Shown piece after piece: positions 1 through 64,000 of a stretch of DNA of 64,000 bases. Position numbers and translations under genes: made by a program. The number at the start of each line of letters is the position of its first letter. Position 1 is the first letter of the stretch. The notes under the pieces are model-generated. The model had not been told where the DNA came from and searched no databases. It saw only the letters and a program-made list of their open reading frames with translations. The stretch spans positions 1,713-65,712 of the forward strand of contig DASTLQ010000008.1 in assembly GCA_035714785.1 (NCBI GenBank), given 5' to 3'. This DNA comes from Minisyncoccota bacterium (GTDB taxonomy: Bacteria; Patescibacteriota; Minisyncoccia; Phycocordibacterales; UBA9973).

Positions 1-13
1 ATTTTAATTATAA

Positions 14-1819
14 TTACTGAATATTTGCTTTCGCTCGGCTGGCTGGACCTAGAAGTCCGTCAGCTACGAGACCAGCAGATGCTTGCCATGAGACAGCGGC
101 GGACATAGTACGCTTACCGCACCATCCGTCTACCACAAGTCCTGCATTTCTCTTCACATTGAAGAATGTCTGCCATGCACGACAAGCTTCACCCCTTGTT
201 CCCATTCTTACCAAAGCATTTCCAAATGCATAACCGGAAGCTCCGGGAGCATTTACGTTTGATACAGAATTACACCTTTCTCCTGTAGTAGTATTGAACA
301 GTTGTCCTGGAGGACAAAATACCAAAGCAGTGAAGGTTGTACATCTTTCACCTGTTGAAGTACTAAACATTTGCCCTGGAGGACAAGTTACCGGGGTATT
401 GGTTACTGGGGTAGGTGTTCTTTGTCTACTTCCTCCGCTAGAAGGATTGCTGGTTGCTGGGAATGCAATTGTATAGGTAAGAGTGTTGCCTGATACATTT
501 CCTCCTGCAGTTACACCCGCACTTACTGTACCTCCTGTATTTGTCGCAGGTACTGGTATGCCAGTCGTTGGGAATTTATATCCCGCAGCAGAAGTGAGTA
601 CCACTGTCGCCGTGTATACTTGCCCCGCACCAAAAGTGGTATCAGCAGGCGACCAAGTAATGCTTGTAACTGTGTAGGTAGCAGAACCCGCAGTGAGCGC
701 ACCTAGAGTGATAGGTGATGCATTTCGTTCTGGAACCACAAAACCAGTCACGCTCGGAGTCAATTCCCTAGGAGTTGGGGTAACGGAGTCTCCAATTGTA
801 TTGCCGATCAAGGTGATTTCTTTTTGTCCCAATGCTTTACCAGTCAAGGTCGCACCGTTTTCAAATGCAATCCCCGTTGTAGCGGGACCACCTAAAATCG
901 TTCCCTTAAAAGCCGAAGTGCTTCCGAGAGTGGTAGTTCCTGCCACTGCCCAGAAGACGTTGTCTGCTGAAGCATCACCGGTCAATAGTACATCTGTAGC
1001 TGAAGCGATGCTTAGATTTCCGGAAATTTGGAATATCCATACATCGTCAGCGTCACCACTTAAAGTCAGGTCGGTAGGAATCGTGACACCTGTATTAAAT
1101 GTATACACACCTGCTGGAAGAGTCATACCTCCGAGGTTTCCTGATCCAGCATTTAGAACAGTAGTCGCTGGAACTAGAGCCGCAGTATATGCTGCCTCCA
1201 TATCACCAACCGCTGTAGTCAACATAGATGAAGTGACTCCCCCTCCACCGGATTGATCCGAAGCATAAATTCTTCCTGTAACTAAAGATGAAGTAGCAAA
1301 TGTGCCTGTGGCATCAAGAACCAATCCAAATCCAGTCACATCCGAAGCTGCTGCAGGGCTGATTCCAAGGTCTCCCGTAATTGCAGTTACTCCTGTGCTG
1401 GTAATTCCTGTCTTAGACAAGAGGACGAAATCCCCTGCTGTTCCCAAATTCACAGCCGCTGGAGAAGAAGCCACTAAGTAAGTGAAACCACCCACTAAAG
1501 TATCAGTTCCTGGGCCAGTGGTAGGATTAGTAACCACTACATCCCGCGCTCCAGCTGTGCCCGCGGGAGTCGTAGCTGTGATTGTAGTAGCATTTACCAC
1601 ATTGACAGCTGTAGCTGCAACACCACCGACTGTCACAGTCGCAGTAGCGTCATCAAAACCAGTTCCTGTAATAGTGATAGCTGTGCCCCCCGTGGTTGCA
1701 CCAAAGTTTGGAGCAATGCTAGTGACCTCGGGAGCCGCCAAAACTAAAGAAGGACTTACTACCACCATAAATGCCAGAGCACCGAGACCAAAACCCAAAC
1801 TTTTAAATATATTTTTCAT
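14..1819 (-). CDS. Secreted surface protein: N-terminal signal peptide, IPT/TIG-like domain, ice-binding-like (DUF3494) beta-solenoid region, Thr/Gly-rich linker, CPPGQ..TGERC Cys repeats, C-terminal peptidoglycan-binding-like domain
   Basis: The 601-aa ORF starts with a hydrophobic signal peptide (MKNIFKSLGFGLGALAFMVVVSPSLVLA). A TGTGF..VGG block looks like IPT/TIG. AVNLGTAGDFVLLSKTGITSTG...ITGDLGISP matches the DUF3494 ice-binding-like signature. The C-terminus (..LVVDGWCG..AVSWQASAGLVADGLLGP) resembles PG_binding_1. Confidence 0.6.
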   Translation of the reverse strand: MKNIFKSLGFGLGALAFMVVVSPSLVLAAPEVTSIAPNFGATTGGTAITITGTGFDDATATVTVGGVAATAVNVVNATTITATTPAGTAGARDVVVTNPTTGPGTDTLVGGFTYLVASSPAAVNLGTAGDFVLLSKTGITSTGVTAITGDLGISPAAASDVTGFGLVLDATGTFATSSLVTGRIYASDQSGGGGVTSSMLTTAVGDMEAAYTAALVPATTVLNAGSGNLGGMTLPAGVYTFNTGVTIPTDLTLSGDADDVWIFQISGNLSIASATDVLLTGDASADNVFWAVAGTTTLGSTSAFKGTILGGPATTGIAFENGATLTGKALGQKEITLIGNTIGDSVTPTPRELTPSVTGFVVPERNASPITLGALTAGSATYTVTSITWSPADTTFGAGQVYTATVVLTSAAGYKFPTTGIPVPATNTGGTVSAGVTAGGNVSGNTLTYTIAFPATSNPSSGGSRQRTPTPVTNTPVTCPPGQMFSTSTGERCTTFTALVFCPPGQLFNTTTGERCNSVSNVNAPGASGYAFGNALVRMGTRGEACRAWQTFFNVKRNAGLVVDGWCGKRTMSAAVSWQASAGLVADGLLGPASRAKANIQ

Positions 1820-2077
1820 ATTATTTTATTTTTCGCACAATTAATAATGCCCCAAGGCCGGCTGAACCGCTTGGGGTTGGTTGTTAAGAAAATTATTTAT
1901 AATAAAAAGCTTCTCTAAAAAAATAGAGGAGCGTGAATGAAATTTCGACTTTTCACCCATTTGATTGTGATTGTTCATAACAACACACACGCAGACGTAC
2001 GAATCCTAGTCATATTACAGGTTATATCTATTGACGAGTGACGGGTGGATGTATTACAGTTGTGCGCTTACACACTC

Positions 2078-2131
2078 CAAAAAGCCCTTACGCTATGTAA
2101 GGACTTTTTAGATGAAAACTATGTATGCGCG
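2078..2131. repeat. 55-bp direct repeat, copy 1 (terminator-like hairpin AAAAGCCCTTAC..GTAAGGACTTTTT plus conserved 20-nt tail); second copy at 2770-2822
   Basis: Near-identical copies at 2076-2131 and 2770-2822 flank the histidine-phosphatase gene. Copy 2 abuts the 3' end of tRNA-Asp and shares its last 3-4 nt. Confidence 0.7.
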
Positions 2132-2213
2132 ACTTAGTGAACGAAGTGGGAACTGCTATACGACAACATAAGGGTTATATTTTTATCCCTAATTTAGGCA
2201 AAAGATTTTGAAG

Positions 2214-2741
2214 TTATTTTAGTATCTTATCTAAATCAAAAGCATGGACTGATGCATTGCCGATTTCTTCCATAGCTTCGTTAGTTTCTAAGAATTGAAG
2301 CATCCTCACAATTCCACCATGTGCAACAATCAGGGCTTCTCCATCAGAGTTTTCTGATTTAATTTTTTCTAAAATAGACAGAACTCTTCTCTTTACATCC
2401 TCAACCTTTTCACCCGAAGGACCCCAATCATAATCCTGCTTTTTATGCCTTTCTTTATGTTCTTCCAAAAAAGGCGTTCCTTCTAAGATGCCGAAGTTTA
2501 CTTCCTTTAATTCATCATGGTGGGTCAAATCAACTCCCAGCTTATCATTTAGAACTTGCGCTGTTTGTTTGGCTCTATTTAAAGAAGACGAGTAAATACG
2601 CTTTATGGTGTTTGGTAAGGACAATGCGGCTTGTTTTGCCTGCTCAAATCCCTCAGGAGCTAGAGTGTCGTGCAAACTTCCATTTATAAGACCTTGTTTA
2701 TTCATTTCTGTGAGGCCATGCCTAATTACATATATTTTCAT
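2214..2741 (-). CDS. Histidine phosphatase family protein (phosphoglycerate mutase-like)
   Basis: MKIYVIRHGLTEMN is the RHG catalytic motif. The size (175 aa) and a C-terminal AHGG motif fit the family. Confidence 0.7.
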   Translation of the reverse strand: MKIYVIRHGLTEMNKQGLINGSLHDTLAPEGFEQAKQAALSLPNTIKRIYSSSLNRAKQTAQVLNDKLGVDLTHHDELKEVNFGILEGTPFLEEHKERHKKQDYDWGPSGEKVEDVKRRVLSILEKIKSENSDGEALIVAHGGIVRMLQFLETNEAMEEIGNASVHAFDLDKILK

Positions 2742-2769
2742 AGGTAAATAATATCACACTCGGTTGGAA

Positions 2770-2822
2770 CTAAAAAGCCCTTACTATGCAAGGACTTTTT
2801 AGGTGAAAACTATGTATGCGCG
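2770..2822. repeat. 55-bp direct repeat, copy 2 (terminator-like hairpin downstream of tRNA-Asp)
   Basis: Same sequence as 2078-2131. The hairpin has an A-run before it and a T-run after it. Confidence 0.7.
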
Positions 2823-2893
2823 GCCGACCGGACTTGAACCGGCAACCTCGTCCGTGACAGGGACGCGATCTAACCAAATTGATCTACGGCCGC
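2819..2893 (-). tRNA. tRNA-Asp (GTC)
   Basis: The reverse complement folds as a cloverleaf: acceptor GCGGCCG/CGGCCGC, D-arm, anticodon loop CTGTCAC (GTC), T-loop GGTTCAAGTCC. Confidence 0.8.
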
Positions 2894-3036
2894 ATACTCT
2901 TATATTTTTCAAAAACCTTCCGCTTCCTGTCTAAAAACAGGCCAGAAACGTCTTTTGCCCCCTTATTATACATGAAATCGTATAATTTCAAAGAGAGTGA
3001 AATATGAACAATTTATACCGTAGTTTATGCTTTGTG

Positions 3037-3107
3037 TCGGGGGTGGGGATTGAACCCACGACCTGAGGGTTATGATTCCTCCGCTCTGCCAACTGAGCTA
3101 CCCCGAC
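3037..3107 (-). tRNA. tRNA-Met/Ile2 (CAT anticodon)
   Basis: The reverse complement is GTCGGGGTAGCTCAGTTGGCAGAGCG..ATCATAA..GGTTCAATCC..CCCCGAC. Acceptor, D, anticodon (CAT) and T arms are all identifiable. Confidence 0.75.
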
Positions 3108-3784
3108 AAAATATTCTCTTTCATTGCCCTAATTAAACCTAGCATTTTATATTTTAAGTTCTTTCCTCTTCTTACCACTAACCTACATGTACCATAGTAA
3201 TTATCATAATTAGCGTATACCTTACTAACCTTAGTATTTACATAATAAGGCTTTCTTAATTGACTATTTTGTAAGTTTAGCAGTTTTTTCCAAAAACTCA
3301 AGACCACATTTATTCGTTCTTCATGAATCCTATTAATCTGAATTGAGCACACAATTTCTTCAGAAGGTATCTGTAAAACATCCACTAAAAATAATTTCAT
3401 AATCAAAATCATTTCTGGATCTGAATTCACAAATATAAAACCCGAAGTGCTATCACTTTTTGATCCTTCGCTCCAATATAAAGCTGTAGCAATTAATAAT
3501 AATTCTTTTTTTGAAATTTTTTCAACATGCTGTTTACCCCAGTCATTAGCATTATTAATGGCATCTCGTTTTTTCTTTCTATTTGATTCTGCTCCCATCC
3601 ATCTACCCATAACACTTCCTTTTTGTTTTTTTAATTTTTCTATTTGTTCAGAACTAAGTAATATATCCCTACACCAAAGACTTACAGCACTTTTAGAAAC
3701 CTCGAGGGCTTTTGCAATTACCACAATAGACATCCCATTTGCCCTCATCTTTCGTGCTTCTATTTTCTTGTCATATTTAGCCAT
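3098..3784 (-). CDS. HTH-domain protein with possible LAGLIDADG-like homing-endonuclease fold (free-standing); the 3' end overlaps the tRNA(CAT) gene by about 10 nt
   Basis: The N-terminus carries a resolvase/IS-type HTH (ANGMSIVVIAKALEVSKSAVSLWCRD). The segment LLLIATALYWSEGSKSDSTSGFIFVNSD resembles a LAGLIDADG helix followed by beta strands. The start is probably at MAKYDKK. The assignment is weak. Confidence 0.35.
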   Translation of the reverse strand: MAKYDKKIEARKMRANGMSIVVIAKALEVSKSAVSLWCRDILLSSEQIEKLKKQKGSVMGRWMGAESNRKKKRDAINNANDWGKQHVEKISKKELLLIATALYWSEGSKSDSTSGFIFVNSDPEMILIMKLFLVDVLQIPSEEIVCSIQINRIHEERINVVLSFWKKLLNLQNSQLRKPYYVNTKVSKVYANYDNYYGTCRLVVRRGKNLKYKMLGLIRAMKENILSG

Positions 3785-3859
3785 ACATAAATGGTATAAC
3801 ACAAAATAAAGATATATAAACCTTGCAAAATCAGCAAAAATAAGCTATTATTTCTTACA

Positions 3860-4166
3860 GCGGGGTAGAGAAGTGGTATCTCACAAGGCTCAAATATGGG
3901 CCCCCCAATGAGAAATCATTGAGAGTGCATTTGCCAAATTCGGGGAAATCCTCCCTTTTCTTATGAAAAGAAAGACAATCCCGAGCTAAATCCTATATTT
4001 TTTATAGGTAAATGTGTAGAGACTAGATGGTAAACTCCTGCCTTTTAGGAAGGAGATGGTATAGTCCAGACCACAAATTTATCTTTAGCCTTTGGCTAGA
4101 GAGGAGCAGCGAAAGCTGTAGTGGTAAGCATAACCTTGAGACAGCCGTTCGAATCGGCTCCCCGCA
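3860..4166 (+). tRNA. tRNA (CAT anticodon; Met or Ile2) interrupted by a 238-nt group I intron in the anticodon loop
   Basis: The 5' exon is GCGGGGTAGAGAAGTGGTATCTCACAAGGCT and the 3' exon is CATAACCTTG..AGCCGTTCGAATCGGCTCCCCGCA. Together they give acceptor, D, anticodon (CT|CATAA) and T arms. The exon ends in U and the intron ends in G. Confidence 0.55.
3891..4128 (+). other. Group I intron (no ORF) within tRNA(CAT)
   Basis: The sequence contains an R-like element (TGTAGAGACTAGATGG) and an S-like element (GATGGTATAGTCCAGACC). The 5' splice site follows U and the intron ends in G. Confidence 0.55.
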
Positions 4167-4175
4167 ACACTAAAA

Positions 4176-4215
4176 GAAAAGCCCTTTTCCGGCGACGGAG
4201 TGGGGCTTTTCTTGT
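4176..4215 (+). terminator. Intrinsic terminator hairpin after the intron-containing tRNA
   Basis: The stem is AAAAGCCC..GGGGCTTTT with a T-run after it. Confidence 0.5.
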
Positions 4216-4277
4216 GTCTTCTTGTGCCTTTTTGCGCGCCAATTTTGTGCCTACACTTACGTGTCTTGCGCGCAAAT

Positions 4278-4928
4278 TTATATAAATCCGTACTCGCGGA
4301 AAATCTGCTCGTAGAGAGTCACTATCCTTTTCGCTTCCCTGCTAGTAATCACAAAATCGGATCCTTCGTGTGCTATTTTATTTCGGACTGCATGAGCTTC
4401 CCATGCGATAGACAAACTTCTAAATTTCTTTGGATCTGCTGATTTTAATTTCTCGCCGAGACTTTCTCCCTGAAAGCCAAGCTGGTCCATGAGAGCATCA
4501 AGCATCGTGTCCGCTTCCATGATAGCTATCTTCCATTGCGCAGGATCTGCTGAAGAGAGGCTGTTTATGATACCCACCCAGCGAGGATTGCCGGAGAGCA
4601 TTTCTGCTTTTCGACGAGCCTTTTCTCTTTCAGCTTCATGGTGGGCATATTCTTCTATCTCATGGTGAAGGTGTTCGTGCTCCTTTCTTCTTATTTCAAA
4701 CATGCGGACTGTCGTGTAAACGAGAACAAAGAAACAGAACATTGCGAGCATAGCCATTATTCCCTTTGTGATTTTCCATGTATTCTCATTAAAAATCTGC
4801 GGGAGAAAATCTCCGATAGCGTTCCAAAACTTGTAGAACTGATATTCCCACTGAAGAAACATCGAACCCCCCGGTGAAGTGTTACCGAATACTGGGCTCT
4901 GCTGAATTGATGGTTGTAAGATATCCAT
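4278..4928 (-). CDS. Hypothetical membrane protein (downstream of gatA, same operon)
   Basis: The 216-aa ORF has one TM helix (IMAMLAMFCFFVLVYTTV) and a His/Glu-rich segment. It abuts the gatA stop. Confidence 0.5.
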   Translation of the reverse strand: MDILQPSIQQSPVFGNTSPGGSMFLQWEYQFYKFWNAIGDFLPQIFNENTWKITKGIMAMLAMFCFFVLVYTTVRMFEIRRKEHEHLHHEIEEYAHHEAEREKARRKAEMLSGNPRWVGIINSLSSADPAQWKIAIMEADTMLDALMDQLGFQGESLGEKLKSADPKKFRSLSIAWEAHAVRNKIAHEGSDFVITSREAKRIVTLYEQIFREYGFI

Positions 4929-6386
4929 TTATTTTAAATCTTTTTCTAAGGGAAATAGTGAATAATCCTGGCCCGTAGGGGCGGTGAAAAGCATCCCGAA
5001 AGGTAGCCCTTCTTTAGAAAGACCAGACGGAATAGAGATAGACGGCAGGCCAGCGAGGTTTGCAGAAACTGTAAAAATATCGGAAAGGTACATTTCGACT
5101 GGATCTTTTTTCGCTCCAAATTTGAATGCGGGAGTAGGGGTGGTTGGTGTCATTACAAAATCTACTTCTTTAAAAATGCCATCGTATTCTTTCATGATAG
5201 CACGACGAACTTTCCATGCCTGATTATAGTAAGCGTCGTAATATCCGTGCGAGAGTACATATGTACCGAGCATCACTCTTCTGCGAGTTTCTTGGCCAAA
5301 GCCTAGGGCACGAGTTTTTTTATATGAGTCAGACACACTTTCCCCTTCTTCGCGAAGACCGTATCGAACTCCGTCCAACCGAGAAAGATTTGTAGAAACT
5401 TCTGCTGGCATGATTATATAGTACACGGCCAGAGAATACTTTGAATATGGGAGCGAAATATCTTTTATTTCATATCCTGCCTTTTTGAGCTTTTCTACGG
5501 AGTGCTCGAAATTTTGAAGCACTTCCGGATCTATTCCTTCTTTCAAGAAATCCCTTGGTATACCTATCCTTTTTAGGTGTAAGGGTAAGGGGTCCCCTTG
5601 CATGTTTGCGTGTAAGGGGTCCCCTTGCATGTTAAAGGGTCCGCCTTCGCTCTGCGAAGGTGGACCCTTAGATGTGCCATCCATTTCATCACGTCCCGCG
5701 ATGCATTCAAATACTATCCTTGCATCCTCAGAGGTTTTTGCCATCGGGCCGATTACGTCGAGCGATGAAGACATGGCAGTAAGACCGCTTCGGGAAACGG
5801 CTCCATAGGTAGGCTTCATTCCCACTACTCCGCAAAAACTAGCAGGCTGACGAATAGAACCACCCGTATCAGATCCAAGTGATGCGAGTGCCATTCCTCC
5901 TGCCACCGCAGCAGCCGAACCGCCCGAAGAACCGCCCGGTACTCTGGAGGGATCTAGCGGATTTCTCACTGGGCCATATGCAGAATTTTCGGTAGAAGAT
6001 CCCATGGCAAATTCGTCCATGTTTGTTCTACCGATTAGCACTGCTCCAGCTTCTTTCAATTTCTTTATCACGAAAGCATCATAGCTTGCTCGATAATTTT
6101 CAAGCATTTTTGAACCAGAGCTGTTTATTTTTCCATTCACTAAAATATTATCTTTCACTGCGATTGGAATTCCAGTGAGCGGTCCTCCTTCTCCCCTTTT
6201 TATTTTCTCATCCGCCTTTTTTGCTTCCTCTAGTGCACCTGCAAAAACTTCTAGAAAAATATTTAGCTCCTTGTTTTTTTCTTCTATGCGTGCGAGGCAT
6301 GCAGAAACTAAATCCACCGAGGTTATTTCTCCGGCTTGCATCATCTCTCCCGCTTTTTTAATTGTCAGTGAGTCTATGTCGATCAT
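4929..6386 (-). CDS. gatA: Glu-tRNA(Gln)/Asp-tRNA(Asn) amidotransferase subunit A, carrying an in-frame REP-derived insertion
   Basis: The amidase signature is present (GPLTGIPIAVKDNI, GGSSGGSAAAVA). A repeat at 5576-5670 is translated in frame as GPFNMQGDPLHANMQGDPLPLHL. Confidence 0.9.
   Translation of the reverse strand: MIDIDSLTIKKAGEMMQAGEITSVDLVSACLARIEEKNKELNIFLEVFAGALEEAKKADEKIKRGEGGPLTGIPIAVKDNILVNGKINSSGSKMLENYRASYDAFVIKKLKEAGAVLIGRTNMDEFAMGSSTENSAYGPVRNPLDPSRVPGGSSGGSAAAVAGGMALASLGSDTGGSIRQPASFCGVVGMKPTYGAVSRSGLTAMSSSLDVIGPMAKTSEDARIVFECIAGRDEMDGTSKGPPSQSEGGPFNMQGDPLHANMQGDPLPLHLKRIGIPRDFLKEGIDPEVLQNFEHSVEKLKKAGYEIKDISLPYSKYSLAVYYIIMPAEVSTNLSRLDGVRYGLREEGESVSDSYKKTRALGFGQETRRRVMLGTYVLSHGYYDAYYNQAWKVRRAIMKEYDGIFKEVDFVMTPTTPTPAFKFGAKKDPVEMYLSDIFTVSANLAGLPSISIPSGLSKEGLPFGMLFTAPTGQDYSLFPLEKDLK
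5576..5670. repeat. REP-like palindromic repeat cluster R1 (2 core units plus module-B palindrome) inside the gatA CDS
   Basis: GGTAAGGGGTCCCCTTGCATGTTTGCGTGTAAGGGGTCCCCTTGCATGTTAAAGGGTCCGCCTTCGCTCTGCGAAGGTGGACCCTT. Confidence 0.85.
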
Positions 6387-6664
6387 TAGAGTATCTTTTT
6401 AACTTTCACAAATCCATCTTGGGAATCTGGAAACTGATTTAAAATTTCTTCACGCGAAAACTGGCGGGGACGGGCCTCGTCTTCTCGCCACACATTCTTT
6501 TGCACTGGCTCAGTATCAGCATCAGTTTCATCGATTTTGGCCTCTCGGATTTGCTCAATATAGCCCAAAATCCCCTCTAGGTCTGCGGAAAGGGCGTCCT
6601 TTTCACTGTCTTCTAAATTAAGCTTGGCTAGCTCTGCCAGCTTCTCAATATCCTTTATTTCCAT
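6386..6664 (-). CDS. gatC: Glu-tRNA(Gln) amidotransferase subunit C
   Basis: The 92-aa ORF overlaps the gatA start by 1 nt (ATGA). The motif ..LAKLNLEDSE..ILGYIEQI.. is typical of GatC. Confidence 0.85.
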   Translation of the reverse strand: MEIKDIEKLAELAKLNLEDSEKDALSADLEGILGYIEQIREAKIDETDADTEPVQKNVWREDEARPRQFSREEILNQFPDSQDGFVKVKKIL

Positions 6665-6680
6665 GCTGAAATTATAGCAC

Positions 6681-6855
6681 GTGTAAGGGGTCCCCTTGCA
6701 TGTTATCCACAGGTAAGGGTGGTGGGTGTGGATAAAGTGTAAGGGGTCCCCTTACATGTTGGTGGGAAAGGGTCCACCTTCGCTAAGGGTCCGCCTTCGC
6801 CTCTGGCGAAGGTGGACCCTTAAAGGTGGACCCTTAAAGGGGTTCCTTTACACTT
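6681..6855. repeat. REP-like repeat cluster R2 (2 core units, 2 DnaA-box 9-mers, 2.5 copies of module B)
   Basis: GTGTAAGGGGTCCCCTTGCATGTTATCCACAGG...GTGTGGATAAAGTGTAAGGGGTCCCCTTACATG...AAGGGTCCGCCTTCGCCTCTGGCGAAGGTGGACCCTT. It lies between the htpX stop and the gatC start. Confidence 0.85.
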
Positions 6856-7735
6856 TGCCGAGAAGGGCGCTGATGCGGGCTTCTACAGGAGGGTGGGTGG
6901 CGAAAAGGCCTGTAATTTTCTTCCGGATGGTAGAGCCTTTTGGATCAGAGATATATAGGTGCGCAATCGCCTGACTTTGTCTTTTCATTGGCTGAGAATA
7001 TTGTGAAATTTTTCGCAGGGCGTTTGCCAATCCTTCTGGATACCTTGTGAGAAGTGCACCAGACGCATCAGCAAGAAATTCTCGTCTTCGAGAAATAGCT
7101 AGGCGAATCAGGGAAGCAAAAATTGGGGAAAGAATCACCAGCACTATTCCCACGATCATGAAAACATTTGCTCCACGATTTTCATTGCTTCTACCTGCAC
7201 CAAAAATATGACTGCGTATAAAAACATCTGCAATGATAGTCACAAATCCTACCAGCACTACTGCCACTGTTGAAATCAGCATGTCTCTGTTTCCAATGTG
7301 AGAAAGTTCATGACCAATCACGCCTTCCATTTCATTCTTTTCAAGTATCGCCAAAAGGCCAGTAGTGACCGCAACCACGGCATGATTTTTGTCTCTACCA
7401 GTAGCAAAGGCATTAGGAGCAGGATCATTTATCACATAGAGCTTTGGCATGGGAAGACCTGCCGTAATCGAAAGATTTTCGACAGTGGTGTACAGATCAA
7501 AGTATTCCTCCTTTCTGGCTTCTTTTGCCCCAGAGAGAGACAGCACCACTTTATCTGAAAACCAATAAGAAAATATATTCATCAAGATGCTGAATATTAG
7601 GAAGTAATACAGAATATTAGGATTGCCGTAATAGAAGGAAAAAAACCAGCCGAGTGCTATCACCACTGCCAGGAAGACCGTCATTAGTATCCAAGTCTTA
7701 GTAACATTTTTTGATTGTTCTGTGTATAGTGTCAT
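6848..7735 (-). CDS. htpX: Zinc metalloprotease HtpX (M48 family)
   Basis: HELSHIGNRD is the HExxH motif. There are four TM segments in an M48 architecture. Confidence 0.8.
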   Translation of the reverse strand: MTLYTEQSKNVTKTWILMTVFLAVVIALGWFFSFYYGNPNILYYFLIFSILMNIFSYWFSDKVVLSLSGAKEARKEEYFDLYTTVENLSITAGLPMPKLYVINDPAPNAFATGRDKNHAVVAVTTGLLAILEKNEMEGVIGHELSHIGNRDMLISTVAVVLVGFVTIIADVFIRSHIFGAGRSNENRGANVFMIVGIVLVILSPIFASLIRLAISRRREFLADASGALLTRYPEGLANALRKISQYSQPMKRQSQAIAHLYISDPKGSTIRKKITGLFATHPPVEARISALLGKV

Positions 7736-7763
7736 AGATATTTTATAGCATAAGTATTAAAGT

Positions 7764-9470
7764 CTACCAACTACCTCCCCCGCCCCCGCCGAAACCTCCA
7801 CCAGCAAATCCTCCACCGCCAGTCCCAGATCCACCGGAAGCAGCCGACATGCTACTGCCTATGGTCTCGGAAAATCCAGACATATGATTGGAAAAGGCTG
7901 AGACTGCCAAAGCTCCAGTCAGATGCCCCTGATACCATGACGGAGGAGATATATAAATGTTATCAAACTGCTTGGCCCATTTCTTTTCTACGCCCATGGC
8001 TATTGCATATGGCAGGAATTCCATAAACTGCTCCCCTGTCTTTTCTGGCGCATTATGAAAGGCTAATCTGTCCTTTTCAGTAACTGATAAAAAGAGCTTA
8101 AAGCCGAGAAGTCGGTCCTTTGCTTCTGCCCCAGCTTCTGTTCTTTTGCCCATCAAAAAGGCGAAGACAAGAACAATCAGGAATGAAAGGAAAGCAGAAA
8201 TTGCCCCTATCGGACCTGCAATGCTAGTGAAAAGAAGGAGCCCAGCAAAAAGCGTAACCACCGCGATGATTAGATAAATACCAACTACTTTTTTGGGATT
8301 CTTGTGATAGTATCCACGATCAGCCATTTCTTGGTACATGTCTTTCAAAAATTTTGAAGCATGACTCGAAAATGAAGTATTGTTTTTAAATGAAGAAATT
8401 TTCTTTATATCTCCTGCCTTATGTGGCTCATCAAAAATTAATTTCAAAATATCCTGTTCGATTTTTTCAAGCCCCGAAAAATTGTCGTTCACTAGCTCAA
8501 GCTCGTAGTCCACACTGCCAAACATCCAAGACTTTTCCAATCTTTTTATTTTTAAATATCCTTGTTCGGCCAAATAAATTATACCAGCCGTGATATCTCG
8601 GGTTTCTGGTCGGCCGTCGATCAGTGCACCTACTAATGTAGGTTTCATTTCTCTAGGAGGTTCGTATTCGGCAATGATTGGTTGATATCCCTTTGGATCT
8701 TGGCCATGTTTTTTCCAAATCAATAGCATAGCTAAGAAAATAAATATAGGAAAAGCTAGGATCAGATTGTCGAGCAGAATGGCAAAAGATTTTTCCGTTT
8801 CGCTCGGCTCTCGTACGGTACCTTTTGGAAATGACACAGCAGTGGTAAGTCCTTCACCGGGATATAAAACGGTAGTGGAATTTACAAAAATTACATTGTC
8901 TTTTAGGCTTGCTTGGCAAGTTTCATTTGCTCCATCTTTCCCGTGAAAACAACTTACTTTAATTTCTTTATCTTCGTCAGTTTGGGGAAGTTCGATTCTA
9001 GTGTTCACTTGGGCAATTGATGCGGGCCAGCCAGCGCCAGTCACATTCCAGTAAAATTCATCATAATCTTCAAAGTAACTTATTGCTCCTTTTACTAGAT
9101 AGGTGATTTCATAAAGGTGTTCACCACTGATGGTTTTGTCTTTATCCCCTATCTTTATTTCTACATTTGAGCCTTTATTTGTAACTTCATATGGCTCCAG
9201 AGCTCCGTCGCGAGTGACATTTTGTACCTCTAGTTTTATTGTTTTTTGTCCGAGCTTCGTCTTATATTTCACAGGCACATATCTAAAGATACCGTGCTTT
9301 TCTGCATCAAGGCTGTAAGTTATTTTTTCAACAACCAGAATACTCGCATATTCATTTACTTTTATATCTACAAAAAAACTTTTTATTTCCTCAACAGCAA
9401 AAGACGTTCTTCCTCCTATAGCAAGGAAGGTTAGGAAAACAAAAAGCCCTATGAAAATTTTCTTTTTCAC
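7764..9470 (-). CDS. DUF2207 domain membrane protein with C-terminal poly-Gly tail
   Basis: Signal peptide, large extracellular domain, TM helices, and a GGSGTGGGGFAGGGFGGGGGGSW tail typical of DUF2207. The partner LemA gene is adjacent. Confidence 0.7.
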   Translation of the reverse strand: MKKKIFIGLFVFLTFLAIGGRTSFAVEEIKSFFVDIKVNEYASILVVEKITYSLDAEKHGIFRYVPVKYKTKLGQKTIKLEVQNVTRDGALEPYEVTNKGSNVEIKIGDKDKTISGEHLYEITYLVKGAISYFEDYDEFYWNVTGAGWPASIAQVNTRIELPQTDEDKEIKVSCFHGKDGANETCQASLKDNVIFVNSTTVLYPGEGLTTAVSFPKGTVREPSETEKSFAILLDNLILAFPIFIFLAMLLIWKKHGQDPKGYQPIIAEYEPPREMKPTLVGALIDGRPETRDITAGIIYLAEQGYLKIKRLEKSWMFGSVDYELELVNDNFSGLEKIEQDILKLIFDEPHKAGDIKKISSFKNNTSFSSHASKFLKDMYQEMADRGYYHKNPKKVVGIYLIIAVVTLFAGLLLFTSIAGPIGAISAFLSFLIVLVFAFLMGKRTEAGAEAKDRLLGFKLFLSVTEKDRLAFHNAPEKTGEQFMEFLPYAIAMGVEKKWAKQFDNIYISPPSWYQGHLTGALAVSAFSNHMSGFSETIGSSMSAASGGSGTGGGGFAGGGFGGGGGGSW

Positions 9471-9475
9471 TTCTT

Positions 9476-10096
9476 TTAGAATTTTACTTCTACTGGGTTT
9501 TGAGCAGCGTCGCCGTCTGGTAGATCAAAGAATTGCTTCTTTCCAAATCCAAATACTCCAGCAATCACATTCCCTGGGAAGCTTTCTAGGCTAGTGTTTA
9601 GGTCGCGAACATTTCCGTTGTAAAATCTTCGAGAAGCCTGAATTTTGTTTTCAGTATCGGATAGTTCACGCTGAAGTTCCAAGAAGTTTGTATTCGCTTT
9701 TAGGTCAGGATACGCTTCTGCAAGAGCGAAGATGGATTTTAAAGCTCCGGTAAGCATGTTTTCAGCTTCGGCATGTTGCGCGGTTGGACCTTGTGCACCC
9801 ATCGCCACAGATCGAGCCTTTGTGACATTTTCAAAAGCGCTAGCTTCGTGAGTAGCGTAACCTTTTACAGTATTTACTAGATTTGGGATAAGATCATATC
9901 TTCTCTTTAGCTGTACTTCTATGTCTGCCCATGCTTCTTCGGTTCTGTTGCGAAGAGATATGAAATGGTTGTACATAGTAACCACCCATATCACCAAGAG
10001 GACTCCGATAGCAATCAGGTTAAATTCCCACGGAATTAGATCAAATAATCCGCTGGCTAGTAGTAAAATAATGATAATACCAAAGATAATATTCAT
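9476..10096 (-). CDS. lemA: LemA family protein
   Basis: N-terminal TM helix followed by RRYDLIPNLVNTVKGYATHE, which fits the LemA family. Confidence 0.8.
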   Translation of the reverse strand: MNIIFGIIIILLLASGLFDLIPWEFNLIAIGVLLVIWVVTMYNHFISLRNRTEEAWADIEVQLKRRYDLIPNLVNTVKGYATHEASAFENVTKARSVAMGAQGPTAQHAEAENMLTGALKSIFALAEAYPDLKANTNFLELQRELSDTENKIQASRRFYNGNVRDLNTSLESFPGNVIAGVFGFGKKQFFDLPDGDAAQNPVEVKF

Positions 10097-10143
10097 ATAA
10101 ATAATAAGGAATTAGGGGTAATACTTCTATTATAGCATGCTTA

Positions 10144-10224
10144 GGTGTAAGGGGTCCCCTTACACTTTATCCACACCCACCACCCTTACCTGTGGATAAC
10201 ATGTAAGGGGTCCCCTTGCATGTT
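10144..10224. repeat. REP-like repeat cluster R3 (2 inverted core units, 2 DnaA-box 9-mers)
   Basis: GGTGTAAGGGGTCCCCTTACACTTTATCCACACC...CCTGTGGATAACATGTAAGGGGTCCCCTTGCATG. It lies between the lemA start and the secF stop. Confidence 0.85.
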
Positions 10225-11128
10225 AGGCTTTACGTTTGTGCTCTTCCCACATCACGAGGACTGGGGAGGCGAAGAATATCGATGAATATACGCCGAAGAT
10301 CATACCTGTAGTAAGCATGAATGCAAAGTATTTTGTAGCAGGTGGTCCAAAGAAAAATAGGGACAGCAATACCAATATAGTAGTGAGCGAAGTGAGTATG
10401 GATCGAGCATAAGACTGATCCAAGCTCTTGCCTACAATTTCTTCAAATTTTGAATGATGTTTTATATTGTCTTCGTTTCGAAGATTTTCTCGAATACGAT
10501 CAAAGACCACAATAGTGTCAGCAATAGAAAGACCGACGATGGTAAGCGCAGCTACCACGAATAATGAATCCGCCTCTACTCCAGTAAATTTAGAAAGTAA
10601 TGAAAATACTCCAGCTGCAATGATCACGTCGTGCAAAAGTGCAGCGATAGCGATCAGTCCGTATTTCCATGAAGAAACTGGATTAGAAACTTTTCTGAAA
10701 GCAAATGCGATAAAGCATACCACCGCGAAAGAAGAAAGGATGATGGCGGTAATGGCTTTTCTTGAAAGCTCTCTTCCTGTTGATGGACCGATGGAATTAA
10801 AGCTAGTCTCTACAAGCTCATACTCATCGCCTGCAGACATGACCGAAAGCAATGCTTGGTGTTCATCATCTGTGAGATCGCGAGTCTTTACGATATATCC
10901 TGATTCCCCTGTAGGCTGAAGCACCACGGAACCAAGACCAAGTAGCGCAAGCTCACTGTTTAAATCAACTTGTAGAGGTCTCTCCCCTACATAGGTTACT
11001 TCGGTAAGTGCACCTCCTTTAAAGTCTATCCCCATTTTTATTCCAAATACGGAAATAGAGATGATAGACAAAATCACTAGTATGATAGAGATAGCGACAA
11101 ATATTTTTTTGTGTTTAATTACAAACAT
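10223..11128 (-). CDS. secF: Protein translocase subunit SecF
   Basis: The 301-aa ORF has six TM helices and the conserved FKGG.. N-terminal region. It lies downstream of secD. Confidence 0.85.
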   Translation of the reverse strand: MFVIKHKKIFVAISIILVILSIISISVFGIKMGIDFKGGALTEVTYVGERPLQVDLNSELALLGLGSVVLQPTGESGYIVKTRDLTDDEHQALLSVMSAGDEYELVETSFNSIGPSTGRELSRKAITAIILSSFAVVCFIAFAFRKVSNPVSSWKYGLIAIAALLHDVIIAAGVFSLLSKFTGVEADSLFVVAALTIVGLSIADTIVVFDRIRENLRNEDNIKHHSKFEEIVGKSLDQSYARSILTSLTTILVLLSLFFFGPPATKYFAFMLTTGMIFGVYSSIFFASPVLVMWEEHKRKA

Positions 11129-11130
11129 AA

Positions 11131-12495
11131 TTATTTTTTAAATATTCTTGCATCGAATAAAAATCTAGCAACCTTTCCTTCTCCAATGAATGTCACCCCG
11201 TATAGGAACAATCTTGAAATCACTACGGCAGCAAACATAGAGACCAGCACACCCATTCCAAGCGTCAGAGCAAATCCTTTGATGAGGGAACTTCCAAACC
11301 AGAAAAGGATCACTGATGTAATCAGGGTAGAAATATTTGAATCACGAATAGAAAGCCATGCTCGGGCAAAACCACCATTGATGGAATCAAGAATGCTCTT
11401 TTCTTCTGCAAGCTCTTCTTTCATGCGCTCAAATATAAGGATATTGGCGTCGACGGCTATACCGAGGGAAATAATAAATCCAGCGATGCCAGCTGCCGTC
11501 AAGGTGACTGGAATCAATTTATATAAAGCTAAAATAACTGCCACATATACCGCCAAAGAAATGACGGCTAGTAATCCTGGCAGGCGGTACCAAAGAATCA
11601 AAAAGATTGCGATTGCAAGAAATCCAATTATAGCTGCTTTCACTCCAGCCTCTACTGCATTTTCTCCAAGGATTGCTCCGATGGTCTGCCTAGAAACCAA
11701 AGTAATCGGCACAGGCAAAGCTCCGGAATTTAATCTTCCGACAAGCGTCTTCGCTTCTTCAGGAGTAAACTGTCCAGAAATTTGTGCTACTCCATCTAAG
11801 ATTGGTTCGTTTACTGTTGGTACTGAAATTGGTGCACCATCTAGATAGATTGCGACTGGCTTTCCGACATTTGCTTTTGTAATTTCTGCGAAGAGTTCTT
11901 TTCCTCTTTCATCAAATTCAATTCCAACCAAAGGCTGTCGTGTTGTAGGATCAAATTGTAAATTTGCTCTCTTTAAAAATCTTCCAGTAAGCTCCGTAGA
12001 AACAAATTGAGAATTTGGGTCTATTGTTAGCTCTCCTTCTTCGGTGATAGTGTAGTTTAGTTCTGTTCCCTCTGGGGCTTCAATTTTAAATTCCAAAATA
12101 GGAGTCTCACCGATCATGGCCGCTGCTTGGTCTACGTCAGTCACTCCGGGTAAGTCTACAATAAGTTTTTCTCCACCTCCTTCTACAAATCCGCCTCGCT
12201 GTATTTGAACGAGTGGCTCAGATACTCCAAAAAGATTTACTCGGCGCTCAATCACGTCTCTTAAGGCGTCCATTGATTCGCCAATTTCTCCGGGAGCTAC
12301 TTCTGAAACGTCCGCTTCATAAACAAGATGACTTCCGCCCGAAAGGTCTAGTCCTAAGCGCAAAGGAAAATTGTGAAAGAAAGAAGTCTCATTTTCATAG
12401 TTCGTGTTTGCCCGTGGTTCTGATTTAAATACAAAAAATGCCACTGCGATTCCGAGCAGTAATATGATGAGCGCTCCTAGTCTTTTTTTCCACAT
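11131..12495 (-). CDS. secD: Protein translocase subunit SecD
   Basis: Large periplasmic domain followed by six C-terminal TM helices. The start is trimmed to MWKKRLGALII, because the ORF's N-terminal extension runs into the REP repeat. Confidence 0.85.
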   Translation of the reverse strand: MWKKRLGALIILLLGIAVAFFVFKSEPRANTNYENETSFFHNFPLRLGLDLSGGSHLVYEADVSEVAPGEIGESMDALRDVIERRVNLFGVSEPLVQIQRGGFVEGGGEKLIVDLPGVTDVDQAAAMIGETPILEFKIEAPEGTELNYTITEEGELTIDPNSQFVSTELTGRFLKRANLQFDPTTRQPLVGIEFDERGKELFAEITKANVGKPVAIYLDGAPISVPTVNEPILDGVAQISGQFTPEEAKTLVGRLNSGALPVPITLVSRQTIGAILGENAVEAGVKAAIIGFLAIAIFLILWYRLPGLLAVISLAVYVAVILALYKLIPVTLTAAGIAGFIISLGIAVDANILIFERMKEELAEEKSILDSINGGFARAWLSIRDSNISTLITSVILFWFGSSLIKGFALTLGMGVLVSMFAAVVISRLFLYGVTFIGEGKVARFLFDARIFKK

Positions 12496-12544
12496 ACAGG
12501 TTGATATTACGACATTTTTTAAACGTTCGCAAGTTTTGGGCCAA

Positions 12545-12682
12545 CATGCAAGGGGTCCCCTCCAAGGGTCCACCTTCGCCAGAGGCGAAGGTGGACCCTT
12601 TAACATGCAAGGGGACCCCTTACACTTTATCCACACCCACCCCCCTTACCTGTGGATAACATGCAAGGGGTCCCCTTACACC
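12545..12682. repeat. REP-like repeat cluster R4 (3 core units, module B, 2 DnaA-box 9-mers) in the divergent secD/SIMPL intergenic region
   Basis: CATGCAAGGGGTCCCCTCCAAGGGTCCACCTTCGCCAGAGGCGAAGGTGGACCCTTTAACATGCAAGGGGACCCCTTACACTTTATCCACACC..CCTGTGGATAACATGCAAGGGGTCCCCTTACACC. Confidence 0.85.
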
Positions 12683-12702
12683 TAAAGTGCTATAATATAA
12701 GG

Positions 12703-13428
12703 ATGGAAAATAATACTACACGTACATATACGCTTTTTGCCCTCATTTTGGGACTGTCTTTGGTTTTAAGTGCGATTATTGGCTCAATGACTTTTTATAA
12801 ACTCCGCTCGATGGATTATATTTCTTCTACTGGCTCCGCTAAGAAAGCAGTGGTCTCCGACAAGGTGAAATGGTCTTCAAACATCAGCCGACCAGTTCGA
12901 ACTTCTACTATCAAAAGCGGATACGCAAACATGGAAGCAGATTTAAAGGCGGTGCGCAATTTTCTTACCACTAACGGAATTCCGGCAGAGTCAATCGAAA
13001 TCTCCCCTGTCTTTATGCACGAAGTATATGAACAAAATCCTGGAATAGAAAAAGCCTATACTCTCACTCAGAGTATCGAAGTAAGCTCTACCGATGTTGC
13101 AAAAATTGCAGAGCTTGCAAAAAACACTAGCTCTCTAGCAAACTCGGGCATGATCTTTTCTACAAACTCATTAGAATACTTTTACTCCCAACTTCCTGAA
13201 GCTCGTGTAGAACTCTTGGCTGCAGCAGTGGAAGATGCAAAAAATCGTGCAGGCCAAATAGCTAAGGCAGGAGGAAAGAAAATTGGTACTCTAAAATCTG
13301 CATCATCTGGCGTAGTGCAAGTAATGTCTGAAAACTCTATCGAAGTTTCAGACTACGGTATGTACGATACTTCTAAAATAAACAAAGAAATAATGGTGAC
13401 AGTAAAGGCTAGCTTCGAGATTCGCTAG
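12703..13428 (+). CDS. SIMPL (DUF541) domain protein
   Basis: N-terminal TM helix and a SIMPL-like periplasmic domain. The start is trimmed to MENNTTRTY, because the ORF's 5' extension reads through the repeat. Confidence 0.65.
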   Translation: MENNTTRTYTLFALILGLSLVLSAIIGSMTFYKLRSMDYISSTGSAKKAVVSDKVKWSSNISRPVRTSTIKSGYANMEADLKAVRNFLTTNGIPAESIEISPVFMHEVYEQNPGIEKAYTLTQSIEVSSTDVAKIAELAKNTSSLANSGMIFSTNSLEYFYSQLPEARVELLAAAVEDAKNRAGQIAKAGGKKIGTLKSASSGVVQVMSENSIEVSDYGMYDTSKINKEIMVTVKASFEIR

Positions 13429-13966
13429 ATTCTATAGACTGAAAAGATCTTTTTACTAAGTAGGCTATTATTGCTCCTACCACTAATCCCCCCAAAATAT
13501 CAACTGGAGAATGCACTCCGGCTGATATTCGTGCGAGTCCAATCACTAAAGCAATAATAATAAACACTGTTCCAGCTTTTTTACTTGTCATGTAAATCGC
13601 AACAGCCAGCGCCATAAAGAAAGTGGTGTGCGAAGAAGGAAAACCGTAGCCAGACTCTTCAATAATAGGAGTAATGTCGGTGATGAAATCAAGTGGACGC
13701 GGAGTAGATAATATAATTTTTAAAACATTTGCCACTACCCAAGCGGACACTAGCGAAACTACTATCGGTGCGAATTTTTTCCAATTATTGAAAAAGTTTT
13801 TGAAAGGATTCCCTCTAGGTAACACGTCGTAATGATATGCTAAAAATATCCCCGCCCCCAAGAGGGCGATATACGGTAAGGTATCAGCTAAAAAATAAAT
13901 CAGCTCATCTATCGTCTGTGACTGTCCTGTTAGATTATGAAAATATAAAAATATTTGTTCGTTCAT
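13409..13966 (-). CDS. PAP2 family phosphatase (undecaprenyl-diphosphatase-like)
   Basis: PAP2 motifs are present (PSSHTTFF and SAGVHSPVDILGG), with multiple TM helices. Confidence 0.75.
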   Translation of the reverse strand: MNEQIFLYFHNLTGQSQTIDELIYFLADTLPYIALLGAGIFLAYHYDVLPRGNPFKNFFNNWKKFAPIVVSLVSAWVVANVLKIILSTPRPLDFITDITPIIEESGYGFPSSHTTFFMALAVAIYMTSKKAGTVFIIIALVIGLARISAGVHSPVDILGGLVVGAIIAYLVKRSFQSIESSESRS

Positions 13967-13967
13967 A

Positions 13968-14810
13968 TTATTTACCCCTCTTCTTTGCTACTTTTAATAC
14001 ATTTCCTAGAAGCATAGCCACGGTCACCGGACCAACACCGCCAGGCACTGGGGACACAAAGCTTGCCACCCCGCGCACAGATTCTAAATCTACATCCCCT
14101 ACTATCCCTCCATTTGATTCAGAAGTACCAGCATCTATGATGACAGCTCCCTCTTTTATCATATCACCTGTGATATATTTTCCTCGGCCTATACCGGAGA
14201 TGATCACGTCCGCTTCCTTGATGATTTTCTCTTTATCTTCGGTAGAACTTCGGACAGTCACCGGCTCTAATCCTCTAAAACGGAGGAGTGCCGTCACGGG
14301 CTTTCCCACCAAATCTCCTTGACCTAGCACTGCTATTTTCTTACCCATTAAATCAATATTAATGGAATCCAATATAGCCATACAGGCCAAAGCCGTAGGA
14401 AAACCAACTTCGTTTTTGCCTTCGTAAAATCTTTGGCTAGCTTTTTCTCCCAAACAGTCTACATCTATCTCTTCGGGTACGCTGTTTAATATTTCCTCTC
14501 TGTGCTCCGCCAAACCACTTGGCAATGGAAGCTGGACTATCACCCCGCACATCCCCGGCACGTCCTTTAATTTTTTAATTTCTTCCATTAATACTAGGGC
14601 GGAAATATCTGCGGGAAATTGCGCTCGATGGAAACGTATACCTATCCGCTCCGCAGTCTTTGCTTTCATATCTACATACTGCACGGAAGCAGGATCGCTT
14701 CCTACTAATACATCTGAAAACACGGGCTGAAAAGAAAGTAAAGATATTTCTTCTTTAGTCTTTTCGAGCATCTCCCCTCTCATTTTTTTCCCGTCGATTA
14801 TGATTGTCAT
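13968..14810 (-). CDS. folD: Bifunctional methylenetetrahydrofolate dehydrogenase/cyclohydrolase
   Basis: The 280-aa ORF has GGVGPVTVAMLL and a Rossmann GxGxxG motif, and matches FolD along its full length. Confidence 0.9.
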   Translation of the reverse strand: MTIIIDGKKMRGEMLEKTKEEISLLSFQPVFSDVLVGSDPASVQYVDMKAKTAERIGIRFHRAQFPADISALVLMEEIKKLKDVPGMCGVIVQLPLPSGLAEHREEILNSVPEEIDVDCLGEKASQRFYEGKNEVGFPTALACMAILDSINIDLMGKKIAVLGQGDLVGKPVTALLRFRGLEPVTVRSSTEDKEKIIKEADVIISGIGRGKYITGDMIKEGAVIIDAGTSESNGGIVGDVDLESVRGVASFVSPVPGGVGPVTVAMLLGNVLKVAKKRGK

Positions 14811-14843
14811 ATTTGCGCGTATACTAGATTATTTTCAAAAAAA

Positions 14844-15971
14844 TTATACTCCATAAAATTCATTTTTCATATCGTCTCGATGAGCTGGCCTAGAATATCT
14901 ACGTGCGCTCATCATGATCCCAAGAGCCGCAAACTCGGTGAGCAAGTGTGATCCTCCGTAGCTCATAAAAGGTAGCGGGATTCCCGTCACGGGCATGAGA
15001 CCCAGATTCATACCGATGTTGATAATAATATGACTCATGAGCATGATAGCCACGCCCATTCCAAACAGCATTTCAAAATTTGAAGCACCCAAGGAAGCTG
15101 TATATAAAATCCTCCATATCACCAAGCCGTACAAGAGAATAATAAAGACAGATCCAACAAAACCCCATTCTTCGGCAAAGGCGGCAAAGATAAAGTCGGT
15201 CTGAGGCTCCGGCAAAAACTGCAACCGAGACTGACTTCCATATCCTAGTCCTTTTCCTAGAGCCTGCCCAGAGCCCACGGCCACCGTAGATTGAAATGCG
15301 TTGTATCCAGAGCCGTGAATATCAGCTAGAGGATTTAGGAAAGTAACGATGCGGGCCTTTTGATATGGAGCAAAAACAAACATCCACATAGTCATAAATA
15401 TCAAGGCTCCACCGGCAAATACTAGCAATAAGTGCTTTTTGGAAATACCTGAAACGAGCACCATTCCAAGCCAAATAAAGAAAATAATCATAGCGGATCC
15501 GAAGTCGGGCTGAAGGAGCACGAGTCCCACCGGAATGAGAACATATATAGCGGATATGAAAATATGCTTTATATTTTTGATCTCAACATGGCGACGAGAA
15601 AAATATTTAGCCAAGACCAACACTAACACTAGTTTCATCATGTCTGCCGGCTGAAAAGAAAATCCTGCAAAAGAAAACCAACTCTGTGATCCTTTGATAG
15701 TGCTACCTAAGAAAAATAGAGCCACAAGAAATCCACAAAAAACTAGGAAAAGTCCTACTAATACTTCTGTCCGGCGAAGAAAGCGAAAATCTATAAAAGA
15801 GAATCCAAAAAAGACTGCAAAAGAAATGGCAGCCCAGAGAACCTGTCTTTCAAAAAAATTCCCTCCCCCTTCAGGCGAAAAAGAATTCATGGTGACCAGA
15901 CCTGCCAGTACTATCGGCACAATAAAGAAAACAAGTAGCCAGTCTATCCGTTGTAGAGTCCTCTGTACCAT
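14844..15971 (-). CDS. rodA: Peptidoglycan glycosyltransferase RodA/FtsW (SEDS family)
   Basis: Ten TM helices and conserved SEDS loops (..PEPQTDFIFA..). Confidence 0.85.
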   Translation of the reverse strand: MVQRTLQRIDWLLVFFIVPIVLAGLVTMNSFSPEGGGNFFERQVLWAAISFAVFFGFSFIDFRFLRRTEVLVGLFLVFCGFLVALFFLGSTIKGSQSWFSFAGFSFQPADMMKLVLVLVLAKYFSRRHVEIKNIKHIFISAIYVLIPVGLVLLQPDFGSAMIIFFIWLGMVLVSGISKKHLLLVFAGGALIFMTMWMFVFAPYQKARIVTFLNPLADIHGSGYNAFQSTVAVGSGQALGKGLGYGSQSRLQFLPEPQTDFIFAAFAEEWGFVGSVFIILLYGLVIWRILYTASLGASNFEMLFGMGVAIMLMSHIIINIGMNLGLMPVTGIPLPFMSYGGSHLLTEFAALGIMMSARRYSRPAHRDDMKNEFYGV

Positions 15972-15973
15972 CT

Positions 15974-16762
15974 TTATTTAAGATTCGCCATAAAGATGTC
16001 ATACATCGGTATGATTTCTTTAGCGATTATTGTTTCTTTAAATCCTTGTGGCCATGTAAAGGTTATTTCCTTGCTTTCACCTCTTTTTAATTCTTCTACG
16101 TATGTACGTGAAGCTGAGATTGCATTTCCATTTTCATCATAAAGGAGAGTCACCACATCTATATCAGGAACAATAAATAGTGAGTCATTCTTTATTTTCG
16201 CAGACAGTCTCGGATCTGTAGCTTCATTTTCTAGGGTTACCTCTGACACTAAAATATTTATATCTCTCATCCGATCCTCTGGCGCTTTTACCCAAACTGG
16301 AGTTTCTAAAAATTCAAAAGTGACATATACAGGGGCCGAATTTCCAAAATCGAGAGCAGGCTCAAATACGGCAAACTTTGCGGAAGGTGGGACCAAGGTT
16401 TCCCCTTCTCTCATTCCTATATAAATATTATCTTCATCTGCAAATCGAAATCTGTATTTTATTTTTCTAATTGCGCTAGTAGGGTTGTGATTTTCTAAAT
16501 ATGCGACAGCATTGTATCGGCCAGGAACTACTTCAAAAGCTCTGGACCATAATATTGAAACCTGATCTACTTGATACAGACACACCAAGGCACAAGAGCC
16601 TCCGCAGTCTACTCCTTGCTCGTCTCCATTTTGCCTGCCGTCTTCGCATGTAGGGAGACGATTTACAATCGGAGAAATAACCATATACCCCAAGGTACCA
16701 AGAAAAAGCACAAAAACCCCTATGAACATAAGTTGTCTTTTCAGACTCCACGTAAGTGTCAT
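15974..16762 (-). CDS. Hypothetical membrane-anchored protein with Cys-rich extracytoplasmic domain
   Basis: N-terminal TM helix and CEDGRQNGDEQGVDCGGSCALVC. It is translationally coupled upstream of rodA. Confidence 0.45.
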   Translation of the reverse strand: MTLTWSLKRQLMFIGVFVLFLGTLGYMVISPIVNRLPTCEDGRQNGDEQGVDCGGSCALVCLYQVDQVSILWSRAFEVVPGRYNAVAYLENHNPTSAIRKIKYRFRFADEDNIYIGMREGETLVPPSAKFAVFEPALDFGNSAPVYVTFEFLETPVWVKAPEDRMRDINILVSEVTLENEATDPRLSAKIKNDSLFIVPDIDVVTLLYDENGNAISASRTYVEELKRGESKEITFTWPQGFKETIIAKEIIPMYDIFMANLK

Positions 16763-16790
16763 AGGGTTATTGTATCATAATTTAGAATTT

Positions 16791-16952
16791 CATTACTCTG
16801 TCCAAAAGACTTACGTAGAAGAGGTGTTTAGTTCCCCTACCTCAAAGACTTTTGTATATAGACTTTTCATTACTCTGTCCAAAAGACTTACGTAGGAGAG
16901 GTGTTTAGTTCCCCTACCTCAAAGACTTTTGTATATAGACTTTTCATTACTC
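16791..16952. repeat. 77-bp tandem repeat (2.1 copies) immediately 3' of 5S rRNA
   Basis: The units start at 16791, 16868 and 16945 (partial) and differ by one mismatch. Each unit begins CATTACTCTGTCC, which mimics the boundary at the 3' end of 5S. Confidence 0.8.
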
Positions 16953-17062
<110 letters not shown>

Positions 17063-17422
17063 ACAATAATGAAATTGCGATATATATACTGTCGCTCCCG
17101 CCGTGGCGGACGCGTTATGATTTTCAAATTTCTTAACAGGAATCGAACAATTAGTACTTCTCAGCTCTACACATTACTGTGCTTACACTTAAAGCCTATC
17201 AACCTGATCATCTCTCAGGGTTCTTAACGATTCCTAATCTTGAAGCTGGCTTCCCTCTTAGATGCTTTCAGAGGTTATCCATTCCCGACATAGCTACCGA
17301 GCAATCCACTTGGCAGTAGAGCTCGTACACCAGAGGTCAGTTCACGCCGGTCCTCTCGTACTAAGCGCAAATCTTCTCAAGAATCAACGAGTGCAGTAGA
17401 TAGGAGACCAACCTGTCTCACG

Positions 17423-17748
17423 CATCTACGTCCATAATTACTTATGGGATTGGACTATAGCTTCATCTTTCTTCAGTTTTTACTTGAATAAGACTGCTGA
17501 CGTTTAGTCTCTACGGGTTCCGCCTACTGGCAGATTCCCTCGGTATTGCCCTCACTTTCGTGATCGGGTTTCACCGATACTAGTCAGCTTCACGTCACGC
17601 ATTTCTGTGTGACGCCGCCGTGATGTGCTAAAGCAAATGAATGCCATGCACGTGGTTGTTTTCGATTTATAACAGTCTAATTCGTTCTGAATTATTTTCC
17701 TCTGTAGGGTTCAGATCGTCAAAACCACAAGTTTGTCTTATGATCTCA
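17423..17748 (-). other. Group I intron (ORF-less) in 23S rRNA at the E. coli position ~2593 equivalent
   Basis: Exon junction GGGTTCAGACCGT|intron|CGTGAGACAGG. The intron follows U and ends in G. R-like (GTAGAGACTAAACG) and S-like (GAAGCTATAGTCC) elements are present. Confidence 0.65.
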
Positions 17749-18411
17749 ACGGTCTGAACCCAGCTCGCGTACCTTTTTAATTGGCGAACAGCCAAACGCT
17801 TGGGAGCTTCTCCACCCCCGCGCTAAGGTGAGCCGACATCGAGGTGCCGAACTCCGCCGTCGATATGAACTCTTAGGCGGAACTAGCCTGTTATCCCTAG
17901 AGTAGCTTTTATCCGTTAATCTAAACCCGCATCTAATGCGAAATTTCGGTTCACTTAGTTCTGGTTTCCCACCTGCTCGGGAAGTACCCCTTACAGTCAA
18001 GCCATCTTATGCCTATACACTATCGGCACGGTTTCCATTCGCGCCTAGATGACCTTTAAACCCCTCCTTTACTTTTTAGGAGGGTACAGCCCCAGTAAAA
18101 CTATCCACCAGATACTGTCTCAGTCCGTTTTTTCCGTACTGGTTAGAACATGCCTTCAAAAAGAATGGTATTTCACTGACGAGTAGATAACAGCCGAAAC
18201 CGCTAACATCAGACCTCTCCCATCTATTCTACGCAGTTTAAAAACATGCTCAATATCAAGTTATAGTAAAGCTTCTAGGGTCTTTTCGTCTAACTGCACT
18301 TAACCGGCATCTTCACCGGTATTGTATTTTCACCGAGCTGGTCCCCGAGACAGTTTCCCAGTCATTACACCATTCGTGCGCGTCGGAACTTACCCGACAA
18401 GGTATTTCGCT

Positions 18412-18625
18412 CTTCTATACCCAAGAAGGACTCTATCTTCATCCTCTCCGAAGAGGTGGGATGCTTGACGCTGGTCTCTCGTTAGCCAAGTTTTGACTGT
18501 CTCTACATTACTCTAGAGCAGGTAGCATTCGAATAGTCTAATAATTTTTTAATTTAATTGTTTACTTTTTTCTACAACAGTCCCAGTCATTCCGCGCTCG
18601 TCTGCCATAGGCAAACAAATGCAGA
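18412..18625 (-). other. Group I intron (ORF-less) in 23S rRNA at the E. coli position ~1917 equivalent
   Basis: Exon junction GGTCCTAAGGT|intron|AGCGAAATACCTTGTCGGGTAAG. The intron follows U and ends in G. R-like (TGTAGAGACAGTC) and S-like (GAAGATAGAGTCC) elements are present. Confidence 0.6.
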
Positions 18626-18660
<35 letters not shown>

Positions 18661-19394
18661 CAGGGCTTATATCAGTCTGCATATCTCCATCTTGCGACAA
18701 AGAAACACCGCCGATATTTGACCTTCTGGCATTGGTCAGGTGTCACCCCCTATACATCCTCTTACCGAGTTCGCAGGGAGCTGTGTTTTTGGTAAACAGT
18801 TGCCAGGAATACTTTCGCTGCGGCCGGCATTTCTGCCGGCAAGCCTTATCCCGAAGTTACGGCTGCTTTTTTGCCGAGTTCCTTGGGGACCTCTCACTCG
18901 TTCGTCTTGGTCTACTCGACCTGATCACCTGTGTCGGTTTGCGGTACGGATTCCATATTTTTAAGTTTAGAGATTTTTCTTGGAAGCGTGCTTTGCGAAA
19001 TTGCCCTCGGCCTAAACCGAAAACTTTTCACTTCTCTTGGATTCGCTATTTAAAGCAGCGCGCGGATTTTCCTACGCATCATCCTCAAGAAGCAAACTTA
19101 AATCCATTAATAAGCGACGCATACTACACTCCGTCCTCTCATCACAAAATATGGAAGTGCAGAAATATTAATCTGCTCTTCCATCGGGTGCGGATTTCTC
19201 CATCCCCTTAGGCCCGACTAACCCTTGGCTGATTATCATTACCAAGGAAACCTTGATCTTTCGACGTGATGCGTTCTCAGCATCATTGCGGTTACTTGTG
19301 CCAACATTCTTACTTCCACACGCTCCATAGGCCCTCACGGGTCCTACTTCACAGCAGAGTGGAACACTCTCCTACCACTCGTGAACTTCATAGA

Positions 19395-19705
19395 GGAGCC
19401 GATATTTTTTTATATCGGCTTTCAAACAATTTCGGGGTTCTCCGCAACATCAATCCACACGTTCAGAACACCATATTTAACGTATTGGAGAACCCAAAAG
19501 AACAAATCGTGCCCAGGAAGCGGGATTAAAACCCGACAAAGACCTTCGTCTTTGTATGCTTTGTTTTAACAAAAATTTTTTAAATTAGTTTTTATTTAAA
19601 CATCGCCTGATTGTTACTACTACCGGCTCAATATATCATACACGATATACCAGTACGTAACCCTCCTGGGCTGGCCACCCACCTTGGATGCGAAACTCTT
19701 CCTCT
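19395..19705 (-). other. About 310-nt insertion in 23S rRNA at the helix-45-equivalent region (IVS-like, bounded by a ~16-bp long-range stem)
   Basis: It lies between conserved CCGAA.. and GGTAGGAGAGTGTTC. The flanks GAATTTCATAGAGGA / TCCTCTATGAAGTTC can pair with each other. No group I signatures were seen. Confidence 0.4.
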
Positions 19706-20409
19706 ATGAAATTCACGAATCCTCACATTCGGTACTATGCTTAGCCCCAATTATTTTCGACGCAAAATCTCTGGATGAGTGAGCTGTTACGCTATCTTTA
19801 AAGGATGGCTGCTTCTAAGCCAACCTCCTCATTGTCAGAGAAATTTCACCTTCTTGTCTTGCACTTAGCATAGATTTAGGGACCTTATATTGAGATCCGG
19901 GCTGTTTCCCTTTTCACCAATGGAGCTTAGCCCCCACGGTGTAACTGCCGCATTCTGGCTTCTGGTATTCGGAGTTTGATAGGTTTCGCGAGATTGCTCC
20001 CTGTCGAAACCTTCCAGTGCTCTACCCCCAAAAGAAACATGCGACGCTAGCCCTAAAGCTATTTCGGAGAGAACCAGCTATTACCAGGTTCGATTAGCTT
20101 TTCACTCCTTACCACAAGTCATCCCAACGCGTTGTACGACGAACGGGTTCGGACCTCCATAAGTCTTTCGACCTACTTCATCCTGCTCATGGCAAGCTCA
20201 CCTGGCTTCGGGTCTTATGCATGATATATTTATTTCGCGCTATTAACACTCGGTTTCCCTACGGCTCTGCGGTTCTCCCGCTTAACCTACAACATGCATA
20301 AACTCGTTGGCTCATTCTTCAATAGGCACGCTGTCGCAGATATAAATACCTGCTCCAACTCCTTGTAGACATACGGTTTCAGGTCTATTTCACTGCCCTA
20401 ATCGGGCTT

Positions 20410-20446
<37 letters not shown>

Positions 20447-21202
20447 ATCTGTTAGAGTATTTAGCCTTAGCGGTTAGTTCCGCTGGATTCCCCCCGGCCA
20501 TTCGTGTCCTGGGGTACTCAAGAACGGCAATAAAAGAGATAAATTATTTTCGCTTACGGGCCTATCACCCTCTATGGAACCGCTTTCCAGCAGTTTCAGC
20601 TAATAATTTATTTTTTTACTCTTCTAGTAATCTACATTGCCGCCTTACAACCCCCAAATATTGCTACTTGGGTTTGGGCTCTTTCCTTTTCGCTCGCCGC
20701 TACTTAGGAAATAATTTTTATTCTCTTTTCCACCTGGTACTGAGATGTTTCACTTCCCAGGGTGCGCTCTCTGAATCAAGTTCAGAGTTATTGAGGTTTG
20801 CTCAATAGGGTTTCCCCATTCGGAGATCTCCGGATATATTGGTTGCTAGGCACCTCCCCGGAGCTTATCGCAGCTATGCCACGTCCTTCATCGCCTCTAA
20901 CAGTCTAGGCATCCACCGTACGCCCTTAATTTCCTGTTAAGAAATCTGAAAATCATAATTTTCATTTAGCTTTCTTTTCCGACCGCTCGGCATAAGAAAG
21001 CTGTTCTACCTACCGACATAAAGACCCCTTGGAAAGATTCATATCTTTACAAAAGAAATTGTCGTAGTAGCTTTAAGTTTTCAATCTTCAATCCGTTTCG
21101 GCAAACAAAAAACCGCCTTGTGGGCGGCTAAAAGAAAAAAACTTCTCTTTAGCGCCGCCTTTTGAGTTTCGTGTTTTTCGTTATTGTCATACTGATTGGG
21201 CT

Positions 21203-21231
21203 AGTATATATCAAAGGCTTTTCAATGTCAA
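21203..21231 (-). promoter_or_regulatory. Candidate sigma70-type promoter for the 23S-5S operon
   Basis: On the minus strand: TTGACA, a 17-nt spacer, then TATACT. This lies about 265 nt upstream of the 23S 5' end. Confidence 0.4.
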
Positions 21232-21296
21232 GAAAAAGGCCTAAAACCCCCAGAAACGCCAAAAGCCCAGCATAAACCGGGCTTTTGTAAGGATTT

Positions 21297-21340
21297 GCAA
21301 GGGGTCTAGGTGTAAGGGGTCCCCTTGCATGTTATCCACA
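21297..21340. repeat. REP-like repeat R5 (1 core unit plus DnaA-box 9-mer)
   Basis: GGTGTAAGGGGTCCCCTTGCATGTTATCCACA. Confidence 0.85.
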
Positions 21341-21347
21341 TATTTGA

Positions 21348-22043
21348 TTATTGTCTGTTGGAAACTTCTTCGCCAAGTCGAGAAATCAAACGAGAAGCGT
21401 GATCCTTTCCACCGAGTCCAAATGCTAGTGCTCCAGACAGGGCAAGCATCGCTACGATACCGGTGAACAAAATGCTCATGTATGCTTCAGCCACTCCTAG
21501 TTGTCCAAGAGCGATGATTAGAGCAAAGATCCAAACTGCATACTTTGCGATAGCAGCCAAAGTACGAGCAGATGAAACACTCACTGCTTTAGCGGAAGCT
21601 GATACTGCACCTGATGCAAAGTCAGCAACATATGCTGCGATGATCAAGATGAACGCTGCCACGATTACTCTAGGCAAGAAACCTAGAACATCGTATCTCA
21701 AGAAGGAAGCAAGGTAATCCAATCCAACCAAATTTAATGATGGAAGAAGGAAGATGATTATTACAAACCACTTCACAATCTGTCCCAAAAAGTAACCGGT
21801 ATTCAACTTCATTCCTGCTCTATGAAGCAGATTCTCTAGTCCTAAAGATCTAAAAGCGTTGTCTACTTTAAGTGCACCGAAAACATGCTCGAAAGCTTTT
21901 GCAATCAAGTTACCTAGAACCCAACCGATGATAAACAAGATGATGGCAAGCAACAGTTTAGGAGTAAACTGTATGAAGCCCCACCATAGTTCTTGCAATG
22001 ATGCATTAAACACATCACCCCAAGTAAGCCAAATATTATTCAT
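21348..22043 (-). CDS. Polytopic membrane protein with conserved-TM-helix repeats (mechanosensitive-channel-like N-terminal region)
   Basis: The 231-aa ORF has about five TM helices. A repeated segment (..IIIFLLPSLNLVGLD../..IFALIIALGQLGVAEAY..) resembles the TM_helix (PF05552-like) motif. The assignment is tentative. Confidence 0.45.
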   Translation of the reverse strand: MNNIWLTWGDVFNASLQELWWGFIQFTPKLLLAIILFIIGWVLGNLIAKAFEHVFGALKVDNAFRSLGLENLLHRAGMKLNTGYFLGQIVKWFVIIIFLLPSLNLVGLDYLASFLRYDVLGFLPRVIVAAFILIIAAYVADFASGAVSASAKAVSVSSARTLAAIAKYAVWIFALIIALGQLGVAEAYMSILFTGIVAMLALSGALAFGLGGKDHASRLISRLGEEVSNRQ

Positions 22044-22116
22044 AATCTAATGTTAAAAATACTGATAATTCTTAAGTTCGACCTTAAGATTCTTATGACC
22101 ATATTATATCAATATT

Positions 22117-22698
22117 TCAAGGTCTTTTGAGTGCTTGTGTGGATAACTCTTTGGCGGACCACACGACCTCGTGAGGGAAATCGAGGATATCTCTGACCAA
22201 TTTGTCGTACATATCCAATCTATATACAAATTCTTTAGTATCAAAAACAACGTAAGAAAGCTCAACTCCGATTTCTGCTTCAAGTCTTTTCACACCTTCT
22301 TCCACTTTCTTGGTCTTGATTTTATCTCCTACCACTAAAATATCAGCCCGAGTGTCTTTGTCTTTTATAAATACACCAGACACAATCAAGAGCTTTATCT
22401 TTCCTGATTTTCGGAAACTTTCGATTATGTTTTGCTTGTCGTAGCTTCCGGCATTTATTAATAAATCCTCAAATTCAGTTGTATAAGGGAAAGCTAGATT
22501 GAAGGTCCAACCTGCAGACATCTTTTTTACAAAATTTGCCGACGAAAGAAGAGCGAGCTCTTTGCGGACCACCGAAAGATTCACCCTACTTCTACTTACT
22601 ATATCTTTATTGGTAAAAGCTTTGCTTTTGTTTTGCAAAAAAAGCCTCATCATTTTTACCCTAGACGGGCTTCCTAGTATTTTTCCTAATATTTCCAT
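22117..22698 (-). CDS. Hypothetical winged-HTH-like protein
   Basis: The N-terminal segment ILGSPSRVKMMRLFLQNKSKAFTNKDIVSRSRVNLSVVRKELALL has HTH character. The start is trimmed to MEILGKILG, because the 5' extension reads through repeat R6. Confidence 0.45.
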   Translation of the reverse strand: MEILGKILGSPSRVKMMRLFLQNKSKAFTNKDIVSRSRVNLSVVRKELALLSSANFVKKMSAGWTFNLAFPYTTEFEDLLINAGSYDKQNIIESFRKSGKIKLLIVSGVFIKDKDTRADILVVGDKIKTKKVEEGVKRLEAEIGVELSYVVFDTKEFVYRLDMYDKLVRDILDFPHEVVWSAKELSTQALKRP

Positions 22699-22717
22699 AT
22701 GCTCTATATTATACCTC

Positions 22718-22752
22718 GCATGTAAGGGGTCCCCTTGCATGTTATCCACAGG
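22718..22752. repeat. REP-like repeat R6 (1 core unit plus DnaA-box 9-mer)
   Basis: CGCATGTAAGGGGTCCCCTTGCATGTTATCCACAGG. Confidence 0.85.
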
Positions 22753-22767
22753 TTGCAAAAATTAAAG

Positions 22768-24480
22768 TTAATGCTGGTAAAATCCTCTAGCTTCTGAATC
22801 CGGTATAAGAATAAGTTTTACTTCCCTATTTTTACATAATTCGATTATTTTTTCATCATTTACTGACCCGCTCGTAGAAAAAATCGTCTTTATTCCTCGG
22901 TCTATTAATACTTCTGGAGCATCAGGAAATGGGAAGAAACTGTCGCTGTATGCCGTGGCTCCTGTGAGGTCGGCTGTTTGTGTGCCCTCCTGTGCGCTTT
23001 GGGCGCTTTGGGCGCTCTCTGCGCTTTGGGCCTCTCCCATACTTGCTCGAAATCCGGCTGACTCATCGGCGCGAGAGATTGCAAGCTTTGCCGCTCCCAC
23101 TCTGTCCTGCTGGCCGACTCCGTTTCCTAGTAGCTGTCCATCTTTTACTAGTGTAATGGTGTTGCTGTTTGAAGTACTACCTACTGCCCAAGCGAGCACT
23201 GCATCTTGGGGCAAGGCGTTTAGGGGTAAGGGGTCCCCTTGCATGTTTGCGTGTAAGGGGTCCCCTTGCATGTTATCCACAGGTACGAAGGTGTAGTTTG
23301 GTTGCTCTAAAAATCCACCTCGGACATATCGGAATCTTTTGGCTATATCGAGTGAGTCCTGCCCCGCCTTTTCAATCTTTGGATTTACTACCAAACGGCA
23401 CTTCCCCTTTTTGCGAGAAAGTATTTCGATTGCTTCTTCGCTAAAAGAAGGCGCGGCCACCATGTCGAGCAATCTCCTCCCCTCCGCTACATATTTATGA
23501 ATCAGGTCTTCTGCAATCTTTTCATCAACTGGAAAATTTACCATCACCATCCCGCCAAAGATTGCGCGTAAATCGCCAGTGAGCATTTTTTCCACTGCCA
23601 CTCCGCCATCAGCATCTGACACTCCTGCCCCACATGGATTTCCATGCTTTACTCCAATAGCCACAAACGGAACTTGCGAAAAGTTTTTTTCAAACCCCGC
23701 TCCGATATGGGTGACTGTCTGGATCATCCGATCAAGATCACATATATTGTTGTAGCTCATGGCACTGCCTCCGACCTGCTTCCAATTGTGCACCGCTAGT
23801 GCATCCTTGCTTCCTAGATTTTCAAAGAGAGCCGCCGGCTTCTGATATGCATTTTCCCCGTAAGCACATTCGTAGTTTCTTTTTCCAAAAATTGCTTTGT
23901 ATTCACCTCCACTATGATACTCTCCAGAAATGGAACAGTACCTTCCCACTACCGCTTCTGCCTTGGCAGAAAGTGCGTTTAGAAAATTTTCTTTCTCTGG
24001 TTCACCAGCTTGTAGCCATTCGATTACTCTTGGTCGATCGATAGGGTCGCAAATAGTGATCCTTCCTCCTTTGGCCGAAGCCCTGATCATGGTCGGTCCG
24101 CCAATGTCTGTTTTCTCTATCACTGATTCACGAGTGGCGTCCGGATTTGCAACCTCATCTTCTAAGGGATAGAAATCTACACACACCATATCGATGCGAG
24201 AGATTCCATATTTTTCCAAGTCCGCAATATGTTCCGGAGTATCGAGCGCTAAAAGTCCCCCGTGAATTTTTGGATGCAAGGTCGCTACTCGGTGTCCCAA
24301 TATTGCCGGCATGCCCGTGATCTCCTCAACGTCCGTCACCGCTATTCCATTTTCCGAAAGATATTTTGCCGTCCCTCCCGAAGAGATTATTTTCCAGCCC
24401 ATAGATACTAGGGCCTTGGCAAAATCTTCTAGACCATTTTTATTATAAACAGAAATGAGGGCCGTTTTTTGGTGTTGCAT
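22768..24480 (-). CDS. purH: Bifunctional AICAR transformylase/IMP cyclohydrolase, carrying an in-frame REP-derived insertion and a SAQ nonapeptide-repeat insertion
   Basis: The N-terminal MGS-like domain is MQHQKTALISVYNKNGLEDFAKAL. The C-terminus matches PurH (..SDSFFPFPDA..). Repeat R7 is translated as VDNMQGDPLHANMQGDPLPLNALP. The 9-bp tandem GCGCTTTGG x4 encodes SAESAQSAQSAQ. Confidence 0.9.
   Translation of the reverse strand: MQHQKTALISVYNKNGLEDFAKALVSMGWKIISSGGTAKYLSENGIAVTDVEEITGMPAILGHRVATLHPKIHGGLLALDTPEHIADLEKYGISRIDMVCVDFYPLEDEVANPDATRESVIEKTDIGGPTMIRASAKGGRITICDPIDRPRVIEWLQAGEPEKENFLNALSAKAEAVVGRYCSISGEYHSGGEYKAIFGKRNYECAYGENAYQKPAALFENLGSKDALAVHNWKQVGGSAMSYNNICDLDRMIQTVTHIGAGFEKNFSQVPFVAIGVKHGNPCGAGVSDADGGVAVEKMLTGDLRAIFGGMVMVNFPVDEKIAEDLIHKYVAEGRRLLDMVAAPSFSEEAIEILSRKKGKCRLVVNPKIEKAGQDSLDIAKRFRYVRGGFLEQPNYTFVPVDNMQGDPLHANMQGDPLPLNALPQDAVLAWAVGSTSNSNTITLVKDGQLLGNGVGQQDRVGAAKLAISRADESAGFRASMGEAQSAESAQSAQSAQEGTQTADLTGATAYSDSFFPFPDAPEVLIDRGIKTIFSTSGSVNDEKIIELCKNREVKLILIPDSEARGFYQH
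22990..23035. repeat. 9-bp tandem repeat (about 4.5 copies, GCGCTTTGG / GCGCTCTCT) inside purH
   Basis: The sequence is read directly. It is in frame and encodes an (SAQ)n-like stretch. Confidence 0.75.
23224..23283. repeat. REP-like repeat cluster R7 (2 core units plus DnaA-box 9-mer) inside the purH CDS
   Basis: GGTAAGGGGTCCCCTTGCATGTTTGCGTGTAAGGGGTCCCCTTGCATGTTATCCACAGG. This is the same two-unit variant, in the same strand and frame, as in gatA. Confidence 0.85.
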
Positions 24481-24496
24481 GTACGTATAATAACAC

Positions 24497-24609
24497 AAAA
24501 ACCCCTGAATACTTCTTGAGAAAAGCCTTCGGAGGCGCGACGGCGCCGGAGAGAGAAAATTTTCAGCAGAAAATTTTCGTGCTTTTCAAAAGAAGTATTC
24601 AGGGGTTTT
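24497..24609 (-). terminator. Long structured inverted repeat / intrinsic terminator between rplL and purH
   Basis: An outer stem of about 26 bp (AAAACCCCTGAATACTTCTTGAGAAAAG / CTTTTCAAAAGAAGTATTCAGGGGTTTT) encloses inner hairpins. On the minus strand it is followed by TTTTTGTGTT. Confidence 0.5.
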
Positions 24610-24617
24610 AAGTTTTG

Positions 24618-24983
24618 TTATTTCAATTCCACTTTCGCACCAGCTTCTTCGAGCTTCTTCTTTAGGTCTTCAGCTTCATCTTTCTTCATACCTTCTTTCA
24701 AGGTTACTGGAGCGCCGTCTACTAAATCTTTAGCTTCTTTCAATCCGAGTGCTAGGACTTCTTTTACTACCTTCATCACTCCGATCTTTTGTTCACCAGC
24801 CGAAGCAAGAACTACTGTAAAGGAATCCTTTTCCTCTGCGGCTGCAGCTCCTGCGGCAGGACCAGCGGCAGCAACTGCTGCTGCGGACACTCCAAACTTT
24901 TCTTCAATTTCTTTGACGAGGTCATTCAACTCCATAACAGAAGCTGATTCCAAGTCTTTCATAAATGCGTCGAATTTTGACAT
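24618..24983 (-). CDS. rplL: 50S ribosomal protein L7/L12
   Basis: The 121-aa ORF has an Ala-rich hinge and the C-terminal segment [27 protein letters not shown]. Confidence 0.9.
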
Positions 24984-25008
24984 ATTATTTTAAAATATAA
25001 ATTTATAA

Positions 25009-25491
25009 TTATTTTTTCTTGGCAACTTCGCCGACAGCGATAGCCAATCTCTGCATAGGAGATTTGAGCAAGAATGCAATCTTTGAGAGAAGTACTTCCC
25101 TGCTTGGGATAGTAGCAATCTCGGTCATCTTTTCTGCGTCCACAAACTTTCCTTCAAAAATCCCTCCGAGAATGCTGAGCAATCCGTTGTGACTTTTATG
25201 AAAAGCGTAAACTTCACGTGCGCTTGCGATCGGATCGTTAGAGTAGGCCAATGCCACTTCTCCTGTTAGGGGTGGAAGTTCTCCTTCGGCTTTTCCTTCG
25301 AGGGCTCTTCGCAAAAGGCTTTTGCGAGACACTTTGTATCCCACTTCCTTTTCTCGAAGATCTCGGCGAAGCACAGTCTCGTCGGTCACATTTAATCCGT
25401 GGAAATCCACGAACACTACGGACTTTGAGCTATCGATAGCCTCCCCCAATCCTTTTACTATTTCTTCTTTTTTTGATCTTAATAATGCCAT
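25009..25491 (-). CDS. rplJ: 50S ribosomal protein L10
   Basis: It matches L10 along its full length. The start is taken as MALLRSKKEEIV. The longer ORF 5' extension is unlikely to be real. Confidence 0.85.
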   Translation of the reverse strand: MALLRSKKEEIVKGLGEAIDSSKSVVFVDFHGLNVTDETVLRRDLREKEVGYKVSRKSLLRRALEGKAEGELPPLTGEVALAYSNDPIASAREVYAFHKSHNGLLSILGGIFEGKFVDAEKMTEIATIPSREVLLSKIAFLLKSPMQRLAIAVGEVAKKK

Positions 25492-25826
25492 ATGTATTTT
25501 TTCGCTTTTGCGAATTTTAAACAAAAAAACGGCTCAATGCTAATAAGAGCCGCAAGTGCCGATTTCATGCTCCGCCTTTGGGCAGAAAACGAAAACGGGT
25601 ATCGACCACTCTACAGGACTTATGGATGCCTGTCGTCTTTGCGGTACCTCTACTATATCATAATATCCTTATTCTGCAAACCATTCTACTACCTCTTTTG
25701 CTCGAGGGTCTGCTCCTTCCATCCCACTTATCCAATACAATCCTAATAGGGCTAATAGAATCATAGCCGTAAATAGAAGGACGGTTTTGAAGAAATGCTT
25801 GGTGAGCATGAGTATATAATACCATA

Positions 25827-28697
25827 TTAGGGGGAATATGTCGATTCGTAAACGGGAAGGGGTTTCAGAATCATATTAAATCCGCCGGAATAGGGAGGGA
25901 AAGGAGAATCTTCGATCGAAAACCATTCACCCGAAGGGAAAGTTTGGAAGTGATTTTCTGAACTGTTCCACCCGACCCAAGTATTTTCATCTAAACTTTC
26001 CACCACCACTTCTTCGTAGCCCACGAGCTGTTCCCCTCTTCTAAGATAATACGTATACCCCGTCGCCTTCCAAGTAATCGAAACGCTATATATTTCTCCA
26101 TCCATATTATTTTGAGGATTATTTTTGAGAAGCGAAAGTGTAACATCAGAAGATTCGAATCCTTTTTGCGGATCGCGATTAAAGATACCTCGCTCCAAGA
26201 AATTTTCACTGCCCGTCCCTGATTCTGCAGTTTTTATTTTAAAATCTTGGCGAAGAAAACCATTTCTATAACTATTTTTCCAATCATATACATATGACCC
26301 ATCAAAAGCCCAAATCTGCCAATATCGACCTAACTCATCTACACCAAAGGAATATTTAGGAATATATGTATAGGTCGGAGAAGTGACGGTAAATTTAAAT
26401 TTCGTATCTGTTGTCGGAAAACGAAAAGTCTCGTCATCGTCGGTAGAAGTAAAATAATAATCATATTCTCCCGCTTCAAATGTTCCATCATATCCGTACA
26501 TTTCACCGTTAGAAAAATCTCCGTCACTAAATATACCTTCTCCCGATGTTATTCTTTCCATAGAAAAATCTGAAAGTAGGGATGAATTTAAATTTTCCGT
26601 ATGCAACATTACTTGCTCGGGTTCTCTATTAAGTGGACATGTATAAATCACTCGAAAAGAAAAAATTGTTTGGTTTTCATTTCCTTCCAGAATATTTAAT
26701 CCATCGTTTTCATATGGACCGGAAGTGGTCGTGCTCAAATGTGGCAATAATGGCAGAGGAAGTCCAATGTATACAGCAAAAGGTTCCATCATCATACTAC
26801 CCCCTCCTTCTAAGCCCGGAGAAGCATACGGTATTCCAATCCAATCCCCCGAAGGAAAAAATTTAAACGAATTAAATGACCCGTCCCAACCCACCCACAT
26901 ATTTTCATCAACTCCTGCAATGTCTGTATGTCCTGTAGCATGCACAGTATTATCATCCGACAAATTAGTAATTGTATAGGTGTAGCCAAGAGCATCCCAC
27001 AGAATATCAACTAAGTATGTAGCGTCAATCATGTTATTTTGCGGACTATATTCAAGGGAAGAAATAGTAAGGTCAGTGCGAAGAAAGCCCAGCCTAGGAT
27101 CACCGTTTTTAAATATTCCTCGTTCCAAGCACTGCGAACACCAGAATCCTCTGTATGTTTGAAGTTTGAATTTCTCATTTAAGTATCCATTTATATAAGT
27201 ATCGGACCAGTCATATATATTTGAACCATTAAAAGCCCAGACTTGCCAATCACGTCCGTCTCCGTTCCCTGTTCCAAATTTATATTTATCAATATATTTG
27301 ATCTGTCCCGGAATTGGCGGATCACTTTCCTCCCCGCCGCCATTTCCTCCTTCTTCGTTTCCGTTTTCTTCTTCATTTCCATTGTTCCCCCCTTCTTCAT
27401 TGCTTTCTTCTTCGTTTCCATTTCCTTCGGAATCGTTGTCATCCTCTTCTTCTTCAGAATGGTTGTCCTCCTCATCAGGTGGAATCACGACAGGGTCTAC
27501 GACCTCACTCACAGGTGAAGGAGAAACGTTCCGAGAGCTCCTGTTTCTACTTGGATTCAAAACAACAGAATCTGGTTTCGAAGGATCTATGTTTTCACTT
27601 GTGCTAGAAGTGCTAAGATTTGCGGCTTGATTCCAGATGGGTGCAATTTGAAAAGTTTGAGGAGGTGTGGAGGGAGAGATAGTTTGCTGAGTCGGTTCCG
27701 CCGATTTTTGCTTATCAGTTTGATCAGTAACAAGATTGTCGTATGCAATTACAGCGACCGATTCGTTTGGAATTTTCTCCGCCGTACTAGCTAGCTTGCT
27801 AAAAATCGAGAGCGCACCTTCTGCAATCTTCTGTGACAAATAGTCCGCCCCTTTCACCGCAGTTTTGATTATTGCTTTTCCCGCTAGCGCATATGGATCT
27901 GCAAGAAAAAAGAATCCCTCGAGAATACGATGCCCAAGCGTAGGATCGGGAGGAGCAATGCAATAATTTTCTTTCAATTGAACAGAATTATTGGAAAGTT
28001 CTCCGAGCGAATTATATACACCTCTTATAATGTCTCCTTTTAAATATTTTAGGTAAACATTTCGGAAATTGTGTCCATTAGAATCATCGCCAGGGTCTAA
28101 AGTTACTTTTGCATTTGCAGGCAACACGCTTACGATCTTTCCCGTCCGAATTAGATTTATGACCTTGTCAGTATCTGAAGTAAGATACTTTCCATCTCCG
28201 GCAACTCGACTAGTAGGAGTGGCTATTCCAAACAATCGTATAGACTCAGCGGGGATTCCTCCAGACCGATTGGCCACAGTGTCGTAGAAACTATTAGCAT
28301 AAAAATTCCCTTGAGAATGGCCCACCAATAATACCTTCTGAGTGGTAATTTTTTTACTTGCCTCTTTTAAAATTTCAACTAGGTCAAAATCACGCACCTC
28401 CCTTTCGTCAAAATACTTTTGATATGCGGCAGCAAAAAGATCAGTGACGCCTCCTAAGTGAGTTGGATTATGAAGATAATCAACCTTAATTTCCTCAGTA
28501 TTACGATTAAAAGGCAAAATTTTTCTGAGTCCTTCCATGTTGGCTACCGCTTCCTTTTCAGTAGTAAAAATGCCATTGATAGTGACTACCGTAAAATCAT
28601 CCGGTGAGCAATACTGTGCAAACGCTTCCCCAAATCCAGCTAAAAATAAAAAGATGAAAAACAAAACTGTTATCAAAATTTTATTGAATGTTCTCAT
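25827..28697 (-). CDS. Large secreted protein: N-terminal alpha/beta-hydrolase (lipase/esterase-like, GHSQG nucleophile elbow), poly-acidic E/N/G-rich linker, and two tandem ~190-aa C-terminal repeat domains
   Basis: Signal peptide, then VLLVGHSQGNFYANSFYD. An EEEDDNDSEGNGNEEESNEEGG low-complexity linker follows. Two paralogous domains begin KYKFGTGNGDGRDWQVWAFNGSNIYDW.. and KYSFGVDELGRYWQIWAFDGSYVYDW.. Confidence 0.55.
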   Translation of the reverse strand: MRTFNKILITVLFFIFLFLAGFGEAFAQYCSPDDFTVVTINGIFTTEKEAVANMEGLRKILPFNRNTEEIKVDYLHNPTHLGGVTDLFAAAYQKYFDEREVRDFDLVEILKEASKKITTQKVLLVGHSQGNFYANSFYDTVANRSGGIPAESIRLFGIATPTSRVAGDGKYLTSDTDKVINLIRTGKIVSVLPANAKVTLDPGDDSNGHNFRNVYLKYLKGDIIRGVYNSLGELSNNSVQLKENYCIAPPDPTLGHRILEGFFFLADPYALAGKAIIKTAVKGADYLSQKIAEGALSIFSKLASTAEKIPNESVAVIAYDNLVTDQTDKQKSAEPTQQTISPSTPPQTFQIAPIWNQAANLSTSSTSENIDPSKPDSVVLNPSRNRSSRNVSPSPVSEVVDPVVIPPDEEDNHSEEEEDDNDSEGNGNEEESNEEGGNNGNEEENGNEEGGNGGGEESDPPIPGQIKYIDKYKFGTGNGDGRDWQVWAFNGSNIYDWSDTYINGYLNEKFKLQTYRGFWCSQCLERGIFKNGDPRLGFLRTDLTISSLEYSPQNNMIDATYLVDILWDALGYTYTITNLSDDNTVHATGHTDIAGVDENMWVGWDGSFNSFKFFPSGDWIGIPYASPGLEGGGSMMMEPFAVYIGLPLPLLPHLSTTTSGPYENDGLNILEGNENQTIFSFRVIYTCPLNREPEQVMLHTENLNSSLLSDFSMERITSGEGIFSDGDFSNGEMYGYDGTFEAGEYDYYFTSTDDDETFRFPTTDTKFKFTVTSPTYTYIPKYSFGVDELGRYWQIWAFDGSYVYDWKNSYRNGFLRQDFKIKTAESGTGSENFLERGIFNRDPQKGFESSDVTLSLLKNNPQNNMDGEIYSVSITWKATGYTYYLRRGEQLVGYEEVVVESLDENTWVGWNSSENHFQTFPSGEWFSIEDSPFPPYSGGFNMILKPLPVYESTYSP

Positions 28698-29293
28698 ATC
28701 TTTAGATCACAAAATTCCTTTTGTGTTTGATTAAAGCTGCCAATTTTTTTGTAAAAGTTGTCGTCGGCCTTGATGCGCGCCGGAGTATTAAGCTGTAATT
28801 TTTCTACAAATTGAGCAAGCTCGTCGCTAATCTCCAAAATATTTTCTGTATCTTTCGGTAGATGACTGGCCAAACATTCATATGCTCGACTTTTTTCTTG
28901 AATGACTGCTGTGGCAATATCTTCATTTACATATTTTGTATTTGCCATAGTCTGTAGGGCAAAAGCGTACTGCATTAATTGGGCCCGTGTCACTAGATCA
29001 GGATAGGCATTTAATATTGAAAGCTCCACATCGTCCCTGATGCCGTTATTGTTTTCATCTATACCTTCCACGGTATCCTTTGATTTAGAACCCGTAAAAG
29101 AAGGCATGTTTTCACCTGTTATATCTGCCAAGGAAATCTTCGCCTCATGTATTTCCTTTAATTTTGCTTCTACGTCCTCTTGATGAAACAAAAATGCTAT
29201 ACGAGAAACCAGTCCCGAACCAAAAAGAATCACCGTCAGCCCAAGAACCCAGAGCATCACTTTGAGTGATTTATGATTGAATAGATTTTTCAT
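28694..29293 (-). CDS. Hypothetical membrane-anchored protein (overlaps the start of the downstream large hydrolase by 4 nt)
   Basis: The 199-aa ORF has an N-terminal TM helix and an ATGA overlap with the 25827-28697 gene. Confidence 0.45.
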   Translation of the reverse strand: MKNLFNHKSLKVMLWVLGLTVILFGSGLVSRIAFLFHQEDVEAKLKEIHEAKISLADITGENMPSFTGSKSKDTVEGIDENNNGIRDDVELSILNAYPDLVTRAQLMQYAFALQTMANTKYVNEDIATAVIQEKSRAYECLASHLPKDTENILEISDELAQFVEKLQLNTPARIKADDNFYKKIGSFNQTQKEFCDLKI

Positions 29294-29393
29294 TATTAGA
29301 GAAAATTACTTATAAAATAGAAAAAGACCAGACCTCGGCGGATCTAGTCACTCATCTTTCGATTATATTCTTTGTGTCCCCAACCTGTCAAAA

Positions 29394-29480
29394 CTGTGGA
29401 TAACATGTAAGGGGTCCCCTTACACGCAACATGCAAGGGGACCCCTTACCCCTTGCCGACCCTTACCCTTACCCTTGGCC
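29394..29480. repeat. REP-like repeat cluster R8 (2 core units, DnaA-box 9-mer, CCCTTACC tail) at the 3' flank of the RAYT gene
   Basis: CTGTGGATAACATGTAAGGGGTCCCCTTACACGCAACATGCAAGGGGACCCCTTACCCCTTGCC. Confidence 0.85.
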
Positions 29481-30161
29481 CTCGCCCAAACCCTCATGTG
29501 TATTAAACAAAAGCCATTCTTTTATAAAATCATTAAAGTCATCGACTTTTTCAAAATATTCCGGAAAAGCTCCTTTGTTAATAATTTCTTCTTCTTGATA
29601 ATTTTTCTGCTGGTAAATTAAATAGCTAGAATTTTGATAACTATTTAAATATCTCTCTGTCCTACGAATATCACTAATTCCGCTCTCTTTCCACTCTGGG
29701 TCAATTATTTTTACCGGATTTAAATGAATATAAGCAAATAAATATTTTAAGTATGTATCCGTGTTAACATGCTTCGCTTTAAATGCCCTCTCAAATACTG
29801 GCCCAGTCCTTTTGTGTTTTTTATTAAAATACATCGAATAGCCAGTAAGGAGCTTTAGCATAAATTGAGTTACTCCTCCTGGAATCTTTTCTTTTACTAA
29901 AATATGAAAGTGATTAGGCATGAGACAATATGCCCCTATGTCGACAAGTGTTCTTTTTCTGCGCACGAAAAATAGGTCAGAGAAAGTACGGCCGTTTTTG
30001 AAATGCCGAGCTATGTCTACAGAGTCTGAACTATTACACACATAGAGCAGAGCCTTAAATCTCAAATAATCCTTGGAATCGAGAAAAATCTCGTGCTTAT
30101 CCGTACCACGGTTGTATAAATGATAATATTCGTTGATAGAAAAATTGATCTTCCGCTCCAT
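29469..30161 (-). CDS. REP-associated tyrosine transposase (RAYT; IS200/IS605-like Y1 HUH transposase family)
   Basis: An HUH motif (CLMPNHFHILV) and a C-terminal catalytic-Tyr motif (YLFAYIHLNPVK) are present, and the N-terminus (YHLYNRGTDKHEIF) matches the Y1 family pattern. REP clusters lie immediately on both flanks. Confidence 0.7.
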   Translation of the reverse strand: MERKINFSINEYYHLYNRGTDKHEIFLDSKDYLRFKALLYVCNSSDSVDIARHFKNGRTFSDLFFVRRKRTLVDIGAYCLMPNHFHILVKEKIPGGVTQFMLKLLTGYSMYFNKKHKRTGPVFERAFKAKHVNTDTYLKYLFAYIHLNPVKIIDPEWKESGISDIRRTERYLNSYQNSSYLIYQQKNYQEEEIINKGAFPEYFEKVDDFNDFIKEWLLFNTHEGLGEGQG

Positions 30162-30224
30162 ATTATATGGAAGATCGCGTCTCTCGTATCAAAAATTATA
30201 GCAAAACTAGTAACCAAAAAGAAA

Positions 30225-30313
30225 GGTCCCCTCCACCTGTGGATAACATGCAAGGGGTCCCCTTACACTTTATCCACACCCTGTGGATAACATGCAAGGG
30301 GTCCCCTTACACC
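30225..30313. repeat. REP-like repeat cluster R9 (2 core units, 3 DnaA-box 9-mers) at the 5' flank of the RAYT gene
   Basis: GGTCCCCTCCACCTGTGGATAACATGCAAGGGGTCCCCTTACACTTTATCCACACCCTGTGGATAACATGCAAGGGGTCCCCTTACACC. Confidence 0.85.
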
Positions 30314-30317
30314 TTGA

Positions 30318-31085
30318 TCAAACCTTCGTCAAAATCTCAGGCTCATGGTCGGTGATTAGGACGGTGAGCTCAAAGTGAGCACTAGGCTTTCCGTCCGATG
30401 TACGAAATGTATACCCGTCGTGCTCTAGCACTACGTTTTTCTTGCCCATGTTTAACATCGGCTCAATTGCTATCACCATTCCAGGCACTAGCTTTTCACC
30501 TGTTCCTTTTTTCCCAAAGTTTGGCACAAATGGATCTTCGTGAATATATTTTCCTACTCCATGGCCTGCCAAGACATCTACTATTCCATATTTATGGGGC
30601 TTCACATATTTTTCAATTGCGTGTCCGATATCCCCCACCCTACCTCCGCCCACTGCTGCGTCTATCCCTACATGCATGGCCTCCTCTGTCACCTCCAAAA
30701 GTTTTTTCATAGCAGGACTAATCTTTCCTACTGGTACGGTGATAGCCATATCGGTAAACATCCCTTTGTGTTTTAGTCCGAGATCTATGGTGATATTCTC
30801 TCCCTCTTTCAGTATCCTGTTTTTACTAGGAATCCCATGCACTACTTCTTCTCCCACTGACACACAGAGACTAGCTGGAAAAGCGCTCCTGGCTCCCTCA
30901 GGCTTGTAGTTTAAAAAAGCTGGCTCATCCCCTCCTTTCTTTATTAGCGAGTAGGCATAGTCATCTAGCTCTTTAGTAGAAACTCCAGGCACTACCTTTT
31001 CTTTTACTTTGTGCAAGATGGTCGCCAGTCTCCTGCCTCCCTCGCGAAGTATTTCAATTTCTTCTTTTGTTTTTATATAAATCAT
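30318..31085 (-). CDS. map: Methionine aminopeptidase type I
   Basis: The 255-aa ORF carries the conserved metal ligands (..DLGLKHKGMFTDMAITVPVG.., HGVGKYIHEDP, IAIEPM). Confidence 0.9.
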   Translation of the reverse strand: MIYIKTKEEIEILREGGRRLATILHKVKEKVVPGVSTKELDDYAYSLIKKGGDEPAFLNYKPEGARSAFPASLCVSVGEEVVHGIPSKNRILKEGENITIDLGLKHKGMFTDMAITVPVGKISPAMKKLLEVTEEAMHVGIDAAVGGGRVGDIGHAIEKYVKPHKYGIVDVLAGHGVGKYIHEDPFVPNFGKKGTGEKLVPGMVIAIEPMLNMGKKNVVLEHDGYTFRTSDGKPSAHFELTVLITDHEPEILTKV

Positions 31086-31759
31086 CGTATTACTGTTCCC
31101 GGGAACTCTTTTCCTTCTAGGTAATTTGCAAAATTTTGAATTGGATTGCCGTTCATTATAGCCACTTCTATGCCTTCATTTTCTGCTAGCTCTGATGCTA
31201 TTGGATCAAAGGGGGTAGAAAGTCCAGGATTCCATTCTTTTGGAATGAATGCTCGGTATTCTTGCCAAGAAACTTTCTCAAGCTTTTTCGCATCAGGAAA
31301 CTTTCGTGGATCTTTGTCGTAAGCATAATCAATGTTTGAAAGATTTACTACCTTTTTTGCTCCGAGCTGTTTTGCCAACATCACTGCATCATAATCCGTA
31401 CTCCATCCAGGCTTCCATCCTCCCCCGAGCACTATTGGCCTGTCCATTTTCACAGGCAAAGTTGGATCAAGAATAATATTTTCTTCTACTAAATCTTTGA
31501 AAAGGATTTTGATAAACTCGGCATTAAATCGAGTAGAGTGAATTCCGAGCCAGTCCAATTCTTTTGCGCTCATTTCTTTTACTTCTTTTGCGGCGTCCTG
31601 ATATTTTCTGCAAACTTTTCCTCCGCCGGCAATAATCACAAATCTCTTTCCTTTTTCTACTTCGGAAAGAATGAGCTCTCTAAAGCTTCTAAGGAAAACT
31701 ACATCTACATCATCTGGAACAATGAGCGAACCTCCCAATGAAATGATGATAGTTTCCAT
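31082..31759 (-). CDS. pyrH: Amino-acid-kinase family protein, likely archaeal-type UMP kinase
   Basis: ISLGGSLI, IIAGGGKVCRKY and DWLGIHSTRFNA are present. The gene sits in a cluster with adk and cmk. Confidence 0.6.
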   Translation of the reverse strand: METIIISLGGSLIVPDDVDVVFLRSFRELILSEVEKGKRFVIIAGGGKVCRKYQDAAKEVKEMSAKELDWLGIHSTRFNAEFIKILFKDLVEENIILDPTLPVKMDRPIVLGGGWKPGWSTDYDAVMLAKQLGAKKVVNLSNIDYAYDKDPRKFPDAKKLEKVSWQEYRAFIPKEWNPGLSTPFDPIASELAENEGIEVAIMNGNPIQNFANYLEGKEFPGTVIR

Positions 31760-31764
31760 AATGA

Positions 31765-32352
31765 TTAGAGTCCTAGAGCTTTAATAATATCCTGGTGAAC
31801 ACTTTCGATGCTCTGCTCTCCATTAATGGCAAATATCTCGTACCCTGCTTTTCCTTTAAAATGATCCATTGCAGGAACGACATTGTTTACATACTCTTGG
31901 AACCGTCTTTTTATTCCCTCTTCTGTGTCATCAATTCTTCCGCGCAATAGATTTCTCTTCATCGCTTCTTGCTCAGAAAGTTCGATGTAGATAATCTTTA
32001 TATTGTTACGCTTATAGAATTTCATCATCGACTCAAAACTTTCTGCCTGTCTGATGGTACGAGGATACCCGTCCGCGATAAAATGCTTTTCGTCTGTCAG
32101 TGACTCCATCAATATTCCAGTAAAAATAGAGGTGGTCAAAAAATCTGGTTGTAGCTCACCTCTGCCCACAGAATCCTTTATTAGATTGCCAGTATAGCTT
32201 CCGCTTTCTATGTGTTTGCGATATTCAGCTCCAGGATAGGCGTATGTTATTTCTTTATCGGATTTTCCTTTCAAAAAATCCATTAATAGTTTTACTTGAG
32301 TCCCTTTGCCGGAACCCACTATTCCAAAAAACACGAATGTTTGTGGTTGCAT
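31765..32352 (-). CDS. adk: Adenylate kinase
   Basis: A P-loop (FGIVGSGKGTQ) and the motifs GYPRT and RIDD are present. Confidence 0.85.
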   Translation of the reverse strand: MQPQTFVFFGIVGSGKGTQVKLLMDFLKGKSDKEITYAYPGAEYRKHIESGSYTGNLIKDSVGRGELQPDFLTTSIFTGILMESLTDEKHFIADGYPRTIRQAESFESMMKFYKRNNIKIIYIELSEQEAMKRNLLRGRIDDTEEGIKRRFQEYVNNVVPAMDHFKGKAGYEIFAINGEQSIESVHQDIIKALGL

Positions 32353-32415
32353 ATTGTGTACAGGATACTAGATTTAGCTTGAATAATCAAGGTTTTTGTA
32401 ATATGATGGCTGTAC

Positions 32416-32985
32416 ATGAAAAAAGAAATCATCTCTATCACCGGTACTTTAGGAAGCGGGAAATCTAGCACCGCCGACCGCGTGGCCCAAAATTTAGGAT
32501 ATCAAAGATTTTCTTCTGGGGATTTTATGAGAAAAATCGCTCTCGAAAGGAGGCTTTCCATAAACGAACTATCTGCCCAAGCTGAAAATGACCCGACTAT
32601 AGATGTGAGTATTGACGACGAGGTACGAAAGGTTGGCGAGATGGATAAAATCGTGATTGATTCCCGCCTAGCGTTTCATTTTATTCCCAACTCTTTCAAA
32701 GTATATTTGGACCTCCCCCCTGAAATCGCCAAGGAAAGAATTTTGAACAACATCAAAGAAAATGCTCTCCGCCGACAAAGCGAAAGCTCCGAAAATCCCG
32801 ACGAGATTTTTCATAAAATAAATGAACGTCTTGAGAGTGAAAAGAAAAGGTACAAAGATATATATGGCATCACAAATCACACAGACAAGAGCAATTTTGA
32901 TATAGTAATAGACACAAACAAAAACAACCTCGATGAGGTTGTTAAAATCGTGCTTTCTGAATACCAAAAGTGGCTCAACTCCTAG
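32416..32985 (+). CDS. cmk: Cytidylate kinase (archaeal/short type)
   Basis: A P-loop (ISITGTLGSGKSS) is present, and the size and LID region match short-type CMP kinases. Confidence 0.65.
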   Translation: MKKEIISITGTLGSGKSSTADRVAQNLGYQRFSSGDFMRKIALERRLSINELSAQAENDPTIDVSIDDEVRKVGEMDKIVIDSRLAFHFIPNSFKVYLDLPPEIAKERILNNIKENALRRQSESSENPDEIFHKINERLESEKKRYKDIYGITNHTDKSNFDIVIDTNKNNLDEVVKIVLSEYQKWLNS

Positions 32986-33053
32986 GGTAAGGGGACCCCT
33001 TGCATGTTATCCACAGGTAAGGGTGGTGGGTGTGGAAAGGGTCCCCTTGCATG
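32986..33053. repeat. REP-like repeat cluster R10 (2 core units plus DnaA-box 9-mer) between convergent cmk and secY
   Basis: GGGTAAGGGGACCCCTTGCATGTTATCCACAGGTAAGGGTGGTGGGTGTGGAAAGGGTCCCCTTGCATG. Confidence 0.85.
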
Positions 33054-33058
33054 TGCAC

Positions 33059-34327
33059 CTAGTACTCGCGCATGGAGACTTGCGCGTCCACTTTTTTGAT
33101 GAGGTCTAGGACCACAGAAACTACGATGAGGAGGGCTGTACCGCCGAGGGCAATAGCTGTAATACCAGTCACAGCCTGAGTGACTAAAGGAAGGACTGCG
33201 ATCAATCCCAAGAATACTGCACCGAGCAAGGTGATTCTACCCAACACTTTGGAAATATATTCAGCAGTAGAAGCACCTGGACGAATACCTGGAATGAATG
33301 CACCATTTTTCTGTAGATTTGTAGAAAGGGATTCTGGATCAAAAGTAACAGCGGTATAGAAGTAGGTAAACATAAATACAAGAATGAAGTACAACACTCC
33401 GTACAATAGCGAAGTCTGAGAAAAGGAAGCGAGTGATGTAGCCACTTTTTGCAAAGTAGGATTTGTTGCCCCAGCCAAAAAGTTTCCGATCATTTGAGGG
33501 AACAGAAGAATAGAAAGGGCAAAGATGATTGGGATCACTCCAGCCTGGTTTACGCGAAGAGGAATGTAGGTAGAGCCTCCGCCGTACATTTTCATTCCAC
33601 GCACTCGTTTTGCGTAAGTGACCGGAATCGGTCGCTCAGCTTCCGTCACCACTACCACACCGGCGATTACCAGAATTCCCACCACCACAAAGGCTACCAA
33701 GAGTGGGATCTGCGAAGGTTCAAATGTAAATGCTAGCTGGCTGACTTCAGATGGAAGCACAGATACGATACCAGCAAAGATGAGCAAGGATACTCCGTTT
33801 CCGATTCCGAATTCTGAAATGAGCTCTCCGAGCCACATGGTCAAAAGTGCTCCAGCTACCACGATGATCACATTCATCACGCGATCAAAAGGAGTGAGGC
33901 CAGTCAAAATATTTTGCTGTTCCAAAATAGCGAGCAAGCTGTACCCCTGAATAGCAGCCAATGGCACAGTGAGATATCGAGAGTACTGAGTAAATCGCTT
34001 TCGTCCTGCCTCCCCTTCTTCATGATAAAGCTTCTTCAAAGAAGGCACCATGATAGTGAGGAGTTGCATGATGATGGAGCTCGTAATATATGGTCCTACT
34101 CCAAGCATGATTATAGAAAGGTTTGAAAGTCCACCTCCGGAAAAGATATTCAAAATCCCAAAGAATTGATTGTTGGACAAAAACTGATTTAGCGCCAGAG
34201 TATCGATGCTCGGAATTGGAATAGTAGAAAGCAATCGGAAGACAATCAAGGCGAAAAGCACAAACAGCACCTTCTTTCGGAGAGATGCATCTGTAAAGAT
34301 CAGTTTAATTTTGTGCCAGAAATTCAT
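33059..34327 (-). CDS. secY: Protein translocase subunit SecY
   Basis: The 422-aa ORF has ten TM helices and is the last gene of the spc cluster. Confidence 0.9.
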   Translation of the reverse strand: MNFWHKIKLIFTDASLRKKVLFVLFALIVFRLLSTIPIPSIDTLALNQFLSNNQFFGILNIFSGGGLSNLSIIMLGVGPYITSSIIMQLLTIMVPSLKKLYHEEGEAGRKRFTQYSRYLTVPLAAIQGYSLLAILEQQNILTGLTPFDRVMNVIIVVAGALLTMWLGELISEFGIGNGVSLLIFAGIVSVLPSEVSQLAFTFEPSQIPLLVAFVVVGILVIAGVVVVTEAERPIPVTYAKRVRGMKMYGGGSTYIPLRVNQAGVIPIIFALSILLFPQMIGNFLAGATNPTLQKVATSLASFSQTSLLYGVLYFILVFMFTYFYTAVTFDPESLSTNLQKNGAFIPGIRPGASTAEYISKVLGRITLLGAVFLGLIAVLPLVTQAVTGITAIALGGTALLIVVSVVLDLIKKVDAQVSMREY

Positions 34328-34330
34328 AGC

Positions 34331-34639
34331 TTACTTTATTATTATCTTTCTTCCTTTTATACCAAGCTCTTTTCGGATCTCGGAAAAGGATTTCACTTTG
34401 CCTGCGGTAGATACTTTTTCCTTTACTACTACCTTGTCCTTTCGAGTAGAATTAAACTTGTATCCTCGCTTCTTTGGCAATCTCTTTATGATATCACGAA
34501 GCTCTGGTCGGCGCTTGTTTCCAGCGCGGGCAGTCTGCCCTTTACCTCCACGCCCAGAAGTCTTGGCGTGCTTTCCACCACGACCGACGATTCGGTCCTT
34601 TTTGTTTTTATTTTTTCTTTTTAATTCGTGTATCAACAT
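34331..34639 (-). CDS. rplO: 50S ribosomal protein L15 (short form)
   Basis: GRGGKHAKTSGRGGKGQTARAG is present, and the gene sits between rpsE and secY. There is no L30 gene. Confidence 0.75.
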   Translation of the reverse strand: MLIHELKRKNKNKKDRIVGRGGKHAKTSGRGGKGQTARAGNKRRPELRDIIKRLPKKRGYKFNSTRKDKVVVKEKVSTAGKVKSFSEIRKELGIKGRKIIIK

Positions 34640-34644
34640 AAAAT

Positions 34645-35289
34645 TTATTCTTTAGCCACCTTACTTGCGGGCACTCTATCTTCTCTTGCGGGCGCTGCTT
34701 CCCGATTTCCGGGCCCTCCCTCTTTGGGTTCTGCTTTATCTATAACCTTTGTGTATTTTGAAGAAAGTGGTTCGAGTGCTTTCATCACTGCCTTTGTATT
34801 GTTCAACTTGTTTTTTGTTCCAGAAAATACCTTGCTAGTGATATCTTTTATTCCTGCTAGCTTGGCGATATCACGAATCACTGTTCCGGCTACTAGACCT
34901 CGTCCTTTGTTTGGCATCATCATCACGCTAGCGCTACCAAACTTTGCGGAAAGTTCAAAAGGAATTGAGGAAGATTCGGTAAGTTTCAAGGTCACCATGT
35001 TTTTCTTTGCATTTCGGAGAGCTTTGTTTATGGCAAGCGCAGTATCTCCTGCCTTTCCAAGACCAAGACCTACTGAACCCTTTCGGTCTCCAGCTACCAA
35101 GGATACGCTGAAAGAAAATCGGCGTCCTCCTGCAACCACACGAGTCACTCGGCGAATATCAAGAATCTTCTGATCGAATTCAGGCTTTGGACGTGCCCCA
35201 CCATCTCGGCGTCGGGGTCCCCCTCTACCTCGCGGTGCGCGATTTTCATCTTGTCCCTGTATTCCTTTTTTTTCTTCTTTGTTTTCCAT
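34645..35289 (-). CDS. rpsE: 30S ribosomal protein S5 (with basic N-terminal extension)
   Basis: The sequence ..GGRRFSFSVSLVAGDRKGSVGLGLGKA.. matches S5. Confidence 0.9.
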   Translation of the reverse strand: MENKEEKKGIQGQDENRAPRGRGGPRRRDGGARPKPEFDQKILDIRRVTRVVAGGRRFSFSVSLVAGDRKGSVGLGLGKAGDTALAINKALRNAKKNMVTLKLTESSSIPFELSAKFGSASVMMMPNKGRGLVAGTVIRDIAKLAGIKDITSKVFSGTKNKLNNTKAVMKALEPLSSKYTKVIDKAEPKEGGPGNREAAPAREDRVPASKVAKE

Positions 35290-35297
35290 TTTTTTTA

Positions 35298-35642
35298 TTA
35301 AAATTTAAGTCCACCACTTCTAGCTGCATCTGCTACTAGCTTTACTCGGCCAGTATATTTAAAACCATTACGATCAAATACTACCTTTTCGACTCCTATC
35401 TTTTTACATGCTTCAGCAACCATCTTTCCTACTTCTTGCGCTCTCTCTACCTTGGTTCCCTTTTCTACCTTTGCGTCGTTCGCTTCTGCCAAGGTATTTC
35501 CTAGGTCGTCATTAATGATCTGAGCATAAATAAATTTGTTTGAACGAAAGACCGAAAGACGTGGGCACTCAGAAGTACCATGCATCTTTGATTTGATCTT
35601 TGCCTTCAATCGTATTCTTTTTTCTTCTTTTGTCCTTTTCAT
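35298..35642 (-). CDS. rplR: 50S ribosomal protein L18
   Basis: Full-length match to L18 and the expected position in the spc order. Confidence 0.85.
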   Translation of the reverse strand: MKRTKEEKRIRLKAKIKSKMHGTSECPRLSVFRSNKFIYAQIINDDLGNTLAEANDAKVEKGTKVERAQEVGKMVAEACKKIGVEKVVFDRNGFKYTGRVKLVADAARSGGLKF

Positions 35643-35675
35643 GATTTTTTGAAATTTTCGATCGATCTTTAAAAA

Positions 35676-36209
35676 CTATGTAGTCTTCTTACCTTGTTTT
35701 CGGCGAACTACTTCTCCCTCGTATCTCATTCCCTTTCCTTTATATGGCTCAGCCTTCTTTAGAGCTCGGATAGAAGCTGCGAAGCCTCCTACTAGCTCTT
35801 TGTCTACTCCACTGATAGTGATGTTGTTCTTTTCAGCAGTAGCGGTGATGCCTTCGGGGATTGGTACGATGACTGGGTGAGAAAATCCAAGCGCAAAATG
35901 AAATTCTTTTCCTTTCACTTCTGACTTAAATCCAACTCCTTCAAGAATAATCTTTTTCTGATATGGAGTCTCTACCCCTTCAACCATATTTTTGATAAGG
36001 GATGCGTATGTACCCCAAAGTGCTTTAGAAAACTTGTCGTTTCTCTTTATTTCCAAAGTTACTTTGTCTTCTGCAATATTGATCTTGATATCGTCTCGGA
36101 AAATTTTTGTGATAGACCCTTTGGATCCAGTCACAGTCAAATTGCTGCCGTCGCGTACCAGCTTTACTCCCTTCGGTATTACTAATTCTTGTTTTCCTAT
36201 TCTTGACAT
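35676..36209 (-). CDS. rplF: 50S ribosomal protein L6
   Basis: MSRIGKQELVIPKGVKL plus a duplicated domain. Confidence 0.9.
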   Translation of the reverse strand: MSRIGKQELVIPKGVKLVRDGSNLTVTGSKGSITKIFRDDIKINIAEDKVTLEIKRNDKFSKALWGTYASLIKNMVEGVETPYQKKIILEGVGFKSEVKGKEFHFALGFSHPVIVPIPEGITATAEKNNITISGVDKELVGGFAASIRALKKAEPYKGKGMRYEGEVVRRKQGKKTT

Positions 36210-36219
36210 GACTTTATAT

Positions 36220-36609
36220 TTACCAAACTTTGAAAAGGGCTTCCCCTCCGACTTGTTCTTTCCTAGCTTCTTTTCCTCCTAAAATTCCTTTTGGAGTAGA
36301 AAGGACCAATAGCCCTCTACCTCCACGTACTACATGAATATCCTTTGTTCCAAAATACACTCTCTTTGACTGCTTGGAAATTCTTTCGATATCGCAAACC
36401 TTTGGCTTGTTGTCTTCTCCATAAAGAAGCTCGATTTCCAAAGATGGATGTCCTTTTTTAGCCTTTTTATCAATCGCTCCGATGTATCCTTCTTTGTGAA
36501 GACAATTTGCGATAGCGTGCTTTAATTTTGAATAAGGCATAGAAACACTCTCTTTGCGAGCGAGAGATGCATTCTTTATCATTACGATCATGTTTGAAAT
36601 TGGGTCCAT
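36220..36609 (-). CDS. rpsH: 30S ribosomal protein S8
   Basis: The N-terminus MDPISNMIVMIKNA matches S8. Confidence 0.9.
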   Translation of the reverse strand: MDPISNMIVMIKNASLARKESVSMPYSKLKHAIANCLHKEGYIGAIDKKAKKGHPSLEIELLYGEDNKPKVCDIERISKQSKRVYFGTKDIHVVRGGRGLLVLSTPKGILGGKEARKEQVGGEALFKVW

Positions 36610-36618
36610 ATTATTTTT

Positions 36619-36804
36619 CTACCAAGAAGATTTTCTTACTCCTGGTAATTTTCCTTCATTGGCAAATTCTCGGAAACAGATACGACACATGCCAAAATCT
36701 CGCATAAAACCTTTTCCTCGGCCACAACGAAAACATCGATTCTTTGCTCGAGTGCTAAACTTTGGTTTCTTTTTTGATCTTGCTACTACTGATGTTTTTG
36801 CCAT
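36619..36804 (-). CDS. rpsZ: 30S ribosomal protein S14 type Z (zinc-binding)
   Basis: The 61-aa ORF has CxxC...CxxC. Confidence 0.85.
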
Positions 36805-36989
36805 AACGATATAACGGAACTTGAGCTTCGCAATATCACGTTTTGTTCCTCCAACTCTCTGTAAGTAAATCTACCCAAAGAATTAAAGGAGAAAAACGGA
36901 TTAAACAAAGCATTGCTCCTTGGGGTTCATATTAGCAGAACCCCTAAAAAAGTCAAATTATTAAAAGAAATACGCCTTTCGCCAAAGGA

Positions 36990-37547
36990 TTACTTGCTCT
37001 CCTCTTTCTTGAAAGGAACTCCAAGCAACTCAAAGAAGGCTGTTCCCTCTTTTTTTGTCTTGGCAGTTGAAACTACGGTGATAGCTAGTCCAAAAACGTC
37101 CTTGATATCTTCGTCAGCTGTCTCAGGAAAGATAGTGTGCTCTTTGATACCAATAGTCAGATTTCCAATACTGTCTACTGCCTTTATATTTAGGCCACGG
37201 AAGTCTTTTGTACGAGGAAGTGCCACATTCAAAAGCTTTTCAAGAAATGAGTACATTCTCTTTCCGCGAAGAGTGACCATCACTCCGATTGGATCTCCTT
37301 GTCTTATTTTGAAAGCAGAGACAGATTTTTTAGCTCCGCGCACTGCTCCTTTTTGTCCAGTGATCTTTGAGAATCGATCCAACACATGATTGTTTGCATC
37401 CTTGTTTTTCTTTACTAGGGTTCCGGTGCTTGCGCTTACAATCACTTTCTTTAAGCGAGGAGCCGCCATCATGCCCTTGTATCCGTATTCTCCCTTTAGC
37501 TTCTCATAGCTCTCTGCTTCTTTTTCTTTTACTGTTTGGTGTTTCAT
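36990..37547 (-). CDS. rplE: 50S ribosomal protein L5
   Basis: Full-length match to L5. Confidence 0.9.
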   Translation of the reverse strand: MKHQTVKEKEAESYEKLKGEYGYKGMMAAPRLKKVIVSASTGTLVKKNKDANNHVLDRFSKITGQKGAVRGAKKSVSAFKIRQGDPIGVMVTLRGKRMYSFLEKLLNVALPRTKDFRGLNIKAVDSIGNLTIGIKEHTIFPETADEDIKDVFGLAITVVSTAKTKKEGTAFFELLGVPFKKEESK

Positions 37548-37563
37548 ATATGTATATTAAAAT

Positions 37564-37779
37564 TTACGCCTTCTTCACATTGGAGGCATGTATAGGCATT
37601 GCCATGTCCACAATGGAACCTTTTTCGTTGCTTTTTCGTGGTCGGCGGTGTCTTTTGAGTATATTCATTCCCTCTATCACCACCTTGTTTTTCTTAGGCA
37701 AAGAACGAAGAATTTTTCCCTTCTTTCCTTTATCCTTACCAGCCAAAATTATTACATTGTCTCCTTTTTTTAATTTCAT
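37564..37779 (-). CDS. rplX: 50S ribosomal protein L24
   Basis: A KOW motif is present (KGDNVIILAGKDKGKKG). Confidence 0.85.
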   Translation of the reverse strand: MKLKKGDNVIILAGKDKGKKGKILRSLPKKNKVVIEGMNILKRHRRPRKSNEKGSIVDMAMPIHASNVKKA

Positions 37780-37790
37780 GGTTTTGTTAT

Positions 37791-38162
37791 TTATATTACT
37801 TCCTGTGCTAGAGAGATTATCTTCTGGTAACCCATTTCTGCAAGCTCTCTAGGAATTGGACCGAATACACGTCCTGCCTTTGGATCCATCTTTCCTTTTT
37901 CCAAGATCACTACTGCGTTGTCATCAAATCTGATGTATGAACCATCTTTTCGGCGGTATGCTTCTCGAGTGCGAACTACTACAGCTTCATGGACGTCCTT
38001 TTTCTTTACTGCTTTTCGAGGGCTTGCGATTTTTACGGAAATGATCACTCTCTCCCCTAGGGAAGCGTATCTCTTCTTGGAACTTCCAAGAACCTTGAAG
38101 ACCTTTCCTACGGTACCTCCAGCGTTGTCTGTTATTTTAACTAATGTTTCTGTTTGGATCAT
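37791..38162 (-). CDS. rplN: 50S ribosomal protein L14
   Basis: MIQTETLVKITDNAGG. Confidence 0.9.
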   Translation of the reverse strand: MIQTETLVKITDNAGGTVGKVFKVLGSSKKRYASLGERVIISVKIASPRKAVKKKDVHEAVVVRTREAYRRKDGSYIRFDDNAVVILEKGKMDPKAGRVFGPIPRELAEMGYQKIISLAQEVI

Positions 38163-38166
38163 ATAT

Positions 38167-38400
38167 TTATCCGACTATTTTAAAGCTTTTGTCTTTGGAA
38201 ATTGGTCTGATTGACTCTATCTCTACCTGGTCGCCAGTCTTTGCCTTATTTTCTGGATCGTGCGCCTTGTATTTCTTGTTGATCTTGTAGTATTTTCCGT
38301 ATTTAGGATGCTTCACGAATCGAGAAACAGAAACCACTACGGTCTTGTCCATCTTGTCCGATACTACTACTCCTTTTAAAATTTGTTTTGCTGTTGTCAT
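38167..38400 (-). CDS. rpsQ: 30S ribosomal protein S17
   Basis: The 77-aa ORF matches S17 along its full length. Confidence 0.85.
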
Positions 38401-38401
38401 A

Positions 38402-38605
38402 TTATTTTTCTTTTCTTAACGGGCTATTTAACTCTGTCATTATTCGAGCAATTTCTTTTCGTAGAGTCATACCTTCTTTGACGTTTTTTGACTTGGATCC
38501 TTCTGCCTTGAATTTTATTACTCTCCCCTTTTCTTCAAGTTCGTGCAGTTTCTTTCGAAGGTCCTCCACTTTTACTTCTTTTAAGCTGTTCTTTTTGTCT
38601 TTCAT
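38402..38605 (-). CDS. rpmC: 50S ribosomal protein L29
   Basis: A 67-aa helical protein between rplP and rpsQ. Confidence 0.75.
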
Positions 38606-38606
38606 A

Positions 38607-39026
38607 TTATGCTCTTGAAATTATTCTTGTTTTAACTGGAAGCTTGGTTCCTGCTTTTCGTAGAGCTTCACGGGCAGTCTTTTCATCTACTCCGTCCACT
38701 TCAAAAAGAATACGTCCTGGCATTACCTGCATGCAGTATCCTTGTGGATCTCCTTTTCCCTTTCCCATTCCTACCTCTGCTGCTTTTGCAGTATATGGTC
38801 GATCTGGAAAAACACGAATCCAATATTTTCCGGTCTTGGTCAGGGTTCGAGCTACCACCTTTCGAGCAGATTCAAGCTGGTTGGACTTTACTCGGGCTGC
38901 TGTCTCTGCCTTTAGACCAAATGAGCCAAAGGAAAGACTAATACCGCGAGTATCCGCTGTAATCTTTTTTGGGTTTGTTCTCTGTGTCTGCCACTTTCTG
39001 AATTTTACTTTTTTTGGTATCAACAT
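38607..39026 (-). CDS. rplP: 50S ribosomal protein L16
   Basis: MLIPKKVKFRK. Confidence 0.9.
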   Translation of the reverse strand: MLIPKKVKFRKWQTQRTNPKKITADTRGISLSFGSFGLKAETAARVKSNQLESARKVVARTLTKTGKYWIRVFPDRPYTAKAAEVGMGKGKGDPQGYCMQVMPGRILFEVDGVDEKTAREALRKAGTKLPVKTRIISRA

Positions 39027-39043
39027 GGTAGTAAATTAAATTG

Positions 39044-39712
39044 TTATGCGCTCTTCTTTTCGTTAAAAATCTTTCCTCGGTAAATCCATACTTTTATTCC
39101 GATGGTACCGTATGGCAAGACTGCTCTTTCTCTCTTGAAATCAATGTCCGCGCGGAAAGTCTGAAGCGGAATGGATCCGCGCTTAAGTTCTTCCGTACGA
39201 GCGATTTCTGCTCCTCCCAATCTTCCACCAAGTACTATTCTTGCTCCTTCTACTCCCTGAGTAGCCATCACTTTTTCAATGATTTGCTTCATCACTCGGC
39301 GATATGGCATACGCTTTTCAAGTCCTTCGGCAATCATATATGCCACGATGGATGCATCTGCTTCAGGGTTTCCGATTTCTACGATTTCAAGCTTAAAGTC
39401 TTCGATCTTTGGAAGTTTCAATCTTGCCATCTGCTTTACCATATCAGCCTTAAGCTTGGTTGCTCCTTCTCCGTTTCGTCCGATGATAAGTCCTGGTCGT
39501 GATGTTTTCAAAATAAAGCGGGTAGCTTTTGGGCTTCGCTCGATTTCAATAGAAGAAACGTACATTCCACGCAATCTTTTTTCTAAATATTCTCGCAAAA
39601 GCACATCGCCTTTTAGGTATTCTTTGTATTTATGACCATCAGCAAACCAATGAGATTTCCAGTCTCTTAGGATTGTCAGTCTATGTGCGTATGGATGTAC
39701 TATTTTACTCAT
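39044..39712 (-). CDS. rpsC: 30S ribosomal protein S3
   Basis: KH domain plus the S3 C-terminal domain. Confidence 0.9.
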   Translation of the reverse strand: MSKIVHPYAHRLTILRDWKSHWFADGHKYKEYLKGDVLLREYLEKRLRGMYVSSIEIERSPKATRFILKTSRPGLIIGRNGEGATKLKADMVKQMARLKLPKIEDFKLEIVEIGNPEADASIVAYMIAEGLEKRMPYRRVMKQIIEKVMATQGVEGARIVLGGRLGGAEIARTEELKRGSIPLQTFRADIDFKRERAVLPYGTIGIKVWIYRGKIFNEKKSA

Positions 39713-39713
39713 A

Positions 39714-40130
39714 TTATTTTGCGGTTGTTTTCTTAGCTGGCTTTTTTTCTTTTACTATCTTTACTTCTTTTATCTTTTTTGCAGGTTTTGAAACAGTGGC
39801 AGTGGTGGTCTTGTCTCCTAATACCAAGGTTACATGGCTAGTTCTCTTGTTGATACGAGCGCCTCGTCCCATTGCTCTTGGCATCATTCTCTTCATTACG
39901 ATTCCTTTGTCAACTCGGATTTCTTTTACAAAAAGGTTGGATTTTTCAGCTCCTGTATATAGGGCATTTGAAACTGCTCCAGCAATAAGCTTCTTGATCG
40001 GAAGGGATGCTCTCTTTGGAAGGCTATCCAATATAACCAAAGCGCTTTCGGTCTTCTTTCCACGTACTAGGTCAGCCACAAGGCGAACCTTTCGAGGAGA
40101 CTGTCTGTAATTTTTTAAAAATGCCTTCAT
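39714..40130 (-). CDS. rplV: 50S ribosomal protein L22
   Basis: Full-length match to L22. Confidence 0.85.
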   Translation of the reverse strand: MKAFLKNYRQSPRKVRLVADLVRGKKTESALVILDSLPKRASLPIKKLIAGAVSNALYTGAEKSNLFVKEIRVDKGIVMKRMMPRAMGRGARINKRTSHVTLVLGDKTTTATVSKPAKKIKEVKIVKEKKPAKKTTAK

Positions 40131-40144
40131 GTTGTTGTTAAAAA

Positions 40145-40489
40145 TTATTTCTTCTTGGTGTCGGTAACAGCGGTAGCAGTTTTTGCCTGAGCTATTTCAG
40201 CTTCCTTTTTCTTCTGCTCCATTTCCTTTTGCATCTTTCCTCCATGTTTCGTAAATTTGCGAGTAGGTGAAAATTCTCCTAGTCGGTGCCCTACCATGTC
40301 TTCGGTCACGATCACTTCGACATGCATTTTGCCGTTGTGTACTCCAAAAGTAAAGCCCACCATTTCAGGTGAAATCTGACTTGCTCTTTTCCATGTCTTG
40401 ATGAGAGGAGTGCTCCTAGGATTTTTGCCTTCTATCTTTTTTAGAAGCTTCTCATCCACATATATTCCCTTTTTGATTGATCGTGTCAT
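40145..40489 (-). CDS. rpsS: 30S ribosomal protein S19
   Basis: ..[25 protein letters not shown].. Confidence 0.9.
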
Positions 40490-40574
40490 TTGATTACATA
40501 CAAAAACAAGCTCGATTCCGAGCTTGTTTCATAATAGCAAAATATTAAATAAAGTCAAACTCGTCCTTGTATTA

Positions 40575-41423
40575 TTAGCCCTGCTTCTTTCCCTTGCCTA
40601 CTTTCCTTCGAGAAACAATGAAGATATCGGAGTACTTCTTTGGGTGTCGGGTCTTTCGTCCTCCGGTGACCTTTCCCCATAGTGTTTTCGGTCGCTTGGT
40701 ACCTCTTCCCTGTCTTCCTTCTCCTCCTCCGTATGGGTGATCCACTGGGTTCATGGCTGTTCCTCGTACCGTTGGTCGGATTCCTTTCCATCGGGACCTA
40801 CCGGCCTTACCGTAATTTTCCAAGTGATGTTCTTCGTTGGAAACTGTTCCGATACATGCAAAGCTCTCTTCATTTACTTTTCTAACTTCAGAAGAAGGCA
40901 TCTTTATATTTGTATATCCTTCCGCGTTTGCCACCACCTGAGCAAAAACTCCTGCTCCTCGGGCAATCTTTGATCCACCTCCTGGTTTTAGTTCAATATT
41001 GTATACAAATGTTCCAACTGGAATATTTTTTAGTGGAAGTCGGTTTCCTGGAGCAAGCTCTGCCTTTTCAGAAACCAAAAATGTATCTCCGGGCTTTACG
41101 GACTTTGGCAAGATTACATATCTTTTTTCTCCATCTTTATAAAATGCCAATCCTATGAAAGCAGATCTGTTTGGATCGTACTCTACGCTTTTGATAGTAG
41201 CTGGAATATCTTTCTTGTTATATGAAAAATCAATATCTCGATAAAGACGCTTGTGTCCTGCTCCCTTGTGACGCATAGTGATTCTTCCCTGACTATTTCG
41301 TCCGACGGATCGGCGAAAACCATGGGTCAAAGACTTTTCTGGGGTTGTCTTGGTAAGCACTCCACGATAAGTAACGTTGGTCGCCTGCCTTCGGGATTTT
41401 GTTGTTGGTTTATATTTTTTCAT
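40575..41423 (-). CDS. rplB: 50S ribosomal protein L2
   Basis: 282-aa ORF; ..MNPVDHPYGGGEGR.. Confidence 0.9.
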   Translation of the reverse strand: MKKYKPTTKSRRQATNVTYRGVLTKTTPEKSLTHGFRRSVGRNSQGRITMRHKGAGHKRLYRDIDFSYNKKDIPATIKSVEYDPNRSAFIGLAFYKDGEKRYVILPKSVKPGDTFLVSEKAELAPGNRLPLKNIPVGTFVYNIELKPGGGSKIARGAGVFAQVVANAEGYTNIKMPSSEVRKVNEESFACIGTVSNEEHHLENYGKAGRSRWKGIRPTVRGTAMNPVDHPYGGGEGRQGRGTKRPKTLWGKVTGGRKTRHPKKYSDIFIVSRRKVGKGKKQG

Positions 41424-41432
41424 CGCGATATA

Positions 41433-41711
41433 TTATATAAATTCTATCTTGTCACCATCTTTCAGGTAGACCACAGCCTTTCTTCCACCTCCTTTCATTC
41501 CCTTTTTTCCTTTAGTAAACACTTGCTTTCGAGGAACACCAAGGATATTTACTCGAATTGCCTTCACCTTGTAAAGCTCAAAAATTGCTTTCTTTATTTC
41601 TGTCTTGTTTGCATTTTCTGTCACATCAAAGACATAAGCATTTTTTTCATAGCTCTCTGATGCCTTTTCGGTAATTCTTGGATTTTTAATTATTTTTGTA
41701 ACGGATATCAT
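41433..41711 (-). CDS. rplW: 50S ribosomal protein L23
   Basis: 92-aa ORF in the expected position. Confidence 0.85.
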   Translation of the reverse strand: MISVTKIIKNPRITEKASESYEKNAYVFDVTENANKTEIKKAIFELYKVKAIRVNILGVPRKQVFTKGKKGMKGGGRKAVVYLKDGDKIEFI

Positions 41712-41715
41712 AAAA

Positions 41716-42375
41716 TTATTTTGCTCGGGCCTCTAAGAATTTCACACTTTCGGCAGGATTTTCTATCACCAAATACTGATAATTTAGGGCCTCCAAGGGG
41801 TTCAGATTTTTCAATAGCGAAACCTGCAATTGAGCCAAATTTCGGTATCCTTTTCGGGACTTACTGTTTTCATAGAAAGCAACCAATGCCTTCTTTTTCT
41901 TTGAAGAACCCACTGCTGCAACCCCTGAAACTTTGGAAATGTTTGCCATGACTTCTGCTGCATCCTTTGTCTTTCCGGTTTCTAAATTTAAGGAATCCAC
42001 AAAGATGATTTCTCCATCTTTTAACTTTCGAGAAAGGACTGAGAATAGAGCTTCTGCTCTCATTTTTGTTGAGATCTTTCTCTTGTAGTTTTTGTCTTTA
42101 AGTGGACCATGAGTCACACCTCCTCCAACCCAGATTGGGCTTCGAGAAGATCCGTGTCGGGCTCGTCCAGTTCCTTTTTGTTTCCAAGGCTTCTTTCCTC
42201 CTCCGCGTACTTCTCCGCGATCTTTAGCGTGAGCAGTACCAGATCGGCCGTTGCTTCGCATGCCTTCTACTACTTGGTGAACCAAGTCAGAGCGCCATTT
42301 TGCTCCGAAAACTTTTTCGGGTAGTGCTACTGTGCCGGCTTCTTTTCCTTTTGTGTTGTAAATTTTTGCTTCCAT
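41716..42375 (-). CDS. rplD: 50S ribosomal protein L4
   Basis: 219-aa ORF in the expected position. Confidence 0.85.
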   Translation of the reverse strand: MEAKIYNTKGKEAGTVALPEKVFGAKWRSDLVHQVVEGMRSNGRSGTAHAKDRGEVRGGGKKPWKQKGTGRARHGSSRSPIWVGGGVTHGPLKDKNYKRKISTKMRAEALFSVLSRKLKDGEIIFVDSLNLETGKTKDAAEVMANISKVSGVAAVGSSKKKKALVAFYENSKSRKGYRNLAQLQVSLLKNLNPLEALNYQYLVIENPAESVKFLEARAK

Positions 42376-42383
42376 GTGTGTAT

Positions 42384-42998
42384 TTAATCAGCTCTAATTT
42401 CTACCAAGCTTCCGCGTACTCCCGGTACTGCTCCTTTTACGAGCATGGTGTTGGTATCTTTATCGATAAAGACTATCTCAAGATTCTTTTGGGTGATTCT
42501 GTCGCTTCCCATTCGGCCCGCCATTCTCATTCCTTTTGGAACGTGTGTACGTAGACCTCCTCCGATAGAACCGGCCTCTCTTTCAGAGTGCTTCTGTCCG
42601 TGGGTGCGAGGTCCTCCCCCGAATCCATGACGCTTCACTACTCCTTGGAAACCTTTACCTTTGGATGTTCCGGAAACCCATACTTTGTCTCCTGCTTTAA
42701 ACATTCCGTCCACTGTAAACTGATCTCCTACTTTAAAATCTGGGGCGCTATCTAGACGGTATTCTTTCAGGTAACGGAAATTTCCTAAATCTTTCAAGTG
42801 ACCCTTTTGTGCTTTGGATAGATTTTTTGCACCCTTTTCTCCATATCCAACCTGCACTGCAGTGTATCCATCTGTTTCCTTAGTCTTTAGCTGAGTCACA
42901 ACAGTAGGACCAGCAGTGATGATGGTCACTGGAAATACCTTTCCGTCTTCGGAAAAATACTGGGTCATATTCTCTTTTTTGCCAAGAATGAATTTCAT
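42384..42998 (-). CDS. rplC: 50S ribosomal protein L3
   Basis: 204-aa ORF. Confidence 0.9.
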   Translation of the reverse strand: MKFILGKKENMTQYFSEDGKVFPVTIITAGPTVVTQLKTKETDGYTAVQVGYGEKGAKNLSKAQKGHLKDLGNFRYLKEYRLDSAPDFKVGDQFTVDGMFKAGDKVWVSGTSKGKGFQGVVKRHGFGGGPRTHGQKHSEREAGSIGGGLRTHVPKGMRMAGRMGSDRITQKNLEIVFIDKDTNTMLVKGAVPGVRGSLVEIRAD

Positions 42999-43012
42999 GA
43001 TTTTATCTTCAA

Positions 43013-43381
43013 TTACAGCATCTTTACGTCGATATCCACTCCAGATGGCAATGACATATTTGTCAGAGATTCTACCGTGCTGGCATTCGGATTAATGATG
43101 TCGATCAGACGCTTGTGTACTCGTATTTCAAACTGTTCTCGTGAATTTTTATACACAAAAGAAGCTCGATTGACGGTATACTTTTTTATTTCCGTTGGCA
43201 GTGGCACCGGCCCTACGATTTCTGCATCATAGCGCATAGCGGTGTCGATGATTTGTTTTACTGAAGCATCCAGGATCTTGCTCTCGTATGCTCGAACTCG
43301 GATTCGCAGTATCACCTTTCCTTCCTCTTTTTTTACAACCTTCTTGGAAGGAGCTTTCGGATTTTTTGCTTTTGTAGCCAT
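43013..43381 (-). CDS. rpsJ: 30S ribosomal protein S10
   Basis: 122-aa ORF with an N-terminal extension. Confidence 0.9.
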   Translation of the reverse strand: MATKAKNPKAPSKKVVKKEEGKVILRIRVRAYESKILDASVKQIIDTAMRYDAEIVGPVPLPTEIKKYTVNRASFVYKNSREQFEIRVHKRLIDIINPNASTVESLTNMSLPSGVDIDVKML

Positions 43382-43401
43382 TTGTGTTTTTTATTCCCCA
43401 A

Positions 43402-44595
43402 TTAACCCAATATTTTTGTAACCACTCCTGCACCCACAGTCTTACCTCCTTCACGGATAGCAAATTTCTGTTGTTCTTCAAGAGCGATAGGTGTAACCAA
43501 TTTTACAGTGATGCTCACAGTATCTCCTGGCATAACCATTTCGGTTCCTTCTGCCAAAGTAACATCTCCAGTCACGTCAGTAGTTCGGATGTAGAACTGA
43601 GGCTTGTAACCTTTAAAGAATGGAGTGTGACGTCCACCTTCTTCCTTTTTCAAAACGTAAATTTCAGCTGTGAAATTGTCGTGTGGAGTAACAGTTCCTG
43701 GCTTTACCAAAACCTGTCCACGAGTGATGTCTTCTTTCTTAAGACCTCGCAATAGGACTCCGGCGTTGTCTCCAGCCATACCTTCCTGAAGATTTTTGTT
43801 GAACATTTCGATACCAGTAACAGTAGTCTTTTGATTTGCTTTAATACCAACGATTTCGATTTCTTCACCAACCTTTACGATTCCTCTTTCAATCTTTCCT
43901 GTAACAACAGTTCCTCGTCCTTCGATTGAAAAGATGTCTTCTACTGGCATTAGGAATGGCTTGGTAACATCTCTTTCTGGAACTGGGATGTAAGTATCAA
44001 GTGCGTCTGTAAGTTCCAATACTTTCTTTGACCATTCATCATTTACATCTTGAGATTCAAGAGCCTTAAGAGCGGAACCTCGGATAACTGGAGCATTTGC
44101 GCCGTCAAAGCCTTGTTTTGTAAGGAGTTCACGGATTTCTTCTTCAACCATGTCTAGCATATCCTTGTCATCCACCATGTCGCATTTGTTCATGAAAACG
44201 ATGATTCGAGGCACTCCAACTTGGCGAGCCAAGAGAACGTGTTCACGAGTCTGTGGCATAGCACCGTCAGTTGCAGCAACCACCAAAATAGCACCGTCCA
44301 TTTGAGCGGCACCGGTGATCATGTTTTTAATATAGTCGGCGTGTCCCGGAGCATCGATGTGCGCGTAGTGACGTGCATCGGTAGCGTACTCGTTGTGGGA
44401 GATGTTAATGGTGATTCCACGGGCCTTTTCTTCTGGAGCGTTGTCGATCTGACTAACGTCCTTTAGGCGCACAGTCTTTCCTGCCATCTGGAGCACATGA
44501 AGGATAGCAGCAGTAAGGGTAGTCTTTCCATGGTCAACGTGACCGATGGTACCTACGTTTACGTGCGGCTTGTCTCTTTTAAATTCTTCTGCCAT
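43402..44595 (-). CDS. tuf: Elongation factor Tu
   Basis: [22 protein letters not shown]. Confidence 0.95.
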
Positions 44596-44800
44596 ATGAT
44601 TTTTTTGGCTAATAGCTCTAACTTAACGTACGAGAACCAGTCGCTAAGGCGGAGTTACTAACGCTTAATTAAACTAATAATTTATAATTAAAATCTACTT
44701 ATTTTGTCATTTATTGCCTCTTTTTTTAAAATTAGCAACAAAAAAACCGCGAAAGTGCAGTTGCATCTATATTAACAGATTGCAAATTATTGTCAACATG

Positions 44801-44861
44801 GGTGTAAGGGGTCCCCTTGCATGTTATCCACAGGTTTAGGTGTAAGGGGTCCCCTTACACC
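44801..44861. repeat. REP-like repeat cluster R11 (2 core units plus DnaA-box 9-mer) upstream of tuf
   Basis: GGTGTAAGGGGTCCCCTTGCATGTTATCCACAGGTTTAGGTGTAAGGGGTCCCCTTACACC. Confidence 0.85.
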
Positions 44862-44888
44862 TAAGTTTGCGTGCATTTTAAATCTAAC

Positions 44889-45215
44889 CTATTGCTGGTT
44901 ATTTTCTTCTGAGACTTTCAGGAGAACTCTGGCTAATCTTTCGCTATCTACTTCTTTACCACCATATTGATCATTTTTATAGAGTTCTTCATTCAAGAAA
45001 TTCTTCTGTATTTTTTTAAAAGTATTCAGGAAGCCTAAATTCTCTATACGCTTCATAACTTCAGCATAAGGTAATTCTGACATGCGGTAGCCGGACAAAT
45101 TGTCACTATTTAATGTTGAATCAAGAAAAAGGGGACCTATTTTTCTAAATATTTTTAATTCTTCTGGTGAATACATGACATCTTCCCCCTGATTGAAATT
45201 TGGTTTATTTTCCAT
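44889..45215 (-). CDS. Hypothetical protein (inserted between fusA and tuf)
   Basis: 108-aa ORF with no recognisable motifs. Confidence 0.4.
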   Translation of the reverse strand: MENKPNFNQGEDVMYSPEELKIFRKIGPLFLDSTLNSDNLSGYRMSELPYAEVMKRIENLGFLNTFKKIQKNFLNEELYKNDQYGGKEVDSERLARVLLKVSEENNQQ

Positions 45216-45234
45216 TTGTTTTTATATTTAAATC

Positions 45235-45753
45235 TTATAATCCGCTGTTTTTAGACTGACGAGCTCGTTCAACTAATTCGTCTCTCATTTTCTCAGCATC
45301 TACTGCTGAAAGTCCTTTTAGTCTACCTTCCGACCCCATTCCTCTCATCCCGCGTCCGCCCATCATCCCCCCTCCTGCTGTCTGAATTTGTAAATCCGAA
45401 AGCCCTAGGAGGCGATCGATTATTCCCCTGTAAATATCCACGTTTTGAATTCGGTCATACGGAATGGTCACGTATTTTTTATAAATGACTCCCGATTCTT
45501 TCTTAAAACCATTTTCTGCTAGTTCATATCGATAATACTTATATGTAAGTCTTGCCCAAACATAGGAGACACCCACGACAAATAAGATATAAATGATTAA
45601 CGCTACTGTTAATGGTCCCCATGATACCTGTTGAGGTTCTTCAGTAATCCAAAAAGAAGATAAAATAGCGCCCAGAATCCAAATAATAAAAATAAATCTA
45701 GGAATAAATGCTAAGACGAACAGCCATAATGCTTTTGGGTCAAGATGTTTCAT
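45235..45753 (-). CDS. Bacterial PH-domain (bPH_2/YdbS-like) membrane protein
   Basis: Two N-terminal TM helices and a C-terminal domain (..YDRIQNVDIYRGIIDRLLGLSDLQIQTAGG..). The start is trimmed to MKHLDPK, because the 5' extension reads through repeat R12. Confidence 0.5.
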   Translation of the reverse strand: MKHLDPKALWLFVLAFIPRFIFIIWILGAILSSFWITEEPQQVSWGPLTVALIIYILFVVGVSYVWARLTYKYYRYELAENGFKKESGVIYKKYVTIPYDRIQNVDIYRGIIDRLLGLSDLQIQTAGGGMMGGRGMRGMGSEGRLKGLSAVDAEKMRDELVERARQSKNSGL

Positions 45754-45770
45754 AATTTGATTATACTCCA

Positions 45771-45820
45771 CCTGTGGATAACATGTAAGGGGTCCCCTTG
45801 CATGTTCCCCTTGCATGTTA
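45771..45820. repeat. REP-like repeat R12 (1.5 core units plus DnaA-box 9-mer) abutting the fusA stop
   Basis: CCTGTGGATAACATGTAAGGGGTCCCCTTGCATGTTCCCCTTGCATGTTA. Confidence 0.8.
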
Positions 45821-47968
45821 CTTGCGGGTGGCGATGATAGTTTCGGCTACGTTTTGAGGCACGATGTCGTAGCGAATGAATTCCATAGTGAAAGATGCAC
45901 GACCTTCAGTCATGGATCGTAGGCTGGTCATGTATCCGAACATTTCAGAAAGAGGAACTACGGCATTTACTACTTTGTTCATTCCGCGGTCTTCCATTCC
46001 TTCGATCAATCCTCGTTTTGAAGACAGATTACCTGTCACGTCTCCCATGAATTTATCTGGAGTGACAACTTCTACTTTCATCATAGGTTCCAAGATCACT
46101 GGAGTAGCTCGTCGGCAAGCATCTTGTACAGCCATAGAAGCGGCGATTTTGAAAGCCATTTCGTTTGAGTCCACTTCGTGATAAGAACCGTCCCATAGGT
46201 CTACTGATACGTTTACCATTTTGAATCCTGCCAAGATACCTCGGTCTAGTCCTTCTTTAAATCCTTTTTCACAAGCAGGGATATATTCCTGAGGGATCAC
46301 TCCTCCTTTGATGTTGTTGATGAATTCAAATCCTTCACTTCTCTTTGTATTCTTTGGAAGATCTGACACTTCTTCTTTTGTAAGAGCTTGCATTGGCTTG
46401 ATCTTGATCTTCACATGACCGTAGTTACCGCGACCTCCAGACTGCTTGATGTATTTTCCTTCAGCCTCAGAATTGTTGGTGATAGTTTCTCGATACGCAA
46501 CCTGTGGTTTTCCGACATTTGCTTCAACAGAAAATTCTCGCTTCATGCGGTCAACGATGATTTCTAGGTGAAGCTCTCCCATTCCTGAGATGATAGTCTC
46601 CCCTGCTTCGTTGTCGCTTGAAACTTTAAAGGTAGGATCTTCTTGGGCAAGACGGTTTAGGGCCATTCCCATTTTTTCTTGGTCTGCCTTAGTTTTTGGT
46701 TCGATTCGAAGAGAGATCACTGGTTCAGGGAACACGATCTTATCAAGCTCGATAGGACTATTTTCATCACATAGAGTGTCGGAAGTAATGGTGTCTTTCA
46801 ATCCCACCGCAGCTGCAATTTCTCCAGCAAATACTTTCTTTACTTCTTCTCGGTCGTTTGCATGCATACGTAAGATTCGGCCGATACGTTCTTTGTTTCG
46901 AGTACGAGGATTGTAAACATAAGATCCTGCACTCAGTGTTCCTGAATATACTCGGAAGAAAATAAGCTGTCCGACGAATGGATCAGTAGCCACCTTGAAA
47001 GCAAGAGCGGAAAAAGGTTCGCTATCATCTGCATGTCGAGCAATTTTAACTTCATCGTTTCCAGGATCAGTTCCTTCAATAGCGGGAATATCTAGAGGAG
47101 ATGGAAGATAATCTACCACTCCGTCAAGCACTAACTGAACTCCTTTATTTTTTAGAGCAGTACCTGCATATACTGGGAAAACTTCATTGTTGATTACTCC
47201 TTTTCTCAAAAGCTTCTTTAAAGTTTCTGCATCAGGAATCTTTCCTTCCAAGTATTCACCCATCACTGTATCGTCTTGCTCAACGATTTTTTCGACAAGC
47301 TCATGGTGATACTTTTGGGCTTCTGCTTTTAGTTCTTCTGGAATTTCTTTTTCAACAACCTGACTTCCCATTTCTCCTTCAAAGTAGAATGCCTTCATTT
47401 TCAAAAGGTCCACTACACCTTCGTGCTTTTCTTCCAAGCCGATAGGAATCTGCATGCGAACTGCTTTCTTTGTCAGACGATCCAAAATAGTTGCAAATGA
47501 GCGTTCAAAAGAAGCACCGGTGCGATCAAGTTTATTGATGAAACAAATACGAGGCACTTTTGCTTCGTCGGCATAGCGCCAGTTGGTTTCAGACTGAGGC
47601 TCTACTCCTGCCACTCCGTCGAAAACTACTACAGCTCCGTCGAGTACGCGAAGTGATCGCTTTACTTCTACTGTAAAGTCGATGTGTCCAGGGGTGTCGA
47701 TGATATTAAAACGATGTTTTTTGTTTTTGTCAGCAAGAGCATAGGTTGGAGTCCAGAAACAAGTAACAGCAGCAGAGGTAATAGTAATACCTCTCTCTCT
47801 TTCCTGTTCCATCCAGTCGGTCACAGTCTCCCCTTCATGCACTTCTCCGATCTTATGAGAAACTCCGGTATAAAAAAGCACCCGCTCAGTAGTGGTGGTT
47901 TTTCCTGCGTCGATATGCGCAATAATTCCTATATTCCTTACTTTTTCTAAAGGATAATCTCTTTCCAT
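45818..47968 (-). CDS. fusA: Elongation factor G
   Basis: 716-aa ORF with a GTPase domain ([12 protein letters not shown]) and the EF-G domains II-V. Confidence 0.95.
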
Positions 47969-47978
47969 ATTATTTTAA

Positions 47979-48449
47979 TTACCAGCCGAAGTGGGCAAAA
48001 GCCTTGTTTGATTCGGCCATTTTATGAGTATCGTCTTTCTTTTTAATAGCTGCACCTTCATTCTTGGAAGCGGCAATCAATTCATCAGCGAGTTTCTGAT
48101 GCATTGGTTTTCCCTTTCCTCCTCGAGCAGCATCACGAATCCAACGCATTGCTAGCGCTAGTCGTCGCTCTGGTCGAACTTCACGAGGAACCTGATAGTT
48201 TGCTCCTCCGATTCTCTTGGAGCGAACTTCAGTGATGGGACCTGCGTTCTTCATTGCAAGATCAAAAACTTCCAGCGGATTTGGGTTCCCGGTCTTTTCT
48301 TTTATTATTTCAAAGGCATCGTAAACTACGCTTCTAGCGGTTTCCTTTTTTCCAGACCACATGACGTAGTTGATAAACTTCTCCAATTTCTGAGAATTGT
48401 AAATGAAGTCAGGTGGGGTTACTTTTTTGTTTTTTATTGATCGTCGCAT
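47979..48449 (-). CDS. rpsG: 30S ribosomal protein S7
   Basis: 156-aa ORF. Confidence 0.9.
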   Translation of the reverse strand: MRRSIKNKKVTPPDFIYNSQKLEKFINYVMWSGKKETARSVVYDAFEIIKEKTGNPNPLEVFDLAMKNAGPITEVRSKRIGGANYQVPREVRPERRLALAMRWIRDAARGGKGKPMHQKLADELIAASKNEGAAIKKKDDTHKMAESNKAFAHFGW

Positions 48450-48465
48450 GTATTTCTATTCAAAA

Positions 48466-48882
48466 TTATTTTCCTTTCGGCTTCTTGTTTCCATAAAGGG
48501 ATCGGGATTGTCGGCGCTTTTCTACTCCCTGAGTATCCAAAACTCCACGAACGATATGGTATCGAACTCCGATAAGGTCTTTAACACGTCCTCCTCGAAG
48601 CATTACCACGGAGTGTTCCTGTAGATTGTGTCCTTCTCCTGGGATATATGCGGTCACTTCCATGCCATTAGTCAAACGCACTCTCGCAATCTTTCGGAGA
48701 GCTGAGTTTGGTTTCTTTGGAGTAGTGGTGGTGACTTTAGTGCAAACTCCTCTCTTAAATGGAGATGGGTAAAATACTGGCTTGTTTTTTAGGAAGTTGA
48801 ATCCACGTTCAAGAGCCACAGTCTTTGGTTTGCGGCTTACTTTCTTTCTTTTCTTCTTGATTAATTGGTTTACTGTAGGCAT
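48466..48882 (-). CDS. rpsL: 30S ribosomal protein S12
   Basis: [20 protein letters not shown]. Confidence 0.95.
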
Positions 48883-48947
48883 TTAAATAAAATAGAGCCC
48901 AAGGACTCTTCCCAAGAATATACTATAAGCCTTTAAAAATTGCAAAT

Positions 48948-49568
48948 CTATAGGGCAAAACCGGTGATGAGCTTGTAGAGGAATAGCAAAACAGGATACA
49001 AATATCGAGCAAAATAAAAGATAAAGATGAGAAGAATGAAGATTGAATATTTTTCTAGAAAATCTAGCACAGCATAAGCAGAAGAAGGTAAAAGAGAAAA
49101 CAGCACCTTTGAACCATCAAGTGGTGGAATGGGAATAAGGTTAAAAATCCCTAGACCGATATTGATAAGGACGATTGAGGAGATTATAAAGAATGCATCA
49201 GGTGCTATGCCCGTTCCCGCAATAACTCGCAGAATCATTCCGAAAAATATTGCTAGAAGAAAGTTTGCAAGGACTCCAGCAGACGCAACCCAAAACGTCC
49301 CCCATCGGCGATTTGTAAAGTTGAGCGGATTATAAGGCACTGGTTTTGCCCATCCAAACAAAAATGGAGCTTTTGCTAGTATCAAAACGAGTGGAACAAG
49401 CACAGAACCAAATATGTCTAAATGTTTTAAGGGATTTAGGGTGAGTCTGCCTGCATGTCGAGCCGTCTTGTCGCCAAAATATTCAGCCGCGTATCCATGA
49501 GCTACTTCGTGGATCACTACGGACATGATAAGAATCACTATAAAAAAAATTGTATCTGCTCCTTGCAT
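48948..49568 (-). CDS. Site-2 protease family zinc metallopeptidase (M50)
   Basis: HEVAHGY (HExxH) and NLIPIPPLDGSKV are present. The start is trimmed to MQGADT, to avoid overlap with divergent rpmB. Confidence 0.7.
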   Translation of the reverse strand: MQGADTIFFIVILIMSVVIHEVAHGYAAEYFGDKTARHAGRLTLNPLKHLDIFGSVLVPLVLILAKAPFLFGWAKPVPYNPLNFTNRRWGTFWVASAGVLANFLLAIFFGMILRVIAGTGIAPDAFFIISSIVLINIGLGIFNLIPIPPLDGSKVLFSLLPSSAYAVLDFLEKYSIFILLIFIFYFARYLYPVLLFLYKLITGFAL

Positions 49569-49599
49569 AATGATATTTTTATGATAGCATGAAAGAACT

Positions 49600-49848
49600 A
49601 TGGCGAAAACATGTGCAATCACAAAGAGGGGTTCGATTGTAGGAGGCGGATATTCCAACCGTACTCGTGCAACCAAATTCAACCCTACCGGTAAAGCCCG
49701 AAAATATCTGAATCTTCAGAAAAAGAAGATATTCGTACCCGAACTTGGAAAATCGGTGATTGTTACCATTTCTACAAAAGGCCTACGAACTATAAAGAAA
49801 AACGGTGCCTACGCTACTCTGAAGAAAGCTGGACTAATTAAAGCCTAA
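49600..49848 (+). CDS. rpmB: 50S ribosomal protein L28
   Basis: MAKTCAITKRGSIVGGGYSNRTRATKFNPTG..SVIVTISTKGLRTIKKNG aligns with the L28 family. Confidence 0.75.
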   Translation: MAKTCAITKRGSIVGGGYSNRTRATKFNPTGKARKYLNLQKKKIFVPELGKSVIVTISTKGLRTIKKNGAYATLKKAGLIKA

Positions 49849-49852
49849 CCCG

Positions 49853-49909
49853 CAACATGTAAGGGGTCCCCTTGCATGTTATCCACAGGGTAAGGGGACC
49901 CCTTACACC
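49853..49909. repeat. REP-like repeat cluster R13 (2 core units plus DnaA-box 9-mer)
   Basis: CAACATGTAAGGGGTCCCCTTGCATGTTATCCACAGGGTAAGGGGACCCCTTACACC. Confidence 0.85.
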
Positions 49910-49916
49910 TTGCATA

Positions 49917-49960
49917 TAAAAACCCTGACTGAAATTCAGCCAGGGTTTTGAATGTTTTTA
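49917..49960. terminator. Bidirectional terminator hairpin between convergent rpmB and the 49970 gene
   Basis: AAAACCCTGACTGAAATTCAGCCAGGGTTTTGAATGTTTTT. Confidence 0.55.
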
Positions 49961-49969
49961 CTTACTTTT

Positions 49970-50563
49970 TTAGGTTTTTATGGGGATTTTCGGTGGAATT
50001 ATGCCCACTAGGGCACAGGTCCTATCTATTCCTCCACCGTCATCCCCTATGATTGCATGGCCTTCAAACCACTTGCAGGTTGCCGGGCCACTCGCAGTAT
50101 CCCAAACTGTCATGTTAGGATACAGGCGAGAGAGCCCAGGCTGATCAATATTCAACTGAATCTGCGCAAACGGATTGATCAGTACTTTTCTTCTTTCATA
50201 CTCAAGTTTTCCTGCTTCATGAGTTATCCACTGCGTTGCGGTCTTGATGAATTTTTCTGGTCTAAATACCCCTACCGTTATCTCCCCCTTGGGAATTTCT
50301 ATTTTCCCTAAGGCAGGATTACCGGCTCTGTATTTATCAGCCAATTTAATGTCAATTGTGAGTTGAGTAATAACTAAAAAACTCCTGCTCTTGATAAAGT
50401 TCCAGAACAGGGTTCTTAATTCATTTTTAAATTCATGAGGATATTCCTCAAGAACCCTATTAATATCCTCTTCCTTGCATTCTTCCTCTTTTATTATTTC
50501 TTCAAAAAACTCCACTAAAAGACCTTCGGGGCTTTTTACAATTGGAAGTTCTGTCTCGCTCAT
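49970..50563 (-). CDS. Hypothetical protein, paralog A (shares motif ..LYPNMTVWD.. with the 50678 gene)
   Basis: 197-aa ORF with its own promoter and terminator. Confidence 0.45.
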   Translation of the reverse strand: MSETELPIVKSPEGLLVEFFEEIIKEEECKEEDINRVLEEYPHEFKNELRTLFWNFIKSRSFLVITQLTIDIKLADKYRAGNPALGKIEIPKGEITVGVFRPEKFIKTATQWITHEAGKLEYERRKVLINPFAQIQLNIDQPGLSRLYPNMTVWDTASGPATCKWFEGHAIIGDDGGGIDRTCALVGIIPPKIPIKT

Positions 50564-50611
50564 GCTACTAACTCCTTTTCTTTTTTTATTATTTTTACAA
50601 AATGTTTGCTT

Positions 50612-50641
50612 ATTTTTAGCACTTTAGAATAAATATGTCAA
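50612..50641 (-). promoter_or_regulatory. Candidate promoter for paralog A
   Basis: On the minus strand: TTGACA, 17-nt spacer, TAAAAAT. Confidence 0.45.
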
Positions 50642-50647
50642 AACAAA

Positions 50648-50672
50648 AGCCCTGTCGTGAAGACAGGGCTTA
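50648..50672 (-). terminator. Terminator hairpin after paralog B
   Basis: AAGCCCTGTCGTGAAGACAGGGCTT. Confidence 0.5.
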
Positions 50673-50677
50673 AAAGA

Positions 50678-51169
50678 TTATTTTGCCACGGCGCCAACCC
50701 ATAGGGTTGCGCCCTTCAATTCGGTGGGTAAGTTGCAGAATTCCCCTTCCCAAACGATCCTTTCAGTATAAAAAGCATGAAAGATAATAAGGTAAACCTT
50801 ATCTCCCTCCTTCCACAACGTTCCGTTGGGGTAGGTATCTGAAAAAAATAAATCTTGGATGTTTACTTGAGTTAAGGTAAACGGATCCACAAGTTTTAAT
50901 TTTTTCTCGTTCAACTTTTTCTCAATCTCTCCCAAATCTCCAAGGGTAGAATAATCAAAAGGAAAAAACTTAACTTTTTTTATACCCTTGTTTCCCCTGG
51001 GAATCGATTCATTCAGGGATCTAGTATCAAGGATCATTTTTCTTTCCGTTTGCCATAAAATTGTTAACAGTGGCAGGCTTCGATCTATTTCCCCCTTTAC
51101 TTCGACTTCTTTAACCTCATCCTGAGGTCTTTTGTAAGGTGAAAAAAATATGTTCATTTTGAACTCCAT
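50678..51169 (-). CDS. Hypothetical protein, paralog B (..TYPNGTLWK..)
   Basis: 163-aa ORF with a similar promoter architecture. Confidence 0.45.
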   Translation of the reverse strand: MEFKMNIFFSPYKRPQDEVKEVEVKGEIDRSLPLLTILWQTERKMILDTRSLNESIPRGNKGIKKVKFFPFDYSTLGDLGEIEKKLNEKKLKLVDPFTLTQVNIQDLFFSDTYPNGTLWKEGDKVYLIIFHAFYTERIVWEGEFCNLPTELKGATLWVGAVAK

Positions 51170-51197
51170 AATTTAATTTTTGAAAAGAATTTTTCTT

Positions 51198-51227
51198 GTT
51201 TTTAGCATTTACGGAGGCATAAGTCAA
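51198..51227 (-). promoter_or_regulatory. Candidate promoter for paralog B
   Basis: On the minus strand: TTGACT, 17-nt spacer, TAAAAAC. It resembles the paralog A promoter. Confidence 0.45.
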
Positions 51228-51237
51228 AGCAAACGAC

Positions 51238-51266
51238 CAAGCAGGCAAGGATTGTCCTTGCCTGCT
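51238..51266 (-). terminator. Hairpin downstream of the DEAD-box helicase gene
   Basis: GCAGGCAAGGATTGTCCTTGCCTGC. Confidence 0.45.
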
Positions 51267-51267
51267 G

Positions 51268-51342
51268 CCTGTGGATAAAGTGTAAGGGGTCCCCTTGCAT
51301 GTTATCCACATGTGGATAAAGTGTAAGGGGTCCCCTTACACC
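51268..51342. repeat. REP-like repeat cluster R14 (2 core units, 3 DnaA-box 9-mers)
   Basis: CCTGTGGATAAAGTGTAAGGGGTCCCCTTGCATGTTATCCACATGTGGATAAAGTGTAAGGGGTCCCCTTACACC. Confidence 0.85.
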
Positions 51343-51343
51343 T

Positions 51344-52639
51344 TTAGATGAAAGTCAAAGCTGTGCCTTTCTTTCCGCTTCGACCTGTTCGGCCGATGCG
51401 ATGTACATAGGTATCGTAGCTTTGAGGAATGTCGTAGTTGATCACATGCGTCACATCAGGAATATCCAATCCTCGAGCGGCTACGTCAGTAGCGATCAGG
51501 ACAGTGATATGGTCTTTCTTAAAAGAATCCAATATCCGAATGCGTTCTCGGCTTCGTTTATCGCCGTGAATACCTGCAACTTTAAAACCAGATTTTGTGA
51601 GCTCTCGTGTCAGCTCGTCCACGCTGTGTTTCATCTCGCGAAAGATGAGCACCTTGCTTGAATCCACGTGTGAGAGCACTTCCTGTAGTTTTTCCAATCG
51701 ATCTTCCTTGCTTCGAGTGCGAATGATATCCTGATCAATATTCTTTGCCGTTTCTCCAGCAATCACAGAAATATAAACAGGATTTTTCAAAAAACTCCCT
51801 GATAATTTCTTTATTTCCGGTGAAAGTGTTGCAGAGAAAAACAGAGTCTGTCTGTCGGGCGAACTTTTTCCGATAATAGAAACCATATCATCGCGAAATC
51901 CCATGTCGAGCATGCGATCTGCTTCGTCGAGCACTATTCTCTTGTATGAGGATAGATTTAATACTTTTCTTTTGATGAGGTCCATCACTCGTCCCGGCGT
52001 ACCGATGACAAATGAAACTCCCCTTTCTACTTCGCGTATCTGTTTCATGATTGGAAGCCCCCCGACTACTGCTACTCCGTAGAGTCCTGAGCCAGAAGCG
52101 AGAGAGCGAAGCTCTTCTTCAATCTGGAGAGCAAGTTCCCGAGTAGGAGCAAGCACTAATACTTTTTCTGTACGGTCGTTCATCACCCGATCAAGCAAGG
52201 GTAAAAGAAATGCTGCCGTCTTTCCGGTACCAGTATTTGCCAAGCCAAAAACATCTTTTCCTTCTAGAATACTTGGAATAGCCTGGTCCTGAATAGGACG
52301 AGGATTTGCATATCCTTTCTTGGAAATATTTTTTTGAATTTGAGAATGGAAAGGAAAATCTGCAAAAGTATGTTTTGAAACATATTCCTTTTCTACCACG
52401 AATTGTGCTTTCTTTATGAAACGTGAAAAATCTATTCGCTCTCCACCTTTTCTTGCGAATCTTCCAGTAGATCGCCCTCTTAGAGAGCTACCACTATTTC
52501 TATTATTTCTTGCGCCAGCAAATCTGCTAGCGGGTTTTCCTCCCGCAAAACGAGAAGAAGAGCGTGTCGACCTTTGAGGGGGACGCGCAGAACTGCGTTT
52601 GTTTATCATATTCTTTTTTGTGTCATGGATATCAATCAC
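51344..52639 (-). CDS. DEAD-box ATP-dependent RNA helicase with RG/S-rich N-terminal extension
   Basis: AxTGTGKT, DEAD (VLDEADRM), SAT and HRIGRTGR motifs are present. Confidence 0.85.
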   Translation of the reverse strand: MIDIHDTKKNMINKRSSARPPQRSTRSSSRFAGGKPASRFAGARNNRNSGSSLRGRSTGRFARKGGERIDFSRFIKKAQFVVEKEYVSKHTFADFPFHSQIQKNISKKGYANPRPIQDQAIPSILEGKDVFGLANTGTGKTAAFLLPLLDRVMNDRTEKVLVLAPTRELALQIEEELRSLASGSGLYGVAVVGGLPIMKQIREVERGVSFVIGTPGRVMDLIKRKVLNLSSYKRIVLDEADRMLDMGFRDDMVSIIGKSSPDRQTLFFSATLSPEIKKLSGSFLKNPVYISVIAGETAKNIDQDIIRTRSKEDRLEKLQEVLSHVDSSKVLIFREMKHSVDELTRELTKSGFKVAGIHGDKRSRERIRILDSFKKDHITVLIATDVAARGLDIPDVTHVINYDIPQSYDTYVHRIGRTGRSGKKGTALTFI

Positions 52640-52782
52640 AAGACACTAAAAGTCATAGATGATTTCCACAAACTCAGTCTCGTTTATATTTAATAGTAAT
52701 TAGCCTAAATTGACGATATCGTGGCTAATTCGGTGAGAATGATGTATAGAGTTTAGCATTTCTAGACTTTTTTGTCAATATT

Positions 52783-52811
52783 TTGCTTGCTTATTTTTAA
52801 AAAGCTATAAT
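52783..52811 (+). promoter_or_regulatory. Candidate leaderless promoter for thyA
   Basis: TTGCTT, 17-nt spacer, TATAAT. The -10 ends 6 nt before the ATG. Confidence 0.5.
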
Positions 52812-52817
52812 CAACCC

Positions 52818-53690
52818 ATGAAAGCATATCTAGATATTTTGAAAAAAGTTTTAGACGAAGGGGTAAAAGTAGAGACCCGCACGGGTACTTCTGCCTTTAC
52901 TATTGCAGGAGCAATATTTGAGCACGACATGTCTCTCGGCTTCCCTCTTCTTACTACAAAAAAAGTTCCTTTTCGCCTAGTAGCCAGCGAGCTTGAATTT
53001 TTTATAAATGGAATCACAGACAAGAAATGGCTTCAGGATCGCAACAATCATATCTGGGATGAATGGGCAGCTCCAAAAAAAGCTCCCTACGGACACGACG
53101 AAGAATCTAAAAAAAGAATGCTCGAAGAGCGAGACCTCGGCCCTATCTATGGATTTCAGTGGCGCCACTTCAACGCACCGTATGAAAATTTTGACAGTGA
53201 TTATGCTGGCAAAGGTTTTGATCAACTAAAAAAACTTGTGGAGACTTTGAAAACAAATCCTCGTGATCGACGAATGATTGTAAGCGCATGGAATCCTCTT
53301 CAGTTTGACGAGATGGGTCTGCCTCCATGCCACTATTCTTTTCAAGTGACCGTAGTAGATGGAAAGCTCAATTTACTTTGGAATCAGCGCTCAGTGGATA
53401 CGATGCTTGGTCTTCCTTTCAACATTTCAAGCTATGCCTTACTTTTGCATCTCTTGGCAAAAGAAACGGGGCTGGCGGAAGGAAAACTGGTCGGTTTTCT
53501 CGGAGATGTGCATGTATATGAAAATCACATCGAAGGCGCCAAAGAACAACTCAGCCGAGATCCGAATAAATATCCTTTACCAAAAATTGAGACGGAAAAT
53601 TGGAAATCTATTTTTGACTGGCACTTCGAAGATACTAAAGTTTTGAATTATGAAAGTTATCCGCGGATTCCCTTGCCGATTGCGGTGTAA
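52818..53690 (+). CDS. thyA: Thymidylate synthase (ThyA)
   Basis: 290-aa ORF. The segment ..RRMIVSAWNPLQFDEMGLPPCHYSFQ.. contains the catalytic Cys. Confidence 0.9.
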   Translation: MKAYLDILKKVLDEGVKVETRTGTSAFTIAGAIFEHDMSLGFPLLTTKKVPFRLVASELEFFINGITDKKWLQDRNNHIWDEWAAPKKAPYGHDEESKKRMLEERDLGPIYGFQWRHFNAPYENFDSDYAGKGFDQLKKLVETLKTNPRDRRMIVSAWNPLQFDEMGLPPCHYSFQVTVVDGKLNLLWNQRSVDTMLGLPFNISSYALLLHLLAKETGLAEGKLVGFLGDVHVYENHIEGAKEQLSRDPNKYPLPKIETENWKSIFDWHFEDTKVLNYESYPRIPLPIAV

Positions 53691-53743
53691 AATTCAATAT
53701 TAAAAAGGCATGTCGGATATTTACACCGTACATGCCTTATTTT

Positions 53744-54451
53744 TTAATAATAGCAAAGAAAGCAGACCGCGTCTGTGCTTCCGAGATTTCCTCCATCGTC
53801 AAGCCTAATCTCACCTTTCCTATTTAATTCTCGACTGGCTGGAGTAATTTCAAAGAAAAGGTCGTCATATTTTTCCAGTGGCTCATTCATGAGAAAGAGC
53901 CTACGGAGGTCAAAAACTTGCATTGCCTTTTCAGTCATACACTGTGATAGGAGGAAAGCAATCTGATAACCCATTTTTGCGGGTATAAGCCTTACTCCAC
54001 TAGGTAAAACTAATCTTTTTTTCAGATTTGAAACAGACGGTAGTCTCTTTCTTCTCAGAATTAATATTTTCGAAAAAGAGTGAAAGTAAAAATGATACGC
54101 CTCCTGAAAAGAGAAGAATTTTTTCATAGTAATTATTTTTTCTTCCACTATTATCCCTTGTGACTCAAGAACCGAGAAAGATTCTTCAATCCTTTTTTGT
54201 TGCGCTTCAGAAGAATCAGGGTCTGCTTTTGACCAATCATACTTATAGAGCAGTAATTCTTTATTGCACTCTTTTTCTGCCCCAAATCTAATTCCGTGAA
54301 CATCTGCATTAGGCGCTACCATACTTGCCAAATCCAGATAAATAAGATTACTAACGCTCACCCAATATTGGTGTGGTCCGGACGGTCCCGATGTCCAATA
54401 CCCAAAAGGAATTTGGGGTATTTCCATAATAAGATTATTGCCATCTTCCAT
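53744..54451 (-). CDS. Hypothetical protein (island gene 1)
   Basis: 235-aa ORF preceded by the conserved promoter cassette. Confidence 0.4.
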   Translation of the reverse strand: MEDGNNLIMEIPQIPFGYWTSGPSGPHQYWVSVSNLIYLDLASMVAPNADVHGIRFGAEKECNKELLLYKYDWSKADPDSSEAQQKRIEESFSVLESQGIIVEEKIITMKKFFSFQEAYHFYFHSFSKILILRRKRLPSVSNLKKRLVLPSGVRLIPAKMGYQIAFLLSQCMTEKAMQVFDLRRLFLMNEPLEKYDDLFFEITPASRELNRKGEIRLDDGGNLGSTDAVCFLCYY

Positions 54452-54486
54452 TTCTTTATTCCTTATCTTTATTTGAAATTACATTT

Positions 54487-54603
54487 ATTTAAAATATCAA
54501 TATTTATTCATTACAGCATGTTTCATAACGATTAGTCAATATGGCATAAAAAACGCCCGTAGGTTATACGGGCGGAAGATTTGTGAAATCTTCAAAACTT
54601 TTC
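54487..54603. repeat. ~115-bp conserved intergenic cassette, copy A (terminator hairpin plus promoter)
   Basis: It is about 90% identical to 55280-55392. It contains the hairpin CGCCCGTAGGTTATACGGGCG. On the minus strand it reads TTGACT, 18-nt spacer, TGTAAT. Confidence 0.75.
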
Positions 54604-54655
54604 GCGGACAAAGGGCAAAGTGTCAAAAAGACCACAGTGCCCCAAGTCCAGAGTG

Positions 54656-55288
54656 CTACTTACTGAAGCGGAGAGCGGGGTAGTTGGAGTTCCAGTTGTA
54701 GTCCAGCGAGCTCCAGATCAGCCAAACCTCGTCGCCGCTGACGTAGAGATACGGGACATACAGGTCGCCGTCACGGTTCTGCACGACCGACTTCCAGAGG
54801 TAGACGGCCTTCCCTTGGAAGAGTTCGCGGAATACCATTATCCCTTTCGCCCGAATTGCGAGTCCATCTTGAAGGTTCAGGCAACCCTCAAGAAGATTAT
54901 TAACTTTAAAAGATTCGTAGATAGTGTTTCCACCAACTACTCCATTTTTTTGATCGTCGTGGAGCCACAGCTCCAGACTTGAGAGATCATAATTCTCTGG
55001 ACCAGAATTTTGCAATTCTGGATTTATAATCTCCTCCACCCAGACAGGAAACTTGGCATTTACGGAACGATCAACATTAATGGAAAAATTAAAATCGGGC
55101 TTCGGGATTATGAATCCCCGAGAAATTGCGTTTTTAAGCTCATCGAGATTTCCTTCGTAATACTCGATTTGCTTTTTCGTTAAAATAACGAAGTTTGGGA
55201 CCGCCTTAAGTCCCAAATTATAGGCACGAGCTAGCAAGGGTGTGTCTGTGTCCATGAGACGTTTCCTTTTTTTGTTATAAAATATCAA
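54656..55288 (-). CDS. Hypothetical protein (island gene 2; GC-rich 3' end; C-terminal Trp-rich motif shared with gene 3)
   Basis: 210-aa ORF with the C-terminus ..LWKSVVQNRDGDLYVPYLYVSGDEVWLIWSSLDYNWNSNYPALRFSK. Confidence 0.4.
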   Translation of the reverse strand: MIFYNKKRKRLMDTDTPLLARAYNLGLKAVPNFVILTKKQIEYYEGNLDELKNAISRGFIIPKPDFNFSINVDRSVNAKFPVWVEEIINPELQNSGPENYDLSSLELWLHDDQKNGVVGGNTIYESFKVNNLLEGCLNLQDGLAIRAKGIMVFRELFQGKAVYLWKSVVQNRDGDLYVPYLYVSGDEVWLIWSSLDYNWNSNYPALRFSK

Positions 55289-55392
55289 TATTTATTCATT
55301 ACAGCATGTTACATAGCAATTAGTCAATATGGCATAAAAAACGCCCGTAGGTTATACGGGCGGAGGATTTGTGAAATCTTCAAAACTTTTAA
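55280..55392. repeat. ~115-bp conserved intergenic cassette, copy B
   Basis: Same sequence as copy A. A partial third copy (promoter part) is at 56040-56075. Confidence 0.75.
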
Positions 55393-55397
55393 GCGGC

Positions 55398-55991
55398 CTA
55401 CTTGCGGAGACCGGCAAACCACCAGTCGTCGTCCCAAACAATGTCGCTCTGAAAGACACCGACGCCGCGCCTGCCGCCCCAACGACTGAAGGAGGAGTAA
55501 CACCACCGACCATCAGAATTTTTCCAGTGAGTACAGCTGGGATGGTTATCCCCAAATGTAGGGTCAACAGCATTAACAGCAGCCAAAGAATATGGATCAG
55601 CGGCTTCCAAGCCACGAATTTGATATTCTTTTTCCAAATCGTTGTCGCTTATAAAGCGACCAAGATTAAAGAATACTACCTCCACCTCATCACCTTCGCC
55701 TTTCGGCATTCCGGCGATAACTGAGTTATTCACATGTTGCTCCCGTCCTGTGGCGTCCAACACCTGCTGAGGTGTCAAACTGCGATTTACACGAATAGTC
55801 CTGACAATCAAATTACTCACAGCCTCAACACGGCTGCGAAAAATTGAAAACATATCATCAACGAGCCCACTTTGTCCAAGGGCTGTTTGTACCGCCCGTG
55901 AATCAAAGCTTTTGCTATGCTTTTCCAACATAGCTCGATAAAGACTAACAGCTTTATCAATCTGTCCAGATAGGGTCATGGTTTTTTCCAT
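55398..55991 (-). CDS. Hypothetical protein (island gene 3; higher GC than its surroundings)
   Basis: 197-aa ORF with the C-terminus ..HWKNSDGRWCYSSFSRWGGRRGVGVFQSDIVWDDDWWFAGLRK. Confidence 0.4.
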   Translation of the reverse strand: MEKTMTLSGQIDKAVSLYRAMLEKHSKSFDSRAVQTALGQSGLVDDMFSIFRSRVEAVSNLIVRTIRVNRSLTPQQVLDATGREQHVNNSVIAGMPKGEGDEVEVVFFNLGRFISDNDLEKEYQIRGLEAADPYSLAAVNAVDPTFGDNHPSCTHWKNSDGRWCYSSFSRWGGRRGVGVFQSDIVWDDDWWFAGLRK

Positions 55992-56115
55992 GGCGTTATC
56001 TCCTTATTATGTTATAAAACAACTTGTTACCTTTTTAATTACCGCATATTACATAGCAATTAGTCAATAGTACTATTTTAACACCATTAAAACTCTTATC
56101 TGCTAAAATATATCC

Positions 56116-56601
56116 ATGCTCTCCATGATCGCGGCCATTGGTAAAAATAAAGAACTTGGAAAAGGAAACACACTCCTCTGGGATTTGCCGCTCGACATGA
56201 AGCATTTCCGATCAACTACTTCAGGTCATCCTGTGATCATGGGACAAAGGACATTTGAATCTATCGGTCGTCCCCTACCCAAGCGAAGAAATATAATCTT
56301 GACGAGGGACCGAGAGTATCATCCAGACGGGACCGAAATTGCGCATAGTATAGAAGAAGCTATCGCCCTCCTCGATGCAAGCGAAGAAAATTTCGTAGTA
56401 GGAGGCGGACAAATTTACACCCAATTTTTAGAAAAAGCTGACCGCCTGTATCTGACGGAAGTGGATGCCGACTTTCCTGACGCCGATGCTTTTTTCCCAG
56501 AATTTATTAAAGACGAATGGAAAGTGGTGGCAGAAGAGAAACACGAAAAAGACGCAGAGCACCAATACGATTTCGTTTTTAAAATTTACGAGAGAAAATA
56601 A
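56116..56601 (+). CDS. folA: Dihydrofolate reductase
   Basis: ..MIAAIGKNKELGKGNTLLWDLPLDMKHFRSTTSGHPVIMGQRTFESIG... The -10 element TAAAAT lies 6 nt upstream of the ATG, which suggests a leaderless transcript. Confidence 0.85.
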   Translation: MLSMIAAIGKNKELGKGNTLLWDLPLDMKHFRSTTSGHPVIMGQRTFESIGRPLPKRRNIILTRDREYHPDGTEIAHSIEEAIALLDASEENFVVGGGQIYTQFLEKADRLYLTEVDADFPDADAFFPEFIKDEWKVVAEEKHEKDAEHQYDFVFKIYERK

Positions 56602-56640
56602 ATAACTCTGGTATAAAATACCAGAGTTAAATTTAAATTA
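56601..56640. terminator. Bidirectional terminator hairpin
   Basis: AACTCTGGTATAAAATACCAGAGTT flanked by A-runs and T-runs. Confidence 0.55.
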
Positions 56641-57079
56641 TTATTTGGCAAGGGGGAAAGATCATTTCCTTTTCCTTTGTACCCAACAATATTTTCCCTT
56701 CTTTTGGTTCTAGGAAAATTAACTGCCGGTTGGTGTACCCCACGATTGTAGGATACACTAGCCTCCTACTAAATGTATTTTTATCTTTCTCAAGCTCAAG
56801 ATAAGAATACATTCTTGCCCAAATTTTATTCAACCGAGTTTTCCCCATTTTAAAATCTAGAACGATTTCCTTTGCCATTTTTTCATTAGGACTTTCATAA
56901 ATACTTACAAGATAATCTCCTACCCAGCTCTCATCTCTCATGTTTAGAAAGATTCTGAACTCTAAAGCGACCATAACCTTGTCGCTGTTTAGAATTCTAG
57001 ACTTTACAATTTCTATCTCTTCTTTGGGTTTTTTAATTTTATCGAAACCGACAAAACTATAATCCGTGGGGAATCTCAA
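56633..57079 (-). CDS. Hypothetical protein
   Basis: 148-aa ORF. Confidence 0.4.
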   Translation of the reverse strand: MRFPTDYSFVGFDKIKKPKEEIEIVKSRILNSDKVMVALEFRIFLNMRDESWVGDYLVSIYESPNEKMAKEIVLDFKMGKTRLNKIWARMYSYLELEKDKNTFSRRLVYPTIVGYTNRQLIFLEPKEGKILLGTKEKEMIFPPCQIII

Positions 57080-57191
57080 CTTTCTACCTCCATATTAATA
57101 TTTTAAAAAACAAAAAGGCCTGATAGGCCCTTTACTCTTATGTTGACGATGACATCAGAGAATCCTGTCAAACCAAAATATTATGCTGAAT

Positions 57192-57521
57192 TTACGGGTC
57201 TATGTCAGTTTTAATGCGAATAAAGACATCTTTTCCGTCGGGAGACTTTTCTTTTCTGTATTTTCTGTTTTTATTTATTTCAATCTTGCGGGCCAATTCT
57301 TTTTCCAGATCATAGCCGAGAATCTCTGACATTCCTAAAAGAAAAACTGCCACGTCGGCAAGCTCTTCGGCTACGCCCTCTTCTCTATGAAAATATTTTC
57401 TAAAAGCTTCAGAAAGTTCTTCATGGGCACGGCAAAATTCTTCCGCTACATCAGTGGTATTAAATCCTTTCTCTATTTTATTTCTCATTACTTCTTTCTG
57501 AAGTGCAGTTAAATCAATCAT
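57192..57521 (-). CDS. MazG-like nucleotide pyrophosphohydrolase (small all-alpha NTP-PPase)
   Basis: EEFCRAHEELSEAFRKY and EELADVAVFLLGMSEILGYDLE fit the MazG EExxE/D pattern. Confidence 0.55.
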   Translation of the reverse strand: MIDLTALQKEVMRNKIEKGFNTTDVAEEFCRAHEELSEAFRKYFHREEGVAEELADVAVFLLGMSEILGYDLEKELARKIEINKNRKYRKEKSPDGKDVFIRIKTDIDP

Positions 57522-57523
57522 GA

Positions 57524-58006
57524 TTATTGGTTATCGTATTTTTCAAATTCTCCATTAATTATTTCAAGTTCTACCCCGGCTTCCTTAAATATTTCCTTGC
57601 TTCTCGTTCCTGCATGATAATCTTTCATGGTTACTACTCTTTTTATGCCAGCACTGATGATACCCTTGGCACATGAATAGCATGGAGTCATTTTACAGTA
57701 CAAAGTCGCACCATTTACCGCTATGCCAAATCTGGCTGCCTGAGCAATCGCGTTTTGTTCTGCATGAGCTGTGCGCACGCAATGCATGGACTCCGTTCCG
57801 TCTTCGTTTATTACCTTGTGCATCTCGTGTCCGGCTTCATCGCAGTGAGGAAGACCTGGTGGAGCACCGATATATCCAGTGGATATTACTCTTTTATCAA
57901 GAGTAATCACACATCCGCTCTTTCCCCTATCACACGTAGAGCGAGTACCGACATAATCAATCATTCCTATAAAATATTCATCCCAAGAGGGTCTTTCTAG
58001 AGCCAT
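57524..58006 (-). CDS. comEB: dCMP deaminase (ComEB/cytidine-deoxycytidylate deaminase family)
   Basis: The zinc motif is HAEQNA ... PCYSCAKGI. Confidence 0.85.
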   Translation of the reverse strand: MALERPSWDEYFIGMIDYVGTRSTCDRGKSGCVITLDKRVISTGYIGAPPGLPHCDEAGHEMHKVINEDGTESMHCVRTAHAEQNAIAQAARFGIAVNGATLYCKMTPCYSCAKGIISAGIKRVVTMKDYHAGTRSKEIFKEAGVELEIINGEFEKYDNQ

Positions 58007-58051
58007 GTATTAAATATACTCCCAAATAAAATAAAAACCAACCAGCAAAAC

Positions 58052-58105
58052 AGGGTAAGGGGACCCCTTACCCTGTGGATAACATGCAAGGGGACCCCTT
58101 ACACC
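58052..58105. repeat. REP-like repeat cluster R15 (2 core units plus DnaA-box 9-mer) abutting the rplK stop
   Basis: CAGGGTAAGGGGACCCCTTACCCTGTGGATAACATGCAAGGGGACCCCTTACACC. Confidence 0.85.
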
Positions 58106-58530
58106 TAGTCTTTTACGTCGATTCCCATAGAGCGGGCAGAGCCTGCTACGATGCGGATAGCGCCTTCGATATCTTTTGCGTTTAGATCTGGCATTTTCTT
58201 TTCTGCGATTGCCTGTGCCTGTGCTTTAGTGATTTTTCCAGCCTTGCTGACAGTGTTTTTACCTGATCCCTTTTCGATTCCAGCAGCTTTCAAAATAAGT
58301 CCTGATACTGGAGGAGTCTTAACGACAAAATCGTAGCTTCGGTCTTCGTATACGGAAACATTTACAGATACTGTGTCGCCCATCATCTTAGAAGTGGCAG
58401 CGTTAAACTTGGTGACAAAGTCTCCGATATTGATTCCTGCCTGTCCAAGTGCTGGTCCAAGAGGAGGAGCTGGAGTAGCCTTTCCTGCTGGAATCTGAAG
58501 CTTTATTTTTTTTGTTACTTTTTTAGCCAT
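58105..58530 (-). CDS. rplK: 50S ribosomal protein L11
   Basis: [34 protein letters not shown]. Confidence 0.9.
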
Positions 58531-58581
58531 ATTTTTATATTTCTTTACTTAAAGCGCCCATGTCTCAACTGACAGATTACC

Positions 58582-59127
58582 CTATGTTCTCTTAACTTGC
58601 AAGAAGTCTAATTCTACTGGGGTTTCTCGGCCGAACATTGATACTAATACTTTTACCTTGCCTCTTTCTTGATCTACTGCATCCACTTTTCCTTCTAAAT
58701 CTCTAAATGGACCGTCAGTGATGCGTACCATTTCTCCGATTGCAAGATCAATATTGTGCTTTGCTGGTTCTCCATCCATTTTCTTAAACAGAAAATCAAC
58801 TTCGTCTTTTCGAAGGGGCACAGGATTTATTCCAGCTCCTACGAACCCAGTGACGCGTGGAGTGTTGCGCACTACGTACCATGAATCATCCGTCACTATC
58901 ATATCCACCAATACGTATCCGGGATATATTTTTTCTTCGACTTCTACCCTCTTTCCTCCTTTTACTTTTATTTTCTTTTCTACCGGTACTACTACATTAA
59001 AAATTTTCTCGTGCATCATCAGAGAGTCTATGCGCTGCTTCAAATTGCGCAGAACGACATTTTCGTATCCTGCGTAAGTATGAATGGCGTACCAATTTCT
59101 TGTACCTTGGTTTTCTTGCTTTGACAT
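58582..59127 (-). CDS. nusG: Transcription termination/antitermination factor NusG
   Basis: An NGN domain (NWYAIHTYAGYENVV) and a KOW domain (GEMVRITDGPFRDLEGKV) are present. The start is trimmed to MSKQENQ. Confidence 0.85.
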   Translation of the reverse strand: MSKQENQGTRNWYAIHTYAGYENVVLRNLKQRIDSLMMHEKIFNVVVPVEKKIKVKGGKRVEVEEKIYPGYVLVDMIVTDDSWYVVRNTPRVTGFVGAGINPVPLRKDEVDFLFKKMDGEPAKHNIDLAIGEMVRITDGPFRDLEGKVDAVDQERGKVKVLVSMFGRETPVELDFLQVKRT

Positions 59128-59140
59128 ATTATTTTTATTG

Positions 59141-59319
59141 TTAGAACAATAGCTCCAATGCTCGGAGGAAGATGAAGTCAAAGAGTCCGAGGAAATAAGC
59201 CACGAGGATGGAAAGAACAATAACGATAACAGTGTAATGCACTGTTTGCATCTTGCCTGGCCATACTACATGCCTCAATTCTCCTTTTATTTCTTTGAAA
59301 TATTCGGTTACTTTTGCCA
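59141..59319 (-). CDS. secE: Protein translocase subunit SecE (59 aa, below the ORF-track cutoff)
   Basis: The manual translation is MAKVTEYFKEIKGELRHVVWPGKMQTVHYTVIVIVLSILVAYFLGLFDFIFLRALELLF. It has a single TM helix and lies upstream of nusG. Confidence 0.55.
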
Positions 59320-59387
59320 TATTCTTTTAAAAAAGCCCCTCGTGGGGCTCTTTTAATATACTCCTTTCACAAAAAATGTCAATTTTA

Positions 59388-59467
59388 GGTGTAAGGGGTC
59401 CCCTTACACTTTATCCACACCCTGTGGATAACATGCAAGGGGACCCCTTGCCCCTTGCGCCTTGCGC
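59388..59467. repeat. REP-like repeat cluster R16 (2 core units, 2 DnaA-box 9-mers, CCCCTTGCGCCTTGCGC tail)
   Basis: GGTGTAAGGGGTCCCCTTACACTTTATCCACACCCTGTGGATAACATGCAAGGGGACCCCTTGCCCCTTGCGCC. Confidence 0.85.
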
Positions 59468-60265
59468 TTAGCGGATGCGGTAAGTGATGGTTACGTTTGA
59501 GCTGATGGTATTTTCTCCGGCTGGTAGCTCGGCGGTCATTTTTGCTTCGTTGGCCATAGTTCGTACAGCAGAATCGTACATCATTGGATACATAGCTCCG
59601 TCGTTTTCCTCATAGAAAGATGCTACTCCTACAAGACGGACACCTAGATCCTTTGCTAATGCTTTTGCTTTTTCCCTGGCTTCATCGATTGCCTTCTTGC
59701 GAGCTTCTGCTGAGAGCTCATCTTTTTCATCGATTTCAAAGTTTGGACCTGATAGCTCTGTGACACCTACGGCTGCTAGGTCTTCCATGATTTTTCCAGC
59801 AGTATCAATGCTTCTAACTTTTACGCTAATAGTTTCAAAAGACTGATATCCAGTGATAGTATTTTTGCCTGGTCGAGGAGGACATCCGTATTGATTACAT
59901 GGCAGAGCTGTTCCGTAAACATATTCATACTTTGGATTGAAAGAAGCGCTCACTGTCTTTATATCTTTCTCTTCAATTTCATTTGTTCTAAGAACTTCAA
60001 GAGCTTTTGTTTCGATAGTTGCTACTTGCTCCTGTGCATCAGAGACAGTCTTTGCTTCACCTCTGATGGTAAAAGAAATAGTTGCAATATCTGGTACTGC
60101 ATTTACTTCCCCGCGTCCTGAGACTGTAATAGTATTTTCTAATCCGTCGTTACCTACGAAGCCAAATTCCTGAATGGACTTAATAGCAAAGTATACGGAA
60201 AGGATGATAAGGAAAACAATCGCAGCAAAAAACAGATTCTTTTTATATTGATTAGGTACGTCCAT
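59468..60265 (-). CDS. SIMPL (DUF541) domain protein, second paralog
   Basis: N-terminal TM helix and the SIMPL pattern (..TITVSGRGEVNAVPDIATISFTIRGEAKT..). Confidence 0.65.
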   Translation of the reverse strand: MDVPNQYKKNLFFAAIVFLIILSVYFAIKSIQEFGFVGNDGLENTITVSGRGEVNAVPDIATISFTIRGEAKTVSDAQEQVATIETKALEVLRTNEIEEKDIKTVSASFNPKYEYVYGTALPCNQYGCPPRPGKNTITGYQSFETISVKVRSIDTAGKIMEDLAAVGVTELSGPNFEIDEKDELSAEARKKAIDEAREKAKALAKDLGVRLVGVASFYEENDGAMYPMMYDSAVRTMANEAKMTAELPAGENTISSNVTITYRIR

Positions 60266-60277
60266 TTTAATTATTTA

Positions 60278-60787
60278 TTATTGTATTGCTAATAGTTCAA
60301 CTTCGAAGATAAGTACAGCATTTCCTGGAATCACGCCTGGAATTCCAACTGGTCCATATCCGAATTCTGGAGAAATCTCTAATAGTCTTTTTTCCCCTAC
60401 TTTCATTCCAACCACTCCTTCATCCCATCCCTGTATTACCCGACCTTCGCCAAGAGTAAAGCTAAATGGTTCTACGTGTTGAAACTTTGGATCTACGTTT
60501 GAGTCAAAAACTGTTCCATTTTCAAGCCTTCCTGTGTAATTTACAGAAACTGTATCCCCTGTTTTTGCTTCTGCGCCCTGTCCTTCACTGACGGTGGTTG
60601 TCTTTACCCCAGTGATTTCTTCACTTTCCTCGATTTCATTTTCGTTTGGTGTATTCATAATTTGATCCAGAGAAGTGTCACTTCTGTAATTTTCGACATT
60701 TTTCCCTTTGCCATTAATGGTAATAAAAACTAAAACTGCTAACACTACTAATACTACTATTCCGTATATTATTGTTTTGTTATTCAT
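60278..60787 (-). CDS. FKBP-type peptidyl-prolyl cis-trans isomerase (membrane anchored)
   Basis: GDTVSVNYTGRLENGTVFDSN...FTLGEGRVIQGWDEGVVGMKVGEKR. Confidence 0.8.
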   Translation of the reverse strand: MNNKTIIYGIVVLVVLAVLVFITINGKGKNVENYRSDTSLDQIMNTPNENEIEESEEITGVKTTTVSEGQGAEAKTGDTVSVNYTGRLENGTVFDSNVDPKFQHVEPFSFTLGEGRVIQGWDEGVVGMKVGEKRLLEISPEFGYGPVGIPGVIPGNAVLIFEVELLAIQ

Positions 60788-60790
60788 AAG

Positions 60791-61807
60791 CTACATTATA
60801 TTCACTTCTCGTTCTAAATTCAAGCCGAACTTTTCTTTTACTGAAATTATGATTTTTTGAGACAAATCCATTATTTCCTGTCCAGAGGCGCCTCCGTGAT
60901 TTACTAAAACCAGTGCTTGTTTGTCATGCACCCCAGTACTCCCTATTTTCTTCCCTTTCCAACCACACTGCTCAATCAGCCACCCTGACGGAACCTTTAC
61001 CATATCATCTTCTTCAAAAGAAGGGATCTCGGGATACTGTTTTTTTAATTCTTCCAACTTTTCTCGATCTACAAAAACGTTTTTAAAGAAACTGCCGGCA
61101 TTTCCGGTCACTCGAGGATCCGGAAGTTTACTTTTTCTGATTGCTACCACTGCATCACTTATATCTTTTGGGCTTCGTGCCTCGATTTTATTTAATTCCA
61201 GATATTCCTGCAATACGCGATAGCTTGTATTCATTTTTCCTTTTTTACTGAGTACAAAATTCACCGCGGAAATAAAATATTTACCTTTTAGGCTGGTCTT
61301 GAAAACACTAGTTCGATATCCGAGCTCACATTCTTCTTTATTAAAAATTCTCTTCGCTCCAGTTTCGATTTCAAATGCTTCAACACTTTCCAGTGTTTCT
61401 TTTATTTCCACACCGTAGGCTCCGATATTTTGCATAGGAGCAGCTCCGACAGTACCGGGCACTAGGGATAGGTTTTCTAGCCCCCAATATTCCCGATCAA
61501 CGCTAAACTTTACCAAGTCATGCCAAATCTCTCCACCCATCACCCGCACCACCACTTCTTCATCTGTTTCATTTATTATTTCAATGCCTTTCAAGCTATT
61601 TAAAATCACCAGCCCGTCAAAGTCGCGAGTAAAAAGAATATTACTTCCTCCACCTAAAAAAAGCTTTTGGTTATTTTTAAAAATTGGATCTCTGAAAAGC
61701 TCTGCAATCTCGACTTCCTCTTTTACTTCCACGAAATATTTTGCTTTAGCAGGAACGCCAAAAGTGTTTAGTGCCGACAAATCGTAATTTTCAAAAAATT
61801 TTATCAT
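60791..61807 (-). CDS. murB: UDP-N-acetylenolpyruvoylglucosamine reductase
   Basis: An FAD-binding segment (LGGGSNILF) and full-length similarity to MurB. Confidence 0.85.
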   Translation of the reverse strand: MIKFFENYDLSALNTFGVPAKAKYFVEVKEEVEIAELFRDPIFKNNQKLFLGGGSNILFTRDFDGLVILNSLKGIEIINETDEEVVVRVMGGEIWHDLVKFSVDREYWGLENLSLVPGTVGAAPMQNIGAYGVEIKETLESVEAFEIETGAKRIFNKEECELGYRTSVFKTSLKGKYFISAVNFVLSKKGKMNTSYRVLQEYLELNKIEARSPKDISDAVVAIRKSKLPDPRVTGNAGSFFKNVFVDREKLEELKKQYPEIPSFEEDDMVKVPSGWLIEQCGWKGKKIGSTGVHDKQALVLVNHGGASGQEIMDLSQKIIISVKEKFGLNLEREVNIM

Positions 61808-61868
61808 ATCGTAATGTTGGGGAATTAATTATACACGGAATATTCGCTACGGAAAAAGTTTTTAAAAA

Positions 61869-63137
61869 TTATGGAAGAATCAATGCGGCAAATCCAAGAA
61901 AGGCCAAGAAACCAAGGACGTCGGTAGCGGTAGTAATAAATATGGTAGCAGAAGTCGCAGGATCCTTTCCTATTTTTTTCATTATCAGTGGGACCAGTGT
62001 TCCAAAGAAACCCGCTACAAAAAGCGCCACCACCATGGCCATCGAGAGCACCAGAGCGAGCTTCAAATCGCGGTTTATAATATACACTATCACTGCCACA
62101 GCTATACCATTTATAAATCCATTTATCACCCCGGCCTCCATTTCTCTTTTTAAAACTACCCATGCATTTTTTAGATCAATTTGCTTGAGAGCGATTCCGC
62201 GAACCACTACCGCCAAGGACTGCGTACCCGCATTTCCTCCCATTCCTGCTACTATCGGCATGTATACCGCGAGCAACACGTACTTAGAAATCGTATCTTC
62301 AAAAAGCGACACTGTGAATGCAGCAAAGAAAGCAGTAGCGAGGTTTAAGATCAACCACCTGTATCTATTTTTTACTTTTTGTTTCACTGAATCTCCTACA
62401 CTTTCCTCTGTGTTAACTCCAGCAAAATCGTAAAGAGATGCAGCCGCCTGTTTTTTCTCTATCCTCAAGAGGTCATCTGAATAAATAAATCCGATAATAT
62501 TCTGGTCTTCTCCTATTACTCCTACTTTATTGTGGGGATGGTTACTAAAAATCTTCAAGACTTCCTCGTAGGATGCATCATGTTTTACGATCAATAGTTT
62601 TCGTACATATAAATCAATAGTCTCTTCGGGTTTAGCAAAGCCTAATTCATGAATAGGAAGGTAGCCGGAAATTTTTCCATCTTTCATCACCACCACCACG
62701 GGCAATCTTCCTGTCCTTTTTTCATGAACTTTAAATTGCTTTGCTACTTTGGAAAAAGTATCAGTATTTTCTGCCTTCACGAAATCTAGGTCCATCAGAC
62801 CTGCCGCAGTAAGAGGATCGAATTTTGCCAGAAAAGAAACGCTCTCCCTAAATTCTTCTTTCAAGCGTGCAATTATTGATTTTTGTCTATATTTAGAGAG
62901 AAGCTGTACGATGTCTGTGGCAACATCAGGATCTAGATGTTCTAAAATGGCCACCACTTCTTCGTCCTTTAAATTTTTTAAAATCTCTCTTTTTATATTA
63001 GTACTAAGACGCAGAACAACCATAGCTCTATCCTTTTGAGATAGCCCTAAAAATATCTTCACTCTTTCGTGAGGATAAAAACTAATCCGATGAACCACGG
63101 AAGCAAGATCTGATTGGGGAATTTTTATATCAGGCAT
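61869..63137 (-). CDS. mgtE: Magnesium transporter MgtE
   Basis: An N-terminal domain, CBS pair, and a C-terminal TM domain (GNAGTQSLAVVVRGIAL). Confidence 0.85.
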   Translation of the reverse strand: MPDIKIPQSDLASVVHRISFYPHERVKIFLGLSQKDRAMVVLRLSTNIKREILKNLKDEEVVAILEHLDPDVATDIVQLLSKYRQKSIIARLKEEFRESVSFLAKFDPLTAAGLMDLDFVKAENTDTFSKVAKQFKVHEKRTGRLPVVVVMKDGKISGYLPIHELGFAKPEETIDLYVRKLLIVKHDASYEEVLKIFSNHPHNKVGVIGEDQNIIGFIYSDDLLRIEKKQAAASLYDFAGVNTEESVGDSVKQKVKNRYRWLILNLATAFFAAFTVSLFEDTISKYVLLAVYMPIVAGMGGNAGTQSLAVVVRGIALKQIDLKNAWVVLKREMEAGVINGFINGIAVAVIVYIINRDLKLALVLSMAMVVALFVAGFFGTLVPLIMKKIGKDPATSATIFITTATDVLGFLAFLGFAALILP

Positions 63138-63152
63138 ATATATAGTATAAGC

Positions 63153-63719
63153 TTATGCTCTTATCAAATCCACCGTCCCCTCAGGGTGAAGACGAATCAC
63201 CCGTGAAGCCTTTCCTTCCACAGTTCCAGCGTCCAAGTATAAAGACACTTCATCTCCAAAATATTTTCTAGCTTCCTCGATAGTCAGAGCTGGATCGTGC
63301 CCCTCCCTATTTGCCGAAGGCGCTATCAATGGTCCTACTTTTTCTAACAATTCTCGCAGGTGTTCCGAAGCTGGCAACCGAAAAGCAAGGGATTTGGTTC
63401 CTCGATGTAAATATTTAAAATCCTCCGATGGGCAATCGAAAATAATACTAGTGGGACCAGGCCAATATTCCTCTATTTTTTCTTTTTGCAAAACGGAGAG
63501 CGAAATTTCAAATTTTTCTAACTGGTCAGCATTTCCGATTAGAATTATGCAAGGCTTTTCTTTATTTCTACCTCGCAGTTCATAAATTTTATCCACTGTT
63601 TCTGCATGCAGTGCGCTACCCACAATTCCATACAAAGTATCGGTTGGCATTACCAACACCTCCCCTCTTTTCAACATGTTTTCTAGTTCTTCGTTATTCC
63701 AAATATTATCAGAAGCCAT
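63153..63719 (-). CDS. tsaC: L-threonylcarbamoyladenylate synthase (TsaC/YrdC family)
   Basis: ..VLVMPTDTLYGIVGSALHAETVDKIYELRGRNKEKP.. Confidence 0.8.
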   Translation of the reverse strand: MASDNIWNNEELENMLKRGEVLVMPTDTLYGIVGSALHAETVDKIYELRGRNKEKPCIILIGNADQLEKFEISLSVLQKEKIEEYWPGPTSIIFDCPSEDFKYLHRGTKSLAFRLPASEHLRELLEKVGPLIAPSANREGHDPALTIEEARKYFGDEVSLYLDAGTVEGKASRVIRLHPEGTVDLIRA

Positions 63720-63808
63720 GCATATATCTTAACACGGCTTCATTGCGTCTTTAATATCCTCCGGCAAAAATTAAAAAGACCCTGTCGGTGCAGGGTCTTT
63801 AAGTAGCA

Positions 63809-63958
63809 CTAGATAGGTCTTTGGCCACCAATTACTCGGAGGATGATCGCCACAACGGCGATAACCAAAAGAAGATGGATCAAGCCTCCGAGAGTATAGG
63901 ATGTCAATAATCCAAGCAACCAAAGCACGATGAGCACTACCGCTATTCCGTATAACAT
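63809..63958 (-). CDS. Small hydrophobic membrane protein (lmo0937-like, 49 aa)
   Basis: The manual translation is MLYGIAVVLIVLWLLGLLTSYTLGGLIHLLLVIAVVAIILRVIGGQRPI. A hairpin terminator (AAAGACCCTGTCGGTGCAGGGTCTTT) lies just downstream. Confidence 0.4.
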   Translation of the reverse strand: MLYGIAVVLIVLWLLGLLTSYTLGGLIHLLLVIAVVAIILRVIGGQRPI

Positions 63959-64000
63959 AGTATTTTTTTGATTAACGCTAATAATTATAATGCAACCGGA

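Follow-up and report, generated by a model that had tools for sequence, protein, structure and literature searches.

The locus considered here is a window of 64 kb from a Minisyncoccota bacterium, an uncultivated member of the Paceibacteria (CPR), analysed over its whole length. It raises the question of why a 9-mer identical to the consensus DnaA box recurs beside a palindromic repeat that also flanks a gene for a RAYT-like protein. In the preliminary description, the elements were thought to titrate DnaA in the manner of datA, to be the footprint of DnaA-box mobilisation, or to resemble DnaA boxes by coincidence, the 9-mer being a recognition sequence of the RAYT.

The 9-mer and its repeat unit

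The 9-mer (TTATCCACA/TGTGGATAA) occurs 24 times in the window, from position 6703 to position 59431, and every copy matches the DnaA-box consensus (TTATCCACA or TT[AT]TNCACA) at nine of nine positions. With 100 dinucleotide-preserving shuffles of the window as the null model, 0.64 copies are expected (sd 0.80, maximum 3), and none of the shuffles reached 24. Single-mismatch variants are at chance level, and it is therefore the exact consensus that is enriched. The density amounts to 0.375 perfect boxes per kb, from which a few hundred boxes would be extrapolated for a genome of about 1 Mb if the window is representative. Distributed along 53 kb, the boxes fall into about 16 regions, where they stand singly, in doublets, or in triplets.

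All but one of the boxes (23 of 24) directly abut the 3′ arm of a 22-nt palindrome, [GTGT/CATGC]AAGGGGWCCCCTT[GCATG/ACACT], the repeat unit being this palindrome followed by TTATCCACA(GG). Among the 28 palindrome cores in the window, 21 have a flush box and two have a box on either side; such "double-foot" units, at 30248 and 51280, are also found in the related locus L037. Seven cores (5587, 5614, 23228, 29435, 44844, 49892, and 58057) are without a directly adjacent box. The sites away from the RAYT-like gene are the following.

5583..5631: two box-free palindromes belonging to this repeat family, beyond the range of the preliminary description
6681..6758: REPIN-like doublet of type A; palindrome, box(+) 6703, 15-nt spacer GGTAAGGGTGGTGGG, box(-) 6727, palindrome
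10145..10222: REPIN-like doublet of type A in opposite orientation, boxes 10167(+) and 10191(-)
12605..12682: REPIN-like doublet of type A lying where secD and the SIMPL gene diverge, with box 12627(+) and box 12651(-)
21310..21340 (+): single unit (palindrome and box 21332) that precedes the 23S rRNA promoter
22138..22146 (-): the sole palindrome-free box in the window
22720..22750 (+): single unit (palindrome and box 22742) just upstream of a 213-aa gene
23224..23281 (+): two palindromes and box 23273, in-frame within purH
32985..33045: partly decayed type A doublet; box 33007(+), type A spacer kept, second box degenerate
44802..44861: palindrome, box 44824(+), palindrome; upstream of a 397-aa ORF (43402-44595)
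45773..45808 (-): box 45773(-) and palindrome, then a partial repeat
49857..49909: box 49879(+) between two palindromes
51270..51342: box(-) 51270, palindrome, box(+) 51302 abutting box(-) 51311, palindrome
58053..58105: box 58074(-) between two palindromes
59389..59454: doublet whose boxes, 59411(+) and 59423(-), are separated by a 3-nt spacer

Six box-box inverted pairs are present. The pairs 6703/6727, 10167/10191, and 12627/12651 enclose a 15-nt spacer, 30270(+)/30282(-) and 59411(+)/59423(-) are separated by 3 nt, and 51302(+)/51311(-) abut without a gap. As single-stranded DNA, doublets fold into long hairpins (dG -20 to -26 kcal/mol, z -5 to -8): the doublet at 6681..6758 forms one long hairpin of -25.7 kcal/mol (z -8.3), the cluster at 51270..51342 reaches -24.2 kcal/mol (z -7.4), and that at 30238..30313 upstream of the RAYT-like gene -20 kcal/mol (z -5). 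These are not GC-rich hairpins with the T-run of an intrinsic terminator, the stems being followed by GCATG/ACAC and the box, and none of the REP palindromes in 21000-31000 gave a terminator-like call. The earlier statement that more than 20 perfect boxes occur, far above chance, is thus borne out, and the closely spaced inverted pairs reported near 30236-30295, 51270-51320, and 59405-59430 are all real. That nearly every repeat unit bears a box holds for the 21 cores with a flush copy and, given the seven without one, was slightly overstated.

The arrangement of the copies speaks for mobilisation of the box, as had been proposed. Four REPIN-like doublets share an identical internal 15-nt spacer, and copies lie in places devoid of promoters. 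One, at 32985..33045, is situated between the convergent ends of cmk(+) and a 422-aa ORF (33059-34327, minus strand), where no promoter is expected, so that the box came in with the repeat. Another, at 23224..23281, lies inside purH (22768-24498, minus strand) and is translated as VDNMQGDPLHANMQGDPLP in a weakly conserved part of PurH. Identical spacers and copies at these two sites show that the box travels with the repeat.

A role as a compact reservoir or as part of an origin finds no counterpart in the window. Neither dnaA nor dnaN is among the window ORFs scanned, the related loci contain no dnaA, and a search for homologues of DnaA domain IV through roughly 1 Mb, the window and these loci together, found none. 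Cumulative GC skew is monotonic across the window, with no oriC-type switch. The boxes form no compact cluster of the datA type, and a datA-like locus in the window is not supported; a diffuse titration effect is possible if DnaA binds.

The RAYT-like gene and its flanks

The window carries a single RAYT-like gene, which is syntenic in relatives. The gene and its surroundings comprise the following features.

29362..29391 (-): consensus promoter TTGACA-18-TATAAT (12/12 matches), serving the 199-aa and 956-aa genes, right after box 29395
29395..29452: REP cluster downstream of the RAYT-like gene; box(-) 29395-29403, then palindromes 29405-29426 and 29431-29452
29469..30161 (-): Y1/HUH tyrosine transposase-like (RAYT-like) gene, 230 aa, Pfam Y1_Tnp
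30238..30313: REP cluster upstream of the RAYT-like gene; box(-) 30238-30246, palindrome 30248-30269, box(+) 30270-30278, ccc, box(-) 30282-30290, palindrome 30292-30313

The encoded protein matches Pfam Y1_Tnp (E 2.4e-7), with NHFH as its HuH motif and YIHLNP around the tyrosine; a "Candidatus Paceibacterota" MAG protein in NCBI has the identical sequence (100%). Against the NCBIfam model REP_Tyr_transpos (NF047646) it scores 43.3 bits at a cut-off of 80 and is, as judged from this score, a distant relative rather than an equivalog of that family. Its AF2 model (pLDDT 85.8) finds as best PDB fold match in Foldseek the E. coli TnpAREP bound to a REP hairpin (4ER8, E 7e-6). Both flanks of the gene, 29395-29452 and 30238-30313, have 13-mers in common with 15 distant sites in the window; this gene, which is domesticated and vertically inherited, has the palindrome as its cognate REP-like repeat.

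No candidate for a factor that reads the box was found here. Neither the whole sequence of the RAYT-like protein nor its C-terminal 83 aa matches a DnaA_C-like or HTH domain in Pfam at E<=10, an hhalign comparison with E. coli DnaA domain IV, using an approximate query sequence, gives a probability of 1%, and there is no PDB sequence match. The conserved 199-aa protein encoded downstream has a hydrophobic N-terminus, which may be read as a signal or transmembrane segment, and no DNA-binding match was found in it.

Both promoters beside the RAYT-like gene are among those bearing a box, which in each case adjoins the flanking hairpin. The distance from box 30238 to the TGcTATAAT -10 element of the gene itself, which it precedes, is 37 nt. 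Box 29395 lies 3 nt upstream of the consensus sigma-70 promoter and is offset from its -10 by 27 nt; the same succession of hairpin, box, and gene is seen in the related locus L035.

The 9-mer in related Paceibacteria

About 80 related RAYT loci of Paceibacteria were compared. Genome-specific palindromes whose core reads AAGG...CCTT flank nearly all of the 80 homologues, and it is this stem, not the box, that is conserved family-wide: the 9-mer is nearby in only about a quarter of the loci, whereas in the other three quarters or so the palindromes are without it. In L045, L086, L105, and L048, palindromes without a box are repeated at distant sites. Spacing between box and stem ranges from 0 to 10 nt among the loci and is 0 nt in the three genomes in which the unit is amplified (the window, L037, and L063). 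The box adjoins unrelated palindromes—CTGCAGGAGGTCSGACCTCCTGCAG in L037, GGCCTTAGTAAAAAG in L035, and others in about 20 further loci. The preliminary description had asked whether the 9-mer is kept beside the repeat in related genomes; it is, in about 20 of them and next to entirely different palindromes, which implies a function beyond the palindrome. The box is wholly absent from many loci of 15-20 kb, and no replacement motif was found in the box-free loci.

In 665 kb of relatives, the perfect 9-mer occurs 76 times against 7.2 expected, an enrichment of about 10-fold. Sixty of these 76 boxes are intergenic although intergenic DNA makes up only 18%, and 47 of the 60 point the same way as the next gene. 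In 34 of 75 cases, the start of a -10-like hexamer is found 28-32 nt after the box, controls being flat; the box, at roughly positions -51 to -43, thus has its end some 30 nt ahead of the -10 hexamer and is oriented toward the gene. The 9-mer is the top intergenic 8-mer in box-bearing loci, with the extended consensus aAG-TTATCCACA-G. Palindrome-free perfect boxes stand at orthologous promoters of a large-protein gene and of an MS-channel gene, the latter in L035, L037, L040, and L057; in the window, box 22138 is located 29 nt upstream of the TGaTATAAT -10 element of the MS-channel gene (21348-22043). Of the window boxes carried by REPs, most are off the canonical promoter distance and may therefore individually be neutral passengers. 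Variants that DnaA tolerates (TTWTNCACA) are hardly enriched in relatives (TTTTCCACA 15 versus 7.2), and variants at position 5 are at chance level. In L035, L040, L057, and L107, a second near-box is found on the same strand at a distance of 11 nt (2-bp gap), which lends weak support to arrays of the DnaA type.

That the 9-mer is merely a chance TTATCCACA beside a founder palindrome, copied along without function, would fit the confinement of 23 of the 24 window boxes to repeat units and their mostly off-promoter positions. The enrichment among relatives with different or no palindromes, the conservation at orthologous promoters, and the phasing with -10 elements make it highly improbable. 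The 9-mer could instead be the recognition or cleavage "head" of the REP, equivalent to the classical GT[AG]G, its likeness to a DnaA box being irrelevant. TGTGGATAA does contain GTGG, box and stem join without a gap wherever the unit is amplified, the box stands beside the RAYT gene in about 20 genomes whose palindromes are otherwise unrelated, and the double-foot units resemble those described among REPs (PMC6006769). Yet in defined REPs the tetranucleotide lies 0-2 nt 5′ of the stem foot (PMC6006769), a position in which no window unit has it: stems start with GTGT or CATGC, and the sole GTGG, within TGTGGATAA, is at least 5 nt away. Since most RAYT palindromes lack the 9-mer and box-free palindromes disperse, the box is not the obligatory recognition head of the RAYT; variable spacing and hairpin-free boxes held at a fixed distance from -10 elements likewise disfavour this explanation, which we regard as rather improbable. 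The 0-nt junction in the three amplified genomes may still leave room for a role in mobilisation.

A further alternative is that a non-DnaA, lineage-specific transcription factor or RNA-polymerase-associated factor, possibly with a fold like DnaA domain IV, reads the 9-mer and that the REPs are its carriers. Strict phasing with the -10 hexamer, co-orientation with genes, the need for all nine positions, and the patchy occurrence of the motif among Paceibacteria would suit such a factor. An arbitrary 9-mer would by arithmetic be identical to the DnaA consensus, on either strand, in only about 1 in 130,000 cases, and no candidate was found in the RAYT-like protein, the 199-aa protein, or the roughly 1 Mb of window and loci; we consider this explanation unlikely.

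On balance, we lean towards a lineage-wide promoter-upstream protein site, most parsimoniously one for DnaA, that was captured and amplified by the REP/RAYT system. The match of the 9-mer to the DnaA box is not a coincidence. DnaA domain IV binds its asymmetric 9-bp box as a monomer, and because the 9-mer shares this asymmetry and length and is the very sequence of the highest-affinity DnaA box, the protein reading it is most probably DnaA. Two counterpoints weigh against DnaA: the intolerance of variants is sharper than in known DnaA regulons, and the existence of box-free loci, although DnaA is presumably universal, looks more like a lineage-specific factor or usage.

In many related Paceibacteria the 9-mer is an independent cis-element upstream of promoters, also of those flanking the RAYT. 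In the window genome, L037, and L063, hairpin and adjoining box fused into one amplifiable unit. In the 64 kb of the window, at least 15 further sites received copies of it, presumably through the RAYT, as singles and as REPIN-like inverted doublets. Provided that DnaA binds, the ancestral boxes would couple a subset of promoters, including that of the RAYT itself, to DnaA, and the amplified repeats would seed many extra high-affinity sites acting as a diffuse titration sink. More tentatively, and with considerable doubt, DnaA, or a protein of the same specificity, could be a general promoter-proximal factor across a broad set of Paceibacteria, its box having been captured and spread by the REP-like hairpins of a Y1 transposase; a large share of promoters, that of the domesticated transposase included, would then have a perfect box at about -51 to -43. 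A selfish or domesticated repeat system would in that event set the DnaA-titration capacity of the genome and rewire DnaA-dependent transcription in a minimal, regulator-poor genome.

Relation to known systems

The system resembles the REP/REPIN-RAYT systems of E. coli and Pseudomonas (TnpAREP; 4ER8) in its single-copy, vertically inherited Y1/HUH gene flanked by dispersed intergenic palindromes, in singles and inverted doublets that fold into long hairpins, in the genome specificity of the palindromes, and in the fold match to TnpAREP. It differs in the missing GT[AG]G head, in a protein far from the RayT equivalog (43 versus 80 bits) with an extra C-terminal region of about 80 aa, and, compared with Proteobacteria, in its CPR host and in a unit carrying the perfect DnaA-box 9-mer; no report of this 9-mer in any REP family was found in the literature searched. 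By motifs only, not phylogeny, the 230-aa protein belongs with TnpAY1 subclass 2.1, defined by NH[YF]H, Y[IV]HLNP, about 238 aa, and a C-terminal extension (Quentin et al. 2018, PMC6006769; Bertels group 1). That subclass was described without associated REPs (PMC6006769), whereas nearly all of the roughly 80 homologues here are palindrome-flanked. Some of its members (subgroup 2.1.2) have a C-terminal HTH/Bac_DnaA_C-like domain and no DnaA boxes nearby (PMC6006769); the window gene presents the reverse, with boxes nearby and no such domain in the protein.

Perfect consensus boxes at high density outside oriC are shared with datA, DARS, the DnaA-box clusters of B. subtilis, and the dispersed boxes of initiator titration. 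In contrast to reservoirs of the datA type, the window has no single cluster of that architecture, and its predicted boxes are dispersed with a repeat, often as inverted pairs that would form hairpin stems in single-stranded DNA. Neisseria Correia elements carry promoters and IHF sites, and E. coli BIMEs carry IHF and gyrase sites. As with these elements, many intergenic regions have received a protein-binding or promoter-related motif from a small non-autonomous palindromic repeat; here the motif is the box of the replication initiator, and the repeat is tied to a Y1 rather than a DDE transposase. The in-frame copy at 23224-23281, which leaves purH unbroken, recalls Rickettsia palindromic elements and in-gene REPs, although, unlike the Rickettsia elements, only one such case is seen in the window, in a poorly conserved stretch of PurH.

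Perfect boxes and their palindrome in the window

The perfect DnaA-box consensus TTATCCACA occurs 24 times on the two strands of the 64-kb window, against 0.64 copies expected from 100 dinucleotide-preserving shuffles of the window (shuffle maximum 3), which bears out the preliminary description of more than 20 perfect boxes far above chance. Single-mismatch variants of the 9-mer are found in the window at chance level, with no enrichment. Inspection of all copies with their flanks revealed that 23 of the 24 boxes lie directly 3′ of the 3′ arm of a single palindrome family, [GTGT/CATGC]AAGGGGWCCCCTT[GCATG/ACACT]. Among 28 palindrome cores, 21 have a flush box, on both sides in two of them, and seven are boxless; the earlier statement that nearly every unit carries a box is thus mildly overstated. 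The close inverted box pairs reported earlier were recovered with gaps of 3 nt, 0 nt and 3 nt, and three further inverted pairs have a 15-nt spacer. A second palindromic family, AAGGGTCCACCTTCGC...GCGAAGGTGGACCCTT, is represented in the window by 8 arms (0.43 expected), always directly adjoining copies of the main repeat.

Copies of the second palindromic family
5635-5669: adjoining a main-repeat copy
6768-6835: adjoining a main-repeat copy
12564-12600: adjoining a main-repeat copy

Four doublets, that is, inverted pairs of the unit formed by palindrome and box, are all built as palindrome-box-GGTAAGGGTGGTGGG-box-palindrome, and the boxes are therefore located inside the copied element.

Doublets relevant to mobility of the box
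6681-6758: doublet with GGTAAGGGTGGTGGG spacer
10145-10222: doublet with GGTAAGGGTGGTGGG spacer
12605-12682: doublet with GGTAAGGGTGGTGGG spacer
32985-33045: doublet with GGTAAGGGTGGTGGG spacer, decayed
23224-23281: REP doublet plus box, in-frame inside the purH ORF (22768-24498, minus strand), translated as VDNMQGDPLHANMQGDPLP

One repeat copy is placed between convergent gene ends, a location where no promoter is expected. The purH ORF remains open across its repeat copy, which falls, in alignment with solved PurH structures, within a region of low conservation. Taken together, the common doublet interior, the copy at convergent gene ends and the in-frame purH copy support the earlier suggestion that DnaA boxes have been mobilized. 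As single-stranded DNA, the inverted doublets form single long hairpins (dG -20 to -26 kcal/mol, z -5 to -8). A role of the REP palindromes as terminators was considered and rejected, none of those at 21000-31000 being terminator-like.

Chromosomal setting and the RAYT-like gene

The window comes from the chromosome of an uncultivated member of the Paceibacteria (Parcubacteria, CPR). Its genes are almost all on the minus strand and its GC skew is negative and monotonic; neither dnaA nor dnaN was found among the ORFs scanned, nor a skew switch in the window, which therefore does not contain an origin. Genes recognized include thyA, folA, purH, secD, a SecD/SecF-like ORF, an FtsW/RodA-family gene and murB, and a series of small ORFs on the minus strand, from about 33 to 48 kb, is taken, by size and order alone, to represent ribosomal-protein and translation-factor genes.

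Other features of the window
17132-20939, minus strand: 23S rRNA gene, ~3.8 kb versus a 2.9-kb model, with a group I intron match at 17431-17640
18732-19211, plus strand: 159-aa ORF, an example of the ORFs inside the 23S rRNA gene
16955-17060: 5S rRNA gene following the 23S gene; 16S not adjacent
16788-16957: 77-nt unit, 2.2 repeats, 98% identity, directly downstream of the 5S rRNA gene
3881-4088, plus strand: match to the full group I intron model (66 bits), within the 293 nt that separate two minus-strand ORFs; no rRNA or tRNA host gene evident
54452-54655, 55289-55397 and 55992-56115: near-identical sequences upstream of three successive genes on the minus strand (235, 210 and 197 aa)

The sequence shared upstream of the last three genes is ttgactaatYgctatgWaacatgctgtaatgaataaata, and the same terminator-like hairpin precedes the 235- and 210-aa genes; the set looks like a tandem gene-plus-promoter duplication.

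The ORF at 29469-30161 (minus strand) encodes a 230-aa RAYT-like protein with a weak but significant Y1_Tnp match and the motifs NHFH and YIHLNP; its score against the NCBI REP-associated tyrosine transposase model is sub-threshold (43 bits, cut-off 80 bits). Among solved structures, the confident AF2 model (pLDDT 85.8) comes closest to 4ER8, the complex of E. coli TnpAREP with a REP hairpin (E 7e-6); the IS608/ISDra2 transposases rank next. A 'Candidatus Paceibacterota' MAG protein at NCBI, encoded on an 83.7-kb contig, shows 100% identity to it. Palindrome-box units on both sides of the gene are those scattered through the window, and 15 distant window sites share 13-mers with its flanks. 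The gene and its dispersed units have the anatomy of a REP/REPIN-RAYT system.

Homologues of the RAYT number 6,809 (nearest 65% identical), and all named ones but two belong to Patescibacteria/Parcubacteria. The comparison set, 688 kb in total, was drawn from NCBI/ENA (two loci) and from metagenomes (80 loci), each locus encoding such a homologue. Relatives share the gene order large protein, Y1 gene, ~200-aa gene, L10, L12, ~200-aa gene, mechanosensitive (MS)-channel gene, and this synteny across genomes indicates that the RAYT has been passed on vertically and is not an active IS. In nearly all of the ~80 homologues, a perfect palindrome specific to the genome lies on either side of the gene, from which it follows that the family is REP-associated throughout. 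What these palindromes have in common is an AAGG-N3-7-CCTT core, which is also present in the window palindrome CAAGG-GGWCC-CCTTG. In the related locus L037, a 64-nt segment consisting of hairpin arm, box and promoter is duplicated on both sides of the Y1 gene (9880-9943 and 10701-10764, 98% identity), as if the gene had inserted into, or copied, a box-promoter cassette.

The 9-mer beside palindromes and at promoters of relatives

A search with the palindrome alone among 185,579 species representatives retrieved no sister genome carrying the repeat family of the window, but 34 unrelated loci, each with a single CAAGGGGWCCCCTTG palindrome and no boxes. Conservation of the 9-mer beside the repeat was assessed in relatives more distant than sister genomes. 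In about 20 of these, a perfect TTATCCACA is located 30-170 nt from one end of the RAYT gene and adjoins palindromes unrelated in sequence to that of the window. Retention of the 9-mer next to the repeat, which had been proposed as a check, is thus observed, and its association with different palindromes favours a function beyond the palindrome.

RAYT-side boxes in related loci
L037: TGTGGATAA-CTGCAGGAGGTCSGACCTCCTGCAG-TTATCCACA
L035: GGCCTTAGTAAAAAG-TTATCCACAGG
L039, L049, L057, L063, L080, L098, L100, L102, L107: box beside an unrelated palindrome

The alternative reading, that the 9-mer is a recognition sequence for the RAYT, is disfavoured by several observations. Flanking palindromes come without a box at about three quarters of the RAYT loci, and in L045, L086, L105 and L048 the palindrome of the RAYT is found at distant sites without any box. 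Furthermore, the stem-to-box distance varies from 0 to 10 nt among loci, and in defined REPs the GT[AG]G head is separated from the stem by 0-2 nt (PMC6006769). The RAYT most probably does not require the 9-mer as its head; the 0-nt junction of stem and box in the amplified families leaves room for some role of the box in mobilization. Box use is patchy across a crude neighbour-joining tree of the RAYTs and not confined to one clade in it.

The perfect 9-mer occurs 76 times in the relatives (7.2 expected), with the extended consensus aAG-TTATCCACA-G; its single-mismatch neighbours are barely enriched. Sixty of the 76 boxes are intergenic, although intergenic DNA accounts for only 18% of the sequence, and 47 of these 60 point toward a co-oriented downstream gene. 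A -10-like hexamer starts 28-32 nt past the box in 34 of 75 cases (peak at 30), with flat controls on the other side and the other strand, and a T-rich signal 7-9 nt beyond the box corresponds to the -35 region. This spacing places the box at roughly -51 to -43 of promoters. At six RAYT homologues the box starts 60-64 nt before the start codon, in five of them in the orientation of the gene, and perfect boxes free of palindromes are kept at orthologous promoters.

Palindrome-free boxes at orthologous promoters
L035, L037, L040, L057 and window 22138: upstream of the MS-channel gene
Seven loci: upstream of the large-protein gene, TTATCCACA-N8-TTGCAG-N17-TATAAT

The 9-mer ranks first among the GC-containing intergenic 8-mers of box-bearing loci. 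Boxes are missing from many Paceibacteria loci, and a search of intergenic 8-mers in these loci found no replacement motif. Of the window boxes, just three lie at a promoter-like distance.

Window boxes with promoter-like spacing
22138, minus strand: 29 nt to the -10; upstream of the MS-channel gene (21348-22043)
29395: 27 nt to the -10; directly before a 12/12 consensus promoter
30238: 37 nt to the -10

All other window boxes differ in spacing or are oriented away from the gene and look like passengers of repeat amplification. Box 22138 is contained in the last codons of a conserved ~200-aa gene (22117-22758, minus strand) between L12/purH and the MS-channel gene, for which only faint winged-helix-type matches were obtained (ArsR/Rrf2/RepL, E 0.003-0.1). 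The data support a lineage-wide promoter-upstream element in addition to a mobilized box, and that the 9-mer is a promoter cis-element independent of the RAYT can be stated with high confidence.

The probable binding factor and known systems

The domain IV of DnaA recognizes, as a monomer, an asymmetric 9-bp site identical to the 9-mer, the highest-affinity DnaA box. For an unrelated factor, identity at nine of nine positions would arise by chance in about 1 in 130,000 cases, making coincidence very unlikely. At a few sites an imperfect second box follows or precedes the perfect one on the same strand at 2-3 bp (TTTTCCACG-AG-TTATCCACA, TTATCCACA-GG-TTATCCCCA, TTATCCACA-GGG-TTATACACA).

Second near-boxes
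L035 5877-5896
L040 6012-6031
L057 5769-5788
L059 1238-1258
L107 about 5965-5985 and 9901-9921

The 11-nt pitch of these few near-boxes, i.e., 2-bp gaps, recalls DnaA arrays; several are orthologous sites, leaving few independent cases. The 9-bp identity and its low chance probability, with the near-box spacing as weak support, favour DnaA as the probable binder of the 9-mer. The mismatch spectrum lends no support to DnaA, since it departs from, and is sharper than, the TTWTNCACA variants that DnaA is known to tolerate; the many Paceibacteria loci devoid of boxes are a further caveat. A tblastn search with the domain IV of E. coli DnaA detected no dnaA in the window or any of the loci. A conserved 199-aa gene downstream of the RAYT was rejected as the binding factor; its product gives no DNA-binding match, and its N-terminus is hydrophobic and was interpreted as a signal/TM segment.

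On the favoured account, DnaA or another protein with the same specificity would bind just upstream of the -35 at a subset of promoters in many Paceibacteria, including those flanking the RAYT gene, where the hairpin of the RAYT lies next to the promoter-upstream box. In the window genome, as in L037 and L063, hairpin and box may have fused into one unit at 0-nt spacing, the amplification of which would have added no fewer than 20 perfect boxes to these 64 kb. We lean slightly towards this complete chain of promoter site, capture by the hairpin and amplification. A datA-like locus, as envisaged in the preliminary description, is not supported in the window; if the density of 0.375 boxes per kb found there is representative, a genome of ~1 Mb would hold a few hundred boxes and constitute a diffuse titration sink.

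The tiny genomes of CPR bacteria encode very few recognizable regulators, and to our knowledge essentially nothing is known about the promoters and replication control of these bacteria. If the reading holds, a perfectly conserved 9-mer that matches the DnaA box and is phased with the -10 in many Paceibacteria would offer a directly testable handle on global regulation in these uncultivated organisms. The repeats would be the first case found of a palindromic family spreading initiator-binding sites, linking repeat proliferation to the control of replication initiation via initiator titration. Full-text literature searches turned up no description of a REP element containing DnaA boxes, and none of TTATCCACA at a CPR promoter or of a RAYT in a CPR bacterium.

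In contrast to known REP/REPIN-RAYT systems, which carry a GT[AG]G head at the foot of the stem, the window repeat lacks such a head. The closest published work is that of Quentin et al. 2018 (PMC6006769), in which some TnpAY1 subclass 2.1 proteins carry a DnaA_C-like domain and have flanks without DnaA-box-like sequences. The RAYT of the window, searched for a DnaA-domain-IV-like or HTH region, has none and differs from those members in this respect. The same study describes subclass 2.1 as REP-less (PMC6006769), whereas the CPR homologues matching its motifs are palindrome-flanked; a Y1-transposase clade described as lacking REPs would in fact be associated with palindromes in CPR genomes.

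Follow-up and report, generated by a model that had tools for sequence, protein, structure and literature searches.

Short palindromic repeats of the REP type are known to lie in frame within genes. Di Nocera, De Gregorio and Rocco (2013) described intragenic, in-frame REP dimers that encode 20–30 residues, which they argued to be neutral additions to loops and linkers (PMC3733652). Most of the GTAG- and CGTC-tagged REPs treated there are intergenic; the minority contained entirely in ORFs is in frame and consists of dimers in more than half of the cases. The proteins invaded are known housekeeping ones, some genes having two inserts, and RAYT genes flanked by the repeats accompany the GTAG REPs (PMC3733652). 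The RPEs of Rickettsia (Ogata et al. 2000, as cited in PMC3733652 and PMC3184786) are selfish palindromes of about 105–146 bp that are restricted to this genus and occur in frame in many functional protein genes, where the encoded peptide is tolerated; RPE-4 and RPE-6 bear the CGTC tag, and a dedicated transposase is not known. In the REP/BIME system of Escherichia coli, the HUH/Y1 gene for TnpA-REP (a RAYT; PDB 4ER8) is bracketed by the repeats that its product is thought to process (PMC3479197; PMC3333891; PMC2817692). A conserved GT[AG]G guide tetranucleotide is placed 0–2 nt 5' of the REP hairpin foot, and the Y1 transposases of subclass 2.1 (TIRYT) have a C-terminal Bac_DnaA_C-like module resembling DnaA domain IV, with flanking repeats that are unlike DnaA boxes (Quentin et al. 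2018, PMC6006769).

The DNA analyzed here is a 64-kb stretch (hereafter the window) from an uncultured member of Candidatus Paceibacterota. An earlier note on it had claimed that a REP-type repeat lies in frame within both purH and gatA, in the same orientation and reading frame, and that it is tolerated rather than disruptive. All three points held up. The genes and inserts concerned are the following.

22768..24498, minus strand: purH, bifunctional AICAR formyltransferase / IMP cyclohydrolase (Pfam domains, PDB match, NCBI MAG protein match)
23218..23283, minus strand: REP-A dimer within purH (relatives alignment, structure model, second assembly)
4929..6386, minus strand: gatA, Glu-tRNA(Gln) amidotransferase subunit A (Pfam Amidase, PDB match)
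5577..5634, minus strand: REP-A dimer within gatA (51 nt the same as in the purH copy)
5634..5670, minus strand: REP-B palindrome within gatA, abutting the REP-A dimer (repeat family D12)

The purH gene is a 576-codon minus-strand ORF; the deposited PurH protein has 570 aa, with its start 6 codons inside the ORF, and the NCBI MAG protein VFQ59_01275 is a 100% match. Its product contains the Pfam domains MGS (2.9e-18) and AICARFT_IMPCHas (2.8e-47) and matches the PurH of PDB entry 4EHI (4.5e-65), while GatA matches Pfam Amidase (3.6e-151) and has the GatA of 3H0L as its best solved relative (4.7e-134). The purH insert is a 66-nt two-unit palindromic repeat, in frame, with the sense-strand order CC-TGTGGATAA-CATGC-AAGGGGACCCCTT-ACACGCAAACATGC-AAGGGGACCCCTT-ACCCCTAAA; it encodes (P)VDNMQGDPLHANMQGDPLPLN, at about residues 406–427 of PurH, giving ...FVPVDNMQGDPLHANMQGDPLPLNALPQD... 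as the translation across the repeat. The DNA quoted in the earlier note was located at window positions 23228–23283 of the plus strand. In gatA, the REP-A dimer encodes NMQGDPLHANMQGDPLPL(HLK) and is devoid of the TGTGGATAA box, the adjoining REP-B palindrome reads AAGGGTCCACCTTCGC-AGA-GCGAAGGCGGACCCTTT on the sense strand and encodes KGPPSQSEGGPF, and the translation across both is ...GGPFNMQGDPLHANMQGDPLPLHLKR....

An alignment of PurH with its relatives, which had been called for at the outset, was run on 27 Paceibacteria sequences. The gap between the invariant QPNYTFVP and LAWA motifs spans 25 residues here and only 4–5 in many relatives, which shows the purH repeat to be a true insertion at a hypervariable loop. 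The gatA repeats are likewise a true insertion at a hypervariable loop, with 64 residues in the loop region against a typical 44 among the 119 GatA relatives, many of which have only about 12 residues in the host loop. The closest relatives compared for either protein are 70–76% identical, and the NMQGDPL peptide was found in none of the 27 PurH or 119 GatA relatives. In a structure model, PurH residues 406–427 have a pLDDT below 50 and form coil between a confidently predicted strand and helix, so that the insert is modelled as a disordered loop.

Related genomes point the same way. One of them (L003) has a different hairpin but keeps the tag TGTGGATAA; it encodes its own Y1 transposase bracketed by repeats, and its purH carries two in-frame repeat copies in which the tag is again read as V-D/H-N. 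In three others (L004, L005 and L006), the PurH and GatA loops in question contain palindromic inserts of other kinds. Invasion of these loops by palindromes is a general pattern, in which related genomes use their own palindromes. Given the freely varying loops, the predicted disorder of the PurH insert and the unrelated palindromes at the same sites, these positions are better seen as permissive sites than as the seat of a recruited function.

Repeats are a classic source of misassembly, and each of the two deposited proteins is known from a single contig; accordingly, one might ask if metagenome assembly or binning put the repeat into purH and gatA by mistake. We regard this as extremely improbable, since the conserved proteins go on in frame on either side of the repeat, and the same loops are affected in the same way in unrelated genomes taken from other assemblies. 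Furthermore, an independent Logan assembly of SRR10492801 yielded a contig (L007), 99.95% identical to the window, that runs from purH codon 406 directly into the repeat and ends within the repeat core; as it crosses the purH-repeat junction, this junction is no artefact of the MAG assembly. The Logan contigs recovered comprised fragments of the window's own region only, and one of them (L002) ends exactly at the REP-A pair 59382..59470.

Taking these observations together with those given below, we consider it probable, at roughly 0.8, that the purH segment is a lineage-specific REP/REPIN-type element of a Candidatus Paceibacterota REP-RAYT system, present as tolerated selfish DNA. In the window, the 20-mer core of the repeat has 32 matches with up to 3 mismatches, against 0.01 expected, and the family comprises 30 cores in 16 clusters. 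Each unit is about 27 nt long and centers on AAGGGG-N-CCCCTT, an imperfect palindrome with complementary arms, and the two units of a dimer fold into one longer hairpin (−35.7 kcal/mol, z = −4.7, for the plus strand of the purH copy). High copy number and a mainly extragenic position, as expected of REPs, were also observed across the 64 kb: 14 of the 16 clusters are intergenic and 2 genic, with features covering 90.8% of the window (binomial P = 3e-13 against random placement), showing that the family strongly avoids coding DNA. Apart from the two clusters next to the transposase gene described below, the intergenic clusters, placed by the repeat map with the strand left unassigned, are these.

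6674..6870: REP-A pair and REP-B copies, upstream of gatC
10138..10238: REP-A inverted pair with two boxes, abutted by the secF stop codon (10223-10225)
12543..12698: REP-A/REP-B/REP-A cluster in the spacer of the divergent gene pair secD and SIMPL, upstream of the true start of each
21303..21347: single REP-A unit carrying a box, immediately 3' of the mechanosensitive-channel gene
22713..22757: single REP-A unit carrying a box, in the spacer from the purH stop codon to the TATAAT/ATG of the gene that follows
32978..33055: REP-A pair between convergent genes
44795..44862: REP-A pair
45776..45834: REP-A unit with box, then TATAAT and, 6 nt later, ATG; upstream of the true bPH_2 start
49850..49925: REP-A pair
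51273..51344: REP-A pair with three boxes
58041..58121: REP-A pair
59382..59470: REP-A pair

The intergenic stretch 12540-12625 repeats the REP-A/REP-B combination of gatA. Apparent 5'-terminal genic copies in the ORFs 22117-22758, 45235-45816, 11131-12636 and 12652-13428 were rejected as 5' over-extensions, the repeats lying upstream of TATAAT/ATG starts; SecD has 453 aa in the relative L006 against a 501-codon ORF in the window. The ORF 30167-30355 was likewise discarded as spurious, being made of repeats. A consensus scan revealed neither terminator-like sites within the repeats nor an overall enrichment of promoters, and on this basis a role of the REPs as intrinsic terminators or promoter carriers was rejected; the frequent TATAAT just downstream of repeats may reflect the very short intergenic spacers.

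No Rfam family matched the repeats. A search of 185,579 species-representative genomes with an 18-mer returned one chance match, on a Dehalococcoidales contig, a 20-mer had no match in the JGI metagenomes, and the concatenated repeat peptides, which are too short for such a search, had no match at E ≤ 10 among 5.8 billion proteins. At the two sites inspected, the purH and gatA inserts are not flanked by direct duplications, and the element is a hairpin rather than a TIR-bounded segment, which distinguishes it from MITEs. In being short palindromes that are mainly intergenic, with few in-frame genic dimers, these repeats resemble the REPs of PMC3733652, but their host belongs to the CPR/Patescibacteria, which are absent from the phyla listed there, their tag is a 9-mer, TGTGGATAA (which contains GTGG), rather than a GTAG or CGTC tetranucleotide, and their targets are purH and gatA, unlike the replication and repair genes emphasized in that work. 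With the RPEs they share the character of a palindromic selfish repeat inserted in frame with a tolerated peptide. They differ from them in the 66-nt insert, built of 27-nt units rather than spanning 105–146 bp with 8–9 bp stems, in the lack of a CGTC tag in both REP-A and REP-B, in the Paceibacterota host, and in the cognate Y1 transposase beside a near-identical copy.

This transposase gene lies 6 kb from the purH repeat; neither it nor the DnaA-box-like tag had been picked up by the earlier note. The gene and the REP clusters flanking it are as follows.

29469..30161, minus strand: RAYT-like Y1/HUH transposase, 230 aa (Pfam, NCBIfam, motifs, fold match)
29398..29468, minus strand: REP-A dimer with TTATCCACA, abutting the transposase stop codon (sequence comparison, folding, promoter scan)
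30241..30329, minus strand: BIME-like inverted REP-A pair with three boxes (TTATCCACA-GGG-TGTGGATAA ... TTATCCACA), upstream of the transposase gene (fold −50 kcal/mol, z = −7.0)

The protein displays the HUH motif as NHFHILV and the tyrosine motif as FAYIHLNPV (YxxxNP), and scores 31.3 bits with Pfam Y1_Tnp (cut-off 23). Its sole NCBIfam match is REP_Tyr_transpos (NF047646), at 43.3 bits, which is below the equivalog cut-off of 80. A direct sequence search against the PDB returned nothing relevant; a profile of the family had 4ER8 as its best PDB sequence match (12% identity, profile E = 0.012), and the AF2 model (pLDDT 92) had the same entry, E. coli TnpA-REP bound to a REP hairpin, as its best PDB fold match (E = 3.2e-6). 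The gene is present in one copy in the window and belongs to a large divergent Y1 family with 15,866 cluster representatives at E ≤ 1e-3. Given this homology and the gene arrangement, we presume that its product is the mobilizer of the REP family. The similarities to the E. coli system include a Y1/HUH gene bracketed by repeats, a putative guide located 5' of the hairpin foot, and the pairing of units into BIME/REPIN-like hairpins; however, the window protein exceeds TnpA-REP (165 aa) by an extra conserved C-terminal helical part, and the repeats on either side of its gene are direct, not inverted, as judged by tag orientation. The dimer abutting the stop codon forms a strong hairpin (−42.4 kcal/mol, z = −5.8). 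It shares about 93% identity with the inserts of purH and gatA but is oriented the other way with respect to transcription, and a perfect promoter, TTGACA-18-TATAAT, comes after it.

The tag TGTGGATAA is identical to the DnaA-box consensus 9-mer, conforming to TTATCCACA / TT[AT]TNCACA. By our own estimate about 0.5 perfect 9-mers would be expected in 64 kb; we counted 24, of which 23 are attached to repeats. The tag lies 0–6 nt from the hairpin in related genomes, and is absent from REP-B and from the gatA dimer. It could alternatively represent an extended guide or target of the transposase: the GTGG inside TGTGGATAA would be 2 nt from the hairpin foot if the stem is extended through AA/TT, though what is conserved is the 9-mer. 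Beyond such an extended guide, TGTGGATAA/TTATCCACA might be a functional DnaA box that the Paceibacteria REPs have spread, at roughly one per 2.7 kb here and with purH included; taken jointly with its consequences considered at the end, we deem this proposal unlikely. The possible link between a Y1 transposase and DnaA-box recognition recalls TIRYT, but differs from it in that the window repeats carry a perfect box and the transposase has no detectable Bac_DnaA_C domain. The idea of a DnaA-C-like domain, taken from PMC6006769, was dropped, as neither the window protein nor 56 family members gave a Bac_DnaA_C match at E ≤ 10.

The purH and gatA copies are identical over 51 nt and 97% identical over 58 nt, and share their orientation relative to the gene as well as their frame. 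The peptide had been said to be identical in both proteins; the part that stands is an 18-residue stretch containing NMQGDPLHANMQGDPLPL, and not the full 24 residues quoted, as the VD and NALP ends differ. Outside the shared core, purH has the TGTGGATAA box at the position that REP-B occupies in gatA. Of the six frames of the full element, three lack stop codons, a single one of them in the sense orientation; since both copies have the same orientation, they necessarily use the same frame. For two genic copies, the chance of such a coincidence is about 1 in 3. The frame used has no cysteine and a GRAVY of −0.78, as against 2–3 cysteines and a GRAVY above 0 in the two open antisense frames. The notion of a particular stop-free variant was thus not sustained: the same two-unit form is intergenic beside the transposase gene, and the frame is forced by orientation.

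The 51/51-nt identity of the genic copies exceeds that between most other copies, which may point to a recent common source or to gene conversion. In the latter case, one transposition, or different REP copies in each gene, would have been followed by conversion between dispersed repeats. The next closest copy, on the transposase side, does differ by one indel and 2–3 mismatches, and the differing outer parts (box in purH, REP-B in gatA) are compatible with patchwise conversion. However, two recent copies of one master element explain the identity equally well, no conversion tracts are visible into the flanking DNA, and conversion needs a pre-existing repeat in each gene, leaving the conclusion of tolerated in-frame loop REPs unchanged; we therefore view this scenario as improbable.

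Exaptation, also put forward by the earlier note, would mean that the peptide, the RNA hairpin or the in-gene TGTGGATAA box was recruited and kept by selection, for instance as an interaction or regulatory motif common to PurH and GatA, for translational pausing, or for DnaA or transposase binding within the gene. The shared 18-residue peptide in two essential enzymes, the reading of the tag in the same V-D/H-N frame in three purH inserts from two genomes, and the conservation of a DnaA-box consensus 9-mer across genomes with differing hairpins could be taken in its favor. Nevertheless, we consider it very improbable: the host loops vary freely down to the lengths given above, the PurH insert is predicted to be disordered, unrelated palindromes occupy the same sites elsewhere, the frame is forced by stop codons, the gatA copy has no box, no relative has the peptide, and the literature reads other intragenic REPs as neutral (PMC3733652). 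Regarding in-gene mRNA structure, the hairpin reaches only −22.7 kcal/mol (z = −2.0) in the genic orientation against −35.7 (z = −4.7) on the opposite strand, which argues against selection for strong RNA structure within the genes. The data are accounted for by tolerance under purifying selection, and there is no sign of exaptation; the inserts, or the TGTGGATAA box within the gene, may nonetheless have some modest effect on function.

Under the preferred reading of tolerated selfish DNA, two palindromic units of about 27 nt would fold into one long hairpin with the TGTGGATAA tag on one side, and the Y1/HUH transposase encoded at 29469-30161 would most likely copy the elements in the form of single-stranded hairpins, as its homology and gene arrangement suggest. 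Copies would accumulate between genes, with those in coding DNA being removed by selection. Survival within a gene would require a dispensable, disordered surface loop, a length that is a multiple of three and a stop-free frame; the surviving frame would, in addition, encode a hydrophilic, cysteine-free peptide rich in proline, glycine and aspartate. The survivors would be the copies in purH, with 21 codons added after FVP-406, and in gatA, where 33 repeat-derived codons would have largely replaced the native loop. Given a single stop-free sense frame and tolerant loops, the shared peptide is a by-product of selfish DNA and not a recruited module.

In-frame tolerated REPs are already known from the work of Di Nocera and coworkers in 2013 and from the Rickettsia RPEs; what is new is the CPR host and the 9-mer tag associated with different hairpins in related genomes. 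Even in ultra-small CPR genomes, about 91% gene-covered, a REP-RAYT system continues to expand, and its copies are accommodated by essential enzymes in loops that are dispensable. Low-complexity peptides of Paceibacteria such as NMQGDPL..., GRLEA.RRPTSG, GGTFR.ENF and SSGPRFSGAPTPARPFR are thus to be read as repeat scars, and neither as functional motifs nor as assembly errors. In annotation, 5' ORF extensions that contain repeats should be trimmed, and breaks in Paceibacteria MAG contigs will fall at repeats. The identity of the 9-mer tag to the DnaA box provides a concrete and cheaply testable hypothesis. If the tag is a DnaA box, the REP population could titrate or position DnaA in the manner of a dispersed datA locus, or DnaA itself, or recognition of the box by the replication fork, could help the RAYT family to target and copy its hairpins. 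Coupled with the repeated invasion of the same PurH and GatA loops by different palindromes in different genomes, REPs would then shape replication control as well as protein loops across the clade in CPR bacteria.

The repeat quoted in the earlier note was located at window positions 23228-23283, within the first of two host genes:

22768-24498, minus strand: purH, a 576-codon ORF with MGS and AICARFT/IMPCHase domains, containing the quoted repeat
4929-6386, minus strand: gatA, with matches to Amidase (3.6e-151) and to the GatA structure 3H0L (4.7e-134)

Among solved structures the purH product matched PurH 4EHI (4.5e-65), and it is 100% identical to the deposited Candidatus Paceibacterota MAG protein VFQ59_01275. 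The translations across the repeat (...QPNYTFVPVDNMQGDPLHANMQGDPLPLNALPQDAVLAWAV... in PurH and ...DEMDGTSKGPPSQSEGGPFNMQGDPLHANMQGDPLPLHLKRIGIPRDF... in GatA) have a peptide of 18 residues in common, and at the DNA level 51 nucleotides are identical between the two copies, which also agree in frame and gene-relative orientation. This confirmed the claim that the same repeat lies in frame, in one orientation and one reading frame, in both genes. A Logan assembly of run SRR10492801 provided a contig of 6168 bp (99.95% identity to window 29423-23256), which runs out of purH into ...ACCTTCGTACC|TGTGGATAACATGCAAGGGGACCCCT and ends within the repeat core; its opposite end lies within the repeat beside the transposase gene described below, and another Logan contig terminates exactly at the repeat cluster at 59468. 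That assemblies reach the repeats from unique coding sequence and break there argues against misassembly.

An ortholog alignment with 27 relatives (64-71% identity), which the earlier note had called for, revealed the purH repeat to be an insertion at an indel hotspot: the segment between the invariant QPNYTFVP and LAWA comprises 25 residues in the window and 4-5 in many relatives (e.g. EIKN-K). At the codon level the insert spans 21-22 codons directly following FVP-406. Since the corresponding linker in PurH structures from outside the CPR is about 25 residues long, length change is tolerated at this site across bacteria. AlphaFold2 modelled the window PurH with a mean pLDDT of 73 and residues 406-427 as a coil of pLDDT below 50, flanked by a confident strand (395-400) and helix (431-442). 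When GatA was likewise aligned to 119 relatives (68-76% identity), its DEMDSTS-IGxPRDFLKEG region measured 64 residues, as against a typical 44 (minimum 41). The gatA insert includes 33 repeat-derived codons, 12 from a second palindrome family (REP-B) and 21 from a dimer of the main family (REP-A), but the loop exceeds its usual length by only about 21 residues; hence the native loop has largely been replaced by repeats. The NMQGDPL peptide is absent from all 27 PurH and 119 GatA relatives aligned. A second PurH indel hotspot holds a 9-nt tandem repeat, GCGCTTTGG (22994-23031, codons about 490-502, 4.2 copies), encoding AQSAESAQSAQSAQ; the inserts of relatives at this hotspot differ, and a GGTFRxENF-like peptide recurs in several of them.

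The earlier note had also seen in the shared frame a special stop-free variant, and this was not upheld. Three of the six frames of the full element (23218-23283) lack stops, and only one of these, the frame in use, is in the sense direction, so that 'same frame' is a consequence of 'same orientation' and the coincidence for two cases is about one in three. Only the frame in use is both free of Cys and clearly hydrophilic (GRAVY -0.78); in antisense, the two open frames contain 2-3 Cys and have GRAVY values of +0.13 and +0.38. Owing to the asymmetry of G·U versus C·A, the two strands of the purH copy fold unequally as RNA: the strand opposite the mRNA reaches -35.7 kcal/mol (z = -4.7) and the mRNA-sense strand -22.7 (z = -2.0). 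The dimer that follows the transposase gene, nearly identical in sequence, has the strong-folding orientation (-42.4, z = -5.8). Selection for a weaker mRNA fold is a plausible reason for the genic orientation, though two genic insertions are too few as proof.

A scan of the window with a 20-mer core gave 32 matches at up to 3 mismatches, with 0.01 expected, and 30 cores of the form AAGGGG-N-CCCCTT were grouped as 16 clusters. The arms of REP-A units are complementary (CATGC/GCATG or GTGT/ACAC), and a 9-mer, TTATCCACA/TGTGGATAA, flanks most units on one side. Some units stand alone, and others form inverted pairs (BIME-like) or tandem dimers with a period of 26-27 nt, the latter folding into one long hairpin; REP-B is found with REP-A at three places. 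Of the clusters, just those in gatA and purH are truly genic, though features make up 90.8% of the window (binomial P = 3e-13). Copies at four ORF 5' ends were rejected as genic, as they lie upstream of TATAAT boxes and real ATGs, and a 62-codon 'ORF' made up of repeats was rejected as coding. No REP copies were found in the 23S or 5S rRNA gene, listed here together with the group I intron matches:

17132-20939, minus strand: 23S rRNA gene, 3808 nt versus the 2925-nt model, containing a group I intron
17431-17640, minus strand: group I intron within the span of the 23S rRNA gene
16955-17060, minus strand: 5S rRNA gene, after the 23S rRNA gene
3881-4088, plus strand: second group I intron match (66 bits), beside ORF 3098-3802 and near tRNA-Met and tRNA-Asp

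Other repeats of the window include a 77-nt unit directly 3' of the 5S rRNA gene (16788-16957, 2.2 copies, 98% identity) and a 113-nt direct repeat unrelated to the REP family (54490-54602 and 55278-55390, also 56032-56069; copies 96% identical at a distance of 788 nt), located between small ORFs that look paralogous (54656-55288 and 55398-55991). Degenerate 18-21-nt tandem repeats (27323-27449) lie within ORF 25827-28697 (956 aa), whose Logan copy has no recorded Pfam match. TATAAT boxes at 6676, 10130, 12690 (+ strand), 22715, 29362-29391 and 45765, several with an upstream TG, precede the next gene's ATG by 6-9 nt, a spacing which suggests that many mRNAs of this organism may be leaderless.

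In the related Paceibacteria purH locus L003 (GCA_031291825.1), whose gene order is the same and whose PurH shares 67% identity, a gene encoding 221 aa and matching Y1_Tnp has that genome's repeats on both sides. A search with its product recovered the window ORF 29469-30161 on the minus strand (E = 4e-30). The encoded 230-aa protein passes the Pfam Y1_Tnp cut-off of 23 with 31.3 bits, and its sole NCBIfam match is 'REP-associated tyrosine transposase' (RAYT; 43.3 bits, under the equivalog cut-off of 80). It has the motifs NHFHILV (HUH) and FAYIHLNPV. Its family is large, with 15,866 cluster representatives at E up to 1e-3, and among solved structures the family profile best hits E. coli TnpA-REP, 4ER8. 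The best match to the protein's AlphaFold2 model (pLDDT 92, pTM 0.89) is again 4ER8, which shows a REP-associated tyrosine transposase in complex with a REP hairpin (E = 3.2e-6, probability 1.0); the IS608 and ISDra2 transposases rank lower. REP clusters lie on both sides of the gene (29398-29468 and 30241-30329), the downstream one (29398-29468) being a tandem dimer with about 93% identity to the inserts in purH and gatA; a Y1 transposase gene so flanked is the defining REP-RAYT arrangement (PMC2817692, PMC3333891, PMC3733652). From homology and gene arrangement, we infer that this protein mobilizes the repeats. Downstream of the transposase gene, the REP and box are immediately followed by the only 12/12 sigma-70 consensus promoter in 21-31 kb.

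The 9-mer occurs perfectly 24 times in 64 kb, 12 times per strand (6703-59431), as against about 0.5 expected by our own estimate, and 23 of the 24 are attached to REP units. It stands 0-6 nt from at least three different hairpin sequences in three genomes, tagging different hairpins in L003 and the related locus L005. In known REPs a GT[AG]G guide precedes the hairpin foot, 0-2 nt on its 5' side (PMC6006769), and the tag contains GTGG; the simplest reading of these sequences is thus that the 9-mer may serve the transposase as an extended guide or as a recognition motif. A 37-nt segment starting with TTATCCACA is present in L005 as two direct copies that enclose an inserted Y1_Tnp transposase gene and its neighbor; at the same site the window, L003 and L004 each have just one box, which is conserved. 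This hints that the box may also be a transposase target. This perfect box (window 22138-22146; L003 12386; L004 17213; L005 15448 and 17284) falls within the final codons (ELSTQ) of a conserved gene for a 194-aa protein, located downstream of purH, with the TATAAT of the mechanosensitive-channel gene following after about 35 nt. It is identical in DNA across genomes whose proteins share only about 70% identity. The 9-mer is also identical to the consensus of high-affinity DnaA boxes, given as TT[AT]TNCACA in PMC6006769, which makes DnaA a candidate binder of these boxes. A DnaA-C-like domain is present in some Y1 transposases (PMC6006769), but none was detectable in the transposases here.

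In-frame intragenic REPs have been described in several species, mostly as dimers adding 20-30 residues, sometimes twice per gene, and were considered neutral in loops (Di Nocera et al. 2013, PMC3733652); the Rickettsia RPEs are the classic case of in-frame palindromes, as cited in PMC3733652 and PMC3184786. The limited literature covered yielded no report of REP-RAYT in CPR/Patescibacteria or of DnaA-box-tagged REPs. The L003 purH has two in-frame copies at two other hotspots, NVHNTPDGGRLEATRRPTSG and VDNPPDVGRLEASRRPTSG, of a different hairpin (CCAGACGTTGGACGTCTGG...) with the same tag, TGTGGATAA, again read as V-D/H-N. In L004 PurH the insert SDVGRQEFGRPTSD represents a palindromic repeat that is found three more times in that locus. 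Other inserts, in L004 and L005 PurH and in L006 GatA, are perfect 18-22-nt inverted repeats within the coding sequence, and Y1_Tnp genes are also present in L005 and L006. Both alignments contain recurrent odd peptides in other Paceibacteria (VGRQEFGRPTS, GGTFRxENF, FPQSLG..SATPSEKH, SSGPRFSGAPTPARPFR and GCPTPD), one and the same peptide at times turning up in the PurH of one genome and the GatA of another, which suggests that widely shared repeat families may invade protein loops. Of the two explanations offered for the shared peptide, tolerance is supported, with the invaded loops varying in length and the PurH insert modelled as disordered; repeated exaptation is not, as the same loops in relatives hold other palindromes. 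In Paceibacteria it appears to be common for a genome's own palindromes to invade these same permissive loops, and this recurrence with different palindromes favors permissive sites over the recruitment of a specific peptide.

Follow-up and report, generated by a model that had tools for sequence, protein, structure and literature searches.

Does the Y1 transposase gene found amid clusters of short palindromes in a CPR bacterium belong to the RAYT/TnpAREP class, and are the palindromes around it its cognate REPs? The DNA examined, here called the window, covers 64 of the ~84 kb of one contig. A sequence-only reading of this DNA had proposed a REPtron-like unit, in which a 230-aa ORF at 29469-30161, containing the strings LMPNHFHILV and YLFAYIHLNPV, was bracketed by REP clusters. 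The ORF was present as claimed, and hairpin cores were located on both of its sides. The features of the locus, including the 9-mer TTATCCACA referred to below as the box, are the following:

29469..30161, minus strand: Y1/HUH tyrosine transposase gene, probably of RAYT type, 230 aa, ATG start
30236..30313, unstranded: REP cluster lying 5' of the Y1 gene, with two full units (30236-30268, 30280-30312), hairpin cores at 30252-30264 and 30296-30308, and TTATCCACA boxes at 30238-30246 (-), 30270-30278 (+) and 30282-30290 (-)
29393..29447, unstranded: REP cluster lying 3' of the Y1 gene, a tandem doublet with cores at 29409-29421 and 29435-29447, ending in a box at 29395-29403 (-)
29443..29480, unstranded: CCCTTACCC(C)TTG micro-repeats (family D2), overlapping the Y1 gene at its stop codon and final codons
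30195..30200, minus strand: putative -10 box of the Y1 gene, TGcTATAAT, a consensus match read from the sequence
29362..29391, minus strand: putative sigma-70-type promoter of the downstream gene 28694-29293, read from the sequence

The neighbours of the Y1 gene are map (30318-31085), an amino-acid-kinase-family gene, adk (31765-32352) and secY (33059-34327), in agreement with the location near map and adk originally described. The CPR-like lineage was also borne out, a protein identical to the Y1 protein being recorded at NCBI with the source 'Candidatus Paceibacterota' and the annotation 'transposase'. As ssDNA, the 5' cluster was predicted to fold into one long REPIN-like hairpin (-26 kcal/mol, z -6.5), and the 3' cluster, whose doublet type was found again within gatA and purH, gave a fold of -20.4 kcal/mol (z -6.9). 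All three full units (29393, 30236 and 30280) have the same orientation, forming direct repeats on the plus strand. The final ~9 codons of the Y1 ORF enter the CCCTTACCC micro-repeat beside the REPs; the C-terminal 9 residues of the protein are unconserved and modelled with a pLDDT below 50.

The protein matched the Pfam Y1_Tnp profile significantly (31.3 bits, cut-off 23). Its sole NCBIfam match at E <= 1 was REP_Tyr_transpos (NF047646, an equivalog), with 43.3 bits, under the cut-off of 80; judged on sequence score, the protein is related to the E. coli-type RAYT without being its equivalog. The two strings noted above correspond to residues 80-89 (LMPNHFHILV) and 140-150 (YLFAYIHLNPV), with the HUH motif at H84-F-H86 and the class-2 Y motif at Y144-IHLNP. 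The latter (YIHLNP, residues 144-149) has the Y---NP pattern of class 2 and not the Y---Q of IS200 (PMC6006769). H84, H86, Y140, Y144 and the NP of Y...NP did not vary in 20 homologs of 56-65% identity. In the AF2 model (pLDDT 84), the Y1 fold, the HUH motif and the catalytic Tyr on the next helix were all recognised, as expected for a RAYT. The sole Foldseek match of the model at E < 1e-3 was 4er8 (TnpAREP with a REP hairpin), the predicted fold being far nearer to REP-bound E. coli TnpAREP than to the TnpA of IS608, ISDra2 or IS200. Structure comparison alone succeeded here: searches of PDB sequences, with either the Y1 protein alone or a 20-sequence profile, returned no Y1 match.

The repeat family in the window was then delimited. 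The core AAGGGGWCCCCTT occurs in 28 exact copies forming 16 loci, the number of loci already given in the sequence-only reading, and in none of 100 dinucleotide-preserving shuffles. The repeat unit is longer than first stated and consists of the hairpin, RCATG or ACACT, and TTATCCACA. The hairpin has a nearly perfect stem of ~9 bp with GTGT/ACAC or RCATG at its feet; TTATCCACA follows 23 of the 56 hairpin sides in the window, and TT follows the RCATG side in 25 of 26 cases. Predicted ssDNA folds of the units (z -4.2 to -6.9) comprised strong hairpins and REPIN-like doublets. The core had rightly been described as unlike GTAG-headed REPs: the GT[AG]G guide tetranucleotide, the canonical REP head, is absent from the hairpin foot of the window REPs, and these thus count as atypical, like those reported for subclasses 2.6 and 3. 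The perfect DnaA-box 9-mer in the repeat and the presence of two repeat copies inside genes had gone unmentioned in that reading. The other loci of the family in the window, all unstranded, are:

5587..5669: tandem doublet 5587-5626 and second-family palindrome 5635-5669, in frame within gatA (4929-6386, minus strand)
6685..6835: inverted doublet, boxes at 6703 and 6727, followed by second-family palindromes 6768-6835
10149..10217: inverted (REPIN-like) doublet, boxes at 10167 and 10191, fold -23.2 kcal/mol, z -5.8
12550..12677: degenerate core at 12550, second-family palindrome 12564-12600, inverted doublet 12609-12677 with boxes at 12627 and 12651
21314..21340: single unit, box at 21332, between an MscS-like gene and the 23S rRNA promoter region
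22724..22750: single unit, box at 22742
23228..23281: tandem doublet and box at 23273, in frame within purH (22768-24498, minus strand)
32989..33048: doublet with degenerate second core (33036), box at 33007, between a cmk-like gene and secY
44806..44856: doublet, box at 44824
45773..45812: box at 45773, hairpin at 45787 and partial duplication, ccccttgcatgtt twice
49861..49904: doublet, box at 49879
51270..51337: doublet, three boxes at 51270, 51302 and 51311
58057..58100: doublet, box at 58074
59393..59449: inverted doublet, boxes at 59411 and 59423

The doublet encodes a peptide, NMQGDPLHANMQGDPLPL, that is identical in GatA and PurH, and GatA orthologs of 79% identity lack ~30 residues exactly at the doublet site. 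The doublet was thus inserted in frame into gatA, and almost certainly also into purH, the occurrence of two in-frame doublets pointing to insertion events. Short palindromes lying in frame in conserved protein-coding genes are also known from another reduced genome, that of Rickettsia, where the palindromic elements (RPEs) are longer, about 100-150 bp, and likewise add a surface peptide without destroying the protein. No transposase is known to be associated with RPEs, whereas the in-frame copies described here are ordinary members of the family that flanks the Y1 gene.

The most frequent 16-mers of the two Y1 flanks, with 19 and 13 copies, rank among the most abundant in the window, where the median maximum of a 150-bp tile is 1; within this scope, over-represented palindromes occupy both sides of the gene. 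Scanning JGI metagenome contigs for AAGGGGWCCCCTTRCAYKTTATCCACA (REP plus box) gave 0 matches, and hence no second example of the exact repeat. Within the window the repeat is present in about a quarter of the intergenic regions, with ~1 cluster per 4 kb, so that both flanks of an unrelated Y1 gene could be occupied by an abundant intergenic repeat with a chance of a few percent, on the basis of this window alone. The comparison was widened to 80 related CPR loci with Y1 homologs, the other intergenic regions of the same loci serving as control. An AGG..CCT palindrome was found upstream of Y1 homologs in 54 of 72 intergenic regions (75%; odds ratio 33, Fisher p 2e-32) and downstream in 25 of 57 (44%; odds ratio 8.7, p 1e-10), as against 33 of 400 control regions (8%). 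Palindromes flank the Y1 homologs in 65 of the 80 homologous loci, and the REPtron-like architecture that had been proposed is therefore real and recurrent. The palindrome is genome-specific, both flanks carry the same one in many loci, and Y1 paralogs of one locus or genome have differing flanking palindromes. Since the association recurs around homologs with an own palindrome in each genome, and is even paralog-specific, chance co-location is refuted and retains a negligible probability. The co-variation over genomes and paralogs is that of RAYTs each having their own cognate REP family. Hairpins of a paralog or ortholog pair are exemplified by CAAGGTCGAACCTTG.

The gene and its hairpins might instead constitute an autonomous insertion sequence of the IS200/IS605 type, the dispersed repeats being solo ends or MITE-like derivatives. 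The Y1_Tnp membership, the NCBI annotation as 'transposase' and the arrangement of the full units of both flanks on one strand, as direct repeats like IS200/IS605 ends, are in accordance with this explanation. With IS608 TnpA and ISDra2 TnpA, the protein would also share the Y1 fold and the HUH and Tyr chemistry, as judged from the model, and, by analogy, the recognition of sub-terminal hairpins on ssDNA. On the contrary, the Y motif is Y...NP rather than the Y...Q of IS200 transposases, the predicted fold resembles TnpAREP far more than it does the TnpA of IS608, ISDra2 or IS200, no tnpB adjoins the gene, and the 64-kb window holds one copy of the gene against 16 loci of the repeat. Moreover, Y1 homologs of 47-62% identity keep the same chromosomal position upstream of rplJ-rplL in many genomes, the order Y1, (hyp199, hyp956), rplJ, rplL being common to at least 12 loci, and the second Y1 copies of other genomes are 29-45% identical to the query and thus not duplicates. 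An insertion sequence of this type is largely refuted, and we regard it as very unlikely.

A RAYT being the better fit, the locus was compared with the RAYTs already described. With the E. coli REPtron (TnpAREP, RayT/YafM, PDB 4ER8; TnpA_Y1 subclass 2.2, Bertels Group 2; associated with REP/BIME) it shares a Y1 HUH/Tyr gene (present once, here in the window) amid clusters of the most abundant extragenic palindrome of the genome (here, of the window), REP doublets folding into long hairpins (REPINs), and the Y...NP catalytic motif. It differs in that the Y1 protein has ~10% sequence identity to E. coli TnpAREP and scores below the NCBIfam equivalog cut-off, has NHFH and not DHLH, carries FE in place of the WQ guide-recognition pair, and has a conserved 80-residue tail that packs onto the core in the full model. 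Unlike E. coli REPs, the repeats have no GT[AG]G head, have a short stem of ~9 bp and carry TTATCCACA, and they occur in a CPR bacterium whose genome is very small.

The motifs of the protein (NHFH, FE, YIHLNP and SSY178-180, in 230 aa; compared with Table 1 of PMC6006769) are those of TnpA_Y1 subclass 2.1, the Bertels Group 1 RAYTs or 'TIRYT' proteins (Quentin et al. 2018, PMC6006769), in which we place it by its motifs. Common to both are the length (median 238 aa in the subclass), an NH[YF]H HuH motif, a Y[IV]HLNP Y motif, an F-type 'W motif' and SS in the proximal tail. Subclass 2.1 members came out of published searches without nearby REPs; their flanking repeats do not resemble DnaA boxes, and many of them have a distal HTH tail (Bac_DnaA_C, HTH_23 or HTH_28) (PMC6006769). 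In contrast, the family studied here is regularly flanked by REP-type hairpins (the 65 of 80 homologous loci above), includes a perfect DnaA-box 9-mer inside the repeat, and has no detectable distal HTH: among 20 family members, no match of the tail to Pfam HTH profiles, Bac_DnaA_C, HTH_23 or HTH_28 was obtained at E <= 10. Modelled alone, the tail did not fold as a domain (pLDDT 56). A DnaA-domain-IV-like HTH in the C-terminal tail, reading TTATCCACA, had been considered as a candidate and is unsupported, given the lack of a Pfam HTH and the poor tail-only model. The RAYT-type identity originally assigned to the ORF thus held as regards the Y1_Tnp match, the fold and the flanks, but has to be qualified by the equivalog score below cut-off and by motifs typical of a subclass reported to be REP-less.

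The box itself is, as a sequence class only, a perfect E. coli R1/R4-type DnaA-box 9-mer, and fits TT[AT]TNCACA. E. coli BIME/RIP elements offer a parallel, since an IHF site lies there between two REPs; in both cases a sequence resembling a host-protein binding site lies between inverted REPs and is multiplied with them, although the site found here matches the DnaA-box consensus and not an IHF site. The window contains 24 exact TTATCCACA copies, 23 of them within repeats, the only one outside REPs lying in the conserved promoter of the MscS-like gene. In the related loci, 75 copies were counted against ~8-10 expected (7-10 times over-represented), and in 31 cases, ahead of diverse genes, the box stands 24-40 nt upstream of a TATAAT-like hexamer (TA[ATC]AAT) of the same strand, hardly any boxes lying on the opposite side of the hexamer. 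For TATAAT itself, the distance in relatives is 28-36 nt. The Y1 gene conforms to this layout: 37 nt separate the box at 30238-30246 from the putative -10 box (30195..30200), and a further 33 nt separate the latter from the ATG; the same layout was observed ahead of Y1 homologs in two related loci, L008 and L064. On the other side of the gene, the putative promoter of 28694-29293 (TTGACA at 29386-29391, TATAAT at 29362-29367) begins 3 nt past a REP-borne box, and hairpin, box and promoter occupy orthologous positions in L004, L005, L023 and L047. The relatives also have a conserved box promoter 4-5 kb ahead of the Y1 gene, followed by a long leader and an ORF of 1104 aa; the window has no counterpart of it. 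An interpretation of this element as an rRNA promoter was rejected, no Rfam match being found there. Motif searches for dnaA/oriC in the window and the 80 loci found none, and the GC skew of the window indicated no origin.

These promoter contexts call for a different explanation to be weighed, namely that units of hairpin and TTATCCACA are regulatory or structural modules of the host and not cargo of the Y1 protein. Each unit would then join a promoter-upstream box to a hairpin serving as operator, mRNA end or terminator, and the units would be homogenised within the genome by gene conversion or replication slippage, while the Y1 protein would use the gene-adjacent hairpin only as its own operator, or would have another ssDNA task. 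Besides the one-sided over-representation of TTATCCACA upstream of TATAAT-like hexamers in relatives and the MscS-like promoter, this explanation accounts for window REPs abutting -10 boxes. It agrees as well with the palindrome upstream of Y1 homologs, which in many cases overlaps their own promoter at the -35 position and is far more regular than the downstream one (75% vs 44%). However, ~20 of the 23 REP-borne boxes in the window lack a -10 box at the spacing of a promoter, and boxes per kb are ~5 times more frequent in the window than in relatives, nearly all of them joined to hairpins. Identical 50-nt doublets lie in frame within two unrelated enzymes and are missing in 79%-identity orthologs, indicating insertion and not promoter function. 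Furthermore, the palindrome varies by genome and by paralog in step with the Y1 gene, which is the signature of RAYT/REP co-evolution. We consider host modules of this kind unlikely.

Taken together, the ORF, present once in the window, is likely to encode a domesticated Y1 ssDNA transposase of the RAYT/TnpAREP class, and the flanking palindromes its cognate REPs. By analogy with TnpAREP and IS608 TnpA, we infer that the repeats are moved by the Y1 protein. The protein would bind the folded hairpin on transiently single-stranded DNA, such as the lagging-strand template, and nick beside it; Y144 would enter into a 5'-phosphotyrosyl link, and the metal would be held by H84/H86. Rejoining of the strand elsewhere would copy or move the REP units while the Y1 gene itself stays put. 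A recurrent junction, GCATGTT|, is continued by ATCCACA, by a second unit or by a second-family palindrome, and suggests that joining occurs at the 5' boundary of the TTATCCACA box, ~7 nt from the hairpin foot in the 3' direction. The box, a promoter-upstream element of the host in relatives, has been multiplied along with the hairpin in this genome. More tentatively, and less likely than not in our view, the REP units could be mobile carriers of a functional host site, TTATCCACA being both the place of cutting and joining by the Y1 protein (GCATGTT|ATCCACA) and a Paceibacteria promoter-upstream site bound by DnaA or another factor. If so, a RAYT would have spread some hundreds of DnaA-box/promoter elements through a ~1 Mb genome, creating or retuning promoters and titrating the initiator protein, and the 'REP-less' subclass 2.1, which includes members with a DnaA-like HTH, would have in this family its first REP-associated branch.

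The RAYT/REP arrangement is already known in kind; what is found here is its occurrence in an undescribed lineage, with a repeat that carries a DnaA-box sequence. Our literature search on RAYT/REPIN or TTATCCACA in CPR lineages retrieved nothing relevant. CPR/Patescibacteria genomes are viewed as extremely streamlined, and a dense REP family, with a resident RAYT conserved across thousands of CPR homologs, implies that selfish or domesticated repeat systems persist there. RAYT/REP biology would reach a phylum new to it as well as a protein subclass so far regarded as REP-less, and the co-varying pairs of protein and hairpin (AGG-loop-CCT cores) provide a natural series for recognition studies. 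The DnaA-box 9-mer, present in the repeat and at a fixed distance upstream of -10 boxes in relatives, offers a testable link between repeat spread and promoter architecture, and possibly a further one between repeat spread and replication control, in organisms not yet amenable to cultivation.

The sequence-only reading had proposed a 230-aa ORF with HUH and tyrosine motifs, bracketed by clusters of a 16-locus repeat family, and each of these elements was found as claimed. Both motifs were located in the Y1 ORF, which has two cores directly 3' and two directly 5' of it. The features of this region, together with the ribosomal RNA gene and the introns detected elsewhere in the window, are as follows.

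29469–30161 (−): Y1 ORF, 230 aa, with LMPNHFHILV at residues 80–89 and YLFAYIHLNPV at residues 140–150
29409–29421 and 29435–29447: cores 3' of the Y1 ORF
30252–30264 and 30296–30308: cores 5' of the Y1 ORF
starting at 29393, 30236 and 30280: three full units, direct repeats on the + strand
28694–29293 (−): 199-aa ORF, no Pfam match, directly downstream of the Y1 gene
25827–28697 (−): 956-aa ORF, no Pfam match, directly downstream of the Y1 gene with the 199-aa ORF
17132–20939 (−): 23S rRNA gene, spanning 3.8 kb with a group I intron at 17431–17640 (−)
3881–4088 (+): second group I intron match, near two tRNA genes and away from any detected rRNA

No 16S rRNA gene was found in the window. The Y1 gene is the sole tblastn match of its protein within the window and, as proposed, lies between map and hypothetical genes near adk. 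Beyond map come an amino-acid-kinase-family gene, adk and secY; on the opposite side stand the two unannotated ORFs (199 aa, and 956 aa with a long, acidic region of low complexity) and then rplJ and rplL.

The core AAGGGGWCCCCTT occurs in 28 exact copies at 16 loci of the 64-kb window and in zero copies across 100 dinucleotide-preserving shuffles. The commonest 16-mers of the two Y1 flanks, with 19 and 13 copies, are among the most abundant of the window; the maximum for the median 150-bp tile is 1. The full unit reads GGTGT-AAGGGGWCCCCTT-GCATG-TTATCCACA-GG. When the 56 hairpin sides of the window were sorted into three groups, TT followed in 25 of the 26 RCATG sides (16 of these with the full TTATCCACA) and TTATCCACA in all seven ACACT sides, but in none of the ACACC, ACACG and ACCCY sides. 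Units stand singly, as inverted doublets (hairpin-box-spacer-box-hairpin) or as tandem doublets (hairpin-GCATGTT(T)GCGTGT-hairpin-box), and the doublets, as single-stranded DNA, are predicted to fold into long REPIN-like hairpins (−15 to −26 kcal/mol, z −4.2 to −6.9), to which no Rfam family matched. A second palindrome family, AAGGGTCCACCTTCGC...GCGAAGGTGGACCCTT, was detected at three loci (5635–5669, 6768–6835 and 12564–12600), each adjoining a first-family hairpin; a second Y1 gene to pair with it is absent from the window.

Since the repeat is present in about a quarter of the window's intergenic regions, the window alone is insufficient to tell a link with the Y1 gene from chance. The comparison was thus made on 80 loci from GTDB species representatives, encoding homologs 47–62% identical to the Y1 protein. 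In most of these loci both flanks of the homolog have in common a palindrome that is built alike (the stem ends in AGG, then come 3–5 central bases and CCT) but has a genome-specific sequence, such as AAGGTCCGACCTT, CAAGGTCGAACCTTG, CGAAGGACCGCCCTTCG and CAAGGGGAACCCTTG, usually the commonest GC-rich palindrome of its locus. It was found in 54/72 upstream (odds ratio 33, Fisher p 2e-32) and 25/57 downstream intergenic regions of the homologs (odds ratio 8.7, Fisher p 1e-10), against 33/400 of the remaining intergenic regions in these loci. The RAYT-type architecture proposed earlier is therefore recurrent, and chance co-location of gene and repeat is essentially excluded. Where two paralogs occur in a locus or genome (L025, L014, L033, L009/L010 and L060/L065 among the related loci), each has a separate palindrome; the second copies are 29–45% identical to the query and are not duplicates. 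At least 12 loci have the homolog 4–8 kb upstream of rplJ-rplL in the same orientation; 5–6 of those share with the window the two unannotated genes that separate it from rplJ-rplL. Published descriptions of RAYTs (PMC5581495, PMC6006769) name as hallmarks a low copy number, vertical inheritance and flanking cognate REPs; the pattern in these loci agrees with them and argues against an insertion sequence. An autonomous IS, although slightly less remote than chance, is also essentially excluded. We regard Y1 as very likely a RAYT-type domesticated protein with cognate REPs.

According to the scheme of Quentin et al. (PMC6006769), a Y---NP motif instead of Y---Q assigns the Y1 protein to class 2 (TnpAREP), outside the IS200 transposases. 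Its motifs and length (NHFH, FE in place of the 'W' motif, YIHLNP and SS in the proximal tail; 230 aa) are those listed for subclass 2.1 (Bertels Group 1), an assignment by motifs and not by tree; no REPs were detected by those authors for this subclass. A distal HTH similar to Bac_DnaA_C is present in many proteins of subclass 2.1 (PMC6006769), whereas the CPR family is without it, no Pfam domain besides Y1_Tnp being found at E ≤ 10 in 20 members. The 83-residue tail was poorly modelled by itself (pLDDT 56) and is packed on the core in the full-length predicted model.

Two tandem doublets lie in frame inside conserved genes, on the coding strand.

5587–5669: tandem doublet plus a second-family palindrome, inside gatA (4929–6386, −)
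23228–23281: tandem doublet inside purH (22768–24498, −)

Both encode the identical peptide NMQGDPLHANMQGDPLPL, the adjacent KGPPSQSEGGPF in GatA coming from the second palindrome family. The third such doublet lies at the Y1 gene, on its 3' flank. GatA orthologs at 79% identity (P0125 and P0127, 464 aa) are without about 30 residues exactly at the insert, and other orthologs have unrelated inserts at the same loop. In many other Paceibacteria this surface loop (columns ~250–290 of the GatA alignment A3) holds unrelated inserts of 5–35 aa, e.g., SGPRxSGAPTPARPFRKAS. As judged from these alignments, the loop may be one permissive site with repeated independent insertions of GC-rich repeats, and the copies show, at the level of sequence comparison, that REP DNA was inserted into conserved genes, whichever enzyme acted.

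The would-be box is broken at the same point (slash) in GCATGTT/TGCGTGT-hairpin, GCATGTT/CCCCTTGCATGTT and GCATGTTA/AAGGGTCC, compared with GCATGTT/ATCCACAG, from which we infer that units are probably joined here. At 45800–45825 the end of a REP is partly duplicated in tandem (ccccttgcatgtt, twice), which looks like a trace of inexact joining at GCATGTT. By analogy with the established biochemistry of TnpAREP and IS608 TnpA (PMC8266576, PMC6006769), the Y1 protein would recognise the folded hairpin on single-stranded DNA and nick the strand a few nucleotides from the hairpin foot via Y144 and an H84/H86-bound metal; the strand would then be rejoined at a new site, multiplying REP units and not the Y1 gene. 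That Y1 was the agent of the observed insertions is held with less confidence than its RAYT nature.

The box TTATCCACA is a consensus DnaA box, with 24 exact copies in the window, 23 of them within repeats. No sign of a replication origin was given by GC skew in the window, and a motif search did not find dnaA in the window or in the 80 related loci. In the related loci, L002–L077 among them, the box is 7–10 times over-represented (75 copies versus about 8–10 expected) and, in closer relatives, stands beside the genome-specific hairpin directly downstream, sometimes upstream, of the Y1 gene (...hairpin-N3-6-AG-TTATCCACA-G). In 31 cases a TATAAT-like hexamer (TA[ATC]AAT) follows it on the same strand, 24–40 nt downstream (e.g., L007 6023 and 19569, L012 17632, L023 10699, L027 3867), with 19 exact TATAAT in the 30–34 nt bin and almost none on the opposite side of the box. 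The genes behind these promoters code for an MscS-like channel, large surface proteins, a pilin-like protein, the Y1 protein and its downstream neighbour, and the sole non-REP box of the window (22138–22146, −) is in the orthologous MscS-gene promoter. Because of this over-representation, fixed spacing and diversity of genes, and of the MscS-gene box, TTATCCACA is a putative host promoter-upstream element, apparently lineage-wide and identical to the DnaA-box consensus, which DnaA, another factor or the Y1 protein may read.

Units that carry such an element could serve mainly in regulation and be homogenised by another route; this is the main rival, and we consider it improbable. Per kb, boxes are ~5 times as frequent in the window as in its relatives. 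Nearly all of them are joined to hairpins, and only about 3/23 REP-borne boxes have a -10 box within promoter range. Many REP clusters adjoin extended -10 boxes (TGcTATAAT) of neighbouring genes (6671–6684, 10128–10148, 12678–12697, 45757–45772 and 59340–59392). In relatives, the hairpin that precedes the Y1 gene often provides a TTGACA-like -35 with its 3' arm (e.g., L060). Several relatives also have a strongly conserved promoter, AG-TTATCCACA-cATATACTTTGCAGGTT...TATAAT, 3–7 kb upstream of the Y1 gene (L002 2750, L004 5982, L005 5843, L006 5788, L007 6023, L071 6984, L074 4628), which in L007 precedes a ~400-nt leader and then a 1104-aa ORF; this region has no Rfam match and no counterpart in the window.

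RAYT/REP systems are already well known. Relative to the literature searched, what appears new is a large CPR-wide Y1 family and the REP association of a protein with the motifs of the supposedly REP-less subclass 2.1. The REPs themselves also seem new: they lack GT[AG]G, in agreement with the earlier remark that the core is unlike GTAG-headed REPs, carry a perfect DnaA-box/promoter element and have in-frame copies in essential genes of a streamlined genome.
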